A DNA stretch of 64,000 nucleotides, from positions 4,128,001 through 4,192,000 of the forward strand of contig OY760175.1 in NCBI GenBank assembly GCA_963663165.1, given 5' to 3'. Positions 1 through 64,000 of the stretch are shown piece by piece. Positions within the stretch are counted from its first letter, which is position 1. Every line of letters starts with the position of its first letter. This DNA is from an uncultured Desulfospira sp. Lineage in GTDB: Bacteria > Desulfobacterota > Desulfobacteria > Desulfobacterales > Desulfobacteraceae. The position numbers were made by a program, and so were the translations under genes. The notes under the pieces are model-generated. The model was not told where the DNA came from. It ran no database searches and was given only the letters and a program-made list of their open reading frames with translations.

Positions 1-795
1 AAACGCCTTGAGTTCGCAGTCCTGCTTATCATTAGCGGTATCTCCTTCGGTGTAGCTCAGGATTTCGCTTATCAGCGGAATGCTCATGCCATCGGAAAAC
101 GCAAGATTAGCTTCCAGAACATAGACATGATACTGTTTCCTGGTGCCATCCTCTTTCTTGATGTTACGTTCCAGGCACTCTTCATCCCAAAGCCAGTCGC
201 GTTTGAATTTACCTGTACCATCTATGGCAATCGGATAACAGCCATTGACCAGGTACCGTCGAAATTTCTTTTTCCGGATCAGATCTCTGACCAGATCGAG
301 ATGAAGCTTCTTGATTTGATTGATATCAATCTTAGACAATAGGCGTTTTAACGTATCATGATGGGGAAGCGTTTCAAGCTCCGGGAAAAAATATTGAAGA
401 TTCTTCCAGAACATCGGCCGGCTCATTTCTTTGTTGGCCTCACGGCAAGAAGCCATCTGAAACACAAAGGTCAGTATCCCATAGATCATGAGTGTGGATA
501 TTTGGTGTTTTATCTTCTTAGGGTTTCGAGGGTCTTCAATCTTGGCCATACGTTTGAGCAGAATGGGCAGCTTAGCGCGAAAAATACTCATTTTCTCAGC
601 CACGGCCTCATTGCGGATGCGCCCCTCCTGTTCTACACTTTCATATCGGCATTTGCAGTTAGAAATTGTGCCATGAGAGGGCGGCTGAAATCCCCTGGCC
701 TCTTCATCCCGACGTAATTTTCTCTGCTCCTTTTTAAACTGCTTTCTTTTGGCCTTTATCTCCTCACGATTGGGGCGTCGGATAGGCTTGCTCAT
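1..795 (-). CDS. DDE transposase, runs off window (ISAs1/ISDol1-like, ISNCY)
   Basis: Manual translation MSKPIRRPNREE...IEDPRNPKKIKH...IAIDGT...KQDCELKAF; ATG overlaps the TGA of the DUF4338 gene (ATGA at 792-795). Not in the ORF track because there is no stop in the window. Confidence 0.8.
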   Translation of the reverse strand, partial: MSKPIRRPNREEIKAKRKQFKKEQRKLRRDEEARGFQPPSHGTISNCKCRYESVEQEGRIRNEAVAEKMSIFRAKLPILLKRMAKIEDPRNPKKIKHQISTLMIYGILTFVFQMASCREANKEMSRPMFWKNLQYFFPELETLPHHDTLKRLLSKIDINQIKKLHLDLVRDLIRKKKFRRYLVNGCYPIAIDGTGKFKRDWLWDEECLERNIKKEDGTRKQYHVYVLEANLAFSDGMSIPLISEILSYTEGDTANDKQDCELKAF

Positions 796-1667
796 CCGAT
801 CTGCCTCAAAACCTGACGGAAATTATTCACCAGCGGATAAACGAAGATTTTTTTGGGACTGGTCCTGTAACTTCTACCCTGCCGGACAAGCCCCTTTCCG
901 CTGGTCATGCCAAGGTGTCTAAAATTGGCCGCCCGATAGCACGTCCCATCGAAGTGTTGTGGGTCGACAAAGGTCTCCAGCAAAGCCGGCCGATACCCCC
1001 AGCTCCGCTCCCAGTCTTGCACCAGATCTCTGACAATTTTACCCAATACGTGACTTGCCAGATACCGGACCTTGACCCACGGAAAAATCAGGAAGCGTCC
1101 ATTGTTTACAACAAATCCCAAGTTTCTTAAGCGTTCGTTGGTGCTCCAGCCGATCCATCGATCCCTCGGGGTCAGCGCCTTGGCCGCCCCTGAGAACAGC
1201 ATACATCCCAATATGCGCTCTTGAGCTTGTATCAAATAACGCAGATGACATCCGAACGGCCGCTTGTAGCCAAGATAATGGTAACGGTGCAGGTATTCAT
1301 TAACCAGTGAGCGTTCTTCCGTGTCTTGTGCGACCCTGACAACGATCGGCCCGATATCCGAAAGCGTGCCCGCTACCTTATCTTGGGGCTGGGTCCTGTC
1401 GTCCGCTACCGGCAGTTTCTGTTGAGAGCCCTTTATGGGACCGAGTTTCTCTTTTTCAGGCAACCGTATGAGACCTTGGGACTCCAGTCGCAGAAGCAAT
1501 TTCCGGCAGGCATCCACCTTGTTCCTACCAGAAGCGGTATACCAGCCCAAATGTTCGCATATTGTATGAGCCAGTTCAGTCTGACTCAAATTCGAAAAGG
1601 TCTCTACTGTCTCGCAAATCTGTATAAGCTCTTCGTCTTTAATTTTCCGGCCACATTGGACAATCAC
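792..1667 (-). CDS. DUF4338-domain protein, IS-associated
   Basis: HYLGY, RDRWIGW, NGRFLIFPWV, LLETFVD, GTCYRAAN motifs; translationally coupled to the transposase. Confidence 0.85.
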   Translation of the reverse strand: MIVQCGRKIKDEELIQICETVETFSNLSQTELAHTICEHLGWYTASGRNKVDACRKLLLRLESQGLIRLPEKEKLGPIKGSQQKLPVADDRTQPQDKVAGTLSDIGPIVVRVAQDTEERSLVNEYLHRYHYLGYKRPFGCHLRYLIQAQERILGCMLFSGAAKALTPRDRWIGWSTNERLRNLGFVVNNGRFLIFPWVKVRYLASHVLGKIVRDLVQDWERSWGYRPALLETFVDPQHFDGTCYRAANFRHLGMTSGKGLVRQGRSYRTSPKKIFVYPLVNNFRQVLRQIG

Positions 1668-1871
1668 GACATCCTCCTCTTCAAATGTAGTGTCTCGATT
1701 GGGGGGGCGCTCATTCGTACCCTATGCTACATTATCAAAAGGCCGAAATTTTGTCTATTTAAATTTTGCGACAAAATAATTTTGGATATCGAGCTGCGTC
1801 ATTGATATCATTGACTATAAATTTTCATGCGTCAGCACTGATAGAAAGTTTAACATGCAAAAGGAGATACT

Positions 1872-3002
1872 ATGGAATCTGTTTTTATGTCATGTGCTGA
1901 TCAAAATCGTTCTACTGGTCATTATCGTATTCTTTTTATTGGAACCTTTTTTATAACAATACTGTTTGCAATAACTCCCCAAACGATGGCGGCAATATGG
2001 TTGAAAGGCAAAACGGCTCCTGTCGTTTCCGGCAATTCTTATTATGGCTATTCGATTGATATAGACGGTAACTATGCAATTGTTGGAGCTTATTTACACG
2101 ATGTGGACTATGGCGGTCCCTCATTGTCAGATGTTGGCAGAGTATGGATTTTAGAAAAGACAAATGGGGCATGGACTGACTCAAATTACCTTGAACTTGA
2201 AAGAGATGATCCCGGCAATGAGTACGATGAGTTCGGAAGATCCGTTGCAATTAGCGGCAATTATGCCGTTGTCGGTGCTCCGGGTCAAAGAAGTGGTTCT
2301 ATCCAAGGTACAGGGGCTATTTATGTATTTTATAAAAATGGAGATTCATGGGATGAAATGCAACAAATTAGAGCATTCACTACTAAGGAAGATGCACAAT
2401 TTGGCCATACTGTTGATATCTATGAAAACTATCTAATTGTCGGAACTCCCCACAAACATACGGTCCACTTTTATGAATTAGTAGGAGACTCTTGGACACT
2501 TAAAGATGCAAGAACTGTATCTGGTATTTTTGGTACCTCCGTTGCTATAAGTAACGGCTACGCAATTGTTGGCGACCCCAGCGATGATACTCATGGAGAC
2601 TATGCCGGAGCCGCCTACATATTTAAGAGAAATGATTCAACCGGACGATGGGCCCAACAAACACCTCTTTTATACCCCAATGGTGATTGGAGTCCACAGA
2701 CATATGATCGATTTGGCATATCTGTTTCAATAGACGGGGATTATGCCATTATAGGTGCTAATCCACCGGATAAAATTGGTGATGAATACTTGTTGCTTCA
2801 GGGCAGCGCATATATTTTCAAAAGAGATGACAATGAAACATGGACACAGCACAGTACATACCTTTATGACGAAGAGGATAGTGATCCGGGGGGAAATAAT
2901 TTTGGCGGTTCCGTATCTATCAACGGTCGTTATGCCGTGGTCGGGGCTTCAGGAGACAATGAGCAGGGAACAAATGCCGGAGCCGCTTTTTTTTTTATAT
3001 GA
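1872..3002 (+). pseudogene. FG-GAP repeat (beta-propeller) secreted protein, N-terminal part, interrupted by IS110
   Basis: Hydrophobic N-terminus; repeated FGxSVAISGxYAVVGA / GAAYIF motifs; ORF stops at the IS junction. Confidence 0.85.
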
Positions 3003-3008
3003 AACACT

Positions 3009-3363
3009 ACCCCGTAAAAAGGGAATAGAATTCCGTTGGTTTATGGGTTTGCCCCAAAACATTTTGATTAGCGTTACAATTTTTTAATATCCAATCGATA
3101 ATATTTCCCGTTTGGTTAATATCTCAAGCACAGAAGATAGTTTCTTAAATCATCAGTAGTGGTCAGTTTACTTAAATAAGTTTTATATACGTAGTTCCCC
3201 TGGTGGGGACTAACAGTTCGTTGTGCAAAAAACCGACCAGTCATGTTATATTCGCGCTCTAAGGCTTCATTTCAACATCCGACTTTTTATTACTGAGTCA
3301 ATAATCAATTTATCTGTTGTACGCCTCTAAACAATATCGGTACAAAACATGTTGCTAAGTTAT
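3009..3363. ncRNA. Candidate bridge/seek RNA region of IS110
   Basis: Long non-coding end with hairpins (TAGTTCCCC/GGGGACTA, ~3192-3212) and segments matching the element ends (TTTTATAT, TTCGTTGTG, GTTATAT); family knowledge. Confidence 0.5.
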
Positions 3364-4623
3364 TCAGCTTTCACACGGTACAAGTTTCATTCCTAATTCA
3401 TCCGCCTTTCTTGCCAAATTCTTCAACATTCTTTGCTTATTGGGTTTGCTTAAATAGTCCTCGCCAAGGTCTTTATAAATGTCCCCGTTTTTGATGATGC
3501 TGTAAATAGCTTTTGCTATCCTGTGGGCTATGGCAACAATCGCTTTTCTGGCACCCCGCCTTGACTTCAGCTTATAATATTTGGCCTTGTAGTACGAGCC
3601 CTTCTTTTTAATTGCAGCCCATGCAGCCTGCACTAAAATCGTTTTGAATGGATGATTTCGAACCGCGTTCCGGCCGCTTTTCCTTTTACCCGCGCTTTCA
3701 TTGTTTCCCGGGCACAATCCGGCCCATGCAACAAAAGCAGACATGCTTTCAAACTCATTCAATGTGACCCCGACTTCTCCAAGAATGGATTGCGCTGACT
3801 TTTTATCGATCCCGGGAACTTCATCTAACCTTTTCAGTAAATTTTCATAGTCGAGGGTAAGTAATTCCAATCTATCATCAATTTGTTCAATCTGTTTTTG
3901 AAACATCTCAATGGCCTCCATCATGCCAATCAGTTGGAATCGATGATGATCTTTAAAATATCCATGGAGGCTTAAATATAATTCAGGAATTTTCTTTTTA
4001 AGCCCTCCTTTTGTGCATTCCTGGACCTTTTCCAAAGTCACTTCACCGTTTTTGCATAACAAATCAATGAGATTCAAACCGGTAAGCCCGAACAAATCAG
4101 AAACAACAGAATCAATTTTAATATTTGCCGTGATAAATAATTTATGAACACGTCGCTTATAATCAGCCAGAGATTCTGTATATGTTTTTCGTAATCGGCT
4201 TAACTCACGCCATTCACGAACATGTTCAGGGGGAATAAAACTACCTTTTACCAACCCATGACGAAGCAGTCCTGCAAGCCATTTACTGTCACAGATGTCT
4301 GTTTTTCTGCCTGGAACATTTTTAATATGCCTGGCATTCACCAAAACAACCTCCATCGTACCTTCAATGGTGTTATAAACCGGATGCCAATATACCCCGG
4401 TACTTTCCATTGCCACTACAGGACAGCTGTTTTCAATCAACCACATTTTCATTTTTTGCAAATCTTGAGTAAATGATGAAAATTCTCGAATCTTATGCTG
4501 TTCTTTCCCATTACCATCAACAGTGATTAAACAGGCTGAAATTTTGTCTTTGTGAACATCCAAACCACAACAAATTGGGTGAACAATTTGGATTAATGTG
4601 CTATTTTTTGATCCCTTGGTCAT
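3364..4623 (-). CDS. IS110 family transposase/recombinase
   Basis: GLDVHK, MESTG, KTDxxD (DEDD RuvC-like) and GLCPGNNESAGK (Tnp domain serine). Confidence 0.95.
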   Translation of the reverse strand: MTKGSKNSTLIQIVHPICCGLDVHKDKISACLITVDGNGKEQHKIREFSSFTQDLQKMKMWLIENSCPVVAMESTGVYWHPVYNTIEGTMEVVLVNARHIKNVPGRKTDICDSKWLAGLLRHGLVKGSFIPPEHVREWRELSRLRKTYTESLADYKRRVHKLFITANIKIDSVVSDLFGLTGLNLIDLLCKNGEVTLEKVQECTKGGLKKKIPELYLSLHGYFKDHHRFQLIGMMEAIEMFQKQIEQIDDRLELLTLDYENLLKRLDEVPGIDKKSAQSILGEVGVTLNEFESMSAFVAWAGLCPGNNESAGKRKSGRNAVRNHPFKTILVQAAWAAIKKKGSYYKAKYYKLKSRRGARKAIVAIAHRIAKAIYSIIKNGDIYKDLGEDYLSKPNKQRMLKNLARKADELGMKLVPCES

Positions 4624-4731
4624 AGCTATCTCCTTATATTTTTCTTGGTCGAAAAAAAAATTGATAGCTATGACCTTTTTTCAAAATTTGCAAGTGTTTC
4701 ATGCTTCGTTGTGTCCGCTAGGACATGGGGG

Positions 4732-5634
4732 TTATATGAAATAACCGAAAATGGGTGGCAATTCAAAGAAAAATTTGTGCTTTCAAACGACGCCCCACAA
4801 AGTTTTATGGGGATTTCAGTTGCAACGGATAAAGGCAATGTTTTAATAGGGGCACCTGACTATGGTGACAAAGTCGGAGCCGTTGTATCCTTTTCATTTG
4901 ACTTTGATGATGATTTTGATGTTGATGGATTGGACTTAAATGCGTTCATTACAAAATCACCCACCATTAAGCCGTTACCGGATGGATATATTACCCATCT
5001 TCAGCTTTTACCGGAGTTTTTCGGGCATAACCTGGAAACGATTGAACAGACGGCATCCGTTCTTCAAGCAAGTGAAAGTATAAGTTTGGCAGCCAGTATA
5101 ATGAGCGATAATATTGCTGCCTCAATCACCCAGGAATCCCAGGACGACGAAATTTTGATTGAAGATTTTAGTATCAAAGAGGTAAGCTGGGCTTCCTCCA
5201 ATGGTCAAGCCGGATTCGCAACCGGTGAATGGGAATGGCAAATTGACGAGATTCACCTTGATTCCGGCACGAATGTTATAAATTTATTTGTTACGGATGC
5301 TTTTGGCAACACTGCAGAAAAAGAAATTCAAGTGGTTTATAATGAAATTTTAACGGAAGACGGAACAAGACTACAGGAACAATGGGCCCGCAGATTAACC
5401 TACGAATTCAACTTTGATGAGACGGATACTGAGAACACACTAAGAACGGCGGCAGATATAACCATCTGGCTCTGGCCGGATAAGATCATTATGACTGATG
5501 ATTATTTAAACCCTGTTAATGTTGATAGTGACCGGATCACCATAGAGGAAGGGGTTCAATATCACTGGGGCATGGAGTGTGATGATTCCAATAAAAATAT
5601 TCTTTACCTGGATCTTCCTTCTGATGAACGGTAA
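4732..5634 (+). pseudogene. C-terminal part of the FG-GAP protein (last repeat, dockerin/EF-hand-like DFDDDFDVDGLD, Ig-like segment)
   Basis: LYEITENGW continues the GAAF... repeat interrupted at ~2995. Confidence 0.75.
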
Positions 5635-5765
5635 TGATATGACAATTTTTAGAATTGCCATCCGTTATACAATGTGTATAGATTAAAAGTCCGAATGTAA
5701 TTTTATAGAAACCTGATTTTTATGGATTCAGGATATACATTCATGATTGAAACAGAAAAATATTT

Positions 5766-5887
5766 GCCCAACAAAACGCTCCAACCGATCCGGGGGCCTT
5801 TCGACTTTTCGAAAGTCCTTGATTTGCAGATGGGGTTGGCTTTTACAACGTACTCGGCAAATTTTCCCCCGGTCGACTGAACACCCC
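5766..5887 (+). other. Degenerate attC site (R' GTT missing)
   Basis: GCCCAAC-AAAACGCTCCAACCGATCCGGGGG...CCCCCGGTCGACTGAACACCCC; clearly similar to the attC at 58213-58328. Confidence 0.7.
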
Positions 5888-5892
5888 AATAT

Positions 5893-6444
5893 ATGGAAAA
5901 CCCCAACTCCAAAACCTTTGTTTTCTGCCCCTCATGCGGCCACAAAGCGCTTTTTCCCCGGTCCCTGAAATCTTTTCAATGCCGGGAATGCGGATTTTTA
6001 TTCTACATAAACTGCGCTGCGGCCGCCATGGCCCTGATTTTTGATGACCAGGGCAGGCTGTTGATTACTTACAGAAAAAGAGAGCCTGCCAAGGGAAAGG
6101 GGGATCTTCCCGGCGGGTTCATTGAGCCTGGTGAAACCGTTGAGCAGGGGCTTGCCCGGGAAATCAAAGAAGAGCTGAACCTGGATGTCCTGTCTCTTGA
6201 ATACCTGTGTTCCGCCGCCAATTTCTATCCTTACGCTTCCGTGACATATCCCATCACCGACATGGCGTTTATCTGTAAGACCAACGGGTTTGACCATATG
6301 TCGGCCAATGACGACATCACCGGATATGAATTTGTGGATCTGCCCAGCTTTGACCTGAACACCTTTGGCATGGCATCCCCTAAACGGGTGGTGGAATTCT
6401 ACTGCCGAAAGTTCCTGAAACCGGATTCGGATCTTAGCGGCTAA
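5893..6444 (+). CDS. NUDIX hydrolase with N-terminal zinc ribbon
   Basis: CPSC/CREC and GGFIEPGETVEQGLAREIKEEL Nudix box. Confidence 0.9.
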   Translation: MENPNSKTFVFCPSCGHKALFPRSLKSFQCRECGFLFYINCAAAAMALIFDDQGRLLITYRKREPAKGKGDLPGGFIEPGETVEQGLAREIKEELNLDVLSLEYLCSAANFYPYASVTYPITDMAFICKTNGFDHMSANDDITGYEFVDLPSFDLNTFGMASPKRVVEFYCRKFLKPDSDLSG

Positions 6445-6471
6445 CAGCTAAAAGCTAATGGCTAACGGCTA
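6440..6471 (+). repeat. 7-bp tandem repeat (GCTAAnn)
   Basis: gctaaca gctaaaa gctaatg gctaacg gcta. Confidence 0.8.
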
Positions 6472-6491
6472 TTATAAAACAGGACATTATA

Positions 6492-7871
6492 ATGACAACA
6501 CACCCCATCATTCAGACCGTTCTCAATCAGCAAACGTACTTTAATTCTCTGGCCACCCGGTCTTATGATTTCAGGGTCAGGCAGCTTCAGACGCTTAAGC
6601 AGGGAATTTTAAAATTTGAAGCTGAATTTACCCGGGCGTTGAAACAGGATCTGGGCAAGCCTGAGTTTGAGTCCTATGCCTCGGAGATCGGGTTCAGCCT
6701 TCATGAGATCGGCTTTACCATCAAACATTTGAAGAAGTGGATGCGGCCCAGACGGGTGAAAACCCCCTTGCTCTGCCAGCCGGCATCCAGCCGGATCCAC
6801 TACACCCCCTTAGGGGTCAACCTGATCATTGCCCCGTTCAATTATCCGGTGGGCCTGACCCTCGGGCCTTTGACCGCCGCCATTGCCGCCGGCAATACAG
6901 CGGTCCTGAAAACCTCCGAGTTGACCCCTCATTGCAGTGCCGTGATCCGGAAGATGATTGAAGACGGCTTTGATCCGGCATATATCGCCTATATCCCGGG
7001 GGAAATTCCTGAAACCACCCTGTTGCTGGAACAAAAATTCGATCATATCTTTTTTACGGGCAGTCCCAGGGTCGGGGCCATTGTCATGCAGGCCGCCGCA
7101 AAAACCCTGACCCCGGTCACCCTGGAGCTTGGGGGAAAGAGCCCGTGCATTGTCCATTCAGACGCCCGGCTGAATATCGCTGCCAACCGGATCGTATACG
7201 GCAAATTTTTTAACACGGGCCAGACCTGCATTGCCCCGGATTATGTGCTGGTCCATGAAACCGTGGCCAAGGATTTCCTTAAGGCCTTAACCCACCGGAT
7301 TACCCGTCTTTACGGCAAAGATCCCCTGTCCTGCCCCGACTACGGCCGGATCGTCAATCAAGGCCATTTTAAACGGATCATGGCCCTTATTAACCCCGAC
7401 AAAATCGTTGTCGGGGGGCAGCATGACGAAAAAGAGCGGTTTATCGCCCCGACGGTGATGGCCAATGTCACCCTGGATGACAAGGTCATGGCAGAAGAAA
7501 TTTTCGGTCCGGTGCTGCCGGTGTTAACCTATACCCGGTTTGACGACATTTATAATATCATTGGAAAACTTCCCAGCCATCCATTGGCCTGTTATCTGTT
7601 CAGTGAAAGCAAAAAGGTGCAGGAAGAAGTGATGTCCCGTATCCCGTTCGGCGGCGGATCCATCAACCACTGCCTTCAGCATTTTATCAACCCGCACCTG
7701 CCGTTCGGCGGTATCGGGGAAAGCGGCATGGGCAGTTATCATGGGGTTGAGGGGTTTGAACGGTTTTCGCATAAAAAGAGCATTCTTAAAGCAGGCTCAA
7801 TAATCGACCTGCCCCTTGGGTATCCCCCGTACAAGAAAAAGCTGGGGCTTTTAAAACGGTTCATGAGATGA
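6492..7871 (+). CDS. Aldehyde dehydrogenase (ALDH3-like)
   Basis: PFNYP, FTGS, LELGGKSP, GQTCIAPD, EEIFGP. Confidence 0.95.
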   Translation: MTTHPIIQTVLNQQTYFNSLATRSYDFRVRQLQTLKQGILKFEAEFTRALKQDLGKPEFESYASEIGFSLHEIGFTIKHLKKWMRPRRVKTPLLCQPASSRIHYTPLGVNLIIAPFNYPVGLTLGPLTAAIAAGNTAVLKTSELTPHCSAVIRKMIEDGFDPAYIAYIPGEIPETTLLLEQKFDHIFFTGSPRVGAIVMQAAAKTLTPVTLELGGKSPCIVHSDARLNIAANRIVYGKFFNTGQTCIAPDYVLVHETVAKDFLKALTHRITRLYGKDPLSCPDYGRIVNQGHFKRIMALINPDKIVVGGQHDEKERFIAPTVMANVTLDDKVMAEEIFGPVLPVLTYTRFDDIYNIIGKLPSHPLACYLFSESKKVQEEVMSRIPFGGGSINHCLQHFINPHLPFGGIGESGMGSYHGVEGFERFSHKKSILKAGSIIDLPLGYPPYKKKLGLLKRFMR

Positions 7872-7943
7872 GACCATGCTGATCGCATACAACTTGGCTA
7901 TAGGTGGGGTCAATATTGATAATGAGGATAATAATGTATAAAA

Positions 7944-8028
7944 TGGGGACTTGGGATATGGGATATGGGACTTGGGTAGGCCGTGGATACTGCAATCCCC
8001 AGGTCCCATATCCCAAGTCCCAAGTCCA
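7944..8028. repeat. Inverted pair of 7-bp tandem arrays (TGGGAnn / nnTCCCA)
   Basis: gggacttgggatatgggatatgggacttggg ... cccaggtcccatatcccaagtcccaagtcc. Confidence 0.8.
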
Positions 8029-8105
8029 ATTTTTTGGAGATGATCCTTATTTCCCATTCCGGAATGGATTGCTTTTTTACATAACGATTGCCCTGGAGAT
8101 GAGGC

Positions 8106-8144
8106 GAAAAAAACGGCGGCAAAGAAAGGCTTCTTTGCCGCCGT
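8106..8144 (-). terminator. Intrinsic terminator
   Basis: 14-bp stem ACGGCGGCAAAGAA/TTCTTTGCCGCCGT with a T tail on the minus strand, after gene 8174-9247. Confidence 0.75.
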
Positions 8145-8173
8145 GAAATGACAACAGGGGTTACAAGAATTGT

Positions 8174-9247
8174 TTATTGCCAGTATTTTTGAAGGTACTT
8201 TCTTTCCAGAAGAATAATGGACTGTTCATCCACCTGCCCGCTGTTGACCTTGAATTTGATCAGGTCGTCCCGGTAAGGAATTTTTCTCGGGCTTGAAAAC
8301 TGGAAGGTCTGGCTCCTGTCCTTGGTAATGATGACGTAGTTATAGGTTTGATTGCCGCTGTCGTAAACCCGCTGGGTCATTACCCCCTCAAAGGACCCCT
8401 GGCCGGCCATGGCGGCCTGGCCGCCCTGGACTCCGAGCTGTCCGCCGGTCCCGAGCCCGCCCTGTACCGTCTGGGCCTTGTATGATTTAACCGCCCGGAT
8501 CAGATTGTTCATGGAGTCGGTGAAGGCCGCTACAATAACCTTGCCTTCCGGGGTTCTTGAATAAGCCCCCACCGCACCGCCGGCACTGTGGCCGAACATG
8601 CCGCCCAAAAGGTTAAAGTCAGTGTTCCGGGCGCTGCCTTCAGCTGCGGCCAGCTGAACACCGGAACGGTTTTCGATCAGGGTGATCATGGTGCTGGCAT
8701 CGCTGGTCTTGAATCCGCCGGCAACGGCGCCGGCAACGGAGCCAAGCAGCCCCCCCACCACGGCACCGGCCCCGCCGGTATCGTTTGAGCTGAAGGTAAT
8801 GCTGGGGGTGGCCGTATAATCGGCGGCAACGATCTGTCCTTTACCGAAGTTAGACCCGCTGCGCATTTCCCCTGACTGCATCAGCTGACGTTCCTGCATC
8901 ATCTGGTTCATGGCCTTTCCACGCTCGACCACCACAAAACAGTTGGACTGCTGGGCCAGAAGCCGGATAACCGGAATCGTTGACGGCAGTCTTAAGTCGC
9001 TGGTCAAATGCTGATACCAGGATTCCGACTGATCCTCATAAATGGCCAGGGTCCCCAGTGAGGCATCGCAATGCTCCAAGCCGGCATTGGCATTCTGGGC
9101 ATTGGCCCCCCCGGCAGAACCGGTGGCCGTGGTCTTTGCCGACTGTGACCCGGTCTGCATGGAGGACATACACCCGGAAACGAACAACAGGGTTAAAACA
9201 CAACATAGCGCTATTCCGTATCCAGATATTTTTCTAGTCATTTTCAT
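8174..9247 (-). CDS. CsgG/HfaB-family lipoprotein
   Basis: Lipobox VSGC; QQSNCFVVVERG motif. Confidence 0.8.
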   Translation of the reverse strand: MKMTRKISGYGIALCCVLTLLFVSGCMSSMQTGSQSAKTTATGSAGGANAQNANAGLEHCDASLGTLAIYEDQSESWYQHLTSDLRLPSTIPVIRLLAQQSNCFVVVERGKAMNQMMQERQLMQSGEMRSGSNFGKGQIVAADYTATPSITFSSNDTGGAGAVVGGLLGSVAGAVAGGFKTSDASTMITLIENRSGVQLAAAEGSARNTDFNLLGGMFGHSAGGAVGAYSRTPEGKVIVAAFTDSMNNLIRAVKSYKAQTVQGGLGTGGQLGVQGGQAAMAGQGSFEGVMTQRVYDSGNQTYNYVIITKDRSQTFQFSSPRKIPYRDDLIKFKVNSGQVDEQSIILLERKYLQKYWQ

Positions 9248-9285
9248 CTCCTTTTTTCTCCCTTTATTGAAAATGCCGTTAAATT

Positions 9286-9385
9286 TTATATGAAAGCCTC
9301 ACTAACATATTGAAAAGACCTCCATTACTCGTTGTGGGCGGTGCCTGGTTGGATAACCAAGGCGGCCCGTGGCCGTTTTATGAAA
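9286..9385 (+). repeat. Mini-element (IS110-like ends)
   Basis: TTATATGAAA...CAT-TACTCGTTGTGGGC...GGCCGTT; homologous to copies at 41.3 and 50.4 kb. Confidence 0.85.
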
Positions 9386-9579
9386 CTTGGGGCCAAATTC
9401 GGGGCGAAAGTTTCGATACTTTGTTATGGACAAAGCGGGTTCTAAAATCCAGTCCGTCCGGGACGGGTATTCATAATCATTAAGCGAACAAATTATTTTA
9501 GGATAGAGATTTCCTTTTTGTCAAGCAGATGATCAAAATTGTCAAAATCCTTTATTCTGCGCGGCAGCAGAAAGGGGGG

Positions 9580-10713
9580 CTATTGAGTTCCCGGCCCAAG
9601 GCGAAGGCCGGTGTTTTTTCCTTTATTATGGATTCCTTTTCTGATTTGTGTGTGTTTCCCTTCTTTAAACCCCTGGTTATAAGCGGCGCTTGAATGGCGG
9701 TAAGAGGTCCTGCGCCGGGAGATGCGGGGAAACACCCGGTTCATTTCGGCCTGGATCTTTCTGGTCATGGATAAAGACAGGGATTGAGATACTTCCATAA
9801 TCGCCCTGGTCTCCCCGGGATCAACCCGCACAGGGGCTTCACAGGAGGGGGTTAATGTTTTTTTGATGCCTTGTGTAAAGCCGACATAAAAGGAGACCTC
9901 ATCTTTTCTGGTATACCCCCAAAGGGACCGGTTTTCCTGCCACAGCCGGGTGCCGGTTTCCAACAGGTAATGGTAGACATATTCAGCTATTTTTAAGTTT
10001 TCCGGCAGGCCGAACAGCACCATTGCCTGGTAAGACTGCTGATCCCTGGCATCATATTGTTTGGAAAGAACGGGATGGACGTAGTAAAACTGGCTGAGAA
10101 TATGAAGGATCCCTTTTTGCAGCCGGGTAACCTGTTTTTTCTTATGGGTAATGACCCGGTATCCGGCGCGGCTTTGTTCAAACCGGGCTTCATCCATAAA
10201 CAGGTCCAGGTTGTGTTTGTGAATCAGTTCATTGGCTTTCCTGGAGGCCGCCCTTGCCTCGTTTTCGTTATCAGACTGTGCCAAAGAGAGCAATTTTTGA
10301 ACCGTTTGGATCATTTTATCGGCCTGGAATGAAACCCCCTTTTCTGGCTCAAGCATGTCCCGGGGTATTTTTCCTGAGGAGCGGATAAAATCCGGGTGGA
10401 CCCCGAGGATCTGACAGGCCTTTTTAAACCGGGGGCCGTGGCCGCCGTCTTCATTCATAACCTGAGAAACATACTGGTGGGCCATTTCATGCTTTAACAC
10501 CTCAACCACCACATGCCAGGGATAGGTTTTAATTAAATGCCTTGATATGGAAAGGGTCTTTGAAGCCGGCGCCCACTGGCCGAAACAGGTTTTTGAATCC
10601 GATATCCGGAAAAGGGGCGGCGCCATGCCAACATGGTGATTCCAGCAGATTTCCTTAAATTCCTCCAAAAGCCTGCCGGCCCATGCCGTTTCCCGGGAAA
10701 AAACCGCTGTCAT
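9580..10713 (-). CDS. SprT-like zinc metalloprotease with DUF2786 domain
   Basis: HEMAH and HGxxF; KLLSLAQSDNENEA. Confidence 0.8.
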   Translation of the reverse strand: MTAVFSRETAWAGRLLEEFKEICWNHHVGMAPPLFRISDSKTCFGQWAPASKTLSISRHLIKTYPWHVVVEVLKHEMAHQYVSQVMNEDGGHGPRFKKACQILGVHPDFIRSSGKIPRDMLEPEKGVSFQADKMIQTVQKLLSLAQSDNENEARAASRKANELIHKHNLDLFMDEARFEQSRAGYRVITHKKKQVTRLQKGILHILSQFYYVHPVLSKQYDARDQQSYQAMVLFGLPENLKIAEYVYHYLLETGTRLWQENRSLWGYTRKDEVSFYVGFTQGIKKTLTPSCEAPVRVDPGETRAIMEVSQSLSLSMTRKIQAEMNRVFPRISRRRTSYRHSSAAYNQGFKEGKHTQIRKGIHNKGKNTGLRLGPGTQ

Positions 10714-11025
10714 AAATTATACCCCCCTTGACCCTTAGGATGATGGTGTTCAGTGCCCGTTTTATCGCTATACCTGTCAGGGGTCAATACATCGGGGCAT
10801 AACCTGAAGATTCGCAGCATCGGGTCTCCTGCGGTTAAATTATTAAATTTATACATAAAAACATATGGTTAAATATTGGATCGGTTAGATGAATGGGGCC
10901 CGGCGAGCCAAAATTTCAAAACTTGACCAGACGCCGCCATTTCTGTATATACAGTGTTTTTTTAGGCTCTTGCATGAAATGGGAAAAGGTCTTGTTTTCA
11001 TCCCGAACCTAAACAGACAGGAGGG

Positions 11026-11937
11026 GTGATGGGTTTTCAAGTGTTTTCCATTTTTTTTAATGTGGTCTGTCCGGTATTTTCCCTGGTGCTTATCGGTTAT
11101 TTGTTAGGGCCCCGACTGGGCATCCAGTACCAGTCCTTGTCCCGGACCGCATATTATATTCTGGTTCCTGCGTTTATCTTTAATTTACTGGGCCACATCC
11201 ATATTGACCCGACCACCATTGGCCGGATGGTCATCTGTATTGGATCGGTTTATATTATTACCGGACTGATCGGCTATTTTCTTGCAAAACTGATTGGATA
11301 CGACCGGAAAATGGCCGTGGCGTTTCTGATGAGCTGCATATTTGGGAATGTGGGCAATTACGGGCTTGCCCTGACCGGCTTCCGGCTTGGGGATGCGGCC
11401 ATGGAAAGTGCCACGGTTTATATGATAGCCGTGAACACCATATCTTTTTCTTTGTGTGTTCTTGCGGCCAGCTGGCTGAGCAAGGGGGAGGCCGGGGCCT
11501 TGAAAAGCCTTGTAAAGACACCGGGCATTGCCGTGGTGCCCATCGCCCTGATGTTCCCTTTTACCGGGACCCAGCCGCCGGTTATGGTTGAGCGCATCAC
11601 ATCCCTTCTTGGGGATGCCATGATCCCGGTCATGCTGCTGGTCCTGGGGCTCCAGCTCAGGGAATCCGGAAAGCTGTCTTTTGGAAAGCCGGTCCTGGCC
11701 GCCTGCGGCATCCGCCTGGTTGCGGGGCCGGCCCTGGCCTTTGCCCTTTTCCCCATCATGGGCCTTACCGGCCTTCATGCCTCCGCCGGTATCCTCCAGG
11801 CATCCATGCCGACGGCCGTCCTTACCGCCATCATTGCCGTGGAGCATGATGTGCTGCCTTCCTTTGTGACATCGGTTGTCTTTGCCAGTACTCTGCTGAG
11901 CCTGGTCAGTCTGACGGTTGTTATGCTTTTGTTGTAG
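11026..11937 (+). CDS. AEC family permease
   Basis: Multi-TM; GNVGNYGL and MPTA motifs. Confidence 0.85.
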   Translation: MMGFQVFSIFFNVVCPVFSLVLIGYLLGPRLGIQYQSLSRTAYYILVPAFIFNLLGHIHIDPTTIGRMVICIGSVYIITGLIGYFLAKLIGYDRKMAVAFLMSCIFGNVGNYGLALTGFRLGDAAMESATVYMIAVNTISFSLCVLAASWLSKGEAGALKSLVKTPGIAVVPIALMFPFTGTQPPVMVERITSLLGDAMIPVMLLVLGLQLRESGKLSFGKPVLAACGIRLVAGPALAFALFPIMGLTGLHASAGILQASMPTAVLTAIIAVEHDVLPSFVTSVVFASTLLSLVSLTVVMLLL

Positions 11938-11942
11938 GCCGT

Positions 11943-12869
11943 TTACCCCTGTCCGAGAAAAATGGCCTGGTCCCATACCCTTTGGGCCATACGGATGGTG
12001 GCCAGGTCCACCATGCGGCCGTCCACGGCGACGGCGCCCCTGGATTGGGCTTGTACGGCATCCAGAATCTGCCTGGCCCGCTGAATCTCATCTTTTGAAG
12101 GGGTAAACATCTGGTTGACCGTGTTGATCTGGTCAGGGTGAATCACCCATTTGCCGTCACACCCGATGGCCCTGGCCAGGCCGGCTGACTTTTTCAGGCC
12201 CCGGGGGTCTTTAAAATTGCCATAGGGGGCATCCAGGGCCAAAAGCCCCCGGGCCTTGGCGGCCATGACCATGCGGCTGATGGGAAAATGCCACCGGTGG
12301 CCCGGGTAGACCTGTTCCTCATTTTCCCCGTGGCCGGACAAGGAGATGAGCCCGGCACCGATACTGGCCTGGTAATCGGCAATGCCAAATGCCAGGGAAG
12401 ACAGCCTTGAACAGGCGCCGGCAATTTCCCGGACCCGCTCAAGCCCCCGGGCCGTCTCGATACAGGCCTGGATTTGAATTTTTCTTTGTTGCCCCAATGC
12501 CATTTCAATCCCGTCCAGGAGCCGGCTCACAAAATGGATATCTCCCTCATGGTTTACCTTGGGCACCACAATGGTATCCAGCCGGTTGCAAGCCCCCTGG
12601 ACCACCTGGATTAAATCCTGATAGGCAAAGGGCGTCTCCACGCTGTTGATGCGAAGATGTACGGTTTTGCCGTTAAAGTCCAGCGAGGCAATCGACGCCG
12701 TAACGATGTTGCGGGCCGCCCCTTTCTGGTCAACGGGCACACTGTCCTCCAAGTCCAGCATAACCGCGTCGGCATTGGAGGCCGCTGCCTTGGCATGCAT
12801 CTGTTCCCTGTGTCCGGGAACGGAAAGTGTGGTCCGGCAAGGCCGGTTCATAATTTTGTTATCTTCCAT
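11943..12869 (-). CDS. CitE/HpcH-family CoA ester lyase
   Basis: DLEDSV, PKV, IETARG, GKWVIHPDQI. Confidence 0.9.
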   Translation of the reverse strand: MEDNKIMNRPCRTTLSVPGHREQMHAKAAASNADAVMLDLEDSVPVDQKGAARNIVTASIASLDFNGKTVHLRINSVETPFAYQDLIQVVQGACNRLDTIVVPKVNHEGDIHFVSRLLDGIEMALGQQRKIQIQACIETARGLERVREIAGACSRLSSLAFGIADYQASIGAGLISLSGHGENEEQVYPGHRWHFPISRMVMAAKARGLLALDAPYGNFKDPRGLKKSAGLARAIGCDGKWVIHPDQINTVNQMFTPSKDEIQRARQILDAVQAQSRGAVAVDGRMVDLATIRMAQRVWDQAIFLGQG

Positions 12870-12878
12870 CGGGGCACC

Positions 12879-13349
12879 TTATCGCGTATCTGAAGAATCA
12901 AAAAGAATTGCCGGCATCTGCTCCACAAAGGCACGGATTTCATCCCTGACTTTCCGGTAACAGTCCAGCTGGGCCTGCCGGTCTCCGCCTTTTCCGGCGA
13001 CTTCTTTGGCCATCTGGGGCGGGTCATCAAAACCGGCATGGATTTTTCGGCACGTTGCCGGAAAATAGGGGCAGGACTCCTTTGCATGATTACAGACCGT
13101 GACCACCACATCCAGAGGGGACTTTCTAAATTCATCCACGTGTTTGGACCTATGGCGGGCCATGTCAATGCCGGCTTCGGCCATGACCGCAACCGCATCC
13201 GGGTTCAGCCCGTGAATTTCAACCCCGGCTGAAAACGCCTCTATTTTGTCCGGTTTCAAGGCGTTGCCCCAGGCTTCGGCCATCTGGCTGCGGCAGGAAT
13301 TTCCCGTGCATAAAAATAAAATTTTAATTTTACCATTTTTAGAGGTCAT
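12879..13349 (-). CDS. arsC: Arsenate reductase (LMWPTP family)
   Basis: CTGNSCRSQMAE and FDDP; start moved to MTSK. Confidence 0.9.
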   Translation of the reverse strand: MTSKNGKIKILFLCTGNSCRSQMAEAWGNALKPDKIEAFSAGVEIHGLNPDAVAVMAEAGIDMARHRSKHVDEFRKSPLDVVVTVCNHAKESCPYFPATCRKIHAGFDDPPQMAKEVAGKGGDRQAQLDCYRKVRDEIRAFVEQMPAILFDSSDTR

Positions 13350-13522
13350 TTTACCCCCTTGAAGTCTAATTCTGGTTGGAAAACGCTCATGGGTTGACAT
13401 ATCCACAATCCGGTTCCCAATGTCAATCTCAAATTCGACCACGCCCGGCTTGACTTCACGCCGGGGTTTGCATAAAACGGACAGGATCATCAATAAAAAT
13501 TTTTTTTGAAGGGAGGGGAAAA

Positions 13523-14494
13523 ATGAAAAAATGGCTGCTTTTTGCCGTGATGCTGCTAATTGCCGCTGCCCCGGCAGCCCCGGCGAAAACCATTAAACTC
13601 GGGGTGGTCACCAAACCGGGGTCTGCCCAAAACATTGTTGCCGATAAATTTAAAGAACTTTTAGAGGAACGCTCCAGCCAGGCGTTTACCGTTAAAATTT
13701 TTCACTCCGCCGCCTTAGGCAATGAAACGGAAATCCTCCAGCAGCTCCAAATGGGGACCATTGAGCTTGGCATCATCACCGGCGGCCCGTTTGATACATT
13801 TGACCCCATTGTCCGGGTCATCAACTATCCCTTCCTGTTCAAAGATTATGCCCAGGCCGATGAAATTCTGGACGGCCCCCTGGGGCAGGAAATATTGAAA
13901 AGTCTGGAAACCTCCGGCTTTAAAGGGCTCTGTTTTTCTGAAAACGGGTTCCGGAACCTGACCAACAACAAGCGGCCCGTAACCGGCCCCGACGATGTCA
14001 AAGGGTTGAAAATCCGGGTTATGTCTTCGGCCCTGCACAAGTCCATCTGGCAGGCGTTGGGGGCCAATCCAACGCCCATGCCCTGGCCCATTTACACGGA
14101 ACTGGAACAAGGGGTCATTGACGGCCAGGAAAACCCCCTCTGGGTTATGGAAGTGTATAAATTTTATGAAATTCAAAAGTACATTACCCTGACCCGCCAT
14201 GTCTATTCCCCCCATATTGATGTGGCCTGCCTGTCCTGGTTCAACAGCCTTTCTTCCAAAGAAAAGGAATGGATAACCAGGGCCATGAAAGAGGCGGCCG
14301 CATTCCAGCGCAAGGCCAACCGGGAAAAGAATGCCGGCCGTCTGGCCCTGCTCAGGGAAAAGGGGATGGCCATAGTGGAAACGCCGGATATTCAGGCCTT
14401 CAGAAGCCGGGTGGCCGGCTTGAAAGATATGGAATTGTACCGGGAAGCCAGGGTGAAGGATCTGCTGGAAAGAATACTCCAAACCACTAAATAA
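13523..14494 (+). CDS. dctP: TRAP substrate-binding protein
   Basis: Signal peptide; ENGFR, GLKIRV, DGQENP. Confidence 0.9.
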   Translation: MKKWLLFAVMLLIAAAPAAPAKTIKLGVVTKPGSAQNIVADKFKELLEERSSQAFTVKIFHSAALGNETEILQQLQMGTIELGIITGGPFDTFDPIVRVINYPFLFKDYAQADEILDGPLGQEILKSLETSGFKGLCFSENGFRNLTNNKRPVTGPDDVKGLKIRVMSSALHKSIWQALGANPTPMPWPIYTELEQGVIDGQENPLWVMEVYKFYEIQKYITLTRHVYSPHIDVACLSWFNSLSSKEKEWITRAMKEAAAFQRKANREKNAGRLALLREKGMAIVETPDIQAFRSRVAGLKDMELYREARVKDLLERILQTTK

Positions 14495-14498
14495 TCAG

Positions 14499-14996
14499 TT
14501 GATGGAATTTTTAAAAAAACTCAGCCGCCGAACAAACCAGGCTGTTGAAATCCTGGTCAGCGCCATGGGGATGGCCATGGCCACCATCGTGGGGGCCCAG
14601 GTGTTTTCCCGGTATGTCCTGAACCATTCGCTTTTCTGGTCTGAAGAACTGGCCCGGGTCCTTCTGATCGGGCTGACCTTTTTCGGTGCCACCGTGGCCT
14701 ATTACCGGAAGGCCCACCCCGGGGTGGACGGGGTTTACCGGCGGCTGCCGCCCCTTGGCCGGAAATGGGCAGACATTCTGGTCACGGTTTCAGGCATTGG
14801 CCTTTTCTGGATCATGATCACCAGGGGCATTGCGTTTTCCTGGTTTGTCCGGCTTCAGATCACCCCGGCGCTTGGGCTTCCCAAATGGGTGGTCATGACC
14901 ATTGTCCCGGTCTCAGGCCTGGTGTTCATGATCCACGGCCTTTCCTTTCTATTCCAGGATATCATCGGCCCCAAAACAAACGGAAACCGGCCATGA
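14499..14996 (+). CDS. dctQ: TRAP small permease
   Basis: Four TM; WSEELAR. Confidence 0.85.
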   Translation: MMEFLKKLSRRTNQAVEILVSAMGMAMATIVGAQVFSRYVLNHSLFWSEELARVLLIGLTFFGATVAYYRKAHPGVDGVYRRLPPLGRKWADILVTVSGIGLFWIMITRGIAFSWFVRLQITPALGLPKWVVMTIVPVSGLVFMIHGLSFLFQDIIGPKTNGNRP

Positions 14997-16273
14997 CCAC
15001 GGAGCTGCTGATCCTGTCCCTTTTTTTTCTCTTCGTCATTAATACGCCCATCGCCATTGCCATCGGCAGTGCCTCGGCCCTGGCCATCGCCATCCAGGGG
15101 GACTTTTCCCTGATGATGATCGTCCAGCGCATGGTTTCAGGCACAGACTCCTTTCATCTCATGGCGGTCCCCCTGTTCATGTACGCCGGGGTGATCATGG
15201 AAAAGGGCGGGATTTCTAAAAGGCTCATTGATTTTGCCAATGCCCTGACCGGATGGCTGCCCGGCGGGCTCGCCGCGGTCTCCATTGTATCGGCGATGTT
15301 TTTTGCCGGGATTTCCGGGTCTGCCGCCGCTGACGCCGCCGCCGTGGGCGCAATTTTGATTCCGGCCATGAAAAAATCCGGATACCCGTCGGATTTTGCC
15401 GCCGCAGTTCAGGCATCGGGCGGTTCCCTTGGGGTGGTGATTCCTCCGTCCATTCCCATGATCATCTTCGGGTTTCTGACCGGGGCGTCCATCAGCCGGC
15501 TCTTTGCCGCCGGGATCCTGCCCGGGCTGCTCATCGGCACCTCCCTGATCGGGGTCTCCACCTTTATGGCCTGGAAAAACAAATATTCCCCGGATACCGC
15601 TTTTTCCTTAGCCCGTATCGGGCGGACCTTTCAAAGGGCTATTCCGGCGTTAGGCGCCCCCATTATTATTCTCGGGGGGATATTGTTCGGCGTGTTTACG
15701 GCCACGGAATCCGCTGCTGTGGCCGTGTTTTACGCCTTGTTTGTTTCCATGGCCGTATACCGGAAAATAACCGTCAAAGACATTTTTCCCATTTTCAAAC
15801 AGGCCTCGATAACCGCATCTGTAGTCATGTTCATCATTGCCACGGCCTCGGTTTTTTCCTGGGTCGCGGCCATTGAAGAAATCCCTGAGAGCCTGGCCGG
15901 CGGTCTTTTAGGAATATCAAACCAGCCCGAAGTTCTCCTTGTTTTGATCAATCTGGTGTTGCTGGCGGCCGGAATTTTCGTTGAAACCACGGCGGCCCTG
16001 ATCCTGCTGGTTCCCATGATCACGGCCATGCTGCCCTCTTTGGGGATTGACCTGATTCAGCTGGGCGTAATCGTGGTTACCAACCTGGCCATTGGCATGC
16101 TCACCCCGCCCATGGGAATCTGCCTGATTGTTTCCAGTTCCATTTCAAAGGATTCCATCGGGCGGGTCGGGGTCCGGGTTTTGCCCTTTCTTGGTGTGCT
16201 TCTGATGGATCTTTTGATCATCACCTTTTACCCGCCCATGACCATGTGGCTTGCCGGATTGATCGGCAATTGA
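14993..16273 (+). CDS. dctM: TRAP large permease
   Basis: IPPSIPMI and TPPMG; start at MTTELL. Confidence 0.9.
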   Translation: MTTELLILSLFFLFVINTPIAIAIGSASALAIAIQGDFSLMMIVQRMVSGTDSFHLMAVPLFMYAGVIMEKGGISKRLIDFANALTGWLPGGLAAVSIVSAMFFAGISGSAAADAAAVGAILIPAMKKSGYPSDFAAAVQASGGSLGVVIPPSIPMIIFGFLTGASISRLFAAGILPGLLIGTSLIGVSTFMAWKNKYSPDTAFSLARIGRTFQRAIPALGAPIIILGGILFGVFTATESAAVAVFYALFVSMAVYRKITVKDIFPIFKQASITASVVMFIIATASVFSWVAAIEEIPESLAGGLLGISNQPEVLLVLINLVLLAAGIFVETTAALILLVPMITAMLPSLGIDLIQLGVIVVTNLAIGMLTPPMGICLIVSSSISKDSIGRVGVRVLPFLGVLLMDLLIITFYPPMTMWLAGLIGN

Positions 16274-16444
16274 CCTTTTGTCCGGTCAGGGGCATCGCAA
16301 TACGGGTAAAAAACGGAGACCGGAACAAGGGAGACCGGAGACCGGATGCCGCGCATTTTTAAGGGGGGGGCATTCCGGGCTCCTTAAGCTTTATTTATGA
16401 TAAATTACGGGTCATCAGAATGAATGACCCAACAGGAGACATCT

Positions 16445-16645
16445 ATGCCATACGTGAATATCAAGATAACCGATGAAAAGGTAACCAAAGAGCAGAAACT
16501 TAAACTGATCCAGGGCGCGACCCGGTTGCTGGTGGATGTGCTGGGAAAGAACCCGGCCACAACCGTGGTGGTGATTGATGAAGTCAACACCGACAACTGG
16601 GGGATTGGTGGGGAGTGTGTTACCGAACTGCGGAAAAAAAGATGA
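16445..16645 (+). CDS. 4-oxalocrotonate tautomerase family
   Basis: MPYVNI (catalytic Pro1), NWGIGG. Confidence 0.85.
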   Translation: MPYVNIKITDEKVTKEQKLKLIQGATRLLVDVLGKNPATTVVVIDEVNTDNWGIGGECVTELRKKR

Positions 16646-17352
16646 GACTGGCCCTGATCCAATGCGTTACGCTGCCGCCCCGTCTCACGGCCCCAAGCGG
16701 TGATATTCCCCAAATGTTTGACGATTTTTTCAATACCGCACCCCGAAAGGTTCACCTGGATATTTATGATGCCCGGAAAGGGGATTTGCCAGACCCGGAT
16801 GCACCGGTGGACGGATTTATTTTCCCGGGCTCCACAGCCTCTGTTTACGACGGCAGCCCCTGGATTGGGGCCACCCTGGCGTTCATCCGTACCCTGTTTC
16901 GTAAAAAAAAGAAAATTCTGGGGGTCTGTTTCGGCCACCAGCTTATTGCCCAGGCCCTGGGCGGTTCAGTGGCCAAGTCTCCCAAAGGATGGGGGATTGG
17001 TGTTCAGGCCGTTTCAATCCACCGGGCGGCGGCCTGGATGGACCCGTTGGTCAATACCGCCCATTTGATGGTCAGTTATCAGGACCAGGTCCAAAAACTT
17101 CCCCCGGGGGCAACCCTCCTGGCAGGCAATGCCCATTGTGATGTTTTCATGTTTTCCATACAGGATCAGGTCTGGGGCATACAGGGCCACCCGGAATTTA
17201 CCAGGCCCTTTGCCCGCGCCCTCTATCAATCGCGGGAAAAGAGCCTTGGCAAAGCGGCGGTTGCCCATGCAGTGGAAAGTCTTGATCAGATTGTTGACCA
17301 GGCCTTATGGGCAAGGTGGATCTGCCAGTTTTTTGATCCGGCACCGGCTTGA
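16642..17352 (+). CDS. Type 1 glutamine amidotransferase
   Basis: GVCFGHQ and QGHPEF. Confidence 0.9.
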   Translation: MRLALIQCVTLPPRLTAPSGDIPQMFDDFFNTAPRKVHLDIYDARKGDLPDPDAPVDGFIFPGSTASVYDGSPWIGATLAFIRTLFRKKKKILGVCFGHQLIAQALGGSVAKSPKGWGIGVQAVSIHRAAAWMDPLVNTAHLMVSYQDQVQKLPPGATLLAGNAHCDVFMFSIQDQVWGIQGHPEFTRPFARALYQSREKSLGKAAVAHAVESLDQIVDQALWARWICQFFDPAPA

Positions 17353-17380
17353 TAGTTTAATCCCCAAAGGCCGGGGAGCA

Positions 17381-17686
17381 TTATAGTGACAGGACTGAAT
17401 TTTCCTCACCCGGAAAAGGTGACGGCAAATGGGCATCCGCTGTATCGTCGTTGACCCACCGGCCATTATCAACCAGATACCGAAACTGATAGGATTTGTC
17501 TTTTTTCAGATCCTTCACCAGTGAGAAATCCCCGTTTTTTAATTTTTTCATGGGCTCGGCTTTTTCGTCCCAGTTATTGAATTCGCCGACAATATAAACC
17601 TTATCGGCTGTTCCGATCTGCTTTTTTTCCAGCTTGAAGCTGACCCGGCAGACATCTTTGGTTTTAAAATACTGCTTCTTTATCAT
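17381..17686 (-). CDS. Isoamylase early-set (CBM48-like) domain protein
   Basis: VGEFNNW, YQFRYLVD, NSV. Confidence 0.85.
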   Translation of the reverse strand: MIKKQYFKTKDVCRVSFKLEKKQIGTADKVYIVGEFNNWDEKAEPMKKLKNGDFSLVKDLKKDKSYQFRYLVDNGRWVNDDTADAHLPSPFPGEENSVLSL

Positions 17687-17944
17687 GATAGCCTCCCTCG
17701 TGAATCTTTTTCTTGAACTCGTTTCGTAGATTTTTAACAGGGTCCGGATATGCCCTGCCAGAATTCCTCCTGTGTTCCTCAGGTGTTTGCAGGCCCGGCC
17801 CCGACAGGATATGGAATGGGACAGGCCAGCCTTATGGTTTAACCCTGTTGGAACTTACTTTATTGCAAAGACAGGTGAAATGTCAATATTTTCTGTGATT
17901 CTAACAATCCTAACCGTTTTTTATTAAAGGATTTTTGGGGACGG

Positions 17945-18967
17945 TCAGGCCCTGAAATCAAGCCCCATCTCAATTCGTTCCAGGACTTTGGGTTTGTCTT
18001 CGGGGAACTGGTATCCTTCGTAATCGTGGCTAAAGACCAGGCTGCCGTCCGGGGTCCGCCAGTGGTTTCCGGCATGGTCAAAGCAGACCCGGGAGGTGAC
18101 ATCAAGGGCGGTGACCATTTCTTTGATTTCTAAAAGCTGCTCCCGGTTGGAAAGAAGTTTAAGCTGCCCTTTTTTGACGGTTTCCTGAACCGGGGTGCCG
18201 GCAATGACCCGGAAAGGCCGGGACCTGATGTAATGGGGGTTGATCTGGTTTAACACCGCTGCCGTGTTCCGGGCATGGCCGTGGGTTTTCTCTTTTCCCC
18301 CAAGGCCCGGCATCCAGTATTCCGAGATCTGGAATCCCGCCGCCATAGCCTTTTGGCCTCCCTCAATGAGCCCCCGGGGGGTTACCCCCTTTTTGACTTG
18401 CTTGAGCAGGTCCGGGTCTCCGGTTTCAAGCCCTAAATGGAGCCGGTCAAGGCCGGCCTTCCGGATCTGGATCAGGTGGTCAAGACTGCGTTGAACCAGG
18501 GTCCTGGACCGGGCATAGGAGGTGATCCGCGTAATGGAGCCAAAGGTGGTTTTTAAATATGACAAGGCCCCGGCCAGGTCATCGGGCTTCATGATCAAAG
18601 AGTTGGCATCCTGGATAAAGGCCGTGGTTCCGCCGGCCATAAGCCAGTGAACCAGCATGGCAAATCCATGGTGGTATTCCAGTTCCGGCGCCTGTCTCAT
18701 GAGGCTGATGATCCCCTCCCGGCAAAGGGTGCCGGGGCTGCCCGCCGTTTCTGATGCGGCAAAAAGGTCTTTGGCAAGCCGTGCCATGGCATCAATATCG
18801 GCCTGGATTTCGCCCAGTGTCCGGACCTCAAATTTAACGGTTTTGTACATGGCGCAGAAGGTGCAGTGGTTCCAGGGGCAGTTCCGGGTAAACCGGACCA
18901 GAAGAGAATCGCTTCCCCCTTCGCTGGGGGGCCGGTATATGCCGGTTTCAAACGGGTATGGATTCAT
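17945..18967 (-). CDS. Radical SAM protein
   Basis: RPPSE and CPWNHCTFC. Confidence 0.85.
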   Translation of the reverse strand: MNPYPFETGIYRPPSEGGSDSLLVRFTRNCPWNHCTFCAMYKTVKFEVRTLGEIQADIDAMARLAKDLFAASETAGSPGTLCREGIISLMRQAPELEYHHGFAMLVHWLMAGGTTAFIQDANSLIMKPDDLAGALSYLKTTFGSITRITSYARSRTLVQRSLDHLIQIRKAGLDRLHLGLETGDPDLLKQVKKGVTPRGLIEGGQKAMAAGFQISEYWMPGLGGKEKTHGHARNTAAVLNQINPHYIRSRPFRVIAGTPVQETVKKGQLKLLSNREQLLEIKEMVTALDVTSRVCFDHAGNHWRTPDGSLVFSHDYEGYQFPEDKPKVLERIEMGLDFRA

Positions 18968-20013
18968 GGTTTTTTTCCTAACTGGCCGCATCCGGCCGAT
19001 ACGGACCGGCCCTTGCTCCATCGTTTAATGACAAAAATTTTAAGGTCCGTAAGCTGTTGCGCAAAATCGTGCATGCCGGCGTCACAGGGCGGGGCCCCAT
19101 CAAATCCAGCCACCGGGTTAAAGGGGATCAGGTTGAGCCGGACCGGCAGCGGATGAATAAACTCGGCCAGCTGTTGGGCATGTTCCCGGGAGTCGTTCAC
19201 CCCCCGGATCAGGATGTATTCAAATAAAAAGGTTCCCCGCTCGGGCAAAGGGAATTTCAACAGGGATGATTTCAAAACACTTAAAGGGTATTTCAGATTT
19301 ACGGGCATCAGTTGGGACCGGACATCATCCGTGGCCCCGTTAATGGACACGGCAAGCCTTAAGTTTTTCATGTCCATCCGGGAAAGCTTTTCGATGCCCG
19401 GGACAAGGCCTGCGGTGGACACCGTGATATGGCGTCGGGCAATATCAAACCCGCGCTGTTCGCTCATGACGCCAATGGCGTCCATGACGGCATCAAAATT
19501 GTCCAGGGGCTCTCCCATGCCCATGAACACGATGTTTTTAATCTCTTTGTTTAACACATGCCGGGCATTATAAAGCTGTCCTGTGATTTCGGAAACCGAA
19601 AGATTGCGTTTAAGGCCCATCTTCCCGGTCTGGCAGAACCGGCACCCCATGCGGCAGCCCACCTGGCTGGACACGCAAAGGGTATGGTACCGGGTCATGG
19701 GAATGATAACCGACTCAATCTTAAGGCCGTCAGACAGTTCCGTGATAAATTTGGTGAGGCTGTCTTCCTTAAAGGTATCCGTCACCTTTCCCGGATCAAA
19801 ACAGATGTTTTCTTTAAGGGCCGCGCTGAATTTGGGTGAGGCCTTAAATTCCGGGGCATTCAAAAAATCGGGGTTCCCGTACCGGAAAACTTCCCTGAAC
19901 AGGGCATGGGCATGATACGCCCCTTTGCCGAATTCAGACTCAAAGTATTGAATCAGCCGGTCTAAGGGGGTGCCCAGGACATCTACGGGCGCTTTTCTTA
20001 ATGCATCATTCAT
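18964..20013 (-). CDS. rlmN: 23S rRNA A2503 C2-methyltransferase (RlmN family)
   Basis: CVSSQVGCRMGCRFC, MGMGEP, CGQL. Confidence 0.85.
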   Translation of the reverse strand: MNDALRKAPVDVLGTPLDRLIQYFESEFGKGAYHAHALFREVFRYGNPDFLNAPEFKASPKFSAALKENICFDPGKVTDTFKEDSLTKFITELSDGLKIESVIIPMTRYHTLCVSSQVGCRMGCRFCQTGKMGLKRNLSVSEITGQLYNARHVLNKEIKNIVFMGMGEPLDNFDAVMDAIGVMSEQRGFDIARRHITVSTAGLVPGIEKLSRMDMKNLRLAVSINGATDDVRSQLMPVNLKYPLSVLKSSLLKFPLPERGTFLFEYILIRGVNDSREHAQQLAEFIHPLPVRLNLIPFNPVAGFDGAPPCDAGMHDFAQQLTDLKIFVIKRWSKGRSVSAGCGQLGKKP

Positions 20014-22801
20014 TGTCCAGAATCTTACGGATAATGACGGCAAAGTCCTTTAGTTTGACCGGTTTCATGACAAAGGCCCTGACGGCCTGGTCTTTATCCC
20101 TGTCAAGGCCGGCCCCCTCACTGTATCCCGTACACAGGATCACCGGGATATCCGGCCTGATCCGGACCAGCTCCCTGGCCAGAACATCGCCGGTCATACC
20201 GGGCATGCTGTAATCGGTCACCACCATGTCAAATCGTTTGGGCGACCCTTTAAAGGTTTCAATGGCTTCCCCGGCAGAGGCCCTGGCCGTGACCTGGTAT
20301 CCCAAAAGCTCAAGGATCTGCCGTTCCACAAAAAGCACATTGGGCTGGTCATCCACCAGAAGGATCTGTTCATTTCCCTTCTTGATTTTAATGGGCCGGG
20401 TGGTGGGGGCTTCCCCGGGACTTGGCTTGACCACCGGGAAATATACCTTAAAGGTTGTCCCGATTTCCGGCCGGCTTTCCACCCGGATATCCCCGCCGTG
20501 GTGCTGGACAATACCCTTGATGACCGCCAGGCCAAGGCCGGTATTTTTTCCCCGGGTCTTGGTGGTGAAGTAAGGGTCAAATATTTTTTCCATGACATGG
20601 CCGTCCATGCCCACCCCGGTATCAGATACAGAATAACACAGATAGGTGCCCGGTTTAAGGTCCTTGTTTTCCGGCCCGGGGTCTTCCGTAATATTCACCT
20701 GTTTAAGGCTGATCCCTAAGGTGCCGCCGGTCTCTTCCATGGCCTGGAAGGCATTGGTCATCAGGTTTAAGGCCACCTGGTGAATCTGGGTGGCGTCGGC
20801 CAGGATCGGACCGCATGCCATATCAATATCCTGCCGGATCACAATGGACGGGGGCAGGGAGACTTTTATGAGATGGCAGGCCTCAAGGACAATATCCTGG
20901 ATCTTTAACGGCTTGAACTGCCCGGATTCCTGGAAGCTGAAGGTTAAAATCTGGCGGACCAGGTCACTGGCCCGGTCCCCTGCGGCGGTAATGGATTCCA
21001 GATATTTCAGCCCTTCTTTGTTCAGGCCGCCGGATTCCCTGAGCAGATCGGTATAGCCCACCATGCTGGATAAAATATTGTTAAAATCATGGGCGATCCC
21101 CCCGGCCAGGGTCCCGATGGATTCCATTTTCTGGGCATGCTGCAGCTGTTCCAGAATGTCCATTTTTTCCTGCTCCAGGGCTTTTCTGGCCGAAATGTCC
21201 CGGATAACCGAGATCAGATAGGGTTTGTCCTCAACCTGAATGTCGACCATGGACAGTTCTGCGGCAATGGTCTCTCCGTCCTTGCGGATAATGTTCAATT
21301 CAATATTTTCGCCCGGTATTTCCCGTTTTTTAAAGAGGGCATACAAGCTGGAATGATCCGAGTCCTGGTGTTTCCGGAACGGGACAAGGTCAAAAATATT
21401 CTTCTGGGCCACTTCACGGGCATCATATCCAAAAAGCTGCTGGGCCGCCGCATTCCAATAATAAACCTTTTCATCATCCCCCACCATGACAATGGCTTCT
21501 CTGGCCGTGTCGGTAATGGCTCTGTTGAACCGTTCTTTTTGTTCCAGCTCCTGTTTAAATGCGATGATGGACTGCTTCATCTCATAAAAGGTGTCTGCCG
21601 TTCTCTGGATCTGGTGAAAGGCGGACCGGATCCGTGGCAGGGAAGCATAATCATGGTTTTTAATCTTTTCAGCTTCCTCGTGAAGTTGGGAAATGGGCCG
21701 GATAAATTTTCCGGCCATGAACAGCCCTAAGATTGTGGCCAGGATGGAAAAGGACAGGGTCAGAAAAAGGGTCAGGTGCTGGTTGGCAATAATTTCACTG
21801 AAATAGTCCTTTTTGGGGATATAAACCCCGATGAGCCAGGAGATTCTTTTCTCGTGAACCGGGGCAAACATGGTGAAATAGGTCTGATTTTCAAACTCAA
21901 AGCTTGCAAAGACCACCTGCCCTTTACCATGGCCGCCCGTTTGCTGCAGCTCCGATTTCACGGCCTCATAGGCCATGGAACATAATTTGTTGTCCAGTTC
22001 CGTTACTTTGGGCAGCCGGATTTTTTCATCCGGCTTTTCATACTTGAGCTGTTCAAGGTCGGGATAGGCAATGACATCCCGGTTCTGGTTGACCATAAAG
22101 GCAAGGCCGGTTTTTCCCACCCGGAGCTTTCCGATAAAGTTGGAAAGGGCATCCAGCTCAATATCAACCCCCACCACACCGGCAAGGCTGCCGTCTGGTG
22201 CGGTGATGGGCCCGGCCGCCGTAATCCCCGGCTTATGGGAGGTAAAAAAAACATAGGGATCTGTCCAGATGATCTCGTTCTGCCGGACCGCTTTGATATA
22301 CCAGGGCCGGACCCGGGGATCGTAGGCATCTTCAGGGGTCGTCCACTGTTTTAAAAGGGTCATGTCCCTGTCCCGCCGGGTCAGGTTTACGGTTCTTTTA
22401 GGGCCGGTGCAGTCTATGATTTTGGTTTTGTAACCATCCCCGTCACGGTGGACAAAATAAAAACTGCCGTCGGGCCTGGCAAAATAGATCCCGGAAAACT
22501 GGGGATAAATTTCAAGCTGTTCAATAAAATAACGCTCCAGGCTTTCCCGGCCCTGGGTCTCTATATTGATGACCGAAGAGGAAATCAGCCGTTTGGTCAG
22601 GTTGGCGGCTCCGCCGGCAATGGACAGAAAGTTAAGGGTCTCTTCCAGGGTCAGGTCACAGATGTTCTCCATGATATCCCGGGTATGCCGGAGCATGACT
22701 TTCCGGTTGGAGAAATAAGATATGGGCGTCACCAGGAGCTGGGTGGCCCATACCAGCCCAAGACAACTCAAGATCACCGCCCAGCGTATGGATATTTTCA
22801 A
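20006..22801 (-). CDS. Hybrid sensor histidine kinase (Cache-HAMP-PAS-HisKA-HATPase-REC)
   Basis: YDPRVRPWY, IAHDFNN, GLGL, C-terminal receiver. Confidence 0.9.
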   Translation of the reverse strand: MKISIRWAVILSCLGLVWATQLLVTPISYFSNRKVMLRHTRDIMENICDLTLEETLNFLSIAGGAANLTKRLISSSVINIETQGRESLERYFIEQLEIYPQFSGIYFARPDGSFYFVHRDGDGYKTKIIDCTGPKRTVNLTRRDRDMTLLKQWTTPEDAYDPRVRPWYIKAVRQNEIIWTDPYVFFTSHKPGITAAGPITAPDGSLAGVVGVDIELDALSNFIGKLRVGKTGLAFMVNQNRDVIAYPDLEQLKYEKPDEKIRLPKVTELDNKLCSMAYEAVKSELQQTGGHGKGQVVFASFEFENQTYFTMFAPVHEKRISWLIGVYIPKKDYFSEIIANQHLTLFLTLSFSILATILGLFMAGKFIRPISQLHEEAEKIKNHDYASLPRIRSAFHQIQRTADTFYEMKQSIIAFKQELEQKERFNRAITDTAREAIVMVGDDEKVYYWNAAAQQLFGYDAREVAQKNIFDLVPFRKHQDSDHSSLYALFKKREIPGENIELNIIRKDGETIAAELSMVDIQVEDKPYLISVIRDISARKALEQEKMDILEQLQHAQKMESIGTLAGGIAHDFNNILSSMVGYTDLLRESGGLNKEGLKYLESITAAGDRASDLVRQILTFSFQESGQFKPLKIQDIVLEACHLIKVSLPPSIVIRQDIDMACGPILADATQIHQVALNLMTNAFQAMEETGGTLGISLKQVNITEDPGPENKDLKPGTYLCYSVSDTGVGMDGHVMEKIFDPYFTTKTRGKNTGLGLAVIKGIVQHHGGDIRVESRPEIGTTFKVYFPVVKPSPGEAPTTRPIKIKKGNEQILLVDDQPNVLFVERQILELLGYQVTARASAGEAIETFKGSPKRFDMVVTDYSMPGMTGDVLARELVRIRPDIPVILCTGYSEGAGLDRDKDQAVRAFVMKPVKLKDFAVIIRKILDNE

Positions 22802-22859
22802 AACACCTCCGGTTCATTGGCAATTGAGCCCAATCTATAGCGGTCCTGAAGGGCTATTG

Positions 22860-24419
22860 TCAAGGATCAGGAAATGCTAAATTTTCAATGAACCGTTCCT
22901 GAAAGGCAAGGTTGGTTTCAAGACTGACGATTTCGAGCTGGTCCGCCATTTTCCGGGCATCATCAACATAGGCGTTGTCACACAGGACCATCACGGCACC
23001 GGAGCCTGCGGCATTGCCCAGGGTAATGATTTTTTCTTCATCCATATCCGGTAAAAGCCCTAAGCGGATCAGGTCCTTTTTGTTCAGGTGGGTCCCAAAG
23101 GCACCGGCAATTAAAATGGATTCAGGGGTCTTGAATCCGGCTTTTTCACAGAGGAACTCTATGCCCGAAATCAGGGCGGATTTGCCCAACTGGACAGACC
23201 GGATGTCTTTCTGGCTGATGATAACGCCCGGCCGGCCCGCTGCCGGGTCTTTGGGCACAAGGGTGTATTCTGTTTCCTCATCGGCAAACCGGCCGCTGGG
23301 ATCAATGATTCCGTGGTCGCACATCTGGGCAATGGCATTGAGGACGCCTGAGCCGCAGATTCCGGCCGGCGGGACAGCCGGGCCGGATTCGGCCTGGATC
23401 AGGGTCAGGTTTTCGATCTGGCTGTTTTGGCCCAGGGTCACCGAGTTGATGGCGCCCGGAATAGCCTGCATGCCGCAGTCAAGGGTGGCCCCCTCAAATG
23501 CCGGTCCTGTGGCGCATGAGGTGGCAAAAAACCGGTCTTTTCCTTTAATTATCAGCTCGCCGTTGGTGCCAAGGTCCACCAGCAGGGTGCCGGCCGGCAG
23601 GGTTTCAAGGTCTGCGGCAATGGCCGCAGCCAGGATATCCCCGCCGATAAATCCCGACACCTGGGGCAGGGTCTGAACCGGGCAGAGAATGGATTTGAAC
23701 CCAAGGTCCTTGGCGTCAAATTCCATGGCCTGGTGAAAGGCGGGCTGGTACGGGGCCACCCCGATGGGTTGCGGATCAACCCCGGCCAGGATGTGGATCA
23801 TGGTCGGATTGCCCACAACCGCCATCCGGTCAATGGAAACCGATGCATCGTTCATGGCGGCTGTCAGCTGGGCTACGCCCCATTCAATGCTTTTAACCAC
23901 CAGGGCCTGAAGGTTTTCAAGGTTTTTGGGGTCCTGGCCGATGACGCCGATCCGGTTCATGACATCATCCCCGTAAATGGCCTGGGGATTTTTCACGGCC
24001 AGAGATCCAATGACCTCGCCTTTTAAGGTATTGCAAAGGTACACCGCGATGGTGGTGGTGCCCAGGTCCACCGCCACCCCATAGGTGTCCGGGCCATGGG
24101 CATCGACAAACCGGCCGGTAAATCCTTTGGGGAAAAAAATGGGGGCCTTGCTCATGATGTGGGAGGAGAGCATGGACGTCTCGGGAATGCGGATACTGAT
24201 GTCGCCTTCCACCCGGAAAGTGCAGGAATGAACGCTTTCAAATTGGTCCCCGGACGTGGAAAGGTCGACCCGGCACTTGCCGCACCGCCCCTTTGCCCCG
24301 CAGTCGGTTCTCAAAAAAATGCTGTGGTGAATCAACGCCTCTAAAAGGGTCTGGCCCTTTTCTGCGTGAAGTTGTCTTTTGTGGGGAAGAATGGTGATAA
24401 CTGCCTGGTTGCTGCCCAT
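22860..24419 (-). CDS. ASKHA/DUF4445 [2Fe-2S] reductive activator of corrinoid proteins
   Basis: CGAKGRCGKC, DLGTTT, DLGTNGE, GPAFEG, GICGSG. Confidence 0.85.
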   Translation of the reverse strand: MGSNQAVITILPHKRQLHAEKGQTLLEALIHHSIFLRTDCGAKGRCGKCRVDLSTSGDQFESVHSCTFRVEGDISIRIPETSMLSSHIMSKAPIFFPKGFTGRFVDAHGPDTYGVAVDLGTTTIAVYLCNTLKGEVIGSLAVKNPQAIYGDDVMNRIGVIGQDPKNLENLQALVVKSIEWGVAQLTAAMNDASVSIDRMAVVGNPTMIHILAGVDPQPIGVAPYQPAFHQAMEFDAKDLGFKSILCPVQTLPQVSGFIGGDILAAAIAADLETLPAGTLLVDLGTNGELIIKGKDRFFATSCATGPAFEGATLDCGMQAIPGAINSVTLGQNSQIENLTLIQAESGPAVPPAGICGSGVLNAIAQMCDHGIIDPSGRFADEETEYTLVPKDPAAGRPGVIISQKDIRSVQLGKSALISGIEFLCEKAGFKTPESILIAGAFGTHLNKKDLIRLGLLPDMDEEKIITLGNAAGSGAVMVLCDNAYVDDARKMADQLEIVSLETNLAFQERFIENLAFPDP

Positions 24420-24533
24420 AATCGTTTCCTTAAGTCAAATCTGGTGGATTATAGGGACTTATCAACTGATCCGCAACAATTAACCAAATTATATGAGGTA
24501 TTCTTCCTTTAAGTCCGGAAAGAAAACGAGTAC

Positions 24534-24596
24534 GGGGTCAAACCTTGATTATAGCATTTTGAAACAATCAAAATGCTATAATCAAGGTTTGACCCC
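24534..24596. repeat. Perfect 29-bp inverted repeat (REP/REPIN-like)
   Basis: GGGGTCAAACCTTGATTATAGCATTTTGA-aacaa-reverse complement. Confidence 0.9.
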
Positions 24597-24618
24597 CAAG
24601 GTTGTGGAAAAAAAGTGC

Positions 24619-24649
24619 TTGACCCGTCTACCGGTTTATACCTTAGAAC
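24619..24649 (+). promoter_or_regulatory. Candidate MerR-type promoter (19-bp spacer)
   Basis: TTGACC-19 nt-TAGAAC upstream of the small ORF and merR. Confidence 0.5.
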
Positions 24650-24703
24650 GGTTCTTGTCATGGCCGTGGCGCAAAATTAAACCTGATAATAAAGGAGCAA
24701 ACC

Positions 24704-24889
24704 ATGCCCCATCAATTGACCAAAGAAAACTGGATTGATATGTTCAGGCAGATTGGCCTGACCGAGGATCAAATGAAGAAATGGCACCAGATTTTTGAAA
24801 AAAACCACCCTGAGGGACATGAGGCTTTTCTCTCATGGCTGAAGATTTCTCCCGAAGAGATCACCAGGATCCGGGATAACAGCAAATAA
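24704..24889 (+). CDS. Small protein homologous to the C-terminal domain of the adjacent MerR regulator
   Basis: KExW...G.....MxKWHxxFE...PxxHxxFL pattern shared with 24935-25513; RBS AAGGAG. Confidence 0.8.
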   Translation: MPHQLTKENWIDMFRQIGLTEDQMKKWHQIFEKNHPEGHEAFLSWLKISPEEITRIRDNSK

Positions 24890-24934
24890 ACCAAAAAGTG
24901 GCGGCGGCCCCGGCGGCCGCCGTTTTTTTAAAAA

Positions 24935-25513
24935 ATGAAAACCTATTCCATTTCCCGGCTGGCCGGGTTGTTCGGCCTTTCACGAAGTACCCTGCTTTAC
25001 TATGACCGCATTGGCCTTTTAAGCCCCTCGGACAGGTCGGCAGCGGGTTACCGCATTTATACGCAGGAAGACCATGACAGGCTTGAGCGAATCTGCACCT
25101 TTCGCCATACAGGGGTGGCCCTGGCGGATATAAAAAAACTGCTGGCCTCAGGTAAGCCCCCAAGCGTAACGATACTTGAGAACCGGCTGCGGGAAATCGG
25201 GCAGCAGGTCTCAGACTTACGAAATCAGCAGCAGGCCATAATCCGTTTGCTCCAAGAAATGATCAGCAACGTTTACGGGCCTGTTATTGACAAGGAGATG
25301 TGGGTGAAAATGTTGGCGGCCGCAGGCATGGACGAGCCGGCCATGATGAAATGGCATGCGGAATTTGAATCCCGGTCTCCGGCGGCCCACCATGACTTTT
25401 TGCTGTCCCTGGGGATACCAAAGACTGAGGCACTGGAGATTCAAAACTGGTCGCGGCAGCTCATGGAAAAGGGCTTATCAACTGATCTGCAACAAATTAA
25501 CCCAGGTATATGA
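24935..25513 (+). CDS. MerR family regulator
   Basis: TLLYYDRIGLL and GYRIY. Confidence 0.9.
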   Translation: MKTYSISRLAGLFGLSRSTLLYYDRIGLLSPSDRSAAGYRIYTQEDHDRLERICTFRHTGVALADIKKLLASGKPPSVTILENRLREIGQQVSDLRNQQQAIIRLLQEMISNVYGPVIDKEMWVKMLAAAGMDEPAMMKWHAEFESRSPAAHHDFLLSLGIPKTEALEIQNWSRQLMEKGLSTDLQQINPGI

Positions 25514-25592
25514 GGTATTCTTCCTTTAAATCCGGAAAGAAAACGTGGTAATTTTATCCATAGGTTTCTAACCCTGTTTAACCCGCATATAA

Positions 25593-25654
25593 ACCTTAAA
25601 GACCTTAAGGTCATTAGCGTCCTTAACGCCCTTAAGGTCTTTAACGTCTTTAAG
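25593..25654 (+). repeat. 9-bp tandem repeat (CCTTAAnGn) upstream of four-helix-bundle gene
   Basis: About seven units; inverted remnant at 26219-26238. Confidence 0.75.
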
Positions 25655-25665
25655 GAGAGCCTCTC

Positions 25666-26223
25666 ATGAAGGAAGAACTCATCCCCAGAAAAGGCAACTA
25701 TAAAAAACTGATCAGCTATCAAAAAGCCGAGACAATTTATGATATAACCTTTTACTTTTGTAAAAAGTTTCTTCGGAGGGGGGATCGCACCATTGATCAG
25801 ATGGTACAGGCAGCCCGTTCGGGTAAACAAAATATTGCGGAGGGTTCTGCTGCTTCTGCCACATCCAGTGAGATGGAGATCAAACTTGTAAGTGTTGCCA
25901 AAGCCAGTCTGCAGGAACTGCTTATTGATTATGAAGACTACCTGCGGACACGTGAACACCGGCAGTGGGAGGCGGATTCCAGGGAATTGAACGTCATGCG
26001 GAAGCTGGGGCGTGAACACAACGATACGGCCTTTTTCATGGAGATGGTCAAAACCCGCCCACCGGAGACGATTGCCAATATGGCGATTGTACTGATTAAG
26101 CAAACGGATTACCTGCTTTTTAAGCAACTCAAGGCACTGGAAGAGGCTTTTCTGAAAGACGGTGGTATGCGGGAGAAAATGACCCGCATGAGAATAGCGG
26201 CTCGGAAAAGGAACCGGCCTTAA
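25666..26223 (+). CDS. Four helix bundle (IVP/Avd-like) protein with suffix domain
   Basis: DQMVQAARSGKQNIAEG and FLKDGGMREKM. Confidence 0.9.
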   Translation: MKEELIPRKGNYKKLISYQKAETIYDITFYFCKKFLRRGDRTIDQMVQAARSGKQNIAEGSAASATSSEMEIKLVSVAKASLQELLIDYEDYLRTREHRQWEADSRELNVMRKLGREHNDTAFFMEMVKTRPPETIANMAIVLIKQTDYLLFKQLKALEEAFLKDGGMREKMTRMRIAARKRNRP

Positions 26224-26525
26224 GGGCGTTAATGACGTCTGCTGTGTTGCCGGAAAATTTGCATCTGGGCAGATTTTCGCCCAACCACGGGTTTTCGTTC
26301 AGACTTTGGGTAAAGAAAAAACAACCTCCCGCCATTGAGCCGGCGATCAAAAAAGCCGGGGTAATCCTTTTTATCAAAAAAAACATTTGACAAAATTATT
26401 TCATTAAATATAGATTGGTGAAAAAGTAGACTGAGCGCTCGATCGGTTTTTCATTTTGACGGGCATTCACCGTTGAACCCTTGACTGGAAAATATCTTTA
26501 ACCATTTAAAAACAAGGAGGCCAGG

Positions 26526-27674
26526 GTGGATTTTGACCTAACCAAAGAGCAGGAAATGATTCGTAAGGAAGTCAGGAAGTTTGCCCAAAAGGAGATTGCT
26601 CCCATCGCGGCAGAGCTTGACGAAAAAGAAGAATTTTCCGTGGAACTGACCAAGAAAATGGGCGAAATCGGCCTTTTCGGCATGTTTGTCTCAGACAAAT
26701 ACGAGGGCCAGGCAATGGACTATACGTCCTATATCATTGCCGTGGAGGAAATTGCCCGCATTGACGGATCCCAGGCAGCCACCGTTGCGGCGGGAAACTC
26801 CCTGGGGATCGGTCCGCTGTATTATTTTGGTACAGAAGAACAGAAACAAAAGTACCTGCCCAAACTTTGCGCCGGCGAAGGGTTGTGGGGATTCGGCCTG
26901 ACCGAGCCCACAGCCGGTTCCGATGCCGGCGGTTCCAAAACCACGGCCGTGCTGGACGGGAACGAATGGGTGATTAACGGGTCCAAGATTTTTATCACCA
27001 ATGCGGCCTGTGAAATGACCATGGGGGTTACGGTTCAGTGCGTTACCGGCACCCGGGACAACGGCAAGCCCGAGTATACCTGCATTATTGTTGAACCCGG
27101 CACTCCGGGATTCAAGGCGGTTCCCATGCACAAAAAAATGATGTGGCGGGCCTCCAACACCGCAGAGCTCTACTTTGACAATGTCCGGGTTCCCAAGGAA
27201 AACATGCTGGGCAAAAAAGGGGACGGATTTCATCAGATGCTGGCCACCTTGGACGGGGGACGACTTTCCATCGGCGCCATGGGGCTTGGCGGAGCCCAGG
27301 GGGCCTACGACATCGCCTTAAAATATGCCAAGGAAAGACATCAGTTCAACCAGCCCATATCCAAGTTTCAAGCCATTGCCTTTAAGTTAGCCGATTGCGC
27401 CATGGAAATTGAATGTGCCCGGAACCTGCTTTACAAGGCCTGCTGGCTGAGAACCAACAAGCGGCCTTTCCAGAAAGAAGCGGCCATGGGCAAGCTGTAC
27501 TGCTCCGAACTTATGGGCCGGGTCGCCAACCACGCGGTTCAGATTCACGGCGGGTACGGACTCATGAAAGAGTATGCGGCAGAACGGTTCTACCGGGATC
27601 AGAAACTGCTGGATATCGGGGAAGGCACCTCAGAGGTCCAGAGACTGGTCATTTCAAGATACATTGGATGCTAA
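26526..27674 (+). CDS. Acyl-CoA dehydrogenase (isovaleryl-CoA-like by context)
   Basis: LTEPTAGSD, NGSKIFITN, IGEGTSEVQR. Confidence 0.9.
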   Translation: MDFDLTKEQEMIRKEVRKFAQKEIAPIAAELDEKEEFSVELTKKMGEIGLFGMFVSDKYEGQAMDYTSYIIAVEEIARIDGSQAATVAAGNSLGIGPLYYFGTEEQKQKYLPKLCAGEGLWGFGLTEPTAGSDAGGSKTTAVLDGNEWVINGSKIFITNAACEMTMGVTVQCVTGTRDNGKPEYTCIIVEPGTPGFKAVPMHKKMMWRASNTAELYFDNVRVPKENMLGKKGDGFHQMLATLDGGRLSIGAMGLGGAQGAYDIALKYAKERHQFNQPISKFQAIAFKLADCAMEIECARNLLYKACWLRTNKRPFQKEAAMGKLYCSELMGRVANHAVQIHGGYGLMKEYAAERFYRDQKLLDIGEGTSEVQRLVISRYIGC

Positions 27675-27690
27675 CGGGAGAGCGTAAACC

Positions 27691-28476
27691 ATGAGTACCG
27701 AAGATCTGCTGTTAAAGGATGAACAAAACCAGGCCCTGATCCTGACCCTGAACCGGCCAACGGTCATGAACTGCCTTAACTTTGACCTGCTTTACGCCAT
27801 CCGGGACGAAATTGACGCCATCCAGTACCGTTCGGATATCCGTTGCGTCATCCTTACCGGGGCCGGGGAAAAGGCATTTTGTGCGGGGGCGGACTTAAAG
27901 GAAAGGGCCGGGCTTACGCCCAATGAGGTTAAAAAATTTATCCTGACTATCCGGAACCTTTTAACCTCTATTCAGAACCTGCCCATGCCGGTAATCTCAG
28001 CCGTTAACGGGATTGCGCTGGGGGGCGGCACTGAAGTGGCCCTGGCCTCTGACATCCGAATCGCCTCGGAAAATGCCACCATGGGGCTGACCGAAACAAG
28101 ACTGGCCATTATCCCGGGCGGGGGCGGCACCCAGCGGCTTCCCCGTGTGGTGGGCGTGGCCAAGGCCAAGGAACTGATCTTTACCGGCAGACGGGTGGGG
28201 GCGGCAGAGGCCTTAGACATCGGCTTGGTCAATCAGGTGGCATCTTCAGAAGGGCTCATGGATGCCTGCCTGGACATGGCCGCCATGATCGCCGAAACCG
28301 GTCCCATTGCCGTTGAAATGGCCAAATACGCCATTGACCGGGGAGTTGAAACCGATCTGGCCACCGGCCTTGCCATTGAATCCAATGCCTACCGGGTAAC
28401 CATCCCCACCGAGGACAGAACCGAGGGGCTGACCGCGTTCAGGGAAAAAAGAAAGCCCGTATACAAGGGGAGATAA
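27691..28476 (+). CDS. Enoyl-CoA hydratase (methylglutaconyl-CoA hydratase-like)
   Basis: AFCAGADLKER, GGGTE, PGGGGTQRL. Confidence 0.9.
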   Translation: MSTEDLLLKDEQNQALILTLNRPTVMNCLNFDLLYAIRDEIDAIQYRSDIRCVILTGAGEKAFCAGADLKERAGLTPNEVKKFILTIRNLLTSIQNLPMPVISAVNGIALGGGTEVALASDIRIASENATMGLTETRLAIIPGGGGTQRLPRVVGVAKAKELIFTGRRVGAAEALDIGLVNQVASSEGLMDACLDMAAMIAETGPIAVEMAKYAIDRGVETDLATGLAIESNAYRVTIPTEDRTEGLTAFREKRKPVYKGR

Positions 28477-28478
28477 AT

Positions 28479-30074
28479 GTGAACATGAGTGAAAACAGCT
28501 TATTCTGGACAAAAGAAGAGATCGGCCTGGAGGAGCGGCGGAACCAGGCCGTCTGGCCGGGTGGGGAAAAGGCGGTGGAACGGCTGGCCCAAAAAGGGAA
28601 AAAACCGGCCAGGGAACTGATTTCCCTGCTCGTTGATCCGGGCACCCCGTTTTATGAACTGTCCATGCTCGCCGGATTCGGTGTGGGATATCCCGGGGTG
28701 GAGGATGTGCCCTGTGCCGGGATCGTTACCGGCATCGGCAAGGTTCACGGCAATTGGACCATGATCATGGCCAATGACAGCCGGGTCAAGGCCGGAACCT
28801 ATTTCCCCATTACCCTGAAAAAGCACATGAGGGCCCAGGCCATCGCAGAAAAATGCGGCCTGAACTGCATTTATATAGCCGATTCCGGGGGGGCCTTTCT
28901 GCCCATGCAGGCCGAGGTGTTTCCGGATGACCAGCATTTCGGGTCTATCTTTTACAATATGGCCAGAATGTCGGCCATGGGCCTTCGCCAGGTGACCTTA
29001 AGCACCGGGGGAAACACGGCCGGCGGGGCATATATCGTGTTCATGGCCTGTGAGTCCATCATGATTGACCGGCAGTCTTTTTCCTTTTTAGGGGGACCGC
29101 CCCTGGTAAGGATGGCCACCGGCGAACAGATCAGCACCGAGGACTTGGGCGGTGCAAGGGTCCACACCCAGATTTCCGGCGGTGCCGACCACATGTGCCC
29201 GGACCAGACCACGGCCATTGCCAAGGTCCGGGAGCTGTTGTCCTTGACCGCGCCCCAGTCTGTCCACCTTCACCGGTACCCTCAAGAAGAGTCCAAGACC
29301 GGGCTGGATACCCTTTACGATATCCTGCCGCCGTCTCCCCATCAGGGAATCAATGCCCATGAAGTGCTCAAGGCCATTGCTGACGGGTCTGAATTTATCG
29401 AGGTCAAAAAGGATTTTGCACCGGGACGGGGCACCAATATCCTGACCGGGAAAATCCGGATCAAGGGATATCCGGTGGGGATCATCTGCTCCAACAACGC
29501 CGGCATCATCTTCCATGAAGCCGCCAGAAAAGTGACGGAATGGGTGGTCCGCTGTTCCTATGAAAAAATTCCCATCCTGTTTATTCAAAGTTCCCCGGGT
29601 TACATGGTGGGATCAGAGTCTGAACATGCCGGCATTGGAAAATACGGGGCCGATATGGTCCGGGCGGTCTCCTGTGCCCAGGTTCCCCGGATTCAGCTGG
29701 TGATCGGTCCGGACAACGGGGCCGCCAACTACGGCATGTGCGGCAGGGCTTACCGGCCCCACTTTCTGTTTTCCACCATGCGGTCCAGAACCAGCGTCAT
29801 GAGCGGGAAAAGCGCCGGCGGTGTACTGCTCTCCATTGAACAGGCCAAGAAAAAAGCCAAGGGCGAACAGATGAGCGTCGAAGAAATGGATGCTTTCAGG
29901 GAAAAGATGATCGCCAAGTATGACGGTGAGGCCCATCCCTTCTTCTGTGCGTCCCGGCTGCTCAATGACCGGGTATTGAAATTTTCAGAAATCAGGGACT
30001 GGCTTGCCATGGCCGTGGAGGTCAGCATGCTCAAGCCCGTGGAAGAGCCCCAGTTTGGTAACTTCAGATTTTAA
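28479..30074 (+). CDS. Acyl-CoA carboxyltransferase subunit (methylcrotonyl-CoA carboxylase beta-like)
   Basis: DSGGAFLP, TAGGAY, GAANYGMCGRAY. Confidence 0.85.
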   Translation: MNMSENSLFWTKEEIGLEERRNQAVWPGGEKAVERLAQKGKKPARELISLLVDPGTPFYELSMLAGFGVGYPGVEDVPCAGIVTGIGKVHGNWTMIMANDSRVKAGTYFPITLKKHMRAQAIAEKCGLNCIYIADSGGAFLPMQAEVFPDDQHFGSIFYNMARMSAMGLRQVTLSTGGNTAGGAYIVFMACESIMIDRQSFSFLGGPPLVRMATGEQISTEDLGGARVHTQISGGADHMCPDQTTAIAKVRELLSLTAPQSVHLHRYPQEESKTGLDTLYDILPPSPHQGINAHEVLKAIADGSEFIEVKKDFAPGRGTNILTGKIRIKGYPVGIICSNNAGIIFHEAARKVTEWVVRCSYEKIPILFIQSSPGYMVGSESEHAGIGKYGADMVRAVSCAQVPRIQLVIGPDNGAANYGMCGRAYRPHFLFSTMRSRTSVMSGKSAGGVLLSIEQAKKKAKGEQMSVEEMDAFREKMIAKYDGEAHPFFCASRLLNDRVLKFSEIRDWLAMAVEVSMLKPVEEPQFGNFRF

Positions 30075-30081
30075 GTAGAGG

Positions 30082-30190
30082 TGTTTAGGTAGATAGACTG
30101 AAGGCTGAAGGGTTATAAGGATAAAGCTTATTTTAGCCCAAACCCCTTCAGCCGAAAGACCTTCAGCCTAAACCCCTTCAGTCTAAACAG
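30082..30190. repeat. Inverted short tandem repeats (CTGAAGG / CCTTCAG)
   Basis: agactgaaggctgaagg ... ccttcagccgaaagaccttcagcctaaaccccttcagtct. Confidence 0.7.
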
Positions 30191-30210
30191 CTATTTTAAG
30201 GAGACATTGA

Positions 30211-31335
30211 ATGACCGAGTATGATTATTGGAAAATTTTTCCCAGAATGCCGAAAAAAGTGACGATTGGAGACATCACCATCAGAGACGGTTTCCAGCAC
30301 CTGGAAAAGTTTATTTCCACTCAGGCCAAAATCACCTATCTTGAAGAGCTGATCTTTGCCGGCTGCCGAAATATTGAGGTGACCAATCTGGGCAATCCCC
30401 GGAACATGCCCCAGTTCTCCGATGCAGAAGAACTGCTGGCCCATTTACGGTCGGATAATTTTGTATCCAGGGCTGCCAAAAAGGGCATAGACATGAAAGA
30501 CGTGGTCTTAACGGCCATCACCATCCGGGAGCCTTCCGTGGACCGGGCCATTAGGCTAAAGGAACGGGGCGTGGGCCCGGACCGGGTTCTCATGATGGTT
30601 TCCACAGAGGAACAGCACCATTTTGCCAACTCCGGCACTACCCTGCCCAACTACTGGGCCGAGGCTGAGCGGTGCATTAAAAAATGCACGGATGCGGGCA
30701 TTAAAATGTGCGGCACCGTATCCACCATCTGGGGCAGCCCCATTGGCGGCGCCACCGACCTTAAGGATGCGGTTGAATTCACCAAATACTGGCTGTCCAT
30801 CGGGGCGTCGGACATTGAGCATGCCGACCATGACGGGTCTGCATCCGCGGCCCAGGTATACCGGTACTTTTCCATGATTCTGGACGAGATTCCGGATACC
30901 AGCCTTCACATTGCCCACTTTCATGAAACCAAACGGGTGGCCTCCGCATCGGTACTGGCCGCACTCCAGGCCGGGATCTGCCACTTTGAAGCCACCCTGG
31001 GCGGCCTGGGCGGGCAGCCGGCCAATTTTATTGATGACCGGCCCATCAAGGGCACCGGGGACTACTACTATGACGATGAACGTTACGTGGGCCTGGTTTG
31101 CCTGGAAGACACCCTTGTACAAATTGATGAAATGGGTATAGAACATGGATACGATGTCGACCGGATCCTCTGGATAGGCAAGCAATTGGAAAAAACCGTG
31201 GGCGCCCGCCTGAGAAGTGAAGCCGTGATTAACGGCAGAACCCTTAAGGAAGGGCATATGGAATATGCCAGGCCCGGGCTTGCCAAGCTCAAGGAAAAGC
31301 TTGGAGAAGAACCAAACCAGAGTTTTCCCAAATAA
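30211..31335 (+). CDS. HMG-CoA lyase-like DRE-TIM metallolyase
   Basis: IRDGFQ, HFH, GGLGG; leucine catabolism context. Confidence 0.75.
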   Translation: MTEYDYWKIFPRMPKKVTIGDITIRDGFQHLEKFISTQAKITYLEELIFAGCRNIEVTNLGNPRNMPQFSDAEELLAHLRSDNFVSRAAKKGIDMKDVVLTAITIREPSVDRAIRLKERGVGPDRVLMMVSTEEQHHFANSGTTLPNYWAEAERCIKKCTDAGIKMCGTVSTIWGSPIGGATDLKDAVEFTKYWLSIGASDIEHADHDGSASAAQVYRYFSMILDEIPDTSLHIAHFHETKRVASASVLAALQAGICHFEATLGGLGGQPANFIDDRPIKGTGDYYYDDERYVGLVCLEDTLVQIDEMGIEHGYDVDRILWIGKQLEKTVGARLRSEAVINGRTLKEGHMEYARPGLAKLKEKLGEEPNQSFPK

Positions 31336-31466
31336 CTGCCAGCCCCGGTAAGGCAGAAATCGGGCCGGCCTGTTCTCTTTAATCCTGGGCCGGCCCACGA
31401 CAAATATTGAAAGCTAACAGCCAACACCTAATGGCTAACGGCTAACAGCTAATAGCTAACAGCCAA
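31333..31466. repeat. Degenerate mini-element half followed by GCTAAnn heptamer array
   Basis: ggcagaaatcgggccg...cccacgacaaatattgaaag, then about eight heptamers. Confidence 0.65.
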
Positions 31467-31479
31467 ATAAGGAGATACC

Positions 31480-32115
31480 ATGGAAAAAGAGGAAAAAATC
31501 CCCCATATCAATGTGGATTATTTTGAAGATCTTACCGGAGATATCCAGAAAGGGGAAGCCGGCCCGGTGGAGGAAGTCGGGACCCGGATCAAACTGCTCA
31601 GAGAAGAGAGGGGGTTTACCCTGGAAGATCTTTCCGATTTAACCGGATTTGAGGTGTCCCAGCTTGAGGCCATCGAAAACGGGGACCTCAAGCCCCAGCT
31701 CGGAACGGTGATGAAATTGTCCAAGGCCCTGGATCTGGCCGTGGGCCGGCTGGTGTCGGGCATGGGAACCAAGCTTTATGCCATTACCCGGAAAAACGAA
31801 CGAAAGCCCATTGCCAGGTCCGCCTCCAAGACCAGCAAGAAAAACGTATATTCTTACATGAGCCTGGCCCCGGAAGTCCAGGGCCGGAACATGGAAGCCC
31901 TGATTGTTCAACTGGAAAAAAGCGAAGAACAGGAGATTTCCGTTCACAATGGCGAAGAATTTGTTTTTGTCCTGGACGGCACAGTGAGCCTGACCATTGC
32001 CAAGGAAACCTATGAACTTGAACCCGGGGACAGTGCCTATTATCTGTCCACCACCCCCCACTATATTACGGCAAAAACGGAAAAAGCCACCATACTCGCT
32101 GTCCTATATGAATAA
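31480..32115 (+). CDS. XRE-cupin transcriptional regulator
   Basis: N-terminal HTH; HNGEEF cupin. Confidence 0.9.
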   Translation: MEKEEKIPHINVDYFEDLTGDIQKGEAGPVEEVGTRIKLLREERGFTLEDLSDLTGFEVSQLEAIENGDLKPQLGTVMKLSKALDLAVGRLVSGMGTKLYAITRKNERKPIARSASKTSKKNVYSYMSLAPEVQGRNMEALIVQLEKSEEQEISVHNGEEFVFVLDGTVSLTIAKETYELEPGDSAYYLSTTPHYITAKTEKATILAVLYE

Positions 32116-32134
32116 TGAACGCTTTTCGCCTTTT

Positions 32135-32190
32135 GCTAACAGCTAACCGCTAACGGCTAATAGCTAAAAGCTAACAGCTAATAGCTAAAA
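32135..32190 (+). repeat. 7-bp tandem repeat (GCTAAnn) x8
   Basis: gctaaca gctaacc gctaacg gctaata gctaaaa gctaaca gctaata gctaaaa. Confidence 0.85.
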
Positions 32191-32202
32191 AGGAGATCAT
32201 CC

Positions 32203-34152
32203 ATGCTCAAAAAACTATGGGAACCATCTGAAGAACGCATCAAAAGCACCAATATGTACCGGTTCATGACCCTGGTGAACGAAAAATTCAACCAGGGTTT
32301 CAATGAATACGCCCCCTTGTGGGAATGGTCGGTCAACCACCTGGAAGATTTCTGGGACACGGCATGGAAGTTCTTGGAAATTAAATATTCCGCGCCCTAT
32401 TCAAAGGCCGTTGAAAACCCGGATAAAATGCCCGGGGCCAAATTTTTTCCTGGTGCAAAGCTTAACTTTGCAGAAAACCTGCTTCAGTTCAGAAATGACC
32501 GGACCGCCCTGATTTTCAGGGGAGAGGATGAGGTCCGAAGGACCCTGACCTATAATGAGCTGTACGACGAAGTGGCAAAGACCGCGTCGGCTTTAAAAGC
32601 CATGGGCGTTCAAAAAGGAGACCGGGTGGTGGGGTTTGTCCCCAATATGCCCGAATCCATCATTGCCATGCTGTCGGCAGTCAGCTTAGGGGCCATCTGG
32701 TCGTCTTGTTCCCCTGATTTCGGCATCAAAGGGGTGCTGGACCGGTTCGGCCAGACCCGGCCGAAGGTGCTGTTCACGGCTGACGGATACTATTTTAAAG
32801 GCAAACCCTTAGACAGCCTTCAGCGGATTGCCGGTATTGTCAAGGAACTGCCCTCCATTGAAAAAATCGTGGTCATCCCCTATGTCAGTGCGACGCCGGA
32901 TATTTCTATTCTGGACAATGCGGTCCACCTGGAGGATTTCCAGGACCACACGGCCACGGAAATTGAATTTGAACAGGTGGAATTTGACCATCCCCTGTAC
33001 ATCATGTACTCCTCGGGAACCACGGGCCTTCCCAAGTGCATGGTCCAAAGCCAGGGCGGGGTCCTGCTCCATCAGAAAAAGGAACTGGTCCTTCACACCG
33101 ACCTTAAAGAAGAGGATGTCATCTTTTACTTTACCACCTGTGGCTGGATGATGTGGAACTGGCTGACCTGTTCTTTGAGTGTGGGGGCTACCCTGGTGCT
33201 CTACGACGGCAACCCATTTCATCCGGGGCCCGATGCCTTGTGGAAAATGGCAGAAGATGAAAAAATTACGGTTTTCGGCACCAGTGCCGGCTATATTGAA
33301 GCCTTGAAAAATGCCGGGGTCAAACCCAAAGCGCAATTTGACCTTTCAGCCCTGAAATCCGTTCTTTCCACAGGCTCCCCCTTGTCAGACGAGAACTTTG
33401 AGTTCATTTATCTTCAGGTCAAAAGCGACCTGCAGCTGGCCTCCATTTCCGGGGGCTCAGACCTGAACGGCTGTTTTGCCTTAGGCAACCCCATGGGACC
33501 CGTATACACGGGCCAGCTCCAGTGCCGGGGCCTTGGCATGAAAGTCTATGCCTATGACGAAACCGGCACCCCGGTGGTGGGGCAGCAGGCCGAACTGGTC
33601 TGTGCGGCGCCCTTCCCGTCCATGCCCATTTACTTTTGGGGGGATGACGACGGCTCCAAGTACCATTCCGCCTATTTTGACGAATTTCCGGGAATCTGGA
33701 CCCATGGGGATTTTGTCATGGTTACCGAACAGGGCGGGGTCATTATGTTTGGCCGGTCCGACGCCACATTGAACCCGGGCGGGGTCCGGATCGGGACCGC
33801 TGAAATCTACCGCCGGCTGGACGCCATGGAAGAACTCGAAGATTCGGTGGTGGTGGGCCAGCCTTGGGAAAATGACGTCCGGGTCATTTTGTTTGTCAAA
33901 ATGGCACAAGGATTTGAGCTGACCAAGGAGCTGGAACAAAAAATCCGGAGTGATATCAGGGCCAATGCATCGCCGCGCCATGTTCCGGCCAAAATCATTG
34001 CCTGTCCGGATGTCCCCTACACGTTGAACATGAAAAAAGTGGAACTGGCCGTCAAGAAGATGATTGAAGGCAAGGAAGTCAAAAATAAGGATGCGTTAAA
34101 GAACCCCGAGGCCCTGGATTTCTTTGGAGATTTAGAAGAGTTGAAATCTTAA
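32203..34152 (+). CDS. Acetoacetate-CoA ligase
   Basis: YSSGTTGLPKC, TTCGWMMWN, GRSDATLNPGGVRIGTAE. Confidence 0.92.
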   Translation: MLKKLWEPSEERIKSTNMYRFMTLVNEKFNQGFNEYAPLWEWSVNHLEDFWDTAWKFLEIKYSAPYSKAVENPDKMPGAKFFPGAKLNFAENLLQFRNDRTALIFRGEDEVRRTLTYNELYDEVAKTASALKAMGVQKGDRVVGFVPNMPESIIAMLSAVSLGAIWSSCSPDFGIKGVLDRFGQTRPKVLFTADGYYFKGKPLDSLQRIAGIVKELPSIEKIVVIPYVSATPDISILDNAVHLEDFQDHTATEIEFEQVEFDHPLYIMYSSGTTGLPKCMVQSQGGVLLHQKKELVLHTDLKEEDVIFYFTTCGWMMWNWLTCSLSVGATLVLYDGNPFHPGPDALWKMAEDEKITVFGTSAGYIEALKNAGVKPKAQFDLSALKSVLSTGSPLSDENFEFIYLQVKSDLQLASISGGSDLNGCFALGNPMGPVYTGQLQCRGLGMKVYAYDETGTPVVGQQAELVCAAPFPSMPIYFWGDDDGSKYHSAYFDEFPGIWTHGDFVMVTEQGGVIMFGRSDATLNPGGVRIGTAEIYRRLDAMEELEDSVVVGQPWENDVRVILFVKMAQGFELTKELEQKIRSDIRANASPRHVPAKIIACPDVPYTLNMKKVELAVKKMIEGKEVKNKDALKNPEALDFFGDLEELKS

Positions 34153-34177
34153 GGTCGCCTGAACGACAACGTTTGTT

Positions 34178-34221
34178 TGGCCGGCCCATCACAGGCACAA
34201 TTGCCTGTGATGGGCCGGCCA
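34178..34221. terminator. 20-bp perfect hairpin after the operon (terminator/REP-like)
   Basis: TGGCCGGCCCATCACAGGCA-caat-reverse complement; no clear T tail. Confidence 0.55.
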
Positions 34222-34306
34222 TGTTATAGTTCGTCGCAACTGAATGCGATACGTGGTCTCGTTCTTAAATGCAAGATGAATAGCAGGAAAAAAAGGACAT
34301 ATCCCA

Positions 34307-35128
34307 ATGAATAAGAAAATCCACACCCTGTTTTTTAGCGCCACCGGTACCACTGAAAAAATTGTAACCGATATGGCTGGGAAAATTGCCGGAAAGTATG
34401 GACAGGACATTCCGGTCAACCCCATTGACTTTACACTGCCGAAGGCCCGGGAAAACAGGCTTTCCTTTGACAAGGATGATCTGGTTATTGCGGGGGTTCC
34501 GGTTATCGCCGGCCGTGTCCCCAATGTATTGCTCAAATTCTTAAATACTATTGAAGGCAACGGGGCCATGGCCGTGGCCGTGGTTCTCTATGGAAACCGA
34601 AATTATGACGATGCCTTAATAGAGTTCAAGGATATATTGGAGTCAGACGGGTTTAAGGTGATGGCCGCCGGCGCATTTATCGGTGAACACTCCTTTTCAA
34701 CAACCCTTGCCGCCAACCGGCCGGACGATCAGGATATGGCTCTGGCCGCTGAGTTTGCCGCAAAGGTATATGATAAAATAAAGACAGGGGGCAAAGGGCC
34801 TGCCCTTGAGGTAAAAGGAAATCAACCTTATAGAGACTATTACCGGCCCAAGGGTCCGGACGGCAACATCATCAGTATCCTCAAGGTTATTCCCAAAACA
34901 AACAGTGACTGCACCGACTGCAAGCTGTGCAGTGAAATCTGCCCCATGGGCTCCATTGATTACGACGATGTGTCCAAAATAACCGGTATTTGTATTAAAT
35001 GTTGTGCCTGTATTAAAAAATGCCCGGTGGGGGCAAAATATTTTGATGATGAAAATTATCTATGGCATAAAACCGAACTGGAGGATAAACTAACCCATAC
35101 AAGACAGGAACCGGAATATTTTATTTAA
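34307..35128 (+). CDS. EFR1-family flavodoxin-ferredoxin
   Basis: FSATGTT, YGNRNYDD, two CxxCxxCxxxCP. Confidence 0.9.
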   Translation: MNKKIHTLFFSATGTTEKIVTDMAGKIAGKYGQDIPVNPIDFTLPKARENRLSFDKDDLVIAGVPVIAGRVPNVLLKFLNTIEGNGAMAVAVVLYGNRNYDDALIEFKDILESDGFKVMAAGAFIGEHSFSTTLAANRPDDQDMALAAEFAAKVYDKIKTGGKGPALEVKGNQPYRDYYRPKGPDGNIISILKVIPKTNSDCTDCKLCSEICPMGSIDYDDVSKITGICIKCCACIKKCPVGAKYFDDENYLWHKTELEDKLTHTRQEPEYFI

Positions 35129-35139
35129 AAAGGAGGCTT

Positions 35140-35511
35140 ATGGACAAAAAACCCCTCCCGGACGTGTTTTTTCATTTCAGGTTCAAGTTTTTGGCCATCA
35201 CCACGATTGCCTTTTTATTTTATGTGATTCTGTCCGGTTCTTCGGATTTCAGACAGTTTGCGGACAGCATTCAGTTTAAATTAATGGGCCCGGTGTTTAT
35301 CTTGAGCGGCATCATGTTTCTGGTGTTCCGGAAATTTCCCATCAAATGCCCTCACTGCCATAAAATTGTTTCCACCAAAAAGGACTGGGTATGTCCCGAA
35401 TGCGGCAAATCCCAGGGAAAAGAAAGGTATCTCATAGATAAATGCACCCATTGCCGCCAGGTGGCGGCAACGGGTGCATGCGATCACTGCAAAAAAGAAT
35501 TCCGATTATAG
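35140..35511 (+). CDS. Hypothetical membrane protein with four CxxC motifs
   Basis: Two TM plus zinc ribbons; RBS AGGAGG. Confidence 0.7.
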   Translation: MDKKPLPDVFFHFRFKFLAITTIAFLFYVILSGSSDFRQFADSIQFKLMGPVFILSGIMFLVFRKFPIKCPHCHKIVSTKKDWVCPECGKSQGKERYLIDKCTHCRQVAATGACDHCKKEFRL

Positions 35512-35548
35512 CCTGTTATAAAGGCCGGCGGCTTTGTGCTGGCGGTTG

Positions 35549-36397
35549 TTATAAATATTTGTCCAGGGAGGTGCTGAAGGCTTCCATGACCATATCGGCG
35601 ATCATCTGATCCAGGGTCTGCCCCATTTTTTCAAGAACATCGGCGGTCGAGGTCTCTTCCTCGTCTTCTTCGGCCTTGTCCAGGTAATGCTGGAACAGGG
35701 ACGCCAGGGGCTGCCGGGCCTTTTCAAGAAGTTTTTCTTCGCGTTCAGCCAGTTTTTCAGTCATTTTTTCAAGGATGCTCTGGGCCTTTTCAACGGCACT
35801 GGTTTTCCGGGTATCAGATGAGCCGGATTCACTGTCCTGTTCCGTATCCGGCAGGGACGCGGCATCGGTTGTGCCTAAGGCCGCGCCGGTGCTTTTCTCC
35901 ATTACGGAATAGCCGGTGGCATAACTGATATCGGCGGTAAACATGGAAATGGAATCATAGTCTTCCATGGCCATGAGCACGGCCTGGCCAATGGCCCCCT
36001 TCATATCCCCTTCCACGACCTCGCCGATCACCTCATCAATTCCCTTGATGATGGCCTCAATATCGGCCAGTTCTTCTTCATTTAAATCTCCCTGAACGGA
36101 AAATGAAAAGGTTTCCCCGGTGGTCAGGGTGATTTCACTGTAGTTGGTGGTGACCATGGCGGTGCCGGAATCGGTTTCCACCATTCCCTGGCTGTTATAG
36201 CTGTATGAAGAATATTGCGAAAGAGAAGACGAGGAAAGGGTCACAACATCTCCCTCCCGGGTCTGAATGGTCAGCCCGGTACTCAGTTCAGAGTAGACCT
36301 CCATCTGGCTTGTGGTGCTGCTCAAAGACGCCTCTTGCAGTCCTTGATAATTTTGGGCCGACATCCCTGTGCCTGAAGTTTGGGCTATGCTGCTCAT
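35549..36397 (-). CDS. Acidic hypothetical protein
   Basis: Long ORF; RBS GGAGG before MSSIAQ. Confidence 0.7.
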   Translation of the reverse strand: MSSIAQTSGTGMSAQNYQGLQEASLSSTTSQMEVYSELSTGLTIQTREGDVVTLSSSSLSQYSSYSYNSQGMVETDSGTAMVTTNYSEITLTTGETFSFSVQGDLNEEELADIEAIIKGIDEVIGEVVEGDMKGAIGQAVLMAMEDYDSISMFTADISYATGYSVMEKSTGAALGTTDAASLPDTEQDSESGSSDTRKTSAVEKAQSILEKMTEKLAEREEKLLEKARQPLASLFQHYLDKAEEDEEETSTADVLEKMGQTLDQMIADMVMEAFSTSLDKYL

Positions 36398-36544
36398 TTT
36401 CGTTCCTCCTTTAACGAATTTTTTGCTCTCTTTAGAATACGCTATCGGCAACTATGAAGAAAAATTGAGGGGAAATTTTCTTTGATATTTGGAAAGGCTT
36501 GTGCTATGTGTACACTTAAAGCACATAAAAAGAGAGGGGGCAAT

Positions 36545-36790
36545 ATGAATATAACACTTTCTGCCGATAAAAATTTGATTGAAAAATCAAGGATTTTTGC
36601 CAAGAAACATAATACATCGCTCAACCAGCTGGTTCGGGACTACTTGGCACGTCTCGTTTCCCAAGGAGAGTTAACCGAAATTGCCTTGGAGTTTGAACAG
36701 TTGGCCTTGAACAATTCAGGAAAATCTTTAGAAGGCTACTCGTTTAACCGGGATGAGATCTATTCGCGTTCAAAGGAGCAGGACGGTTGA
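36545..36790 (+). CDS. Antitoxin (DUF6364/RHH-like)
   Basis: MNITLS...TSLNQLVRDYL; coupled to a PIN gene. Confidence 0.75.
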   Translation: MNITLSADKNLIEKSRIFAKKHNTSLNQLVRDYLARLVSQGELTEIALEFEQLALNNSGKSLEGYSFNRDEIYSRSKEQDG

Positions 36791-37209
36791 AAAAAAAATT
36801 TATTGACACCAACATTATCATATATGCAAATGACGCCAGGGACAGACATAAACAGAAAACGGCCATTTCCCTTATCACCTCCTTAATGACTTCTCAGGAG
36901 GGAGTGATCTCCACTCAGGTATTGCAAGAATATGCTTACGTTGCCATTAGAAAACTAAATCAGGAGCCGGGAGTTGTCGTTCGCCAGCTTAAAATTCTCG
37001 AATCCTTTGAGGTCGTCAGACAATCTTCAGATATGATCCGCCGGGCCATAGAAATCATGCAGACTTATAAAATCAGTTTCTGGGATTCTTGCATCATCAG
37101 TAATGCTGAATATGCAAACTGTTCCGTTATCTATTCCGAAGACCTCAACTCCGGGCAGTATTATTCCGGAATTCAAATTTTGAATCCATTTTCAGCAGAC
37201 GGTGCCTGA
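36787..37209 (+). CDS. vapC: PIN-domain toxin
   Basis: FIDTNIIIY, STQVLQE, SFWD, YSEDL. Confidence 0.85.
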   Translation: MKKKFIDTNIIIYANDARDRHKQKTAISLITSLMTSQEGVISTQVLQEYAYVAIRKLNQEPGVVVRQLKILESFEVVRQSSDMIRRAIEIMQTYKISFWDSCIISNAEYANCSVIYSEDLNSGQYYSGIQILNPFSADGA

Positions 37210-37235
37210 TGGCCAGTCAGGGGTAAAAACCCACC

Positions 37236-38048
37236 ATGGATACCTTTGGATTTACCCGGAAAAAGTTTTGTTCCCTTGCCCAGGCAGCCCGGCACCGGCA
37301 TGTGATGGCCTGGCTTTCAAAAACCTACCAGCAGCTGGTCACCGGCCGGGTTTCTCCGGATGCCTTTTTTGATTTTTGTTCCCGGTATGAATCCCTCCTT
37401 GGCTGGATGGGGAAGGCCGTGCCGGTCCGCCCTGAAGGCAATGACCCAAGAGGCTTTATTGAATACGTATCCAATGCCGTTCACTTTCACCGGCAGGCGG
37501 CCGGGATTGTTGGGCGGGATGAGAATCTGCTGCCCTGCGCCCAAACTTCGGATAAACCCCAGGAGGGTTCCAGGCCGGTGTCTGGAAGAAATATCATCCT
37601 GGCCCTGGACGGATTAAGAAGCCTTTTTAACGTGGGGTCTGTTTTCAGAACCTGTGACGGGGCCGGTATCAGAACCATTATTTTAGGGAACACCCCGGGA
37701 AAAGAAGACCCGCGGGTCAGGAAAACCAGCATGGGAAGCCATGAATGGATTCATCAGGAAACAACCTCGGACCTGGGCCAGAGCCTTTTGGATAAAAAAA
37801 GAAACGGATACCGGATTATCGGCGTTGAAACCATTAAAGGCGCTGCGGCGGTCCATGAGTTTGCCTGGCCTTCAAAGGCGGTGCTGGTATTCGGCAATGA
37901 GGAGTTCGGCATCTCCTCTCATGTCATGGCGGTCTGCGACGAATTCATCCACATCCCCATGTTTGGCCGGAAAAATTCCCTTAACGTGGCCAATGCCGTA
38001 TCCGTGGTTTTGTTCCAGGCCGTCCTCAGTGCCGAAACCCGCCAGTAA
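37236..38048 (+). CDS. TrmH/SpoU RNA methyltransferase
   Basis: NVGSVFRT, FGNEEFG, IPMFGRKNSLNV. Confidence 0.9.
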   Translation: MDTFGFTRKKFCSLAQAARHRHVMAWLSKTYQQLVTGRVSPDAFFDFCSRYESLLGWMGKAVPVRPEGNDPRGFIEYVSNAVHFHRQAAGIVGRDENLLPCAQTSDKPQEGSRPVSGRNIILALDGLRSLFNVGSVFRTCDGAGIRTIILGNTPGKEDPRVRKTSMGSHEWIHQETTSDLGQSLLDKKRNGYRIIGVETIKGAAAVHEFAWPSKAVLVFGNEEFGISSHVMAVCDEFIHIPMFGRKNSLNVANAVSVVLFQAVLSAETRQ

Positions 38049-38086
38049 TTTGAACATATACCAAAGGGATGGGGCATACATTCAGC

Positions 38087-38118
38087 AAGGGGCCGGGAAA
38101 CATCCCGGCCCCTTTTTT
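38087..38118 (+). terminator. Intrinsic terminator between convergent genes
   Basis: AAGGGGCCGGGA/TCCCGGCCCCTT plus T tract. Confidence 0.8.
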
Positions 38119-38145
38119 GTTTGCGCTTTCGGGTGTGGCCAAAGA

Positions 38146-39489
38146 TCAGGTGCCGAAAAAAAGATGGGGCAGCCAGGTCACCAGAGCGGGAAACAGGCTA
38201 AGAATAATGATACAGACCACCTGAAGGACCACAAAGGGCAGAATGCCTTTATAAATGTGCATCATGGTATATTGAGGCGGCGCCACCCCTTTAAAGTAGA
38301 ACAGGGCATAGCCAAAGGGCGGGGTTAAAAACGAGGTCTGAAGGTTGACGCACAGGAGAATGGAGAACCAGAGCGGGTTGAACTCAATTTCCATGGCAAT
38401 GGGCATGAAAATCGGGACCGTGACCAGCAGGATGGCTGCCCAGTCAATGAACATCCCCATTAAAAAAACAATGAGCATCATCACCAGCAGGATCAGCCAC
38501 CGGTTCATGCCGGAGCCGATGAGCAGATCGGCCACCACATCACCGCCGCCCATGCTTAAGAATACCGTACTGAAAAACTTGCCCCCCACAAACAACAGCA
38601 TGACCATGGCAGTGGTTTTCAGGGTGGCAAAGCTGGCATCCCTTAGAACGGTCAGGTTCAGCTTCTTATTGAGGGCCGCCAGAATCATGGCCCCGGCAGC
38701 CCCGAGCCCGGCCGCTTCAGTGGGGGTGGCCACCCCGGCCAGGATGGTTCCCATGACCGCCAGAATAAGAATCAACGGAGGGAGCAGGCTTTTTAAGGTC
38801 ATGCCCCATTTCTGGGCCGCCGTGTAGGTGCCGGCCTCTTGCCTTGAAATGGGCGGACCCAGTTCCGGGCTGATGTTGCAACGGATGAAAATATAAAGAA
38901 AATAAAGGCCTGCCAGAAGCAAGCCCGGAAAAATGGCCCCGGCAAACAAATTGCCCACGGACGTTTCTTTTAAACCGGTCAGCCCGCCGTACACCACCAT
39001 CATGATACTGGGAGGGATCAGGATGCCCAGGGTTCCTGAAGCGCAGATAATGCCCGAGGTCAGCTCTTTCTGGTATCCCTTGTTGATCAGGGCCGGCGTG
39101 GCCAAAAGCCCCATGGCCACCACGGATGCGCCGATAATGCCTGTGGTGGCCGCAAATACCGTGCAGACCACCACCACGGCCAGGCCAAGCCCGCCTTTGA
39201 TGGACCCGAGGACCACATAAAGGGACTCAAACAGGGCGTCGGACACCTTGGAACGATCCAGCAGCTGGGCCATGAGAATGAACAACGGGATGGCCACAAG
39301 GGTATAGTTGTTCATCAGGCCCCAGGTGTTGTTGACAAACATGTTAAAGAGCATGGAGATGGAGAATCCATTGTCGATCAGACCGAACAAGGTGGCCACG
39401 GCCGCCAGGGTATAGGCCAGGGGATGGCCTAAAACAATGGCCAGGATCAGCAGAGCGAACATGGCCAGGGTCATTATTTCGGGGCTCAT
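38146..39489 (-). CDS. dctM: TRAP large permease
   Basis: GTLGILIPPS and LTPPFG. Confidence 0.9.
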   Translation of the reverse strand: MSPEIMTLAMFALLILAIVLGHPLAYTLAAVATLFGLIDNGFSISMLFNMFVNNTWGLMNNYTLVAIPLFILMAQLLDRSKVSDALFESLYVVLGSIKGGLGLAVVVVCTVFAATTGIIGASVVAMGLLATPALINKGYQKELTSGIICASGTLGILIPPSIMMVVYGGLTGLKETSVGNLFAGAIFPGLLLAGLYFLYIFIRCNISPELGPPISRQEAGTYTAAQKWGMTLKSLLPPLILILAVMGTILAGVATPTEAAGLGAAGAMILAALNKKLNLTVLRDASFATLKTTAMVMLLFVGGKFFSTVFLSMGGGDVVADLLIGSGMNRWLILLVMMLIVFLMGMFIDWAAILLVTVPIFMPIAMEIEFNPLWFSILLCVNLQTSFLTPPFGYALFYFKGVAPPQYTMMHIYKGILPFVVLQVVCIIILSLFPALVTWLPHLFFGT

Positions 39490-40001
39490 TTTTTACCTCC
39501 CCGGCCCATGCCGGCCAGATGGGTTATGTCGTTGATGAGGTTGGCAATTCCCTGTAACAGAAGAAAGAAAAAACAGACCGCCATTAAAATCTTAAGGGGC
39601 CAGATGGGCGGGGCCCAGCTGGTGGGGTTCACCTCAAGTCCTTTTGTGGAACTGTAGGCAAACAGGAAAGACCAGATGGTCAGGCAAACCATCACCGGCA
39701 TAAAAAAGAGCAGGTTGGTGCCAATTTTCAAAATGGTTTGGATTTTTTCGGGCATGTACAAGGTAAACACATCCACCTTGACATGGCCGTCATGAAAATC
39801 GGTATAGGCCAGGCCGAACATATAATGCAGGCCGTAAAGGAATGTGGTGGCTTCAAATCCCCAGGTTGTGGGAGCATTAAAAACATACCGCATAAACACT
39901 TCGTACACCACGACAAACAGCAGGGGATAAATCAGGTACGAAGACCATTCCCCCTCATATTTAATGATCATTTCCAGTTGTTTTGCAATAGGGTGTTGCA
40001 T
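39486..40001 (-). CDS. dctQ: TRAP small permease
   Basis: EVFMRY, HVKVD, four TM. Confidence 0.85.
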   Translation of the reverse strand: MQHPIAKQLEMIIKYEGEWSSYLIYPLLFVVVYEVFMRYVFNAPTTWGFEATTFLYGLHYMFGLAYTDFHDGHVKVDVFTLYMPEKIQTILKIGTNLLFFMPVMVCLTIWSFLFAYSSTKGLEVNPTSWAPPIWPLKILMAVCFFFLLLQGIANLINDITHLAGMGRGGKK

Positions 40002-40098
40002 GCGAAGACCTTTTGAACCTTAAGCCCGGGCCTGAAGCAGGCACCTTATAACCCGGCAAGGATGCCCGCCCAAAGCCGGCAAAAGACAAATTATAGGG

Positions 40099-41250
40099 TT
40101 ATTCCGTTGTTCTGCCGTTGACAAAAGCTTCATAGGGCCAGGGGGTGACACCGCTTCTGGAGTCGCGCCATACCGAATACTCTTCCGTAAAGGCTTCCTG
40201 GGAATCAAGGACTTCTTTGACATCCGGATATTTGGCTTTTACGGAATCCAGATAGGCTTTGGTGACTTTTCTGAACTCAATCACGGTTTCTTTATCCATT
40301 TTTACGATTTCAACATTTTCCTTGAACATCTTCATGGCCTTGGCGTTCAGGCTGTTGATCCAGTTGTAGCTCCACAGCTGGGTTTCTTTTGCACAGATAT
40401 TGATGATCCATTTAAGGTCCTCGGGCAGTTCGTCATAGGCTTTCTGGTTGAAGATGACGTCACATTGGAACGCGGGCTGGTGAACGCCGGGCTGGATGGC
40501 ATATTTGGTAATTTCATCAAATCCCATGGGGTAGTTAATGGCCGGGGTGGAATATTCTGCCGCATCAATCACGCCCCGTTCAAGGGCCAGGTAGACTTCG
40601 CCGCCAGGAAGGGGAGAAACCGAAGCCCCCAGTTGATTCATGATGTCCATGTACCAGCCGGGCGTCCGGATGCGCATCCCTTTGAAATCTTCCATTTTGG
40701 TGGCCTTTTTATTGGAGAAAAGCCCCATTTCCTGACCGGTCTGCCCGGCGGGAAGCGCAAAAATGCCGTGCTTGGCATACAGTTTTTGTAAAAGCGCCAA
40801 TCCCCCCTTTTCGTAAAGCCAGATGTTGTAGCCTTCGGCATCTAGGCCAAAGGGGACCGAGGCAAAGGCCACAAACGCTTCGTTTTTCCCTTTCCAGTAA
40901 AGCGGGGAGCCATGGGCCATTTGAACCGAGCCTGAGGAAACCGCATCAAAGGTCTGGTTGGCCGGCACCAGCTCCCCGGCAGAAAAGGGCTTTATGTCCA
41001 GCCGGCCCGCCGAAGCCAGGCGGACGCTGTCGGCAAAATGGGTGGCAATGTCATAAAACAAAAGGCCCTTGGACCAGGGCATGGCCATTTTCCACCGGAT
41101 TTCTTCAGTAGACGGCTTAAAACTGACGCGTTTGGCATCTTTGTGGCGCGGGTCCTGGCCAAATTTTTCCCTGGCACCGGCAAAGGGTGATCCACAGATA
41201 AAAAAAATAGCCGTACAGCAGGTGACTGCAACGATTAATGCTCTTTTCAT
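40099..41250 (-). CDS. dctP: TRAP substrate-binding protein (TakP/lactate-type)
   Basis: FSAGEL, GMRIR, LERGVIDAAE. Confidence 0.88.
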   Translation of the reverse strand: MKRALIVAVTCCTAIFFICGSPFAGAREKFGQDPRHKDAKRVSFKPSTEEIRWKMAMPWSKGLLFYDIATHFADSVRLASAGRLDIKPFSAGELVPANQTFDAVSSGSVQMAHGSPLYWKGKNEAFVAFASVPFGLDAEGYNIWLYEKGGLALLQKLYAKHGIFALPAGQTGQEMGLFSNKKATKMEDFKGMRIRTPGWYMDIMNQLGASVSPLPGGEVYLALERGVIDAAEYSTPAINYPMGFDEITKYAIQPGVHQPAFQCDVIFNQKAYDELPEDLKWIINICAKETQLWSYNWINSLNAKAMKMFKENVEIVKMDKETVIEFRKVTKAYLDSVKAKYPDVKEVLDSQEAFTEEYSVWRDSRSGVTPWPYEAFVNGRTTE

Positions 41251-41304
41251 GGTGTTCCTCCAGTTTTAAAATTTTAAAAAAGGTTCATGACACGGTATTT
41301 AAAT

Positions 41305-41525
41305 AACGGTCATACCCTTAAAGGGCAGAAACGGACCGTCTTTGATTATCCAGCCAGGCACCGCCCACAACGAATAATGAAAGCCTTCTCAGGATGTTTT
41401 ATATGAAAGAATCTGCAAGCTGCTGTAATTCTTTCATGCTTTGTTGTGGGCCGAACCGGATTAACAATCCAATCGGCCCGGTTTCTGCCCTTTAGGGTAT
41501 GGCCGTTAGTGAGCCTTTCATATAA
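41305..41525. repeat. Two nested mini-elements (outer on minus, inner 41399-41507 on plus)
   Basis: Outer loop GGATGTT|AGTGAG (intact in the 50.46 kb copy) is split by TTATATGAAA...GGCCGTT. Confidence 0.85.
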
Positions 41526-41622
41526 AAATTAATGGGATGTTAGCGCCCTGTTTCCTCCTTTTCCCCCGGCCTTTTCTTAAATCAAAAGGGTAAAAACAAT
41601 TCAAATAATGAAAAATAAGCTA

Positions 41623-41832
41623 TGGTATTACCAATATCTATTTTGAGAAAATAATTTTGTCAAGAGAAAAATTAATTGAATTGATTTTTTTACTTGTATC
41701 TGTTATTTCAAACAAAGCGTTGCATTTCAGGCAGCCTAAAACCCGATAAATAGCGCTTTGGTAAATGGTATGACCATGGTATTTATTGCAAGTCGCCTTG
41801 TGAAAAAGCAATAATAAAATTTGGTATGACCA
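41623..41832. promoter_or_regulatory. Three FadR/GntR-type operators TGGT-N3-ACCA
   Basis: 41623-41633, 41766-41776, 41822-41832 in the divergent region; FadR gene nearby. Confidence 0.75.
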
Positions 41833-41855
41833 TATTCCATGAAGGGAGGCAATTG

Positions 41856-43247
41856 ATGAATTCAGCACTGAAAAAAGAATTAATCCAAATCCTGGGGGCA
41901 GACAACCTGATGACGGATATGGAGGACAGGATGAGTTACGCGTATGATGCGGCCGTGCTGGAGCCCCAAACCCCCATGGCCGTTGCCATGCCCCGGAACA
42001 CAGAAGCCGTGGGCAAGGTTATCCGGTTATGCCATGAAAACGGCATTCCCCTGACGGTCAGGGGGGCCGGCACCAATCTTAGTGGCGGAACCATCCCCGA
42101 CCCCGGCGGGATTGTCCTGCTCACCAACCGGTTTAACCGGATTCTTGAAATCAATGAACAGGACATGTACGCCGTGGTCCAGCCCGGCGTGGTCACCGCA
42201 ACCCTGGCAGCAGCCGTGGAAAGCAAGGGGCTGTTCTATCCTCCGGACCCGGGCAGTCAGGCCGTCTCCACGCTGGGAGGCAATGTGGCGGAAAACGCCG
42301 GCGGGCTTCGGGGGTTGAAATACGGGGTAACCAAAGATTATGTCATGGGCCTTGATTTTTTTGATGCCCAGGGCGGGTATATAAAGACCGGGTCAAAAAC
42401 CGTGAAATGTGCTACCGGATATAATATTACCGGCCTGATGGTGGGGTCGGAAGGAACCCTTGGCGTGCTAGACACCATTATCTTAAAGCTGATCCCCTAT
42501 CCCAAAGCCAGGAAATCCATGATTGCCGTATATGACGCCATAGAAACCGCATCCGAGGTGGTGTCGGCCATTATTGCCGCAAGAATTGTTCCCGCCACCC
42601 TGGAAATCCTGGACAACTTTACCATCCGGGCCATTGAAGACTATACCAAAGCCGGCCTGCCCGTGGATGCGGCTGCCCTGCTGCTCATTGAAGTGGACGG
42701 CCATCCCGCTGAGGTGGCCGAAGAGGCCGGGCAGGTGGAAACCCTGTGCAAAGAATATGGGGCTACGGATATTAAAACAGCCAGGACCGATGAAGAACGC
42801 GACAAGGTCTGGTCGGCCCGCAGGGCGGCGTTGTCTGCCCTGGCCAAACTAAGGCCCACCCTTGTCCTGGAAGACGCCACCGTGCCCAGAAGCCGGATTC
42901 CGGAAATGGTCAAGGCCCTTCAGCAGATCGGAAAAGACTTTAACCTGAGCATTGGCACGTTTGGCCATGCCGGGGACGGCAACCTTCATCCCACCATTCT
43001 GACCGACCGCCGGGACAAAAAAGAGTGGGAAAGGGTCGAGGCCGCCATTGAACAAATTTTTGACAAGGCCCTGGCCATGGGCGGCACCCTTTCCGGCGAA
43101 CACGGCACCGGGATCGCCAAAGCCCCGTTTCTGGAAAAGGAGGCCGGGGCCTCGACCATACTATTCTCGCAAAGGCTTCGAAAGGCCCTGGACCCCAAAG
43201 GCATCCTTAACCCGGGCAAAATCACAGGAGTGCCCCGTCATGGATAA
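41856..43247 (+). CDS. glcD: FAD-linked glycolate/D-lactate dehydrogenase subunit (GlcD family)
   Basis: PPDPGS, GSEGTLG, GHAGDGNLHP, SGEHG. Confidence 0.85.
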   Translation: MNSALKKELIQILGADNLMTDMEDRMSYAYDAAVLEPQTPMAVAMPRNTEAVGKVIRLCHENGIPLTVRGAGTNLSGGTIPDPGGIVLLTNRFNRILEINEQDMYAVVQPGVVTATLAAAVESKGLFYPPDPGSQAVSTLGGNVAENAGGLRGLKYGVTKDYVMGLDFFDAQGGYIKTGSKTVKCATGYNITGLMVGSEGTLGVLDTIILKLIPYPKARKSMIAVYDAIETASEVVSAIIAARIVPATLEILDNFTIRAIEDYTKAGLPVDAAALLLIEVDGHPAEVAEEAGQVETLCKEYGATDIKTARTDEERDKVWSARRAALSALAKLRPTLVLEDATVPRSRIPEMVKALQQIGKDFNLSIGTFGHAGDGNLHPTILTDRRDKKEWERVEAAIEQIFDKALAMGGTLSGEHGTGIAKAPFLEKEAGASTILFSQRLRKALDPKGILNPGKITGVPRHG

Positions 43248-44568
43248 AATCAGCGCCCTGGCCGTACGGGTGAAAGAACTGGAAGACCAGCTTGCGGTAT
43301 GCATGCGTTGCGGCATGTGCCAGGCCGTCTGCCCCCTGTTTGAACAGACCGGGCGGGAAACGGATGTGGCCAGGGGCAAACTGGCCCTGCTCTCAGGATT
43401 GATGTCCCGGATGTTTGATGATCCCAGGGGGGTGGCGGACCGGCTCAACAAATGCCTGTTGTGCGGCGCCTGTGCCGCCAATTGTCCATCCGGCGTGAAT
43501 GTGCTTGATATTTTTATCCGCGCCCGGGCCATTCTGACTGAATATGCCGGGCTTTCGGCCCCTAAAAAACTGGTTTTAAGGCAGGTGCTTTCAAATCCGG
43601 AACGGTTTAACACGGTGGTGGGTCTGGCTGAAAAGTTCCAGGGGATGATGGTGAAAAGCCGGGAGTCCGTCCAGGGCACCTCTTGTGCCCGGTTTGGTTC
43701 GCCATTGCTGTCCGGCCGCCATTTTCTGCCCCTGGCCAAAAACCCTTTTCACCGCTGCCGGACTGCCCCGGTTTCGGCAAAAGGCCATTCAGGCCCCAGG
43801 GTGGTGTTGTTTACCGGCTGTCTGATCGACAAGCTCATGCCCGACATCGGCCATGCCGTGGTAAAGGTTATGGCCCATCACAGGGTCAACCTTCTGGTTC
43901 CTGAGACCCAGGGCTGCTGCGGCATACCGGCCCTTGCCTCAGGGGATCGAAAAACCTTTGACACCCTGGTCAGCCACCATATCCGCCTGTTCAAAAAGCA
44001 GCCGTTTGACTATCTGATCACGGCCTGCGCTACCTGCACGTCTACGGTGAAAAAACTATGGCCGTCAGTTTTTAAAGGCGCGGCCAATGAAAATGAATAT
44101 ATCAAAGAACTTTGTGCCAAAACAATGGATGTTAACCAGTTTCTCGTGGATGTGATAAAGGTGCCGGTACCGGACATGCCCGGGGAAGGAAAGGAGGCGG
44201 TCACCTACCACGATCCCTGCCACCTGAAGAAATCTTTGGGAATCTTTGCCCAGCCCAGAACCCTGATAAGGGCTGCCGGCCATCCGTTAAAAGAGATGGC
44301 GGCTCCGGATAAATGCTGCGGCATGGGCGGAAGTTTCAATCTTTTCCACTATGAAATTTCCATGAAAATCGGATCCATCAAGCGACAGAACATTGTTGAC
44401 ACCGGGTGCCCTACGGTTGCTTCGGGCTGTCCGGCCTGCATCATGCAGATCAGCGACATGCTTTCAAGAAAAAAGGACGATATAAAGGTTGTCCATCCGG
44501 TTCAATTGTATGCCCGGCACCTGGATAATGATGATCCGGCCGCCCGCGGACAACAGAAAAAGGCTTGA
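43240..44568 (+). CDS. glcF: Fe-S/CCG subunit (GlcF family)
   Basis: Two CxxCxxCxxxCP, two CCG domains, YHDPCH. Confidence 0.8.
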   Translation: MDKISALAVRVKELEDQLAVCMRCGMCQAVCPLFEQTGRETDVARGKLALLSGLMSRMFDDPRGVADRLNKCLLCGACAANCPSGVNVLDIFIRARAILTEYAGLSAPKKLVLRQVLSNPERFNTVVGLAEKFQGMMVKSRESVQGTSCARFGSPLLSGRHFLPLAKNPFHRCRTAPVSAKGHSGPRVVLFTGCLIDKLMPDIGHAVVKVMAHHRVNLLVPETQGCCGIPALASGDRKTFDTLVSHHIRLFKKQPFDYLITACATCTSTVKKLWPSVFKGAANENEYIKELCAKTMDVNQFLVDVIKVPVPDMPGEGKEAVTYHDPCHLKKSLGIFAQPRTLIRAAGHPLKEMAAPDKCCGMGGSFNLFHYEISMKIGSIKRQNIVDTGCPTVASGCPACIMQISDMLSRKKDDIKVVHPVQLYARHLDNDDPAARGQQKKA

Positions 44569-44652
44569 TATTCGAAAATTTTTAATCAATATTAGATCAT
44601 CAAACATAAAAATACCCCAAGTATTAACAGCCAACAGCCAGATGAACCAAAC

Positions 44653-45363
44653 ATGACCATACCCATTAAACCCATTCAACCCCAACGGATCTCAGACCAG
44701 GTTTTTGAACAGATAAGGGAACTGATTTTCAGGGGAAAACTCAAGCCCGGCGAAAAGCTGATGACCGAACGGGAACTGGCCCAGGCCATGAACGTTAGCC
44801 GGACAGCCATCAGAGATGCGGTCCAGCGCCTTTCCGCCATGGGGCTCATTGTCCGCAAACAGGGCCAGGGCACCTTTGTCAAATCCTATGACCCTGAGCC
44901 GACCAATCCCCTGGTCAAGGCCATGGAAGAGCAGAACGCCACCCTGAACCATCTTCTGGAAGTCCGGATGGGGCTTGAGTGCAATGCCGCATCCATGGCG
45001 GCTCGGCGTGCTGATGAATCCGATATCAACTCCATGAACCAGAGCATGGAAGAGATGCGCCGGGAAATCGCCTCGGGCCGCCTGGGAACCCAGGCCGACA
45101 CCGCCTTTCACATGGCCATTGCCTATGCGGCAAAAAATCCCCTTCATATCCTGATCATGCGCAATTTTTACGATTACCTGACCCACAATATTCGGGAAAA
45201 CCTGGAATCCCTTTACCAGGAAGCTGAAAACACCAGAATTATCCTGAATCAGCACCAGAATATTCTTACCGCCATTATGGCCAGGGACGGGGATTCGGCA
45301 CTGGAGGCCATGAAAACCCATATCCGGTTTGTTATGGATTTTTTCAAGGAAAAATCAACCTGA
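44653..45363 (+). CDS. FadR/GntR regulator
   Basis: ERELA...VSR...RDA...QGQGTFV plus FCD domain. Confidence 0.9.
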   Translation: MTIPIKPIQPQRISDQVFEQIRELIFRGKLKPGEKLMTERELAQAMNVSRTAIRDAVQRLSAMGLIVRKQGQGTFVKSYDPEPTNPLVKAMEEQNATLNHLLEVRMGLECNAASMAARRADESDINSMNQSMEEMRREIASGRLGTQADTAFHMAIAYAAKNPLHILIMRNFYDYLTHNIRENLESLYQEAENTRIILNQHQNILTAIMARDGDSALEAMKTHIRFVMDFFKEKST

Positions 45364-45522
45364 ACAGTTAGGGCCCCTGGTTTTTGCCTATTTTTCAGCA
45401 TTAGCTGAATAGTTAATATGTGCCTTTTGGTGTAACGCAGGATACGGACAAAAAGGCAAGCAAGATGGGGGAGTTATTTCTTTCCGAACCCCTTACCCTG
45501 AACCAAAAGTAAAGGAGCGGGC

Positions 45523-46707
45523 ATGCGTTATCTTGTCCTCCTGTCAGCCGTTGTTATGCAGATCTGCCTGGGTGCCACCTACTCCTGGAGTGTTTATGTC
45601 CAGCCCCTTAAAACATTGACCGGCCTTGCCCAGGGGCCGGTCCAGCTCCCGTTTAGCCTGTTTTATTTTGCTTTTCCGGCGACCATGATGATTGCCGGCC
45701 ATTTTCTGCCCCGCATGGGGCCAAGAAAAAGCGCGGTGGCCGGAGGGCTTCTTTTCGGGGGAGGATGGCTGGTGGCCGGCCTGGGAAGCAAAAGTTTCTG
45801 GTTCACCGTTCTGGGCATCGGCGGCCTGGCCGGCATGGGCGCGGGCATGGCCTATATCGTTCCCATTGCCGTATGCATCAGCTGGTTTCCCAAAAGCAAG
45901 GGACTGGTGACCGGGATTGCCGTGGCCGGTTTCGGCGGCGGTGCCGCCCTGGTCAGCCAGGTGGGCGGCCACCTTATTTCCGGGATGGGCATGACGCCTT
46001 TTCAGACATTTTTTATATTTGGCGGCCTGTTTTCCGTATTGATTTCCCTTTCCGGATCATTGATGCATTTCCCGCCGGGAAAATTAAGCGGCAAAAACCG
46101 GCCTGCCAGGACATTAAAACCGGGGCAAGTGGTGCGGCATCCTGATTTTTACATGCTTTATGCGTCCATGTTCATGGGGCTTGCGGCCGGATTTGCCGTA
46201 AACGCCAATCTAAAAGAACTGTACCAGGGCGCTGGAAATGGTGTCAGCATAGGGGTGACGGCTGTGTCTGTATTTGCCCTGGCCAATGCGGCCGGCCGGG
46301 TGATCTGGGGCGCGGTTTTTGACCGGATCAGCGCTTCGGCAGCCATTCAGGCCAACCTGATCAGCCAGGCCCTTGTCTTGGCAGTGTCCCCGTTTCTTGC
46401 CACCACTGCTTTGGGGTTCTGGGCACTGGCCTTTATTGCCGGGTTCAATTACGGCGGGGTTCTGGTAATTTATGTATCCTCCGCTTCAAGGGCCTGGGGT
46501 GCGGCCCATATCGGCCAGGTCTACGGCTGGCTTTTTACCAGCAACATCCCGGCCTCTTTATCGCCTATTCTGGCCGGGCTGTTCTATGACCGGTTCCATA
46601 CTTTTAACGGATTTCTTTTTATTTTGTCCGGCCTGCTGATTGCTGCCGCAGGCATGGTCCACGCCCGGCCTGAACCCGTTAACCGGTCGGCTAATTCCGA
46701 AAACTGA
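45523..46707 (+). CDS. OFA-family MFS transporter
   Basis: GATYSWSV and WFPxxKGLVTG. Confidence 0.88.
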   Translation: MRYLVLLSAVVMQICLGATYSWSVYVQPLKTLTGLAQGPVQLPFSLFYFAFPATMMIAGHFLPRMGPRKSAVAGGLLFGGGWLVAGLGSKSFWFTVLGIGGLAGMGAGMAYIVPIAVCISWFPKSKGLVTGIAVAGFGGGAALVSQVGGHLISGMGMTPFQTFFIFGGLFSVLISLSGSLMHFPPGKLSGKNRPARTLKPGQVVRHPDFYMLYASMFMGLAAGFAVNANLKELYQGAGNGVSIGVTAVSVFALANAAGRVIWGAVFDRISASAAIQANLISQALVLAVSPFLATTALGFWALAFIAGFNYGGVLVIYVSSASRAWGAAHIGQVYGWLFTSNIPASLSPILAGLFYDRFHTFNGFLFILSGLLIAAAGMVHARPEPVNRSANSEN

Positions 46708-48553
46708 TTTCTATATGATATGCCCCCCCATCCAGGTTCGCCTCCATGGGCAGCCCGAGTTTTTCAAACACCTTGATCATGGGGTAATTATCCGGCATCA
46801 CCTCTGCGGTAATTCCCTTGAATCGCTGTTTTTTACCGAAATCCACCAGCAGTTTGAGCATGAATGAGCCAATGCCGATGCCCTGATATGCCTGGTCAAT
46901 GAGAAAGGCCACCTCTCCGGAATAGGTTCGTTCATCCCGGATCAACCGGGCTTCGGCAACAATCTGGTTCTGCTCTTCACTGGTGTCCACCATGCCGACG
47001 ATGGAGACTTCCCTGCTGTAATCCACGTTCACATACTTTTGCATTTTATCGTGGGCCATGGTCTTAATGGCGTAAAAGAACCGGTAGTAAATGGCCTCTT
47101 TGGAGCACCGGTAAAAAAAGCGGCGCATGGCCTCTTCGTCCGATGGCTTGATCCCCCTAAACCGGATTTCCTTTCCCCCTTTGAAGGTCTGGGTGCAGTC
47201 CAGGTAGGAGGGGTAATACCGTGCTGAATTGGGGATAAAAATCTGGTCGGGATAGATCAGCTGCTGTTCCTTTGCTTTTTCAACCAGCTCCTCCCGGTCG
47301 TCGGGATGGGCAATGTCGATGATGGCCTGGGCCCGCTCCCTTAAGGTTTTCCATTTCAGGTTGGCCACGCCGTATTCGGTGGCGATCATGTGAACCGATT
47401 CTTTTAAGCGGAGCTGGTTGGCATAGTTTTGAACGCTTAACAGAATATTGGGCTCCCCTTTTTCATTTCTGGAGGGAAGGCCGATAATGGTGGCCCCGTC
47501 TGCGGATGCCTCGGCCCCCTTGTAAAAGTCAATTCCCTCTCCAGGGCCGGTGATCACCGCCCCTTTCAGGGGGAAGGCCGCGCCCCCGAGAAGGTCCACC
47601 TTTCTGACCTCGTAGATGGCGACAAACTGGGGGTTCTGGGCAATGAGCTGGGAGTTGCACACCCAGTTGATTCCCTGGAATTCCACCAGGGGATTCCGGT
47701 TCAGCCACTTCATAAGGCGCTTGGTCCCAAGGGCATAGGATGCAAGACTTTTTCCCCGGAAAGGGGATTTGAACCGGTTGGTCACGGCCCCGGAATTGAC
47801 CAGCTCGGCCAGGGCATCGGTAAAATAAAGGGAATGAACCCCCAGGTCCTTTTTGTCGCTAAGGTGGGGGACCAGGGCTTCAAACAAGGAGCCAAGGCCG
47901 TAATTGATGCAGTCTCCGTCTTTGATCACCGACGCCACATTGGCGGCCACCTGGTTCATCAGCTCGGAAACCGTGGGCGGTGCATAGGTGACCGGCTCGT
48001 GCTCAGACCGGACCAGAAGGTCAAAATCTTCAATAGAAACAAGGGTATCGCCATAGGTAAAGGGGATATCGCGGCTGACCTCCCCCACCACCAGAGATGC
48101 CTGTTCCATAACCTCCCTTGCCACGTCCACGGCCCCGCCAAGGCTGCAATACCCGGCGTCATCCGGCGGTGTGATCTGGATAAACGCCACGTCAATCTTG
48201 ATTTTTTTGGCCTTGATGATCTTGGGAATCTCCGAATAATAGGCCGGAATCAAGTCCACCTGGCCCGATGCGATGGTGTCCCAGGCCACATAACCGGAAA
48301 AAAATGTCTTTAACCGGTAATTGGGCGCATTGAGCCGGTCCACGGAAAGGATGGTCTCTCCCTGGACGGCCAGCTGCACCAGTTCGAGATCCCGTATGTT
48401 ATGGGAATCCACATCCAGAAGGCTACGAAGCAGGGTCCGGGGTGCTGCCGGACCGCTGCCGATAAAAACGGTCATGCCCGGGTTTATATGATTTAAAACC
48501 TTTTCAGGCGGGACCATGTTCTCTTCCCAGTTGGACACATCGAATTCTGGCAT
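46691..48553 (-). CDS. Acetyl-CoA hydrolase/transferase-GNAT fusion
   Basis: ATEYGVANL...ERAQAIIDIAHPDDR and C-terminal YQGIGIG. Confidence 0.85.
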   Translation of the reverse strand: MPEFDVSNWEENMVPPEKVLNHINPGMTVFIGSGPAAPRTLLRSLLDVDSHNIRDLELVQLAVQGETILSVDRLNAPNYRLKTFFSGYVAWDTIASGQVDLIPAYYSEIPKIIKAKKIKIDVAFIQITPPDDAGYCSLGGAVDVAREVMEQASLVVGEVSRDIPFTYGDTLVSIEDFDLLVRSEHEPVTYAPPTVSELMNQVAANVASVIKDGDCINYGLGSLFEALVPHLSDKKDLGVHSLYFTDALAELVNSGAVTNRFKSPFRGKSLASYALGTKRLMKWLNRNPLVEFQGINWVCNSQLIAQNPQFVAIYEVRKVDLLGGAAFPLKGAVITGPGEGIDFYKGAEASADGATIIGLPSRNEKGEPNILLSVQNYANQLRLKESVHMIATEYGVANLKWKTLRERAQAIIDIAHPDDREELVEKAKEQQLIYPDQIFIPNSARYYPSYLDCTQTFKGGKEIRFRGIKPSDEEAMRRFFYRCSKEAIYYRFFYAIKTMAHDKMQKYVNVDYSREVSIVGMVDTSEEQNQIVAEARLIRDERTYSGEVAFLIDQAYQGIGIGSFMLKLLVDFGKKQRFKGITAEVMPDNYPMIKVFEKLGLPMEANLDGGAYHIEISFRN

Positions 48554-48856
48554 GGTTGGCTCCTTGGATCAGATTGTTGCGGGAAAATGCACGGATTGTC
48601 TATGCCATATTTATATCAGCAATAAAACGGTTTCGCAAGAAACCGGAAAAAATATGATTTTTTTGTAAAATAGTTCATTTTTTTTCTAAAGCTTTATATA
48701 TTGGCGATATTGGCAGGGCGAAAATGAAATGGACTTTTGCCAGCAAAAAGGTTAGGTTATGGTAATTAAATTTCAATTATAGTATTTCATGATATCACAT
48801 CCATTTTATGATTAAATTCGATTCAGCTGCTTTTTTTCCGAAAAAAGGGGACGTTA

Positions 48857-50302
48857 ATGCTTAAAGAACGCCGTTCATTTACCGTTAACTGCCAGAGGTT
48901 TGTTGATCTGGGAATAACCGGATCTTCTTTTCTGTTGGCCTATGGAATTAAAAAATTCCTTTTATCCGGTGAATATAAAGGGTTGTCCACAGAACCCAAC
49001 TATTATTTGATTCTGCTTCTGGCCATGCTGTCCTGGCACATTTCCCTGAACTGGATGGGAATGTATGGCCTGTACTTTCGCAAGAACCATTTCCGGCAGT
49101 ATTTTACCACCATTTTAAAATCCTGCTGCCTGGGGATTTTTTTGTTGAGCCTGGCCATGTACGCCATGCATATCCAGGAGGTCAGCCGTGTCCTGATCTC
49201 CATATTTTTCTTTTTAAATATTTTTTTTCTGGCCGTGACCAAATATGCGGCCCAGAAAATATTAAAAAAGGTCAGGGCCCGGAGGTTTAATACTAAAAAC
49301 GTCATCATCGTCGGCAGTGGGAACCGGGCAAAGGAGGTCATTGCGGCCGTAAAAAATCAGGATGATACACGGTTCACGATTTCAGCCTGTTTTGAGGTGG
49401 ACAGTGAAAGACTGGGCCAACCCATAGCCGAGGGGTACCGGGTGACCGGCCTGGTCAAGGACCTTGAAGACTATATGCAGACCCATGTGGTGGATGAACT
49501 GATTTTTGCCACACAGCTAAAAGGGGTGAAAGACGGGGACCGGTATATCGAACTTGCAGAAACACTGGGAATAAAGGTCCGGATTGTGCCGGACTGGGAA
49601 CTGCACCACCTGAAATACTACCCCAACCTGGCCCGGGTGGCATTCGGGGAGTTTTTGGGCATTTACAACATGACCCTCCAGTTCACCCCGCCAAATGAGG
49701 GAGAGCTGCTGCTGAAAAGCGCCTTTGATCTGGTTGTGGCCACCCTTTTGACCATTCTCTTGAGCCCGCTGCTCCTCGGGATTGCCATTGCCATTAAATT
49801 TTTTTCCCAGGGGCCGGCGCTTTACACCCAGGAGCGCCTGGGCCAGTATGGTAGAACATTTATGGTTTATAAATTCAGAACCATGGTGGAAGGGGCCGAC
49901 GAACTTTTAAAAGAACTGGCGGAAATGAATGAAGCAGACGGGCCGGTCTTTAAAATCAAAAATGACCCGCGAATTATCCCCTGGGTGGGCACCTTTCTCA
50001 GGAAAACCAGCCTGGATGAGCTTCCCCAGCTGTTCAACGTGCTCAAAGGGGAAATGAGCCTTGTGGGCCCCCGGCCCCCTATCCCCAAAGAGGTGGATGA
50101 ATACTCCATCTGGCAGCGTCGGCGGCTTTCCATGAAGCCGGGCATGACCTGCCTGTGGCAGATCGCGCCCCACAGAAACGAGCTGAGCTTTGAAGACTGG
50201 ATCCAGCTGGACCTGCAATACATCGACACCTGGTCTATATTTAACGACATCTGGATCCTGGTGCTGACCGCCCGGGCGGTTCTTACTGGCGCCGGGCAAT
50301 AG
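48857..50302 (+). CDS. Polyprenyl-phosphate glycosylphosphotransferase (WcaJ-like)
   Basis: KFRTM, DPR, SLDELPQ, GEMSLVGPRP. Confidence 0.92.
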   Translation: MLKERRSFTVNCQRFVDLGITGSSFLLAYGIKKFLLSGEYKGLSTEPNYYLILLLAMLSWHISLNWMGMYGLYFRKNHFRQYFTTILKSCCLGIFLLSLAMYAMHIQEVSRVLISIFFFLNIFFLAVTKYAAQKILKKVRARRFNTKNVIIVGSGNRAKEVIAAVKNQDDTRFTISACFEVDSERLGQPIAEGYRVTGLVKDLEDYMQTHVVDELIFATQLKGVKDGDRYIELAETLGIKVRIVPDWELHHLKYYPNLARVAFGEFLGIYNMTLQFTPPNEGELLLKSAFDLVVATLLTILLSPLLLGIAIAIKFFSQGPALYTQERLGQYGRTFMVYKFRTMVEGADELLKELAEMNEADGPVFKIKNDPRIIPWVGTFLRKTSLDELPQLFNVLKGEMSLVGPRPPIPKEVDEYSIWQRRRLSMKPGMTCLWQIAPHRNELSFEDWIQLDLQYIDTWSIFNDIWILVLTARAVLTGAGQ

Positions 50303-50403
50303 CGGACAGAAAAGCCGCGTGTAACGGATCATATTTTTATAATCTAACCAAGGGGCACCAGGCTTGATCTTAGAGCCAAAACAAGACGTTCCTCGGCACG
50401 GTT

Positions 50404-50586
50404 ACTAACGGCCACGGGCCGCCTTGGTTATCCAGCCAAGAACCGCCCACAACGAATAATGAAAGTCTTATCAGGATGTTAGTGAGACTTTCATATAACG
50501 GCCACGGGCCGCCTTGGTTATCCAACCAAGAACTGCCCACAACAAATATTGAAAGCACTCAACAGGTTGCTGAGTCTTTCATATAA
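50404..50586 (-). repeat. Tandem pair of mini-elements (~88-bp period)
   Basis: TTTCATATAA at 50489-50498 and 50577-50586; internal IR ATGAAAGTCT/AGACTTTCAT. Confidence 0.9.
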
Positions 50587-50626
50587 AAAAGTTCAAAATT
50601 TGTTTGCGGCCACATCTTGAAGCAAC

Positions 50627-51031
50627 TCATGGGCAAATAAGTTTTATGTTTGGGAAATACGTTCTATATTTTGCAATGTCCCTTGTGACTAAGTCAAATG
50701 AAGATACTGTAGCGTGAGCACCAATGAAGAAATCCGGAAGGGTTGAACTTTTAGTGCCCTTTTTTCTTCGATACTCAAGGAATGTCTTTCCAGCCAAAAA
50801 CAAAGCTTCGCGTGGAATTTCCAGGACTTTTACACCCACTTGTTCAACAGCGTCCTCGACTTCTTCAATACGGTTGAAACCAATTGATATTTGGGTATAC
50901 ACAATTGAATTAATAAATAATGTATTCGTCTGGCTATACTGACTTAATACGTCTTCAGACCAGTTTCCCCATTTAGGATCATTCGTAAACAGATCAAGCA
51001 ACACACACGAATCAATGAAAATTCCGTTCAT
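50627..51031 (-). CDS. vapC: PIN-domain toxin
   Basis: IDSCVLLD, LPDFFIGAHA, TRD. Confidence 0.9.
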   Translation of the reverse strand: MNGIFIDSCVLLDLFTNDPKWGNWSEDVLSQYSQTNTLFINSIVYTQISIGFNRIEEVEDAVEQVGVKVLEIPREALFLAGKTFLEYRRKKGTKSSTLPDFFIGAHATVSSFDLVTRDIAKYRTYFPNIKLICP

Positions 51032-51252
51032 TTTATTTTTCTTGTCATATTCATGATTTCGTCTGTAGACATTTTAGCTGTAGCAATCCCCCTTAACTTC
51101 GAAAATTTAGAGGTCGTTTTGTTTTTTGATACTTTGACCAGATAAAATCTTCCGTTATCTTCATGAAAATCAACGTCTGTCTCTGGAGCAATACCTAATA
51201 TTTCCCTTACATTCTTGGGGATAGTGACTTGGCCTTTTGTGGTTACACGCAT
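51028..51252 (-). CDS. AbrB/MazE-type antitoxin
   Basis: MRVTTKGQVTIPK; RBS AGGAG. Confidence 0.9.
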   Translation of the reverse strand: MRVTTKGQVTIPKNVREILGIAPETDVDFHEDNGRFYLVKVSKNKTTSKFSKLRGIATAKMSTDEIMNMTRKIK

Positions 51253-51269
51253 AATAAATCTCCTTTTAT

Positions 51270-51309
51270 AAAGTAATACCAATATAGTATTACTTTTTGA
51301 TTCGTGCAA
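51270..51309 (-). promoter_or_regulatory. TA promoter with operator
   Basis: TTGCAC-17-TATATT; IR AAAGTAATAC/GTATTACTTT. Confidence 0.75.
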
Positions 51310-51321
51310 CGATTTTTTGAA

Positions 51322-52215
51322 ATCGGGTAGCCGGGGGTAGTTATCTACCCCAGACCCCCTCAGAACCGTACGTGACAGTTTCCCGTCATACGGCTCAAGC
51401 ATTTCTAAGGCTAAGCCTTGCGGGGCCGCCCGGTTGTTTGAGCAATAATGAAATTTACAGTCATTTCATAGCATGCGTCCTTGGGCATCGGCCAGGAAGT
51501 ACTGTTTTTTTTTCCTGGTCAAAGACATACGTCCTTTGAAAATGCCTTGGATGTAAATGCCGTACGCTCCTTTAACAACCTTTGCGATACGCATCTACAG
51601 TCTTTTAGCAGCATAAAGCTGCTGATGGGCGCACCAGCTAATGCCGTCATTTGCTTTCCCATCTTAAAAGATTCTCTAAACTCTCTCGCAAAGAAACACC
51701 TGCCCGGGTGTGTCTGTAGTCACACCCGCCGGACGTCAGCTTCCTTTCGGACCGGGTAATATCGGGGTTTTCTCCTCAACCCGTATCCACCTCATTACGA
51801 GATGGCCTTCGCTTTTTCCTGCATCTTACGCCCGCACCCCCATCAGTGTGCCTTGCGGTTTCACCTGCCGAATGTTCCCGGCGAAGATACGGGGTTTCCA
51901 CGTTCCACATTATTGCCGATTAATGGATGACTTAGGCCTGCCCACTGCACCGGCGGCGCAACATCTCACGCGGCAGTTCCGACACCTGCATCCTGACCAC
52001 TCACCTTTTGGTCCAAGCTTACCAGCCTCTTTAGCTTGTTCTCCCTGACGACGCTTAAGGAACATTCAATTAATTTGACCATATCATCCAAACCCTTGCC
52101 CTCACCCGGAATGAGGCTTCCAGGAGGGTATCCACCTCACGGCTTCCACCCCTTCCGCAACTGCGGAATTCGGTACTTTGTCGGTTGGGCTTCACACCGT
52201 TGCCGGATGCACCGG
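51322..52215 (-). mobile_element. ORF-less group IIB intron copy A (5' end lost)
   Basis: DV GAGCCGTATGACGGGAAACTGTCACGTACGGTTC, DVI, 3' AT; homology to the other copies stops at 52215. Confidence 0.9.
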
Positions 52216-53045
52216 CCATTGCCAGAACCATGAAACAAGTCAATGGATCGACCGGCAGCAAAATAAACTGTTTCATGGTGACTTTTACCTATCCCTGTCA
52301 GTTCAGAGATGTGGCATATCTGAATCAACGGGCAGTTTATTCTCTGATGTTTTCATGTGTATCCGGCACTTTGAAAGATTTTGGGCTCAACCCACGGCAC
52401 CTTGGTGCTCAGATCGGTATAACCATGGTCCTTCACACCAATAGCAGAAGATTGGACTTTCACCCGCATATTCACGTAATTGTTCCAGGTGGCGGTGTTG
52501 ATCCATCCAGACGGCAATGGAAAAAGAAAAAGGCAAGTATTTGTTTAACCAGAAAGCCCTGGCCAAGGTTTTCCGGGCACGTTTCCTGGATGGATTGAAC
52601 AAAAAAAATTTGCCGATCCCCAAAGGTGCTCGTCCCAAATGGGTTGTTGATTGTGAGAGGGTTGGAGCAGGTCTCTCTGCCCTGAAGTATCTGTCCAGGT
52701 ATTTATACAGGGGAGTGATCAGCGAGCGTAATATTATTGCCAACCAGAACGGTCAGGTTACCTTCAGGTATATTGACGGCAAAACCAAAAAAGTATGTAC
52801 GCGAACCCTTAACGGCGAAGATTTCCTGCGCCTGATCCTGCTTCATGTATTGCCCCGGGGATTTCGCAGGGCAAGGGATTACGGTTTTCTTCATGGGAAT
52901 GCCAAAAAAACTGCTCTTTCTGGTACAGATGATTCTCCACGTACGGATTACGGCAATAGTGCGTCGGCCAAGGCCTGTGTTTAAATGCCCCCATTGCGGG
53001 CAGCCTATGAAAATCCTGGGGATAAAACCTGCCGGTGCGGGATAG
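52216..53045 (+). pseudogene. IS91-family (Y2/HUH) transposase, 5'-truncated and frameshifted
   Basis: HCQ...W..RQ, HPHIH, YLSRYLYR, LHVLPRGFRRARDYGFL, CPHC spread over several frames. Confidence 0.88.
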
Positions 53046-53309
53046 GAAAAACAAAAGGTAGAAACCAAATCTCAATTTAACTGGAGGAGAGCAACTCTAT
53101 GAAATAATCCGGCTTTTTTTAGAAAGCCCTGAAAATGGCTATGCTACAGGTGCGCCTTATCTGCGATGTCCGGAAATCAAACTCCTTCCAGCCTCCTAAT
53201 CTCCAAAAAGATATTTTCATATATAGGGAAAGCCCGGTTCATTTTGGCCGGGCTTGTTCAACAATCGGATAAGATCGTGGTTCGTTCCTCACACGATCTA
53301 TCCTTATTC
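52216..53309 (+). mobile_element. IS91-like element remnant abutting an attC R'' box (53310-53316)
   Basis: Hairpin-rich end ...TCCTTATTC|GTTGTGT a few bases after the vapC stop. Confidence 0.65.
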
Positions 53310-53321
53310 GTTGTGTGAGTA

Positions 53322-53732
53322 TTATAGCAAGATTGTTTTGAATGCCTTTTTCCCTTTAATTCTGTAAATAGAAAAGTCACGGTCAATAGTCGCTACTTCA
53401 TTTATCCCCATTTTTTCAGCGAGTAGGACAAGACATGAATCTGCAAAATCCATTGGTAGATCTCGATACTTTTTAGTCAGTTCTTTGATCCTCTGAAAAT
53501 CTGAATTTAATACATTGACTATTTCAACGCCACCCCGACTGACCCATTCGATAAAATCTAACTGTGCATTTCGGTTAAAATCCAAAAGATGCAATGTTTC
53601 TGTAATGGATGCGATCGTGGTTATGAGTAGAGCTTGATTTGACTGGATAAATTCAACAGTCTTTTGATGGTATTTGTCTGAGGAATCAAAAAGAGCAATT
53701 AATGGCCCACTATCAATAAGAATTTTGTTCAT
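53322..53732 (-). CDS. vapC: PIN-domain toxin
   Basis: LIDSGPLIAL, MDFAD, TIDRDF. Confidence 0.9.
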   Translation of the reverse strand: MNKILIDSGPLIALFDSSDKYHQKTVEFIQSNQALLITTIASITETLHLLDFNRNAQLDFIEWVSRGGVEIVNVLNSDFQRIKELTKKYRDLPMDFADSCLVLLAEKMGINEVATIDRDFSIYRIKGKKAFKTILL

Positions 53733-53971
53733 TTTCTTTTTGCCTGGAGTTTGTTTTTAAGAAGCTCTTTCCTGTTTGAGGACAAATCATTCCGGCCACT
53801 AGCATATTTGCCGAATAAATCTTGACCAGATTCCCACGCACTTTTTGTTTCTATTTTTTTGAAATAATCTACAAGGCTTTTTCGGATAAGCTCGGACTTT
53901 GTTAAGCCGAGATTTTTTGCTGTATAGTTTAATTGCTGCTCAAGCCTTGGGTCAAGTCTTAGTGTAATCAT
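53729..53971 (-). CDS. RHH/CopG antitoxin
   Basis: MITLRLD...KSELIR; RBS GGAGG. Confidence 0.85.
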   Translation of the reverse strand: MITLRLDPRLEQQLNYTAKNLGLTKSELIRKSLVDYFKKIETKSAWESGQDLFGKYASGRNDLSSNRKELLKNKLQAKRK

Positions 53972-54035
53972 AATATCACCTCCGTAATACATATGGTAAT
54001 ACATCAAGACTAAAGAATCAACGTTCTTTTTTACA

Positions 54036-54870
54036 GTCGGGTAGGTCGGGGGGGCTTTACAGCCCCTTTCCCCCCCCTCAGAACCGTACGTGACAGTTTC
54101 CCGTCATACGGCTCAAGCATTTCTAAGGCTAAGCCTTGCGGGGGCGCCCGGTTGTTTTAGCAATAATGAAATTTACAGTTATTCCATAGCATGCTTCTTT
54201 GAGCATCCCCCAGGGAAGTACAGTTTTTTTTTCCCTGTTCAAAAAAACATACGTCCTTTGAAAATGCCTATAGATGTGCATGCCGTGTGCTTCTCTAACA
54301 ACCTTTGCGATACTCATCTACAGTCTTTTAACAGTATAAACTGCTGATGGGCGCACCAGCTATTGCCGTCATTTGCTTTCCCCTCTTCAAAGATTCTCCA
54401 GACTCTCTCGCAAAGAAACGCCTGCACGGGTGTCCCCGGCGAGGGTGCGGGGTTTCCACGTTCCACATTATTGCCGATTAATGGATGACTTAGGCCTGCC
54501 CACTGCACCGGTGGCGCAACATCTCACGCGGCAGTTCCGAAACCTGCATCCTGACCGCTCACCTTTTGGTCCAAGCTTATCAGCCTCTTTAGCTTGTTCT
54601 CCCTGACGACGCTTGAGGAACATTCAATTAATTTGACCATATCATCCAAACCCTTGCCTTCACCCGGAATGAGGCTTCCAGGAGGGTATCCGCCTCACGG
54701 CTTCCACCCCTTCCGCAGCTGTGGAATTCGGTACTTTGTCGGTTGGGCGTCACACCGTTGCCGGATGCACCGGTAACTGCATGCCACCTAGGGTGCCGGC
54801 AGGAGAATGCCGGGTTTGGTCAGGACCGACTGGCCCGCCAGACAGCCAATAATGCGACTTCGTGTCGCAC
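54036..54870 (-). mobile_element. ORF-less group IIB intron copy B (extra internal deletion near 54430)
   Basis: 5' GTGCG at 54870, DV/DVI, 3' AC at 54036. Confidence 0.9.
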
Positions 54871-55001
54871 CGAGAACGGGGAGCTGAGGGGCCAGGCTTT
54901 TGAACCCCAAAACTTCCGATAAAAAGTTAAGTTTTCCTGAACCAGAAACTCCCGATAAGGCCGCGCAGTAAGCTTGGTTCCTCTCCAGCGTTTTGTTGTG
55001 C
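54871..55001 (-). other. attC site
   Basis: GCACAAC-AAAACGCTGGAG...CTCAGCTCCCC-GTTCTCG. Confidence 0.85.
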
Positions 55002-55058
55002 AATATTTTTTCAAGCAAGCCGTCTCTCTTTCAAAATTGAAAATCAACTTATTTTTCC

Positions 55059-55087
55059 TTGCGCCATACGTCAATATGACGTATATT
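55059..55087 (+). promoter_or_regulatory. TA promoter with operator
   Basis: TTGCGC-17-TATATT; palindrome ATACGTCA-ata-TGACGTAT. Confidence 0.8.
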
Positions 55088-55093
55088 GAAATC

Positions 55094-55367
55094 ATGAATA
55101 AAGTTATTCTCCATAAACGAGTCCAAAAACAACTTAAGAAACTTCCTTCTCATATAGTTACAAACCTTGAAGTTTGGATGCAAACCGTTGAAGAAGACGG
55201 AATTTTTGAAGCTCGTAAGCTCTCTGGTTACCATGATGAGCCTTTGGGCGGCAAAAGAAAAAGGGCAGCGGTCTTTCAGGCTGTCCAAAGCATATAGAGG
55301 TTTTTACATTGAGCACAATGGCAATATAATTATAGAGGTTATTGAGGTGAACAAACATGAGTACTGA
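55094..55367 (+). pseudogene. RelE/HigB-like toxin, frameshifted in an A-run (~55254-55262)
   Basis: MNKVIL...GYHDEPLGGKRK then GQRSFRLSKAYR...EVNKHEY in another frame. Confidence 0.8.
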
Positions 55368-55653
55368 ATACGGCATTAAAGAATTAGAAAACGATTTTGG
55401 ACCTTTGACATTTGGCAAGGCTCTTGCGGCCCATAGAAAAGGCGAAGAAATGACCCAGAAGCAGTTTGCTGATTTTTTAGGTATAACATCATCCAGCCTT
55501 TGTGACCTGGAAAAAGGACGAAGAATACCGTCTGTGAAAAGGGCTGCTAAAATTGCGAAGGCCTTAGGAATGTCAGAAAAAACATGGGTTAAATTTGCCA
55601 TACAAGACATGATCCGTGAGGCTGAGCTTGAGTATACTGTGTCTGTCGCGTAA
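55357..55653 (+). CDS. HigA-like XRE antitoxin
   Basis: TQKQFADFLGI...DLEKGRR. Confidence 0.85.
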   Translation: MSTEYGIKELENDFGPLTFGKALAAHRKGEEMTQKQFADFLGITSSSLCDLEKGRRIPSVKRAAKIAKALGMSEKTWVKFAIQDMIREAELEYTVSVA

Positions 55654-55735
55654 TACATTTAATGTGTTATAGGCTTTCAATAAGGCCGACAAGTCGAACT
55701 TGTTGAAAGTTAACCATCTCCGTTTCGTTTCAAAG

Positions 55736-57668
55736 ATCGGGTAGGTCGGGGGCTTTACAGCCCCTTTCCCCCCTCAGAACCGTACGTGACAGTTTCCCGT
55801 CATACGGCTCAAGCATTTCTAAGGCTGAGCCTTGCGGGGCCGCCCGGCTGTTTTCTCTTGCCAATGCTGAAATTTACAGTTATTTCATTACATATTTTCT
55901 CGGCCGCTGTGACAGGGATCACCTTTGGTTTCACCCGTCTTGCCCAGTGGATTTTATCCATGAAGGCCTGCACATTTTTCCTGGATGGTTTAATGAGCAG
56001 TTTGCCGTCATACTTACGAATGTTTTGGCCCAGAAAATCGAATCCCCGGTCAATTCGGGTAATCAGGGTCTTTTCTTCAGACAGGGATAGATCCCGTTCC
56101 GAGAGAAATCTGATTATGGCCGGTTTGACCTTGTCTTCAAGAAGTTCCCGGGTTGCACCGGTAATAATGAAATCATCAGCATACCGGATGACGTTGATTT
56201 TGGAACTGATGTCCTTACCGTTGCGTCTGTCCCTGACAGGGGCAACAGATCCGGCAGTCCCTTCAATGCCGTCCAGAACCATGTTGGCCAGTGTGGGAGA
56301 GGCAATGCCGCTTTGCGGTGTTCCCCGGCCTGTTGGAAAGAATTTACCGTCCTCCATAAACCCGGAAGCCAGCCATTTGGTAAGGATCATCTTATCCATA
56401 GGGATATGGTCGATCATCCAGTCATGGCTGATTTCATCAAAGCAGGCTTTAATATCCGCTTCAAGTATCCAGACCGGCGAGGTTTTCTTGGCCAGTGTAT
56501 TAAAGCATTGGGATATGGCGTCCGCACATCGCCTGTATGACCTGAATCCGTATGAATTGTGGTCGGCCAGTGTTTCTGCTATCGGCTCCAATGCCAGTTT
56601 ATACAATGCCTGAACAGCCTGTCGATCATTGTGGGAATACTTAACGGACGTTTCTTGCCGTTCTTTTTGGGAATATAGATCCGCCTGAGCGGTGATGGCT
56701 GGTATCCTCTCCGTTTGAGGTTGCCTGCTGCCTGGAATTTCTTCCTGGCGGTTTTCCAGGTGACGTTGTCGACACCCGGAGTGCGTTTCCCTTTATTGGA
56801 GGTCACGCGTTTTACAGCTAACAGCTTTGCCTGGTAAGAGTGGGTCAGAAGCCACTGGAGGGCCTTGGCCCGTCCGTATCTTCCTTCTTTCACAGCCTTT
56901 GCGATACGCATTTGCAGTCTTTTAACAGCTTCATAAATGGCTTTCCAATGAATGGACTTCCAATTCCTGAAACTGCCGATGGGCGCACCAGCTGTTGCCG
57001 TCATTTGCCTTCCCATCTTCAAAGATTCTCCAGACTATCTCGCAAAGAAACACCTGCCCGGGTGTGCCTGTAGCCACACCCGCCGGACGTCAGCTCCCTT
57101 TCGGGCCGGATAATGTTGGGATGTTCTCCTCAATCCGTATCCACCTCATTACAAGATGGCCTTCGCTTTTTCCTGCATCTTACTCCCGCACCTCCATCAG
57201 TGTGCCTTACGGTTTCACCTGCCGAATACTCCCGGCGAAGATACGGGGTTTCCACGTTCCACACTATTGCCAATTAGTGGATGACTTAGGCCTGCCCTCT
57301 GTACCGGCGGCGCAACATCTCCGTGCAGGCAGTTAGGAAACCTGCAGCCTGACCGCTCACCTTTTGGTCCAAGCTTACCAGCCTCTTTAGCTTGTTCTCC
57401 CTGACGGTACTTACGGAACATTCAATTAATTTGACCATATCATCCAAACCCTTGCCCTCACCCGGATTGAGGCTTCCAGGAGGGTATCTGCCTCACAGCT
57501 TCCACCCCTTCCGCACTTGCGGAATTCGGTACGTTGTCGGTTGGGCTTCACACCGTTGCCGGATGCACCGACCACCGCATGCCACCTAGGGTACCGGCAG
57601 GAGAATGCCGGGTCTGGTCAGGACCGACTGGCCCGCCAAACAGCCAATAATGCGACCTCGTGTCGCAC
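55736..57668 (-). mobile_element. Group IIB (CL-class) intron copy C, RT with 372-nt deletion
   Basis: 5' GTGCG at 57668, 3' AT at 55736; near-identical to copy E. Confidence 0.93.
55809..57022 (-). pseudogene. ltrA: Intron RT/maturase: frameshift, loss of domain X, PQGG to PQSG
   Basis: Two ORFs (147 + 265 aa); 124 aa shorter than copy E. Confidence 0.9.
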
Positions 57669-57798
57669 CCGAACGGGGAGCTGAGGGGCCAGGCTTCTTA
57701 AACCCAAAAGCTCCGATAAAAGTTTAAATTTTCTTGAACCAGGGACTCCCGAGAAGGCCGCGCAGTAAGCCTGGTCCCGCTCCAGCGTTTTGTTGGCC
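57669..57798 (-). other. attC site
   Basis: GGCCAAC-AAAACGCTGGAG...CTCAGCTCCCC-GTTCGG. Confidence 0.88.
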
Positions 57799-57809
57799 CT
57801 TTAAAGTAT

Positions 57810-58187
57810 TCATTTGTGTTTAATGCTTTTCTTATATGTTGTAATTAACTTTGATATCATAGAATTAACATTGCAATTTTCATTATCTGCAAGATCATTT
57901 AACTTTTTAAAGTTTGAATCTGTAATGTTTTTGTCTAAAATTCTTACACTTCCATCGTTCCAACGTAGCACACCTCGACTATCAAGAATAAATCTATCAG
58001 GATATTGCTTTGCAGCCTTTTTCTTGGTTTCATTCCAAGCAGCATTTATTTCTCGAGTGGAAGATAGCTGCCCAACAAGACCTAAACGTAAAGTAACATT
58101 TTCTTTTAAATGTTCTGTTCCGTTCGGAAGTTCTGTAAGCTGTTCCAACATCATTTTCGATATTCTGCCTTTTGATAACATTGCCAT
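57810..58187 (-). CDS. Hypothetical cassette protein (~125 aa)
   Basis: ORF fills the cassette; start MAMLSK after the attC. Confidence 0.7.
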   Translation of the reverse strand: MAMLSKGRISKMMLEQLTELPNGTEHLKENVTLRLGLVGQLSSTREINAAWNETKKKAAKQYPDRFILDSRGVLRWNDGSVRILDKNITDSNFKKLNDLADNENCNVNSMISKLITTYKKSIKHK

Positions 58188-58212
58188 ATTTCCAATCCCT
58201 ATGATATTACGA

Positions 58213-58328
58213 GGCCAACGGGTAGGGGCATATTGCCGAGCAGGTTGTCGAAGCCAAGTTTTTTCGAAAACCAAGGGCTTTTGAAAAGCCGCTAGCCCCC
58301 CGGGTCGGCCTGCAGCGTTTTGTTGGGC
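58213..58328 (-). other. attC site (L' arm degenerate)
   Basis: GCCCAAC-AAAACGCTGCAG...CTACCC-GTTGGCC. Confidence 0.8.
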
Positions 58329-58333
58329 AAATT

Positions 58334-58687
58334 TTAATCAACTTCTCGTGGTTCAAGTAACAAATTAAGACCTTGCAATATTTCTTCAAAACGTTTTTTT
58401 GAAAGCGTCCCGATTTTTTCGGTTAGATCACTTTTATTGACTGTATAAATTTGCGAAATATTCACAACGCTTTTCTTCGGAATGTTTGCTTCACCTTTTT
58501 TAAGAGTTACATTTCCGGGTGCGCTGCCTAACCTTAAATTTGATGTGAGGGCACAAACAACGGAAGTGTTTATTCTACTTTGATTAAAAAGGTTATTTTG
58601 AATTACAAGATGTGGATGACGATAACCGGGTTCTGATCCTTGTGGCTCTCCAAAATCAATCCAATAGATGTCACCCTGTCTTACCAT
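58334..58687 (-). CDS. mazF: PemK/MazF toxin
   Basis: QGDIYW...GSEP...HPHLVIQNN...SVVNISQI. Confidence 0.9.
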   Translation of the reverse strand: MVRQGDIYWIDFGEPQGSEPGYRHPHLVIQNNLFNQSRINTSVVCALTSNLRLGSAPGNVTLKKGEANIPKKSVVNISQIYTVNKSDLTEKIGTLSKKRFEEILQGLNLLLEPREVD

Positions 58688-58926
58688 TGGTCTTTCACCA
58701 TTTTTTTATGTTTCGGGCGCATTTTTTGAACTAAAGAGTCTGCTTGTTGATCATCATAAATGTCGTTTAGCTGTTGAAGCAATTCAATGTTTTGATGACG
58801 CTGGATATACTCTTTGACTGCTTGTGAAAAGATATAACTTCTCGAGACATTTAAACTTTTTGCAAGAATATTTATTTTTTCAAAAATGGGCTTTTCTATA
58901 GAAATGGCTGTTTTTACATTCGGCAT
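58681..58926 (-). CDS. RHH antitoxin (ChpI-like)
   Basis: KTAISI...VSRS; overlaps mazF. Confidence 0.85.
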   Translation of the reverse strand: MPNVKTAISIEKPIFEKINILAKSLNVSRSYIFSQAVKEYIQRHQNIELLQQLNDIYDDQQADSLVQKMRPKHKKMVKDQW

Positions 58927-58951
58927 ATTGATTCCTCCATTATTTTTTTAC

Positions 58952-58980
58952 AGTATAATGTCTGGTATGAAAGACGTCAA
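58952..58980 (-). promoter_or_regulatory. TA promoter
   Basis: TTGACG-17-TATACT. Confidence 0.8.
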
Positions 58981-58990
58981 TACTTTGGTA

Positions 58991-59121
58991 GCCCACCGGG
59001 GAGCTAACCGGCCGGGCGTTGAAGCCACAAAAGCTCCGATAAAAGTTTAAAATTTCATTAACCAAGCTGCTTCAAAATGCCGCGCAGATAAGCCCGGTCG
59101 GGTTCAGCGGCTTTGTTCGCC
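58991..59121 (-). other. attC site (R' reads GGT)
   Basis: GGCGAAC-AAAGCCGCTGAAC...GTTAGCTCCCC-GGTGGGC. Confidence 0.82.
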
Positions 59122-59124
59122 TCA

Positions 59125-59460
59125 TCAGTATGCAAACAGTTCCTGTAAACAATTACAAACTTTAATTTGGGTAGTTTTTGAAATAACTCCAAACTTTTTG
59201 ACTAATCTTAATTTATCTACAGCTCTTATTTGATCCAATAATATCAAGCCTTTTTTACCTTGGAATGTACATTGAATTCTTGTGGGGAAATTGAAGCCTT
59301 TGGAGGTCATTGGGGCAACAATAGCCGTTTTTAATGAAGACATTTCGTCAGGAGAAATTACAACACAAAGCCTTTTTTTCTTTATTTCGTGACCTTGTGT
59401 CGGGTCCAATTGAACTAACCAAATGTCGAATCTGTTGATAGGCTGATTCACCATTCCCAA
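59125..59460 (-). CDS. mazF: PemK/MazF toxin
   Basis: LDPTQGHEIKK.R.CVVISP, APMTS, DQIRAVDK. Confidence 0.9.
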   Translation of the reverse strand: MGMVNQPINRFDIWLVQLDPTQGHEIKKKRLCVVISPDEMSSLKTAIVAPMTSKGFNFPTRIQCTFQGKKGLILLDQIRAVDKLRLVKKFGVISKTTQIKVCNCLQELFAY

Positions 59461-59702
59461 TCCTCATCATCAACCAGAGATGCATCCAACCATTCCTGGT
59501 CCAACTCCTCTTCGTTTTCTGCTTTAAGGTATTTTTCAAATTGTTTTTTCCACCCCTGCCTGGGTTTTCTGGATGGTTTTATTAACAGCCCTTCATCAAG
59601 CACCTTAAATTCCAGTTCTTTCTCATTAAGTTGTGCTTGTTCAATAATCGCTTTGGGAATTCTCACTCCTTGCGAATTTCCAATTCTTATTAATGTTGCC
59701 AT
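59448..59702 (-). CDS. mazE: AbrB/MazE antitoxin
   Basis: IRIGNSQGVRIPK; acidic tail DEDWEW. Confidence 0.88.
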   Translation of the reverse strand: MATLIRIGNSQGVRIPKAIIEQAQLNEKELEFKVLDEGLLIKPSRKPRQGWKKQFEKYLKAENEEELDQEWLDASLVDDEDWEW

Positions 59703-59787
59703 AAACACCTCTAATTTTGATTAATGTAATTACAACATAATCACTTAATTCTGTTTTTGTCAAATCAAAATCGTAGGTTTTTAGAAG

Positions 59788-60777
59788 ATCGGGTAGCCGG
59801 GGGTAGTTATCTACCCCAGGCCCCCTCAGAACCGTACGTGACAGTTTCCCGTCATACGGCGCAAGCATTTCTAAGGCTAAGCCTTGCGGGGCCGCCCGGT
59901 TGTTTTAGCAATAATGAAATTTACAGTTATTTCATAGCATATATCCTTGAGCATCTGCCCGGAAAGTATTTTTCTTTTTCCGGGTCAAAAGAGAACATCC
60001 TTTTGAAAGATGCCTCTGGCGTGTATGCTGTGTGCTACTTTAACAACCTTTGCGATACGCATCTACAGTCTTTTAACAGAATAAATCTGCTGATGGGCGC
60101 ACCAGCTATTGCCGTCATTTGCTTTCCCATCTTCAAAGATTCTCCAGACTCTCTCGCAAAGAAACACCTGCCCGGGTGTGCCTGTAGCCACACCCGCCGG
60201 ACGTCAGCTCCCTTTCGGGCCGGATAATGTTGGGATGTTCTCCTCAATCCGTATCCACCTCATTACAAGATGGCCTTCGCTTTTTCCTGCATCTTACTCC
60301 CGCACCTCCATCAGTGTGCCTTACGGTTTCACCTGCCGAATACTCCCGGCGAAGATACGGGGTTTCCACGTTCCACACTATTGCCAATTAGTGGATGACT
60401 TAGGCCTGCCCTCTGCACCGGCGGCGCAACATCTCACGCGGCAGTTAGGAAACCTGCAGCCTGACCGCTCACCTTTTGGTCCAAGCTTACCAGCCTCTTT
60501 AGCTTGTTCTCCCTGACGGTACTTACGGAACATTCAACTACTTTGACCATATCATCCAAACCCTTGCCCTCACCCGGATTGAGGCTTCCAGGAGGGTATC
60601 TGCCTCACGGCTTCCACCCCTTCCGCAGTTGCGGAATTCGGTACGTTGTCGGTTGGGCTTCACACCGTTGCCGGATGCACCGACCACCGCATGCCACCTA
60701 GGGTACCGGCAGGAGAATGCCGGGTTTGGTCAGGACCGACTGGCCCGCCAAACAGCCAATAATGCGACTTCGTGTCG
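59788..60777 (-). mobile_element. ORF-less group IIB intron copy D (first 3 nt absent at the junction with copy E)
   Basis: Full ribozyme homology, 3' AT at 59788, begins CGACACG. Confidence 0.9.
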
Positions 60778-63082
60778 ATCGGGTAGGTCGGGGGCTTTAC
60801 AGCCCCTTTCCCCCCTCAGAACCGTACGTGACAGTTTCCCGTCATACGGCTCAAGCATTTCTAAGGCTGAGCCTTGCGGGGCCGCCCGGCTGTTTTCTCT
60901 TGCCAATGCTGAAATTTACAGTTATTTCATTACATATTTTCTCGGCCGCTGTGACAGGGATCACCTTTGGTTTCACCCGTCTTGCCCGGAAGTATTGTTG
61001 ATGTTCCGGGTCAAAAGGATTTGCATCGCTTTTGATTTTGATGTGCCGTTGGATATGTATGCTGTGCGCTTTGATGAGTTCGGATGTTCTCGGGTTGCCG
61101 TTTTTATCTTTGACCACCGTTGAGAACCGCCCCGGTTTTGAGCCCTTTGACCAGTACGTCTTTTTCAACCATTGGATGCTTTTATTCCGGTGACGTCGTT
61201 TCACCCATTGCCACGCTTCATTCCATATGTACCCGTCAACATAGCTGAAAGTTTTTGCTGAGACAACATGTTTGTGATAGTTCGCCCAACCCCTTATTTT
61301 CATGTTAAGATCATGAATCAGAGCCTCGGCTTTCGATCCCCGGTGCTTCCTGAACGTCTCGTGGATTTTATCCATGAAGGCCTGCACATTTTTCCTGGAT
61401 GGTTTAATGAGCAGTTTGCCGTCATACTTACGAACGTTTTGGCCCAGAAAATCGAATCCCCGGTCAATTCGGGTAATCAGGGTCTTTTCTTCAGACAGGG
61501 ATAGATCCCGTTCCGAGAGAAATCTGATTATGGCCGGTTTGACCTTGTCTTCAAGAAGTTCCCGGGTTGCACCGGTAATAATGAAATCATCAGCATACCG
61601 GATGACGTTGATTTTGGAACTGATGTCCTTACCGTTGCGTCTGTCCCTGACAGGGGCAACAGATCCGGCAGTCCCTTCAATGCCGTCCAGAACCATGTTG
61701 GCCAGTGTGGGAGAGGCAATGCCGCCTTGCGGTGTTCCCCGGCCTGTTGGAAAGAATTTACCGTCCTCCATAAACCCGGAAGCCAGCCATTTGGTAAGGA
61801 TCATCTTATCCATAGGGATATGGTCGATCATCCAGTCATGGCTGATTTCATCAAAGCAGGCTTTAATATCCGCTTCAAGTATCCAGACCGGCGAGGTTTT
61901 CTTGGCCAGTGTATTAAAGCATTGGGATATGGCGTCCGCACATCGCCTGTATGACCTGAATCCGTATGAATTGTGGTCGGCCAGTGTTTCTGCTATCGGC
62001 TCCAATGCCAGTTTATACAATGCCTGAACAGCCTGTCGATCATTGTGGGAATACTTAACGGACGTTTCTTGCCGTTCTTTTTGGGAATATAGATCCGCCT
62101 GAGCGGTGATGGCTGGTATCCTCTCCGTTTGAGGTTGCCTGCTGCCTGGAATTTCTTCCTGGCGGTTTTCCAGGTGACGTTGTCGACACCCGGAGTGCGT
62201 TTCCCTTTATTGGAGGTCACGCGTTTTACAGCTAACAGCTTTGCCTGGTAAGAGTGGGTCAGAAGCCACTGGAGGGCCTTGGCCCGTCCGTATCTTCCTT
62301 CTTTCACAGCCTTTGCGATACGCATTTGCAGTCTTTTAACAGCTTCATAAATGGCTTTCCAATGAATGGACTTCCAATTCCTGAAACTGCCGATGGGCGC
62401 ACCAGCTGTTGCCGTCATTTGCCTTCCCATCTTCAAAGATTCTCCAGACTATCTCGCAAAGAAACACCTGCCCGGGTGTGCCTGTAGCCACACCCGCCGG
62501 ACGTCAGCTCCCTTTCGGGCCGGATAATGTTGGGATGTTCTCCTCAATCCGTATCCACCTCATTACAAGATGGCCTTCGCTTTTTCCTGCATCTTACTCC
62601 CGCACCTCCATCAGTGTGCCTTACGGTTTCACCTGCCGAATACTCCCGGCGAAGATACGGGGTTTCCACGTTCCACACTATTGCCAATTAGTGGATGACT
62701 TAGGCCTGCCCTCTGTACCGGCGGCGCAACATCTCCGTGCAGGCAGTTAGGAAACCTGCAGCCTGACCGCTCACCTTTTGGTCCAAGCTTACCAGCCTCT
62801 TTAGCTTGTTCTCCCTGACGGTACTTACGGAACATTCAATTAATTTGACCATATCATCCAAACCCTTGCCCTCACCCGGAATGAGGCTTCCAGGAGGGTA
62901 TCCGCCTCACGGCTTCCACCCCTTCCGCAACTGCGGAATTCGGTACTTTGTCGGTTGGGCTTCACACCGTTGCCGGATGCACCGACCACCGCATGCCACC
63001 TAGGGTACCGGCAGGAGAATGCCGGGTTTGGTCAGGACCGACTGGCCCGCCAAACAGCCAATAATGCGACCTCGTGTCGCAC
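60778..63082 (-). mobile_element. Group IIB (CL-class) intron copy E, full length (~2.3 kb)
   Basis: 5' GTGCG, DV with AGC triad, DVI, 3' AT; RT ORF in DIV. Confidence 0.95.
60851..62436 (-). pseudogene. ltrA: Intron RT/maturase without HNH endonuclease; single frameshift near 62032
   Basis: RVT_N (WKSIHW...RLQMRIAKA), TPGVD, PQGG, YADD, GWANYH, ANPFDP. Confidence 0.9.
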
Positions 63083-63209
63083 CACGACGGGGAGCTCAGC
63101 CGCCCGGAGCGAGAACCGAGAACTTCCCCAAAATTAAATTCTTTTCAAAAACCAAGGTCTTTCAAAAAGCCGATAGCTCTCCGGGTCGGCCTGCAGCGTT
63201 TTGTTGTGC
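63083..63209 (-). other. attC site
   Basis: GCACAAC-AAAACGCTGCAGGCCG...CGGCTGAGCTCCCC-GTCGTG. Confidence 0.88.
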
Positions 63210-63212
63210 GAG

Positions 63213-63518
63213 TTATATTAAAGCCTCTAAGCCTTTTCTTTCCATGATATCCAACAATTTCCTTGAGGCTCCTGTAGGTTTTTTATTCCCCTGTTCCCAC
63301 TTCTGTACAGTAGAGGTACTAATATTGAAAACGCTTGCTAACGCAGCTTGGCTTAAATTAAATCTTTTTCGGATTTCGGTTATGTTTTTGGGGGAATAGT
63401 CTTTAACTTCTGGAAGACATAATTTTTCAATATTTCTTAAAGTAATGTCATCCACAAGCCCACTTTTATTTAAGTCCCTTACGGTTTCGGTAATTGAATC
63501 TGAAATTGATTTTCTCAT
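63213..63518 (-). CDS. XRE HTH antitoxin (HigA-like)
   Basis: LSQAALA...TVQKWEQGNKKP. Confidence 0.9.
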   Translation of the reverse strand: MRKSISDSITETVRDLNKSGLVDDITLRNIEKLCLPEVKDYSPKNITEIRKRFNLSQAALASVFNISTSTVQKWEQGNKKPTGASRKLLDIMERKGLEALI

Positions 63519-63883
63519 GTTGCCACCTCTTTTAAATCACCATTTTGGACTGCTATATCAATTTCCCTTTCAGAAAATGAAAGTAAAATTTTAGCAAGTT
63601 CCTTGAAGACAAATAGCTCTTTGGGTGAAAGGTTTGATTTTTCATTTTTTGAGAATCCATGGATGAAAATAATTCTGCTCCCTTTTTTATAGCAAACAAT
63701 CGTTCTTCCACTACCGCTTTTGCCTTGACCAGGGAACCGAATTCTTTTTTTGTAAATGTGTCCGCCCAAATTTGCTTCGTAATTTCCACTACCGACTTCT
63801 TCCAATGCTGTTTCCAAGTCATCGATCAGTATTTTTTGCTTTGAAGCCCATTTCGCAAAGTGCTTTGTCATTAATTTTCGCAT
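63515..63883 (-). CDS. RelE/HigB-family toxin
   Basis: ANLGGHIYKKRI...GKSGSGR...FSKNEKSN. Confidence 0.9.
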   Translation of the reverse strand: MRKLMTKHFAKWASKQKILIDDLETALEEVGSGNYEANLGGHIYKKRIRFPGQGKSGSGRTIVCYKKGSRIIFIHGFSKNEKSNLSPKELFVFKELAKILLSFSEREIDIAVQNGDLKEVAT

Positions 63884-63889
63884 AACAAC

Positions 63890-63918
63890 AATATAGCACC
63901 GGGTGACATGATTTTCAA
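63890..63918 (-). promoter_or_regulatory. TA promoter
   Basis: TTGAAA-17-TATATT, 6 nt before the ATG. Confidence 0.7.
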
Positions 63919-63951
63919 TATGTCTTTTTCTGTATCACGTTGGTTTTTAAC

Positions 63952-64000
63952 GCACAACGGGGAGCTCAGCCGCCCGGAGCGAGAACCGAGTACTTCCCAA
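63952..64000 (-). other. attC site, partial
   Basis: CGGCTGAGCTCCCC-GTTGTGC; complementary to GCACAAC at 63203-63209. Confidence 0.85.

What the first reader, a model, noticed from the sequence alone, without database searches (positions are those of the whole stretch)
2995..50586. Miniature elements that mirror the ends of the resident IS110
Seen: the IS110 reads TTATATGAAACACT...[1.7 kb]...AGTGTTTCAT-gc-TTCGTTGTG-hairpin-GTT. The ~90-115 bp repeats at 9286, 41305/41399 and 50404/50497 (degenerate at 31333) read TTATATGAAAGTCT-[short loop]-AGACTTTCAT-ta-TTCGTTGTG-hairpin-GTT. Inner IR bases differ but stay complementary in the best-preserved copies. Inference: these are non-autonomous MITE-like substrates of an IS110 bridge recombinase, i.e. 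natural minimal donors. Alternative: REP-like host repeats that the IS targets.
Basis: partly seen in the sequence, partly recalled or inferred. Interest (0 to 1): 0.8.

Follow-up and report, generated by a model that had tools for sequence, protein, structure and literature searches.

The report
Miniature IS110 hitchhikers with folded ends
Hundreds of roughly 90-base, gene-less copies of the two ends of an RNA-guided jumping gene have spread through this bacterium and its relatives, and their shape suggests that this branch of the family recognises its own ends as a folded single DNA strand rather than as a normal double helix.

Summary
Confirmed and extended. The repeats are non-autonomous miniature elements of an IS110-family bridge recombinase: 318 profile hits in this genome, precise empty sites in a sister genome and in paralogous repeats, a 2-nt TT core shared with the IS. 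The same ends with unrelated interiors occur in 19 of 301 genomes of the order, and the insertion register follows the target guide of the co-resident IS in 5 of 5 genomes that carry one. A RAYT or integron origin is not supported. The kind is known (MITEPpu9), and this scan noted the same family before in this genome (e1-7817519) and similar ones elsewhere. I found no paper, and no note as far as shown, for the following: the donor end is split by a variable hairpin, and both donor guides of the predicted bridge RNA match the same DNA strand, one beyond the hairpin, covarying in 38 of 40 relatives. This points to a folded single-stranded donor. It is inferred, not shown. The resident IS cannot explain all insertions, and three genomes with minis lack it.

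The parts
2994..4733 (-). IS110-family element including both TT cores; splits an FG-GAP repeat gene
   Evidence: empty site with an intact 465-codon frame in G001 and in runs X3, X5
3364..4623 (-). Bridge recombinase, 419 aa; D22, E73, D109, D112 and S310 invariant in 13 relatives
3161..3283 (-). Predicted bridge RNA core: two stem-closed internal loops (target loop, then donor loop)
   Evidence: fold; z = -1.06, not significant alone; conserved across relatives; expression not tested
3245..3253 (-). Target guide (pairs with TT core plus ATAT)
   Evidence: covaries with insertion sites of relatives
3216..3226 (-). Distal donor guide (complement of TTCGTTGTG at 4705-4713, beyond the hairpin)
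3180..3191 (-). Proximal donor guide (pairs with core plus TATAT at the other IS end)
2999..3008 (+). Sub-terminal inverted repeat, 3 nt inside the core
4693..4702 (+). Partner sub-terminal inverted repeat, 29 nt inside the core
4705..4733 (+). Split donor end: guide-matched block, 14-nt hairpin (4712-4725), 6-nt spacer, TT core
9285..9377 (+). Single mini element; G001 has at least four in tandem at this site
31334..31413 (-). Degenerate mini, right half only
41305..41526 (-). Mini element interrupted by a second mini; uninterrupted in G001
41398..41507 (+). Nested mini inserted at a TT-AGT site inside the host mini; absent from G001
50497..50587 (-). Mini, first unit of a tandem pair
50407..50498 (-). 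Mini, second unit of the pair; synteny with G001 breaks here, so no empty-site test

Best explanation
The repeats are selfish, gene-less elements made of the two ends of an IS110-family element and moved in trans by its recombinase and bridge RNA, or by earlier relatives with the same donor guides. Shown in sequence: shared ends, TT core, empty sites, tandem and nested insertion, guide-target covariation. Inferred: one strand (window +) is excised as a small circle; its inverted repeats pair and the terminal hairpin folds, so the block TTYGTTGTG lies opposite the core and stands in for the missing second strand; both donor guides pair with this one folded strand; the circle is joined at TT into a target read by the target guide. 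Arrays build up because the element's own end matches the target guide. Confidence about 0.92 for the non-autonomous IS110 part and about 0.6 for the folded single-strand donor.
For: Empty sites: L080 (91-bp insertion, flanks 99.7-99.9% identical) and L127 (182-bp dimer) exact at TT; L126, L121, L057 with 1-2 extra T; nested window copy absent from G001; 13 of 113 arrays have an empty paralog hit. Same ends, unrelated interiors, 67-268 nt, across genomes; G013 minis carry near-copies of the IS end. All 5 of 301 genomes with 20 or more strict minis carry a recombinase at least 59% identical. Register after TT follows the resident guide: A versus TAT 185:25 (G000), 122:42 (G021) against 105:296 (G005), 4:234 (G107), 0:226 (G252). 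Distal guide equals the post-hairpin donor at its first two variable positions in 38 of 40 relatives, six states, at least 7 changes on the tree; the canonical opposite-strand reading scores 1.75 of 6. Hairpin kept at 13-38 nt with swapped pairs. Single-strand excision and integration are reported for IS621 and CazIS110-1.
Against: No excision, circle or RNA was observed. G001 (276 strict minis), G013 and G022 have no recombinase match; 12 of 19 mini-bearing genomes lack a close match and 6 of 13 with one lack strict minis. AGT (34) and ATT (26) of 118 targets do not fit the resident guide. No replichore bias. Strand asymmetry of wobble pairs is weak, 20 G-T versus 11 A-C. G005, G107 and G252 recombinases form one clade, so the register test is one or two independent contrasts. 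In ISPpu9 a palindrome near the left end was dispensable for minicircles. Extra T at left junctions is variable and only partly explained.
Confidence: 0.8

Rival explanations
1. The minis are IS110-dependent, but the donor is ordinary double-stranded DNA: the hairpin and distal block are read in a local cruciform or serve another step (protein binding, excision only, RNA-level control), not as a folded single-strand circle.
For: No replichore bias; weak strand asymmetry; IS621 is described with a double-stranded circle; CazIS110-1 prefers dsDNA about 20-fold at one junction; ISPpu9 palindrome dispensable for excision.
Against: The guide has the same sense as the distal block and covaries with it; spacing is fixed on both sides of a hairpin of variable length; units of 67-92 nt would make very strained double-stranded circles (general knowledge, recalled).
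Confidence: 0.3
2. Host REP-like repeats, spread by a RAYT or kept for a host function, which the IS targets or has captured at its end.
For: Mostly intergenic: 109 of 113 arrays lie outside ORFs of 150 codons or more; IS copies often abut minis; minis persist without the IS; IS1111 is known to target a MITE/REP in Coxiella.
Against: None of 14 Y1_Tnp hits is flanked on both sides; 3 of 14 lie within 1.6 kb of a mini, on one side only. IS copies carry their own identical end, not a split repeat. Ends are conserved while interiors are unrelated. Register follows the IS guide.
Confidence: 0.04
3. attC-like cassettes moved by the integron integrase, since the right end reads G-TT and folds.
For: An integron integrase lies 2.7 kb beyond the window; the folded-strand logic resembles attC (recalled).
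Against: Empty sites have C or T as well as G before TT; minis are spread over the whole chromosome; ends match the IS and its RNA.
Confidence: 0.02

Closest known systems
MITEPpu9 (ssr9 module) of ISPpu9, Pseudomonas putida KT2440 (PMC12288879; abstract, passages and section 14 read)
   Same: Gene-less module bounded by copies of the IS110 ends, dinucleotide core, found alone, in tandem and next to the IS; minicircles shown there.
   Different: Eight copies carrying an sRNA gene and targeting a REP, IS110 group without sub-terminal repeats; here hundreds of 67-270 nt units, many independent interiors, sub-terminal repeats, short target guide, hairpin-split donor.
IS621 bridge recombinase (PMC11208160, passages; PMC13626964, passages; 10.64898/2026.08.31.748434, abstract and sections 3, 6, 9)
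   Same: DEDD recombinase, two-loop RNA, 2-nt core; single-strand excision reported in the preprint.
   Different: Only weakly similar protein (E 3.5e-9); its guides pair with opposite strands of a contiguous duplex donor, and the ss circle is thought to be made double-stranded before insertion.
IS1111 group, e.g. ISEc11, ISKpn4, ISPa11 (10.1101/2024.04.26.591405, passages)
   Same: Sub-terminal inverted repeats; long non-coding region downstream of the gene; 3-nt extension at the right end.
   Different: Left extension is 29 nt with a hairpin instead of 6-7 nt; relatives at 36-45% identity keep the same end but place the RNA upstream.
CazIS110-1 (10.1101/2025.10.25.684509, abstract and passages) and ISPpu10 (10.64898/2026.03.19.712850, passages)
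   Same: Strand-specific copy-out and integration of an ssDNA donor (Caz); a DNA stem-loop that gates recombination (ISPpu10).
   Different: No donor hairpin is mentioned for Caz; the ISPpu10 stem-loop is in the target, and its donor guides pair with opposite strands.

Membership tests
IS110 family bridge recombinase element | DEDD_Tnp_IS110 plus Transposase_20 domains with catalytic DEDD and serine | tested here: met
IS110 family bridge recombinase element | Insertion at a short core without target duplication | tested here: met
   TT core; (left junction may carry extra T)
IS110 family bridge recombinase element | Non-coding RNA whose target guide covaries with the target | tested here: met
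   52 pairs, longest shared word 6.3 versus 3.5 permuted (about 10 rows had a mislocated motif)
IS110 family bridge recombinase element | Donor guides pair with opposite strands of a contiguous donor | tested here: not met
   both match one strand, one beyond a hairpin; canonical reading 1.75 of 6
IS110 family bridge recombinase element | Circular intermediate; RNA expressed and bound | not testable with these tools
   contigs only, no RNA run listed
IS1111 group | Sub-terminal inverted repeats of 7-17 bp and downstream non-coding region | tested here: met
   10-bp repeat, about 370-nt downstream region
IS1111 group | Terminal extensions of 6-7 bp and 3 bp | tested here: not met
   29 nt and 3 nt
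IS1111 group | Recombinase falls in the IS1111 clade | not tested
   no named IS1111 reference was in the tree
Non-autonomous IS derivative (MITE-like) | Short, non-coding, multicopy, ends shared with an IS | tested here: met
Non-autonomous IS derivative (MITE-like) | Filled and empty alleles | tested here: met
Non-autonomous IS derivative (MITE-like) | Mobilised in trans by the partner enzyme | not testable with these tools
   indirect only: co-occurrence and register
Classical MITE | Terminal inverted repeats with target-site duplication (recalled definition) | tested here: not met
   repeats are sub-terminal; 2-nt core only
REP/REPIN of a RAYT | Repeats flank a Y1 transposase gene on both sides (recalled definition) | tested here: not met
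Integron cassette (attC) | Insertion at G-TT, arrays next to the integrase (recalled definition) | tested here: not met

The most novel reading that the evidence does not exclude
A widespread clade of bridge recombinases (seen down to 36% identity, several phyla) uses a self-folded single DNA strand as donor, with both donor guides reading that one strand and a bulged base in some lineages, much as integrons use folded attC sites. This lets dumbbell circles of under 100 nt transpose, giving natural minimal donors by the hundred whose insertion sites record successive IS110 visitors with different target guides.
Probability: 0.55. Interest if true: 0.88.

Novelty: new variant of a known kind. 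Interest (0 to 1): 0.74.

Why it matters
Whether IS110 intermediates are single- or double-stranded is called an open question in a 2026 preprint. This clade gives a sharp test: a donor that only makes sense folded, with hundreds of natural variants that map which bases matter. It would also define a donor under 100 nt that could be a single synthetic oligonucleotide, and shows that IS110 elements can seed large repeat families that outlive them.

Tried and rejected
Replichore bias of mini orientation: none (79:77 and 89:73 summed from the bins; origin uncertain, dnaA does not sit at a skew extreme). Whole-unit strand folding favoured + in 132 of 152 but copies are kin; across lineages the wobble asymmetry is weak. 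RNA fold energy alone is not significant. No RNA holder listed. No circle joint among the contigs laid; contigs drop rare forms, so this is no evidence. Promoter scan at chance level. A match of the 5' target guide to mini left flanks was not evident. The fourth IS110 gene of the genome (4.922 Mb) gave no BLAST match to this element and was not pursued. T-run growth as a footprint of self-insertion: 82:21 in ATAT-guide genomes versus 47:37 in TATA-guide genomes, suggestive only. No named or solved close relative: plasmid hits under 40% identity, PDB only IS621 and ISCro4. Eight literature searches found no donor hairpin read by same-strand guides; subscription papers, ISfinder, figures and bioRxiv supplements were not seen and may bear on this.
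Full report
Observation. The IS spans 2994-4733 with a 419-aa recombinase on the minus strand. Three identical copies and one end remnant exist in the genome, all with the same terminal segment at unrelated sites, so the segment belongs to the IS. Comparing junctions gives a 2-nt TT core. G001 (same genus) has the uninterrupted FG-GAP gene at this site, as do runs X3 and X5; relative to that allele the window has three further T at the left junction.

Census. A profile finds 318 hits in 264 clusters, 0 in a shuffled genome. Of 282 parsed right ends, about 200 have interiors of 19-28 nt, 45 have 60-89 nt interiors built from a host repeat, and 32 have no left end nearby, some of these being false matches. 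109 of 113 clean arrays lie outside long ORFs.

Mobility. I examined 70 G001 loci out of 276 strict matches: 30 had no orthologous flank pair in G000, 13 were filled in both, 27 lacked the mini in G000. Many of the 27 have diverged junctions; five resolve to the base. L080 (91 bp) and L127 (182 bp) are exact at TT; L126 and L057 have one and L121 two extra T. The nested window copy is absent from G001, while 9285 holds at least four units there. Inside G000, 13 of 113 arrays hit a contiguous empty paralog; one of these is an adjacent tandem copy and one has a gap, and about half of the rest show one extra T.

Link to the IS. A strict end pattern occurs in 19 of 301 genomes of the order, 0 with the reversed control; 13 genomes have a recombinase of 50% identity or more; 7 have both, including all 5 with 20 or more minis (Fisher values overstate, as kin are not independent). 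Interiors are unrelated between genomes, units run from 67 to 268 nt, and G013 minis end in near-copies of the IS end. The non-coding region downstream of the gene folds into two internal loops. The 3' strand of the first loop matches each element's own target: longest shared word 6.3 against 3.5 permuted in 52 pairs (about 10 rows, mostly Paenibacillus, took the word from a wrong place, though the RNA read by eye also matches). The base register after a mini's TT follows the co-resident guide: A versus TAT is 185:25 in G000 and 122:42 in G021 (guide ATAT) but 105:296, 4:234 and 0:226 in G005, G107, G252 (guide TATA). Counts include tandem junctions and IS copies, and the last three recombinases are one clade. 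The element's own end matches the guide, which explains arrays: 49 of 71 tandem junctions in G000 are of the shifted type that the ATAT guide predicts.

Against. G001, G013 and G022 have minis but no match to this recombinase; G001 shows 161:36. After TT, 37 of 118 array ends read ATA, 34 AGT and 26 ATT; one subfamily is AGT in 10 of 10. Relatives with guides for AGT and ATT exist. I infer that earlier IS110s with the same donor guides and other target guides moved part of the family; this is not shown.

The donor end. Between core and inverted repeat the IS has 29 nt, not the 6-7 nt of IS1111 elements: 6 nt, a hairpin, 9 nt. This layout parsed in 66 of 148 related loci, down to 36% identity. 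In 66 distinct ends chosen by flanking motifs, pairs 3-5 are Watson-Crick in 80% against 46% with swapped arms, at lengths of 13-38 nt. The 3' strand of the donor loop matches the core-proximal end. The 5' strand does not complement the 6 nt beside the core (1.75 of 6) but has the same sense as the block beyond the hairpin: first two variable positions equal in 38 of 40 pairs, mean 4.9 of 6 against 3.4 permuted, maximum 4.1 in 20,000. Six elements lacked the RNA, three were dropped as mis-parsed, two were corrected by hand; the two misses are mislocated motifs that match by eye. The one-base bulge allowed for longer blocks was chosen after seeing the data; the 38 of 40 does not depend on it. 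Six states need at least 7 changes on a 43-protein tree, including a near-identical sister pair, L257 and L265, that differs in both guide and donor.

Mechanism. Both donor guides therefore pair with the window + strand. If that strand is excised and circularised, the inverted repeats pair, the hairpin closes the other end, and the distal block lies opposite the core, restoring the usual left-guide/right-guide geometry on one folded strand. Single-strand excision is reported for IS621, and strand-specific ssDNA integration for CazIS110-1. A mini is then two hairpins and a bubble. This step is inference; replichore bias is absent and wobble asymmetry is weak, so a cruciform in duplex DNA remains possible.

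Known and new. MITEPpu9 is a shown IS110-dependent non-autonomous element. This scan noted the same family in this genome (e1-7817519) and similar ones elsewhere; my reading was filed before I saw them. Eight searches found no report of a hairpin-split donor with same-strand guides; a recent survey rebuilt donors from 25-nt windows, which may miss the distal block. ISfinder, subscription papers, figures and preprint supplements were not seen. Verdict: real, mobile, IS110-dependent; new variant of a known kind; interest 0.74.

Noticed in passing
window 51300-63900; G000:C1:4194663-4195604: Integron-like array with toxin-antitoxin ORFs and five group II intron copies, several without a full RT frame; an integron integrase over cut-off lies 2.7 kb beyond the window. 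attC-like ends contain a TTTTGTTGTG block like the mini anchor.
   Followed up: partly
G000:C1:4961842-4963721: An 1880-bp IS with about nine full copies sits in the third IS110 copy at the place matching window 3178, inside the predicted donor loop, probably disabling that copy's RNA.
   Followed up: partly
G000:C1:4913733-4917579: A 110-bp IS110 end remnant is itself interrupted by an element with transposase and helper-ATPase frames resembling IS21 (label recalled).
   Followed up: partly
G000:C1 about 388000-393000: A CRISPR-like array whose repeat begins with a near match to the mini anchor; probably coincidence.
   Followed up: no
L155, L171 (G252); L095, L099, L102 (G013); L145 (G107): Minis carry host repeats as filler: a GTAG-type palindrome in G252, 190-220 nt palindromes in G013, heptamer runs in G107. 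The elements may ferry other repeats.
   Followed up: no
G000:C1:3581527, 3600042, 3651223: Three arrays sit at the same point of a host repeat with about 50 empty copies.
   Followed up: partly
L097 (G005), L178 (G107), L004, L008: Full IS copies embedded in tandem trains of minis, with minis on both sides in L097; possible composite excision units.
   Followed up: no
tree: The bridge RNA lies downstream of the gene in the 15-member clade of this element and upstream in the 28 others, with the same end design.
   Followed up: partly
window 9262-9281: About 20 bp upstream of the mini resemble a left end fused to a right end; absent from G001. Possible collapsed remnant.
   Followed up: no
L080 (G001:C1:679970): A mini interrupts what reads as an open frame in the empty G000 allele: a recent gene disruption.
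   Followed up: no

Follow-up and report, generated by a model that had tools for sequence, protein, structure and literature searches.

The question raised by this locus is how group II introns came to lie, repeatedly and in one orientation, behind the attC sites of an integron, and whether they read these sites by base pairing. In the window, the 64,000-nt stretch of DNA from an uncultured Desulfospira sp. analyzed here, five intron copies occupy positions 51322-63082 of the minus strand, oriented in cassette sense. Rfam gave ten matches above the gathering score, on the minus strand only and between 51322 and 63026, namely five to RF02012 (group-II-D1D4-7; 54-95 bits, gathering score 34) and five to RF00029 (domains V-VI; 60-72 bits, gathering score 40). 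Together with the reading of the minus strand, these matches agree with the sequence-only reading, according to which all five copies are co-oriented with the attC top strand. The RNA signatures of domains I-IV and V-VI are accompanied by an intron-encoded reverse transcriptase (RT) with a maturase (X) domain, which identifies the elements as group II introns.

Copy E (60778..63082, minus strand) is full length with 2305 nt, reaching from 5' GTGCGAC to CTACCCGAT 3'. Its RT/maturase ORF (60851..62436, minus strand) is disrupted by the loss of 1 nt near 62020, is read in two frames (RVT_N; RVT_1 and GIIM) and has no endonuclease domain. Copy D (59788..60777, minus strand) is an ORF-less derivative, which starts at intron nt 4 and abuts the 3' end of copy E in tandem. 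The 1933-nt copy C (55736..57668, minus strand) has the frameshift in common with E and shows in addition a 372-nt deletion in the ORF. Copy B (54036..54870, minus strand) is ORF-less with an additional internal deletion and carries the EBS1 allele CGGAAC, and copy A (51322..52239, minus strand) is ORF-less and 5'-truncated, starting at about intron nt 95. Two overlapping, frameshifted ORFs of a Y2-type transposase (52185..52984, plus strand; PF04986, E 3.5e-12 and 1.1e-29) sit where copy A is truncated. Among contigs of public runs, both the frameshifted form and a form with an extra base at 56617 are present. The contigs of four such runs, which are short, repeat-broken pieces, showed no intron-skipping joint, empty site or spliced form when compared with window positions 55500-57900.

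Genome-wide, the three arrays hold about 20 copies and fragments of the family, among which four EBS1 alleles occur. An intact RT/maturase of 526 amino acids, likewise without endonuclease domain, is encoded by copy F (genome positions 5573101-5575411). In the intron RT, which ends after the DNA-binding region, Pfam finds RVT_N, RVT_1 and GIIM only, and the match to the intron RT model TIGR04416 reaches 361 bits at a cut-off of 300. Its closest match among solved RTs is that of TeI4h (6me0_C; E 1.5e-165, 555 bits, residues 8-490), which belongs to a CL/IIB1 intron (PMC2882425), whereas the scores are 128 bits for LtrA and 117-121 bits for RTs of class C. Domain V starts with GAGCC and thus carries the AGC triad. 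Judged by these match scores to solved relatives, the RT sides with CL enzymes and not with those of ML or class C, and the introns are of class CL/IIB (RNA subgroup IIB1). The same class had been proposed from RVT_N and the AGC triad, both of which were found again.

The introns reside in a complete integron. The integrase gene intI (TIGR02249, 456 bits, cut-off 265) is located at genome positions 4194663-4195604 on the plus strand, 2.7 kb past the window end, and diverges from the minus-strand cassettes, which are toxin-antitoxin pairs. In the array adjoining it, the target sites are imperfect inverted repeats with an R'' (..AAC) and an R' (GTT..) core. The attC sites were identified by these cores, by folds and by an arm-complementarity score; 73 attC-like candidates were obtained in 155.7 kb of arrays versus 18 in 150 kb of background. 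Constrained folds of attC sites range from -13 to -23 kcal/mol. As a test, the free energy of constrained bottom-strand folds was discarded as non-discriminating, as the 5% quantile of the controls (-20.3 kcal/mol) is as low as most true sites.

Three intact 5' junctions are found in the window. The attC carrying copy E (63083..63210, minus strand) has the R'' core CGCACAAC and the R' core GTCGTG|, belongs to the same repeat family as the other attC sites and is joined to the intron as CTCCCCGTCGTG|GTGCGAC. Copy C follows the attC at 57669..57798 (minus strand; R'' GGCCAAC) with the junction CTCCCCGTTCGG|, and copy B the attC at 54871..55001 (minus strand; R'' CACAAC) with the junction CTCCCCGTTCTCG|. 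An unoccupied attC of the same repeat family, with its R' core GTTGTGC at 63952..63958 (minus strand), displays the empty target CTCCCCGTTGTG|CG. The claim that the three junctions fall 6-7 nt after the G of R' withstood rereading and extends to the whole genome, where this spacing is seen at 13 of 15 intact 5' junctions (GTTRRR|Y; 6 nt in nine, 7 nt in four). The 3' junctions continue with a pyrimidine in 15/15 cases (nine C, five T, one C or T in either reading). Exact AGCTCCCCGTT sites number 32 in the 6.7-Mb genome, all within the three cassette arrays, and nine of them are occupied. This distribution and the 13 of 15 junctions exclude a chance position. GTTAGG sites, the perfect complement of CCTAAC, stay empty, and at three of these four sites the next base is G. 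Relative to the integrase crossover (G|TT), the introns enter 5 nt further 3', and six of the seven positions of R' are retained. Since the attC types upstream and the cassettes downstream vary between copies, the insertions are separate events. Among candidates above the score threshold, occupancy by attC subtype was 6/27 for CTCCC[CT], 1/3 for CTTATC and 0/43 for others; deriving an IBS2 preference from it was dropped, as the counts are too low and the candidate set is not pure enough.

The segment CCTAAC (62746..62751, minus strand) had been proposed as EBS1. It makes up the loop at the tip of a hairpin in domain I, the stem of which is conserved and covaries across relatives. Pairing was scored between the loop and the last six bases of the 5' exon. 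Among 27 distinct intron/flank pairs of relatives from several phyla, 13 reach 6/6 Watson-Crick pairs and 8 reach 5/6, whereas among the controls 6/6 occurs for 0.6% of random hexamers and for 4.6% of swapped flanks. A 6/6 match is likewise seen in two members located outside attC (L040, CTATAC/GTATAG; L088, CATACG/CGTATG), and where sub-lineages shift the cut register (GTTRRR|, CGTTAG|, ACGTTG|), the loop shifts along. Because of this covariation and of the conserved, covarying stem, the CCTAAC loop is, on comparative grounds, EBS1 and pairs with the R' core, as had been supposed. Across the relatives, the 6 exon nucleotides before the intron pair with a 6-nt EBS1 located in a domain I terminal loop, as defined for IIB introns. 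A second RT group (L053, L054, L056, L057, L061), the flanks of which end in GT| or GTT|, yielded no EBS1 complement in the region where one was expected. That the pairing is imperfect at the observed sites had also been seen correctly: in this genome no copy pairs at 6/6 with its own site, and the mean is 3.62 Watson-Crick pairs of 6 at own sites versus 3.60 at the sites of other copies. Here 3-5 of the 6 EBS1 positions pair, carried by GTT/AAC and a terminal G-C.

The segment GGGAG (62811..62815, minus strand), complementary to the attC CTCCC at -12 to -8, falls in a hypervariable segment at a plausible position for EBS2. Location and complementarity were found as claimed, but as EBS2 it stays a candidate, with an exact complement in the common alignment region only for the copies of this genome, L039, L069 and L068 and not for most relatives. 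In L039 and L069 the candidate EBS2 pairing is that of ACAAGC with GCTTGT. Folded as a single sequence, the domain I segment did no better than shuffles (z 0.20). Both here and, according to the text cited, in the Thermosynechococcus elongatus introns TeI4/TeI3 (PMC2882425), the fold hardly reveals where EBS2 lies.

The comparison of RT sequences supports that the attC habit belongs to a lineage and not to a single genome. In a FastTree phylogeny of 107 RTs, for which the label of one tandem row (L068_1) was assigned by hand, the query falls into a set of 35 rows with a support of 95. Within this set, 21 flanks carry GTT in the last 7 nt, 4 do not and 9 lack a usable flank, while outside of it 4 flanks carry GTT and 42 do not. 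The GTT label clusters more strongly than in 500/500 shuffles. The intron lineage at attC proposed earlier is thereby upheld, with the GTT core ending 21 of the 25 usable flanks in the supported clade. Relatives from other phyla with 50-73% RT identity sit at the same core position with a matching EBS1. An IntI above the cut-off was found in four of five relatives' genomes checked, and an intI in matching geometry is found at distances of about 4, 8, 15 and 41 kb from the introns. By the arm-complementarity score, 15 of 70 junctions of relatives are at a control fraction of <=1.5%. A search for repeats of the 5' flank within the relatives' loci, unsuited to heterogeneous arrays, succeeded at 7 of 70 junctions, two of which are tandem introns. 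A combined tree with metagenome loci (GTT 25 vs 4 inside, 6 vs 76 outside) is descriptive only, because its clade was chosen by the counted feature, which makes the count and a Fisher test circular.

Based on these results, it is very probable that this CL/IIB1 family homes to the 3' core of attC on the top, cassette-sense strand. The array would be transcribed in intron sense, and therefore the introns would be made in and spliced from the cassette transcript. The copies in the window, being defective or ORF-less, are probably mobilized in trans by the enzyme of copy F. The RNA-protein particle would reverse-splice into DNA at GTTRRR|Y, and recognition of the site seems to depend chiefly on the EBS1 loop (YYYAAC) pairing with the R' core (GTTRRR), in which an invariant AAC faces an invariant GTT. 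EBS2 or EBS3 may contribute, possible helpers being the pairing of GGGAG with CTCCC and the preference for a pyrimidine at the first position of the 3' exon. Because an endonuclease is missing, cDNA synthesis would have to be primed by the nascent strand at a replication fork. Judged by GC skew, replication starts at about 4.0-4.3 Mb and ends at about 0.76 Mb; an argument from the replication strand was dropped, as the three minus-strand arrays would not all be on the lagging-strand template. The earlier idea that attC is read by base pairing is retained for class, orientation, EBS1 and lineage; EBS2 stays a candidate, and in this genome the copies match their own sites no better than those of other copies.

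Two other explanations have to be weighed against homing by base pairing. One or a few ancient insertions could have been multiplied by integrase shuffling, array duplication or recombination between arrays, so that the association with attC would reflect integron dynamics. Located 3' of the G|TT crossover, an intron would travel with the downstream cassette, and the same TTRRR-intron junction can be found after more than one attC type (GTTCTCG| at 1886142 and 4182870; GTTCGG| at 1879647 and 4185668). The deletions common to copies and the lack of a copy-specific EBS1/IBS1 fit in this genome point in the same direction. However, at least seven different TTRRR junction sequences with varied downstream cassettes exist, and the copies at 903578 and 2945506 lie outside attC and still follow GTTC... 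Given also the relatives in other phyla, which sit at the same core with their own matching EBS1, passive spread is considered highly improbable.

The introns could also recognize a DNA hairpin formed by attC, or attC in single-stranded form, in the manner of class C, with the GTT/AAC pairing only setting the cut. The number of EBS1 positions paired here is close to the 3-4 bp given for class C (PMC7923331), the enzyme lacks an endonuclease, and a role of the hairpin is a speculation of Sonbol and Siam in the part of their report cited here (PMC7923331). Nevertheless, the full 6-bp complementarity of the relatives covaries with the site, L040 and L088 retain theirs outside attC, and the R' core must be unpaired to pair with EBS1. 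Recognition of the hairpin is therefore regarded as very unlikely.

The introns may also ride as passengers with the downstream cassette, as they lie just 3' of the crossover and leave the attC core nearly whole. A co-transcribed RT could then help to make or renew cassettes, which would amount to an intron-integron partnership in several phyla and not to plain parasitism; we consider this unlikely.

A lineage of attC-homing IIB introns is real, but the statement that nothing of the kind had been described was too strong. UHB.I2, a CL1/IIB1 intron, directly follows an attC and is oriented like the cassettes (Sonbol and Siam, 2021, Mob DNA 12:8, PMC7923331). As far as the published description cited here goes, it resembles the introns of this study in its IIB1 RNA, its CL1-type RT without endonuclease, its orientation, the attC directly 5' and an array rich in toxin-antitoxin cassettes. 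It is known as one copy from one metagenome contig, in contrast to the many copies of this genome, and its ends are 5'-UUGCG..GU-3' instead of GUGCG..AU. The cited sections report poorly conserved flanking exons among its homologues, propose no pairing of EBS1 with R' and recognize no lineage.

With the group IIC-attC introns (S.ma.I2 and relatives) these introns share the endonuclease-less RT and attC as the natural target, according to the texts cited (PMC4424553, PMC7923331, PMC8876359). These describe IIC-attC introns as entering R'' at TTGT/T on the bottom strand, in the orientation opposite to the cassettes, and as using 3-4 bp of IBS1 plus the stem-loop. In contrast, the introns found here are CL/IIB and enter the top strand in cassette sense at GTTRRR|Y in R', with a 6-bp EBS1 in the relatives. 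So far, attC had been seen as the domain of class IIC, which reads it as a hairpin on the bottom strand. A 2015 review of group II introns, in the passage considered, treats attC insertion as a specificity of class C, and a 2022 integron review names, in the corresponding passage, only IIC-attC introns. A second, unrelated lineage that gets to this site from the opposite strand is a clear instance of convergent evolution, achieved by simple base pairing of RNA with the one triplet of attC DNA that is invariant. It offers a natural IIB intron with a target in every integron, which is relevant to targetron design, and raises the questions of whether an occupied attC recombines, whether the introns move with cassettes and how they affect expression of the downstream cassette on the sense strand.

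The family structure resembles that of TeI4/TeI3 in T. elongatus, where, according to the text cited, few ORF-bearing and many ORF-less copies proliferated in one genome and EBS families differ (PMC2882425). An endonuclease domain is present in TeI4h, and insertion sites in T. elongatus are diverse instead of belonging to one repeat family (PMC2882425; structure 6ME0), neither of which is true of the introns in this integron.

Five copies of one intron, here named A to E, are read on the minus strand of the window. Rfam reports ten hits that exceed the gathering score, each of them on the minus strand within 51322-63026; five belong to RF02012 (domain I-IV model) and five to RF00029 (domain V-VI model). 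Copy E (63082 to 60778) is full length with 2305 nt. Copy D (60777 to 59788) is ORF-less and its first base, intron nt 4, follows immediately after the last base of E. Copy C (57668 to 55736) has an ORF with a 372-nt deletion, copy B (54870 to 54036) is ORF-less with an additional deletion, and copy A (52239 to 51322) is 5′-truncated and adjoins two frameshifted Y2-type transposase ORFs. The three intact 5′ junctions named in the sequence-only reading were found exactly as described on the minus strand, and its two motifs CCTAAC (62751-62746) and GGGAG (62815-62811) are in place. In the region 52185-53260, copy A is broken at about intron nt 95 by a stretch in which the two transposase ORFs (PF04986) overlap on the plus strand; upstream is a short attC (about 60 nt) of a different type, ending GTTGAAC.

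Copies E and C share the loss of one nucleotide within a G run of the reverse transcriptase (RT) gene (62020 and 56617), which splits the RT frame. The gene reads through in copy F, a further copy elsewhere in the genome, and in the copy at genome position 1887107-1888829. In contigs of public runs the frameshifted and the unshifted form are both present at 56617, so the frameshift is genuine and has passed between copies by copying or conversion.

The RT scores 361 bits against the group II RT/maturase equivalog TIGR04416, and Pfam finds RVT_N, RVT_1 and GIIM but no endonuclease domain. The closest relative of solved structure is the TeI4h RT (6me0_C, E 1.5e-165, 555 bits, residues 8-490), compared with 128 bits for LtrA and 117-121 bits for class C enzymes; the part of TeI4h past residue 483 has no counterpart here. 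The introns of T. elongatus are described as CL/IIB1 (PMC2882425). The scores to solved RTs, the Pfam result and the AGC in domain V place the element in CL/IIB, endonuclease-less, and not in class C; the CL class had been proposed from the sequence.

The setting of the copies is a complete integron. Its integrase gene (TIGR02249, 456 bits, cut-off 265) is located on the plus strand at genome position 4194663-4195604, 2.7 kb past the window end and divergent from the minus-strand cassettes. The cassettes between the introns encode toxin-antitoxin pairs (RelE/HTH, MazE/MazF, RHH/MazF, RHH/PIN and AbrB/PIN) and end in an imperfect inverted repeat of 115-125 nt with the cores R″ (..ACAAC) and R′ (GTTRRRY). 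The introns lie in cassette sense and interrupt the R′ core 3′ of GTTRRR; an unoccupied attC with its R′ core at 63958-63952 on the minus strand reads CTCCCCGTTGTG/CGTTAAAAACC, where the slash, here and below, marks the insertion point. At 50380-50620 the array closes with a repeat of about 115 nt that is present twice in tandem, the two units ending GGCCGTTAT and GGCCGTTAG; both resemble ORF-less cassettes with a different attC type and are without intron. At the edge of the third intron-bearing array, at genome position 5540264-5541065, there is a second integrase-like gene, which is broken by one internal TAA and scores 81 and 52 bits against TIGR02249.

The genome contains about 20 members of the family, counting copies and fragments together, mostly in three arrays (1.86-1.92, 4.18-4.19 and 5.54-5.61 Mb). 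Intron nt 1 is kept in 15 copies, and 13 of these are preceded by an attC end, with a distance from the G of GTT to the insertion of 6 nt (n = 9) or 7 nt (n = 4). The remaining two, at 903578 and 2945506 on the plus strand, have no recognisable attC and are still preceded by GTTCTGG/ and GTTCTT/. The genome has 32 exact AGCTCCCCGTT sites, every one in the arrays, and nine of them are occupied by an intron. The base 3′ of the intron is a pyrimidine at 15/15 junctions (nine C, five T, one C or T depending on the reading), hence insertion is clean, at GTTRRR/Y. The copies vary in upstream attC subtype, TTRRR sequence and downstream cassette, which argues for separate insertion events. An intact ORF of 526 aa is present only in copy F (genome 5573101-5575411), and the deletion end-points of one ORF-less derivative are common to at least seven copies, a situation which recalls TeI3/TeI4 of Thermosynechococcus (PMC2882425). 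Outside the window, at genome position 388063-388800, a 91-nt 5′ intron fragment follows an attC-like end (GAGCTTATCGTTATA/), and directly 3′ of it lies a CRISPR array with the repeat GTTTCAATCCTTGTTGTGATGGATCAGTTTCCGGAGG.

Single-sequence folding around CCTAAC gave no information on the exon-binding site EBS1, and relatives were therefore used, collected by RT searches (28 loci from 401 same-order genomes, 79 from species genomes and 79 from metagenomes). In the domain I alignment the segment homologous to CCTAAC falls within the terminal loop of a hairpin with a covarying stem (GCAGG/CCUGC, AUGGGGG/CCUCCAU, GGUGG/CCACC and AAACG/CGUUU). Among 27 distinct intron/flank pairs, the loop is Watson-Crick complementary to the six 3′-terminal bases of the 5′ exon at 6/6 positions in 13 and at 5/6 in eight. 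As controls, random hexamers reach 6/6 in 0.6% of cases and flanks swapped among the same introns in 4.6%. The loop varies together with the site: CATAAC is found with GTTATG/, CTAACG with CGTTAG/, TTAACG with CGTTAA/, TAACGG with CCGTTA/, CAACGT with ACGTTG/ and GCGAAC with GTTCGC/. Two members of the clade located outside attC match equally well (GTATAG with CTATAC/, CGTATG with CATACG/). Depending on the sub-lineage the cut is 4, 5 or 6 nt past the G, and AAC in EBS1 is always opposite the invariant GTT. The covarying stem and the loop/exon matching thus identify the CCTAAC loop as EBS1, which bears out the earlier assignment.

The sequence-only reading had noted imperfect EBS1 pairing at the observed sites, and this extends to the whole genome. 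The 13 copies with both loop and flank carry CCTAAC (6), CTCAAC (3), CGGAAC (3) or CCGAAC (1), and none of them pairs at 6/6 with its own site. On average 3.62 Watson-Crick pairs are formed with the own flank vs 3.60 with the flanks of the other copies, based on GTT/AAC and a terminal G-C. This poor fit could possibly stem from relaxed specificity, from one enzyme mobilising defective copies or from exchange between copies after insertion. Four GTTAGG sites, perfect complements of CCTAAC, are empty, and in three cases the next base is G instead of a pyrimidine, which fits a requirement at +1, the first 3′-exon base, but is no proof of it.

GGGAG, a candidate EBS2, belongs to a segment of 5-8 nt that is hypervariable in relatives, lies about 60 nt 5′ of EBS1 and is flanked by a conserved CGUCA and a covarying hairpin. 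Its position and its complementarity to CTCCC at -12 to -8 hold as first read, and in two relatives (L039 and L069) an adjacent ACAAGC is complementary to GCTTGT at -13 to -8. The EBS2 role itself is less well borne out, as no consistent complement was found for most relatives compared; attC-subtype occupancy in this genome gave no information on it.

In a FastTree tree of 107 RTs the query falls within a supported set (95) of 35 rows. A GTT in the last 7 nt of the 5′ exon occurs in 21 of these and is absent from four, the flank being unreadable in nine, whereas outside the set four have it and 42 do not. The label changes eight times on the tree vs a mean of 20.9 after shuffling (0/500 shuffles as low), the row for a tandem's second intron being labelled by hand. 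Among the four exceptions, one is preceded by a degenerate core (CTTTAG/) and one by another intron. MAG labels of the members are Desulfobacterota, Chlorobiaceae, Bacteroidales and Acidobacteriota. The attC habit is a trait of the lineage and not of this genome alone. Own attC scores of the flanks are crude, and independent support for their being attC comes from IntI, which is above cut-off in four of five checked genomes of relatives; the distance to an intI is about 4, 8, 15 and 41 kb for four introns, with side and strand as expected, provided that contig numbers agree with the records. IntI is absent from one Bacteroidales genome with six intron copies, and one Acidobacteriota copy is distant from the single IntI of its genome.

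A separate RT group (L053, L054, L056, L057 and L061, about 51% identity) has 5′ exons ending GT/ or GTT/, preceded by attC-like inverted repeats (arm score of L057 13.75, reached by 0.07% of controls), and may be a second attC-associated group; an EBS1 was searched for in it and not found. The more distant CL relatives L082 and L084-L087, from gut Firmicutes, are all located at one conserved coding site (..TTCGACAG.TA.TC.TGG/), a case of ordinary homing into a gene that makes a useful comparison for the attC clade.

The association had been taken as undescribed, but it is already in print once. Sonbol and Siam (2021; PMC7923331) report UHB.I2, one CL1/IIB1 intron directly 3′ of an attC in cassette orientation, as well as truncated class E introns in a CALIN. 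In the available text of that paper a role of the hairpin is offered as speculation, the exons of homologues are called poorly conserved and pairing with the R′ core is not proposed. It was the only relevant result of a full-text literature search on group II introns with attC and integrons, also as chloroplast-like or IIB; in the parts available, a 2015 group II intron review ties attC insertion to class C, and in a 2022 integron review IIC-attC introns are the only ones named. New compared with the printed association are the base-pairing mechanism, as shown by the sequence comparisons, and the clade. The claim of a lineage reading attC by pairing stands for the relatives, through their 6/6 EBS1 matches and the RT clade, but within this genome own-site pairing is partial.

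Anatomy, class, target and EBS1 of the intron are shown by the data, and the following mechanism is drawn from knowledge of CL/IIB introns. The array would be transcribed in intron sense and the introns spliced out. The RT of an intact copy would bind intron RNA, including that of ORF-less copies, and the RNA-protein particle would reverse-splice into the top strand at GTTRRR/Y. A nascent strand would then prime cDNA, since there is no endonuclease. The insertion point lies 5 nt past the crossover between G and TT, with six of the seven R′ positions preserved, so an occupied attC may still recombine; if so, the intron would travel with the downstream cassette.

With recognition depending on the 5′ exon, an occupied site could probably take a further insertion on its attC side. 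Copy E is located at the canonical GTYRRR/C position, with the 5′ end of D on the 3′ side of that site. The sequence CTCCCC-GTC-GTG-CGAC can be read as attC plus a D that lacks three bases, or else D went in three bases too early; under both readings this sequence looks like an unoccupied site (compare CTCCCCGTTGTG/CG). In another genome (L068:165-7539) one attC is followed by three introns head to tail (GTTGGC/intron/intron/intron), and at L088, a further relative, the intron begins 6 nt past the 3′ end of another intron and its EBS1 matches those 6 nt.

Follow-up and report, generated by a model that had tools for sequence, protein, structure and literature searches.

The window, a 64,000-nt stretch of the source genome (G000), carries three ORF-less mini-introns (A, B and D; hereafter minis) and two ORF-bearing introns (C and E) among attC-like sites and toxin-antitoxin cassettes (Table 1). 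An integron integrase gene lies on the + strand ~2.7 kb past the window end; hence, the - strand is the cassette (top) strand. The 372-nt deletion in intron C is common to two further copies elsewhere in the genome, and the same frameshift is read in C and E. Introns E and D are arranged either head-to-tail, or with E nested after the third base of D.

Table 1. Introns, attC-like sites, cassettes and a transposase remnant in the window.
Feature	Position	Length	Strand	Remarks
A's cassette	50627..51255		-	MazE-like antitoxin, PIN toxin
Mini-intron A	51322..52218	897 nt	-	ORF-less; first ~94 nt (5') lost
DIV of A	51399-51699		-
EBS1-like CGGAAC of A	51976-51981		-
IS91-like (Y2_Tnp) transposase remnant	52185..52984		+	Broken; Pfam PF04986 on two ORFs; adjoins A's truncated 5' end
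B's cassette	53322..54007		-	Small ORF, PIN toxin
Mini-intron B	54036..54870	835 nt	-
DIV remnant of B	54117-54421		-
attC-like site	54873..55012		-	Own profile; R' box (GTT + 4 nt) directly before B
Intron C	55736..57668		-	CL1 IEP with frameshift and 372-nt maturase (X) deletion
attC-like site	57670..57804		-	Own profile; precedes C
D's cassette	59125..59708		-	MazE-like antitoxin, PemK/MazF toxin
Mini-intron D	59788..60777	990 nt	-
DIV of D	59865-60167		-
EBS1-like CCTAAC of D	60444-60449		-
Intron E	60778..63082	2305 nt	-	Full length; IEP frameshifted
attC-like site	63084..63219		-	Own profile; precedes E and D

The lengths of the three minis agree with the 0.83-0.99 kb first given for them. 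Rfam returns DV/DVI and D1-D4 matches on the - strand for A, B and D (RF00029 scores of 59.8-72.1 bits), and the ends follow the group II pattern (GUGYG at 5', AY at 3'), with damage at the 5' ends of A and D. Mini A is 11 substitutions away from its nearest kin, m1885/m1880. In mini B, DIII is missing entirely and DII in part (41 nt remain of ~205), and, as a mosaic, B carries a DVI of the full-length type; it is likely inactive. Mini D lacks its first three bases (GTG), at the point where intron E abuts it, is alone in having its first DV triad base changed from A to C, and differs from an intact mini, m5576, by 12 substitutions. Three of the nine minis in the source genome are intact end to end, all of them outside the window, with m5576 (G000:5576789-5577783) and m1885 (G000:1885151-1886142) among them, and the remaining six are damaged. 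The copies A, B and D thus probably no longer act as donors. The original prediction had the ribozyme kept close to that of the full intron; this holds as far as the Rfam domains are found, but none of the three copies has an intact ribozyme.

All three minis derive from a CL1/IIB1 group II intron that has no endonuclease, and they have lost its ORF. An intact sister intron with an IEP gene lies at G000:5573101-5575411 and holds the only intact IEP gene in the genome. Its product (P0001, 522 aa), the candidate helper, contains RVT_N, RVT_1 and GIIM, with no HNH endonuclease match. Its best PDB match is 6me0 (chain C; E 2.5e-165), the structure of the Th.e.I3 intron, far above the chains of IIA (5g2x) and IIC (6ar1) introns; the CL1 class was assigned from these PDB-chain matches and RVT_N. 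A DI of ~410 nt, in which EBS1 (6 nt) and EBS2 can pair with the 5' exon, agrees with IIB1. An identity as IIC-attC introns was considered and rejected, given that neither a class C IEP nor a short IIC ribozyme is present and that insertion is on the top strand after GTTnnn(n).

Four deletions are common to all minis. In A, B and D alike, ~35-37 nt are deleted from DIV after codon ~11, a ~1.2 kb deletion joins the KRLQMRIAK-derived strand (its Q turned to TAG) to DNA derived from HIQRH and FDP..QYF, and ~30 nt are missing after QYFRA. DIV is therefore reduced to one common patchwork of RT remnants, as had been proposed. The same breakpoints recur in the nine copies of the source genome, in two complete and two partial copies of G001 and in one half copy of G004, which places the lineage also in a sister species and another genus (the G001 and G004 copies). 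An order-wide search of 401 genomes with the mini DIV, with two candidates scored in each, returned no full remnant beyond G000 and G004. The idea of the TAG stop as a marker, unique to the lineage or kept by selection, was rejected: in copies inspected by eye it does not lie in the reading frame of the AUG, and TAG also occurs in two unrelated ORF-less introns, although these were found by a pattern requiring it. No conserved peptide was seen by eye in the DIV remnant, whose frames differ between copies.

The retained part of DIV behaves as structured RNA. Folding z values range from -1.4 to -4.7 in nine copies, 95% of the cells in the DIV helices pair, and 6 of the 42 pairs are changed on both sides. 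The covariation score was reached by none of 500 shuffles, on eight rows from which the structure itself was derived and with kinship uncorrected; the number of doubly changed pairs, taken alone, was reached in 48 of 500. Paired columns vary as well (15.4%, versus 20.8% for unpaired ones). Every mini has DIVa, as do two independent ORF-less relatives; DIVa keeps the RBS and AUG region, and the KRLQMRIAK-coding DNA forms its 3' strand. By this pattern of pairing, the "RT remnant" appears as a retained DIV helix with compensatory pairs, and not as neutral decay. Given that the helices are kept and still covary, the lineage has been under selection as RNA.

Within the array, the introns follow closely on the attC R' box, oriented like the cassettes and lying a few bases within them. 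The 5' exons of 24 of the 25 family members end in GTT plus 3 or 4 nt; from the automatic R'' finder only the GTT position was used, its partner choice often being wrong. EBS1 (NNNAAC) is complementary to GTTnnn, and EBS2 (GGGAG) to the attC spacer (CTCCC). In the variable half of EBS1, 50 of 69 positions pair, versus 42.9 in shuffles (p 0.015, the kin not being independent), and EBS1 and IBS1 match imperfectly at most sites, in 3-5 of 6 pairs. As to replication, GC skew places copies on both template types, which is uninformative about a strand bias.

Four metatranscriptome runs (X16-X19, from three studies of other organisms) contain no ligated-exon joint. Contigs across mini-type DIV occur in these runs in small shares; DNA may be present, and they were not taken as support. 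Contig depth in X16 runs from hundreds to thousands within the intron, versus 12-40 in the flanks. In one X18 contig the intron's 3' end is joined to its 5' start, and a loose end in X19, with another DVI, does likewise; these joints represent either a circle or a tandem DNA stack.

We conclude from the sequences that the minis form one old ORF-less CL1/IIB1 lineage, likely to be spliced and copied to attC sites in trans by the RT/maturase of the intact sister intron. That a single old deletion lineage occupies several attC sites, as first proposed, is supported by the common breakpoints, unrelated flanks, empty alleles and an intact IEP gene in the same genome, where the genome-wide count stands at nine minis. 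In this process, read-through transcription from cassette promoters would provide the mini precursor RNA, and the helper IEP would bind the retained DIVa. The lariat could then reverse-splice into single-stranded or unwound attC DNA, with the cDNA primed at the replication fork as in other En-minus introns. The deletions took coding DNA while sparing the RNA helices of DIV, and the DI-DIII and DVI modules have been swapped with full-length copies via recombination or template switching. Located a few bases inside the cassette, an intron may also ride along with a cassette moved by IntI.

Exchange with full-length copies is evident, and it raises the possibility that full-length introns home to attC while the mini DIV is swapped in through double crossovers within the 700 nt (5') and 130 nt (3') that both types share, with mini mobility unneeded. 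Mosaicism among the copies is strong: DII-DIII of D shows 0/205 differences from E and C and 17/205 from the intact copy; a full-type DVI is present in B and g1_m2310; and all four combinations of frameshift and X deletion are found among the ORF copies. A PHI-like statistic gave 0.315 versus 0.43 (0 of 5000 permutations), and a mini clade on DI-DIII is rejected (p-AU 0.0017), whereas on DIV the minis form one lineage. The non-monophyly on DI-DIII is accounted for by recombination. In one tree, the placement of row g4_C6, cut short and only 15% filled, is left out. Given pervasive recombination and the rejected clade, some minis could be full-length introns converted in place. As a general account, however, gene conversion is unlikely. 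Of the eight minis in the source genome that retain a 3' end, seven have a DVI unlike that of all five ORF copies, up to ~10 nt from the 3' end, beyond which the flank is non-homologous. Gene conversion alone would also leave the compensatory changes in mini-specific helices without a reason.

The same exchange affects how divergence is read. Differences in the DIV remnant amount to 28/211 for A-B, 38/211 for A-D and 40/213 for B-D, and in DI to 12/314, 22/314 and 29/405, respectively. Over the 45 pairs of 10 minis, mean divergence is 12.5% in the remnant, 6.4% in DI, 7.5% in DII-III and 1.3% in DV. The remnant is thus more diverged than DI, DII-III and DV, as originally claimed, but not more than DVI, which is as variable (16.6%) because B and one G001 mini (g1_m2310) carry the full-length type. 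The accompanying argument, that the remnant drifts while the ribozyme is selected, is unsound as it was put: the remnant helices covary, and the likeness of the minis' ribozyme to full copies is partly a product of recombination (over 205 nt, D is identical to E and C). The remnant was also rejected as a neutral yardstick, since it covaries and its mean of 12.5% (20.8% in unpaired DIVb columns) lies below or near the divergence at four-fold sites between intact IEP genes of different genera (0.24-0.31). Finally, A, B and D are separated by 61-88 substitutions and have their nearest kin in other arrays; hence, they did not spread from one another within this array, contrary to what had been predicted.

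It is quite unlikely that the minis were mobile long ago and now persist passively in cassettes moved by IntI, horizontal transfer and IS elements. Their position inside the cassette and the damage to six of nine copies would fit, and two mini-plus-cassette units are common to G000 and G001: D's cassette has a G001 homologue (85%; flank identity 86%) with a mini at the same spot, and m1885's cassette carries a mini there as well (92% flank identity). Part of the spread is thus cassette-borne or inherited. On the other hand, near-identical minis occupy unrelated cassettes (m1885 and m1880, at different attC sites, are 1 nt apart; D and m5576 likewise form such a pair), and A's cassette is 97% identical to its empty alleles in G034 and G004. 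The G005 homologue of D's cassette (88%) is also empty, and the empty form of one G001 mini site is found in G000; the filled and empty sites pair up precisely.

It is very improbable that a mini splices itself and, with no cognate IEP, reverse-splices unaided by protein into single-stranded attC, with completion by host repair or an unrelated RT. attC DNA is indeed used single-stranded (PMC7923331), and protein-free self-integration by a group II ribozyme appears in a preprint title (10.1101/2024.08.31.610620). Nevertheless, DIVa, the presumed IEP-binding arm, is kept throughout the minis and their two ORF-less relatives, and minis occur only where cognate IEP sequence does, in 3 of 61 genomes (besides G000, intact in G001 at 92% and in pieces in G004 at 87-89%). 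That the minis arose by separate deletions, or as dead copies multiplied by segmental duplication, has a negligible chance: one-off derivatives with other breakpoints exist (G000:2943957, G001 C2:968742), but the four common deletions, together with flanks that share no homology (14 downstream and 13 upstream in G000), refute both and rule out segmental or cassette duplication within the genome; differing breakpoints and shared flanks were both looked for, and neither occurred.

More tentatively, the minis may represent a cross-genus, long-lived RNA parasite of a parasite, its RT gene pruned to precisely the RNA helices that the coding sequence concealed. Such a lineage would have outlived helper turnover, refreshed its targeting and catalytic modules by exchange, and spread both through retrohoming to attC R' boxes and with cassettes moved by IntI. 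CL1 introns of the attC top-strand lineage would repeatedly spawn ORF-less satellites (at least three origins seen), making them far commoner in integrons than the "rare in bacteria" of the literature. In addition, the deletions offer a natural minimal-DIV map for an En-minus CL1 intron, indicating which coding parts of the RT double as RNA structure. The case is also a warning that recombination confounds comparisons of divergence between the domains of multi-copy introns. Given that the introns spare attC and precede the cassette genes, they could alter how cassettes are expressed and be carried along with them.

The closest precedent is TeI3 of Thermosynechococcus elongatus, for which trans-mobilisation was tested experimentally (Mohr et al. 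2010, PMC2882425); among non-autonomous group II introns, ours would be the second well-resolved case in bacteria. Both systems are CL1/IIB1, with one ORF deletion, common breakpoints and N- and C-terminal remnants, and share proliferation, covariation in a shortened DIV, EBS divergence, twintrons and a driver IEP in the same genome. Unlike TeI3, the G000 introns have a candidate helper IEP with no endonuclease match, insert at attC, belong to a lineage found in two genera and have exchanged modules extensively with the helper; their mobility is predicted from sequence, whereas that of TeI3 was assayed. In the literature searched, with subscription papers outside its scope, we found no earlier report of ORF-less attC top-strand introns. 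Insertion of a CL1 intron in the top strand of attC has been published once, for UHB.I2 (IIB1/CL1) from a cassette array of a soda lake (Sonbol and Siam 2021, PMC7923331), which is likewise En-minus, directly after attC, in cassette orientation and among TA cassettes, but is a single ORF-bearing copy. Its authors speculated on a role of the hairpin, and in the text examined report neither EBS-based attC recognition nor ORF-less satellites; EBS pairing with the conserved top-strand R' box adds a mechanism to this target class. Group IIC-attC introns (S.ma.I2 type) are also En-minus attC specialists, but, as described in PMC7923331 and PMC4424553, they are class C and insert in the bottom strand at TTGT/T in R'', against the cassettes and without EBS2, whereas the G000 introns are CL1/IIB and lie in the top strand after R' with an EBS2-like match.

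The window covers G000:C1:4128001-4192000, and its right end is an integron cassette array with many toxin-antitoxin cassettes. About 2.7 kb past the window end, the + strand carries a gene for an integron integrase (TIGR02249, 456 bits), so the - strand is the cassette (top) strand, and all five group II intron copies in the window lie on it. Between 50600 and 64000, type II toxin-antitoxin pairs (PIN, PemK/MazF, RelE, HTH) form the majority of cassettes, several with an intron immediately ahead. Two more big arrays with the same attC type were seen in the source genome (G000); IS elements break both up, and no integron integrase match was found near them. Short dispersed repeats (families D11 and D19) stand at 41324-41525 and 50406-50586, either side of a polysaccharide gene cluster.

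Introns and associated features (A-E in window positions, the others in G000 positions)
Feature	Position	Strand	Source
Intron A (mini)	51322-52218	-	Rfam
Intron B (mini)	54036-54870	-	Rfam
Intron C (ORF-bearing, maturase-deleted)	55736-57668	-	Rfam
Intron D (mini)	59788-60777	-	Rfam
Intron E (ORF-bearing)	60778-63082	-	Rfam
Mini	903578
Mini	1871580
Mini	1880445
Mini	1885151
Mini	5576789
Mini	5565885/5547453
ORF copy, open	5573101-5575411
ORF copy, maturase-deleted	C1:1886896-1888829
ORF copy, maturase-deleted	C1:1861332-1863201
Integrase gene	C1:4194663-4195604	+	TIGR02249
Second array	C1:1861000-1919000
Third array	C1:5542000-5614000

As the original prediction held, the mini-introns A, B and D contain no RT ORF and have one domain IV (DIV) patchwork in common: about 35-37 nt are gone after codon ~11, a KRLQMRIAK-derived stretch containing TAG is kept, and a deletion of ~1.2 kb is followed by HIQRH- and FDP..QYF-derived DNA and the loss of ~30 nt more. 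Across 45 pairs among 10 minis this remnant (12.5%) is indeed more diverged than DI (6.4%), DII-III (7.5%) and DV (1.3%), but not than DVI (16.6%), because two DVI types occur. An intact ribozyme is found in none of the three: A, next to an IS91-like remnant, is ~94 nt short at the 5' end, B lacks DIII and part of DII, and D, joined directly to E, is missing its first GTG and carries a base change of its own at the first position of the DV triad. Truncated family introns adjoin IS91-like elements at two loci (window 52185-53320; G000:C1:5540210-5542904), and by eye a short attC-like palindrome lies at ~53256-53317, beside the end of the IS91-like element. E meets D at 60775-60780, where that GTG is absent, and the 5' exon of E ends GTG (63080-63090); removing E by splicing would therefore give D back a GUGCG start. 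From its sequence, the junction may be either a twintron or a tandem stack with a 3-nt slip.

Genome-wide, nine minis have this DIV type, three of them intact end to end and three split by IS elements, and five family copies bear an ORF. One encodes an open 522-aa intron-encoded protein (IEP) with RVT_N, RVT_1 and GIIM matches and no endonuclease domain match; its nearest solved structure is chain 6me0_C of the T. elongatus IIB1 intron complex (E 2.5e-165). Given this best relative and a DI of ~410 nt, the family is assigned to CL1/IIB1, not IIC. Close IEP relatives are Thermodesulfobacteriota records. Among 61 genomes searched, the mini remnant is present in G000, in G001 of the same genus (two complete and two partial copies) and in G004 of another genus (half a copy at a break, plus one divergent truncated copy), the latter two also having cognate IEP sequence; in G013 and G034 the search found the full intron but no mini. 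In three ORF copies, each at its own attC site, a common deletion has removed 372 nt of the maturase (X) domain; they are a second non-autonomous lineage. C and E apparently lack the same single base within a short run of G at IEP codon ~131, a loss that is either real or an assembly error. The ORF regions of the G000 copies are 2-11 nt apart over 1.2-1.6 kb versus up to 37 nt in the 5' 700 nt; hence there is more polymorphism in the RNA part than in the gene.

The main rival explanation is that the minis were made by in-place conversion of full-length introns, and exchange between the two forms is evident. The 71 informative sites in the 5' 700 nt that the two forms share are strongly mosaic (0/5000 permutations). 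Over DII-DIII, D has 0/205 differences from E and C, yet 17/205 from the intact copy, and the minis are rejected as a clade on this stretch; among the ORF copies, one frameshift and the 372-nt deletion are found together, each alone, and both absent. Thus the predicted closeness of the ribozyme to the full introns stands, but is partly the product of exchange. As to the sites themselves, comparison of the G000 flanks, 14 downstream and 13 upstream, showed no homology between any two. Empty forms exist of A's cassette (G034 and G004, 97% identity), of D's (G005, a further genome) and, in G000, of a G001 mini site; in G004 the homologue of B's cassette is likewise without the intron, yet not at an attC. 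The minis at 1885151 and 1880445 occupy different attC sites and are 1 nt apart; A is 11 differences away from these two and D 12 from the 5576789 mini, while subfamilies are 49-101 differences apart. By these comparisons the copies represent repeated precise insertion, partly recent, across arrays rather than inside the window array. In two cassettes a mini is present in G000 and G001 alike; part of the spread is therefore due to cassette traffic or inheritance.

Of 25 family 5' exons examined, 24 end with the attC R' box, GTT followed by 3 or 4 bases, the exception being E, with GTC, and a family intron follows 13 of 55 attC-like matches to a profile built from occupied sites. The DId3 loop is NNNAAC in all close-family copies having DI; at 23 sites with GTT at -6, its variable half pairs at 50/69 positions versus 42.9 in shuffles (p 0.015, related copies not being independent). 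A GGGAG intron segment complements CTCCC, the spacer sequence in attC sites of the local type. The GTT ends and these complementarities suggest that the lineage recognises attC on its top strand through ordinary EBS pairing, leaving the site nearly whole. More distant Desulfobacterota CL1 introns likewise follow GTTnnn; other CL1 relatives do not. GTTnnn with NNNAAC loops was seen in these distant Desulfobacterota introns at L050, L053, L095, L100, L104, L129, L137, L138, L142, L144, L146 and others. In the copies from Bacteroidales (L072-L077) and Acidobacteriota (L097, L098) the register is shifted: the intron follows GTTn, and its loop contains AACG.

Predicted DIV folds of the nine minis have z of -1.4 to -4.7. 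In them the KRLQMRIAK-coding DNA forms the 3' strand of a DIVa arm bearing the RBS and AUG, and the C-terminal pieces fold into a DIVb with several branches. Three full-length ORFs are predicted to contain these hairpins too; the small DIV deletions take off the top of one hairpin and all of another. A DIVb basal stem pair goes from C-G in full copies to U-A in minis, and one 7-bp hairpin has, by eye, three different two-sided changes. In an eight-row alignment (A1) 95.2% of cells pair and both sides changed in 6/42 pairs; its covariation score, uncorrected for kinship, was reached by 0/500 shuffles, its two-sided pair count by 48/500. The same DIVa strand, with a different DIVb, occurs in two ORF-less metagenome introns (L156, L157) that fall in other clades on DI-DIII (support 100/99, 100/100). 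The folds, the compensatory changes and DIVa kept in other clades therefore point to a remnant that is trimmed-down RNA structure kept by selection, a stronger argument for functional minis than the divergence contrast from which selection was originally predicted. L156 and L157 are independent ORF-less attC-type introns, and a second intron start follows L156, and likewise L049, head-to-tail.

Family structure, targets, helper gene and covariation were observed directly. The minis are probably spliced and copied to attC as follows: read-through transcription would yield the intron precursor, the IEP would aid splicing by way of DIVa, reverse splicing would insert the intron after attC R', and cDNA synthesis would be primed at the replication fork. 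These steps are proposed by analogy with the ORF-less TeI3 introns of Thermosynechococcus elongatus (PMC2882425) and with En-minus introns generally (PMC4424553). No ligated-exon joint was found in public RNA runs, the data being contigs of other organisms. RNA contigs (L001:4289-5285; X18, X19) fuse the intron 3' end to a GTGCG start, with what looks like one additional base; the X18/X19 joins reflect either a circle or a tandem DNA stack.

New here are the age of a single mini lineage, which spans genera, a structure-respecting deletion map with covariation inside former coding DNA, modules exchanged between minis and the helper intron, and the maturase-deleted non-autonomous lineage. CL1 insertion straight after attC, in cassette orientation, has been reported once (PMC7923331), and our literature search found no published work combining ORF-less CL1 introns with attC top-strand insertion. 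Trans-mobilised ORF-less CL1 introns with one common deletion are already known from TeI3 (PMC2882425). Like the G000 minis, TeI3 introns are ORF-less CL1 introns with a single shared deletion; the trans-mobilisation is that of TeI3.
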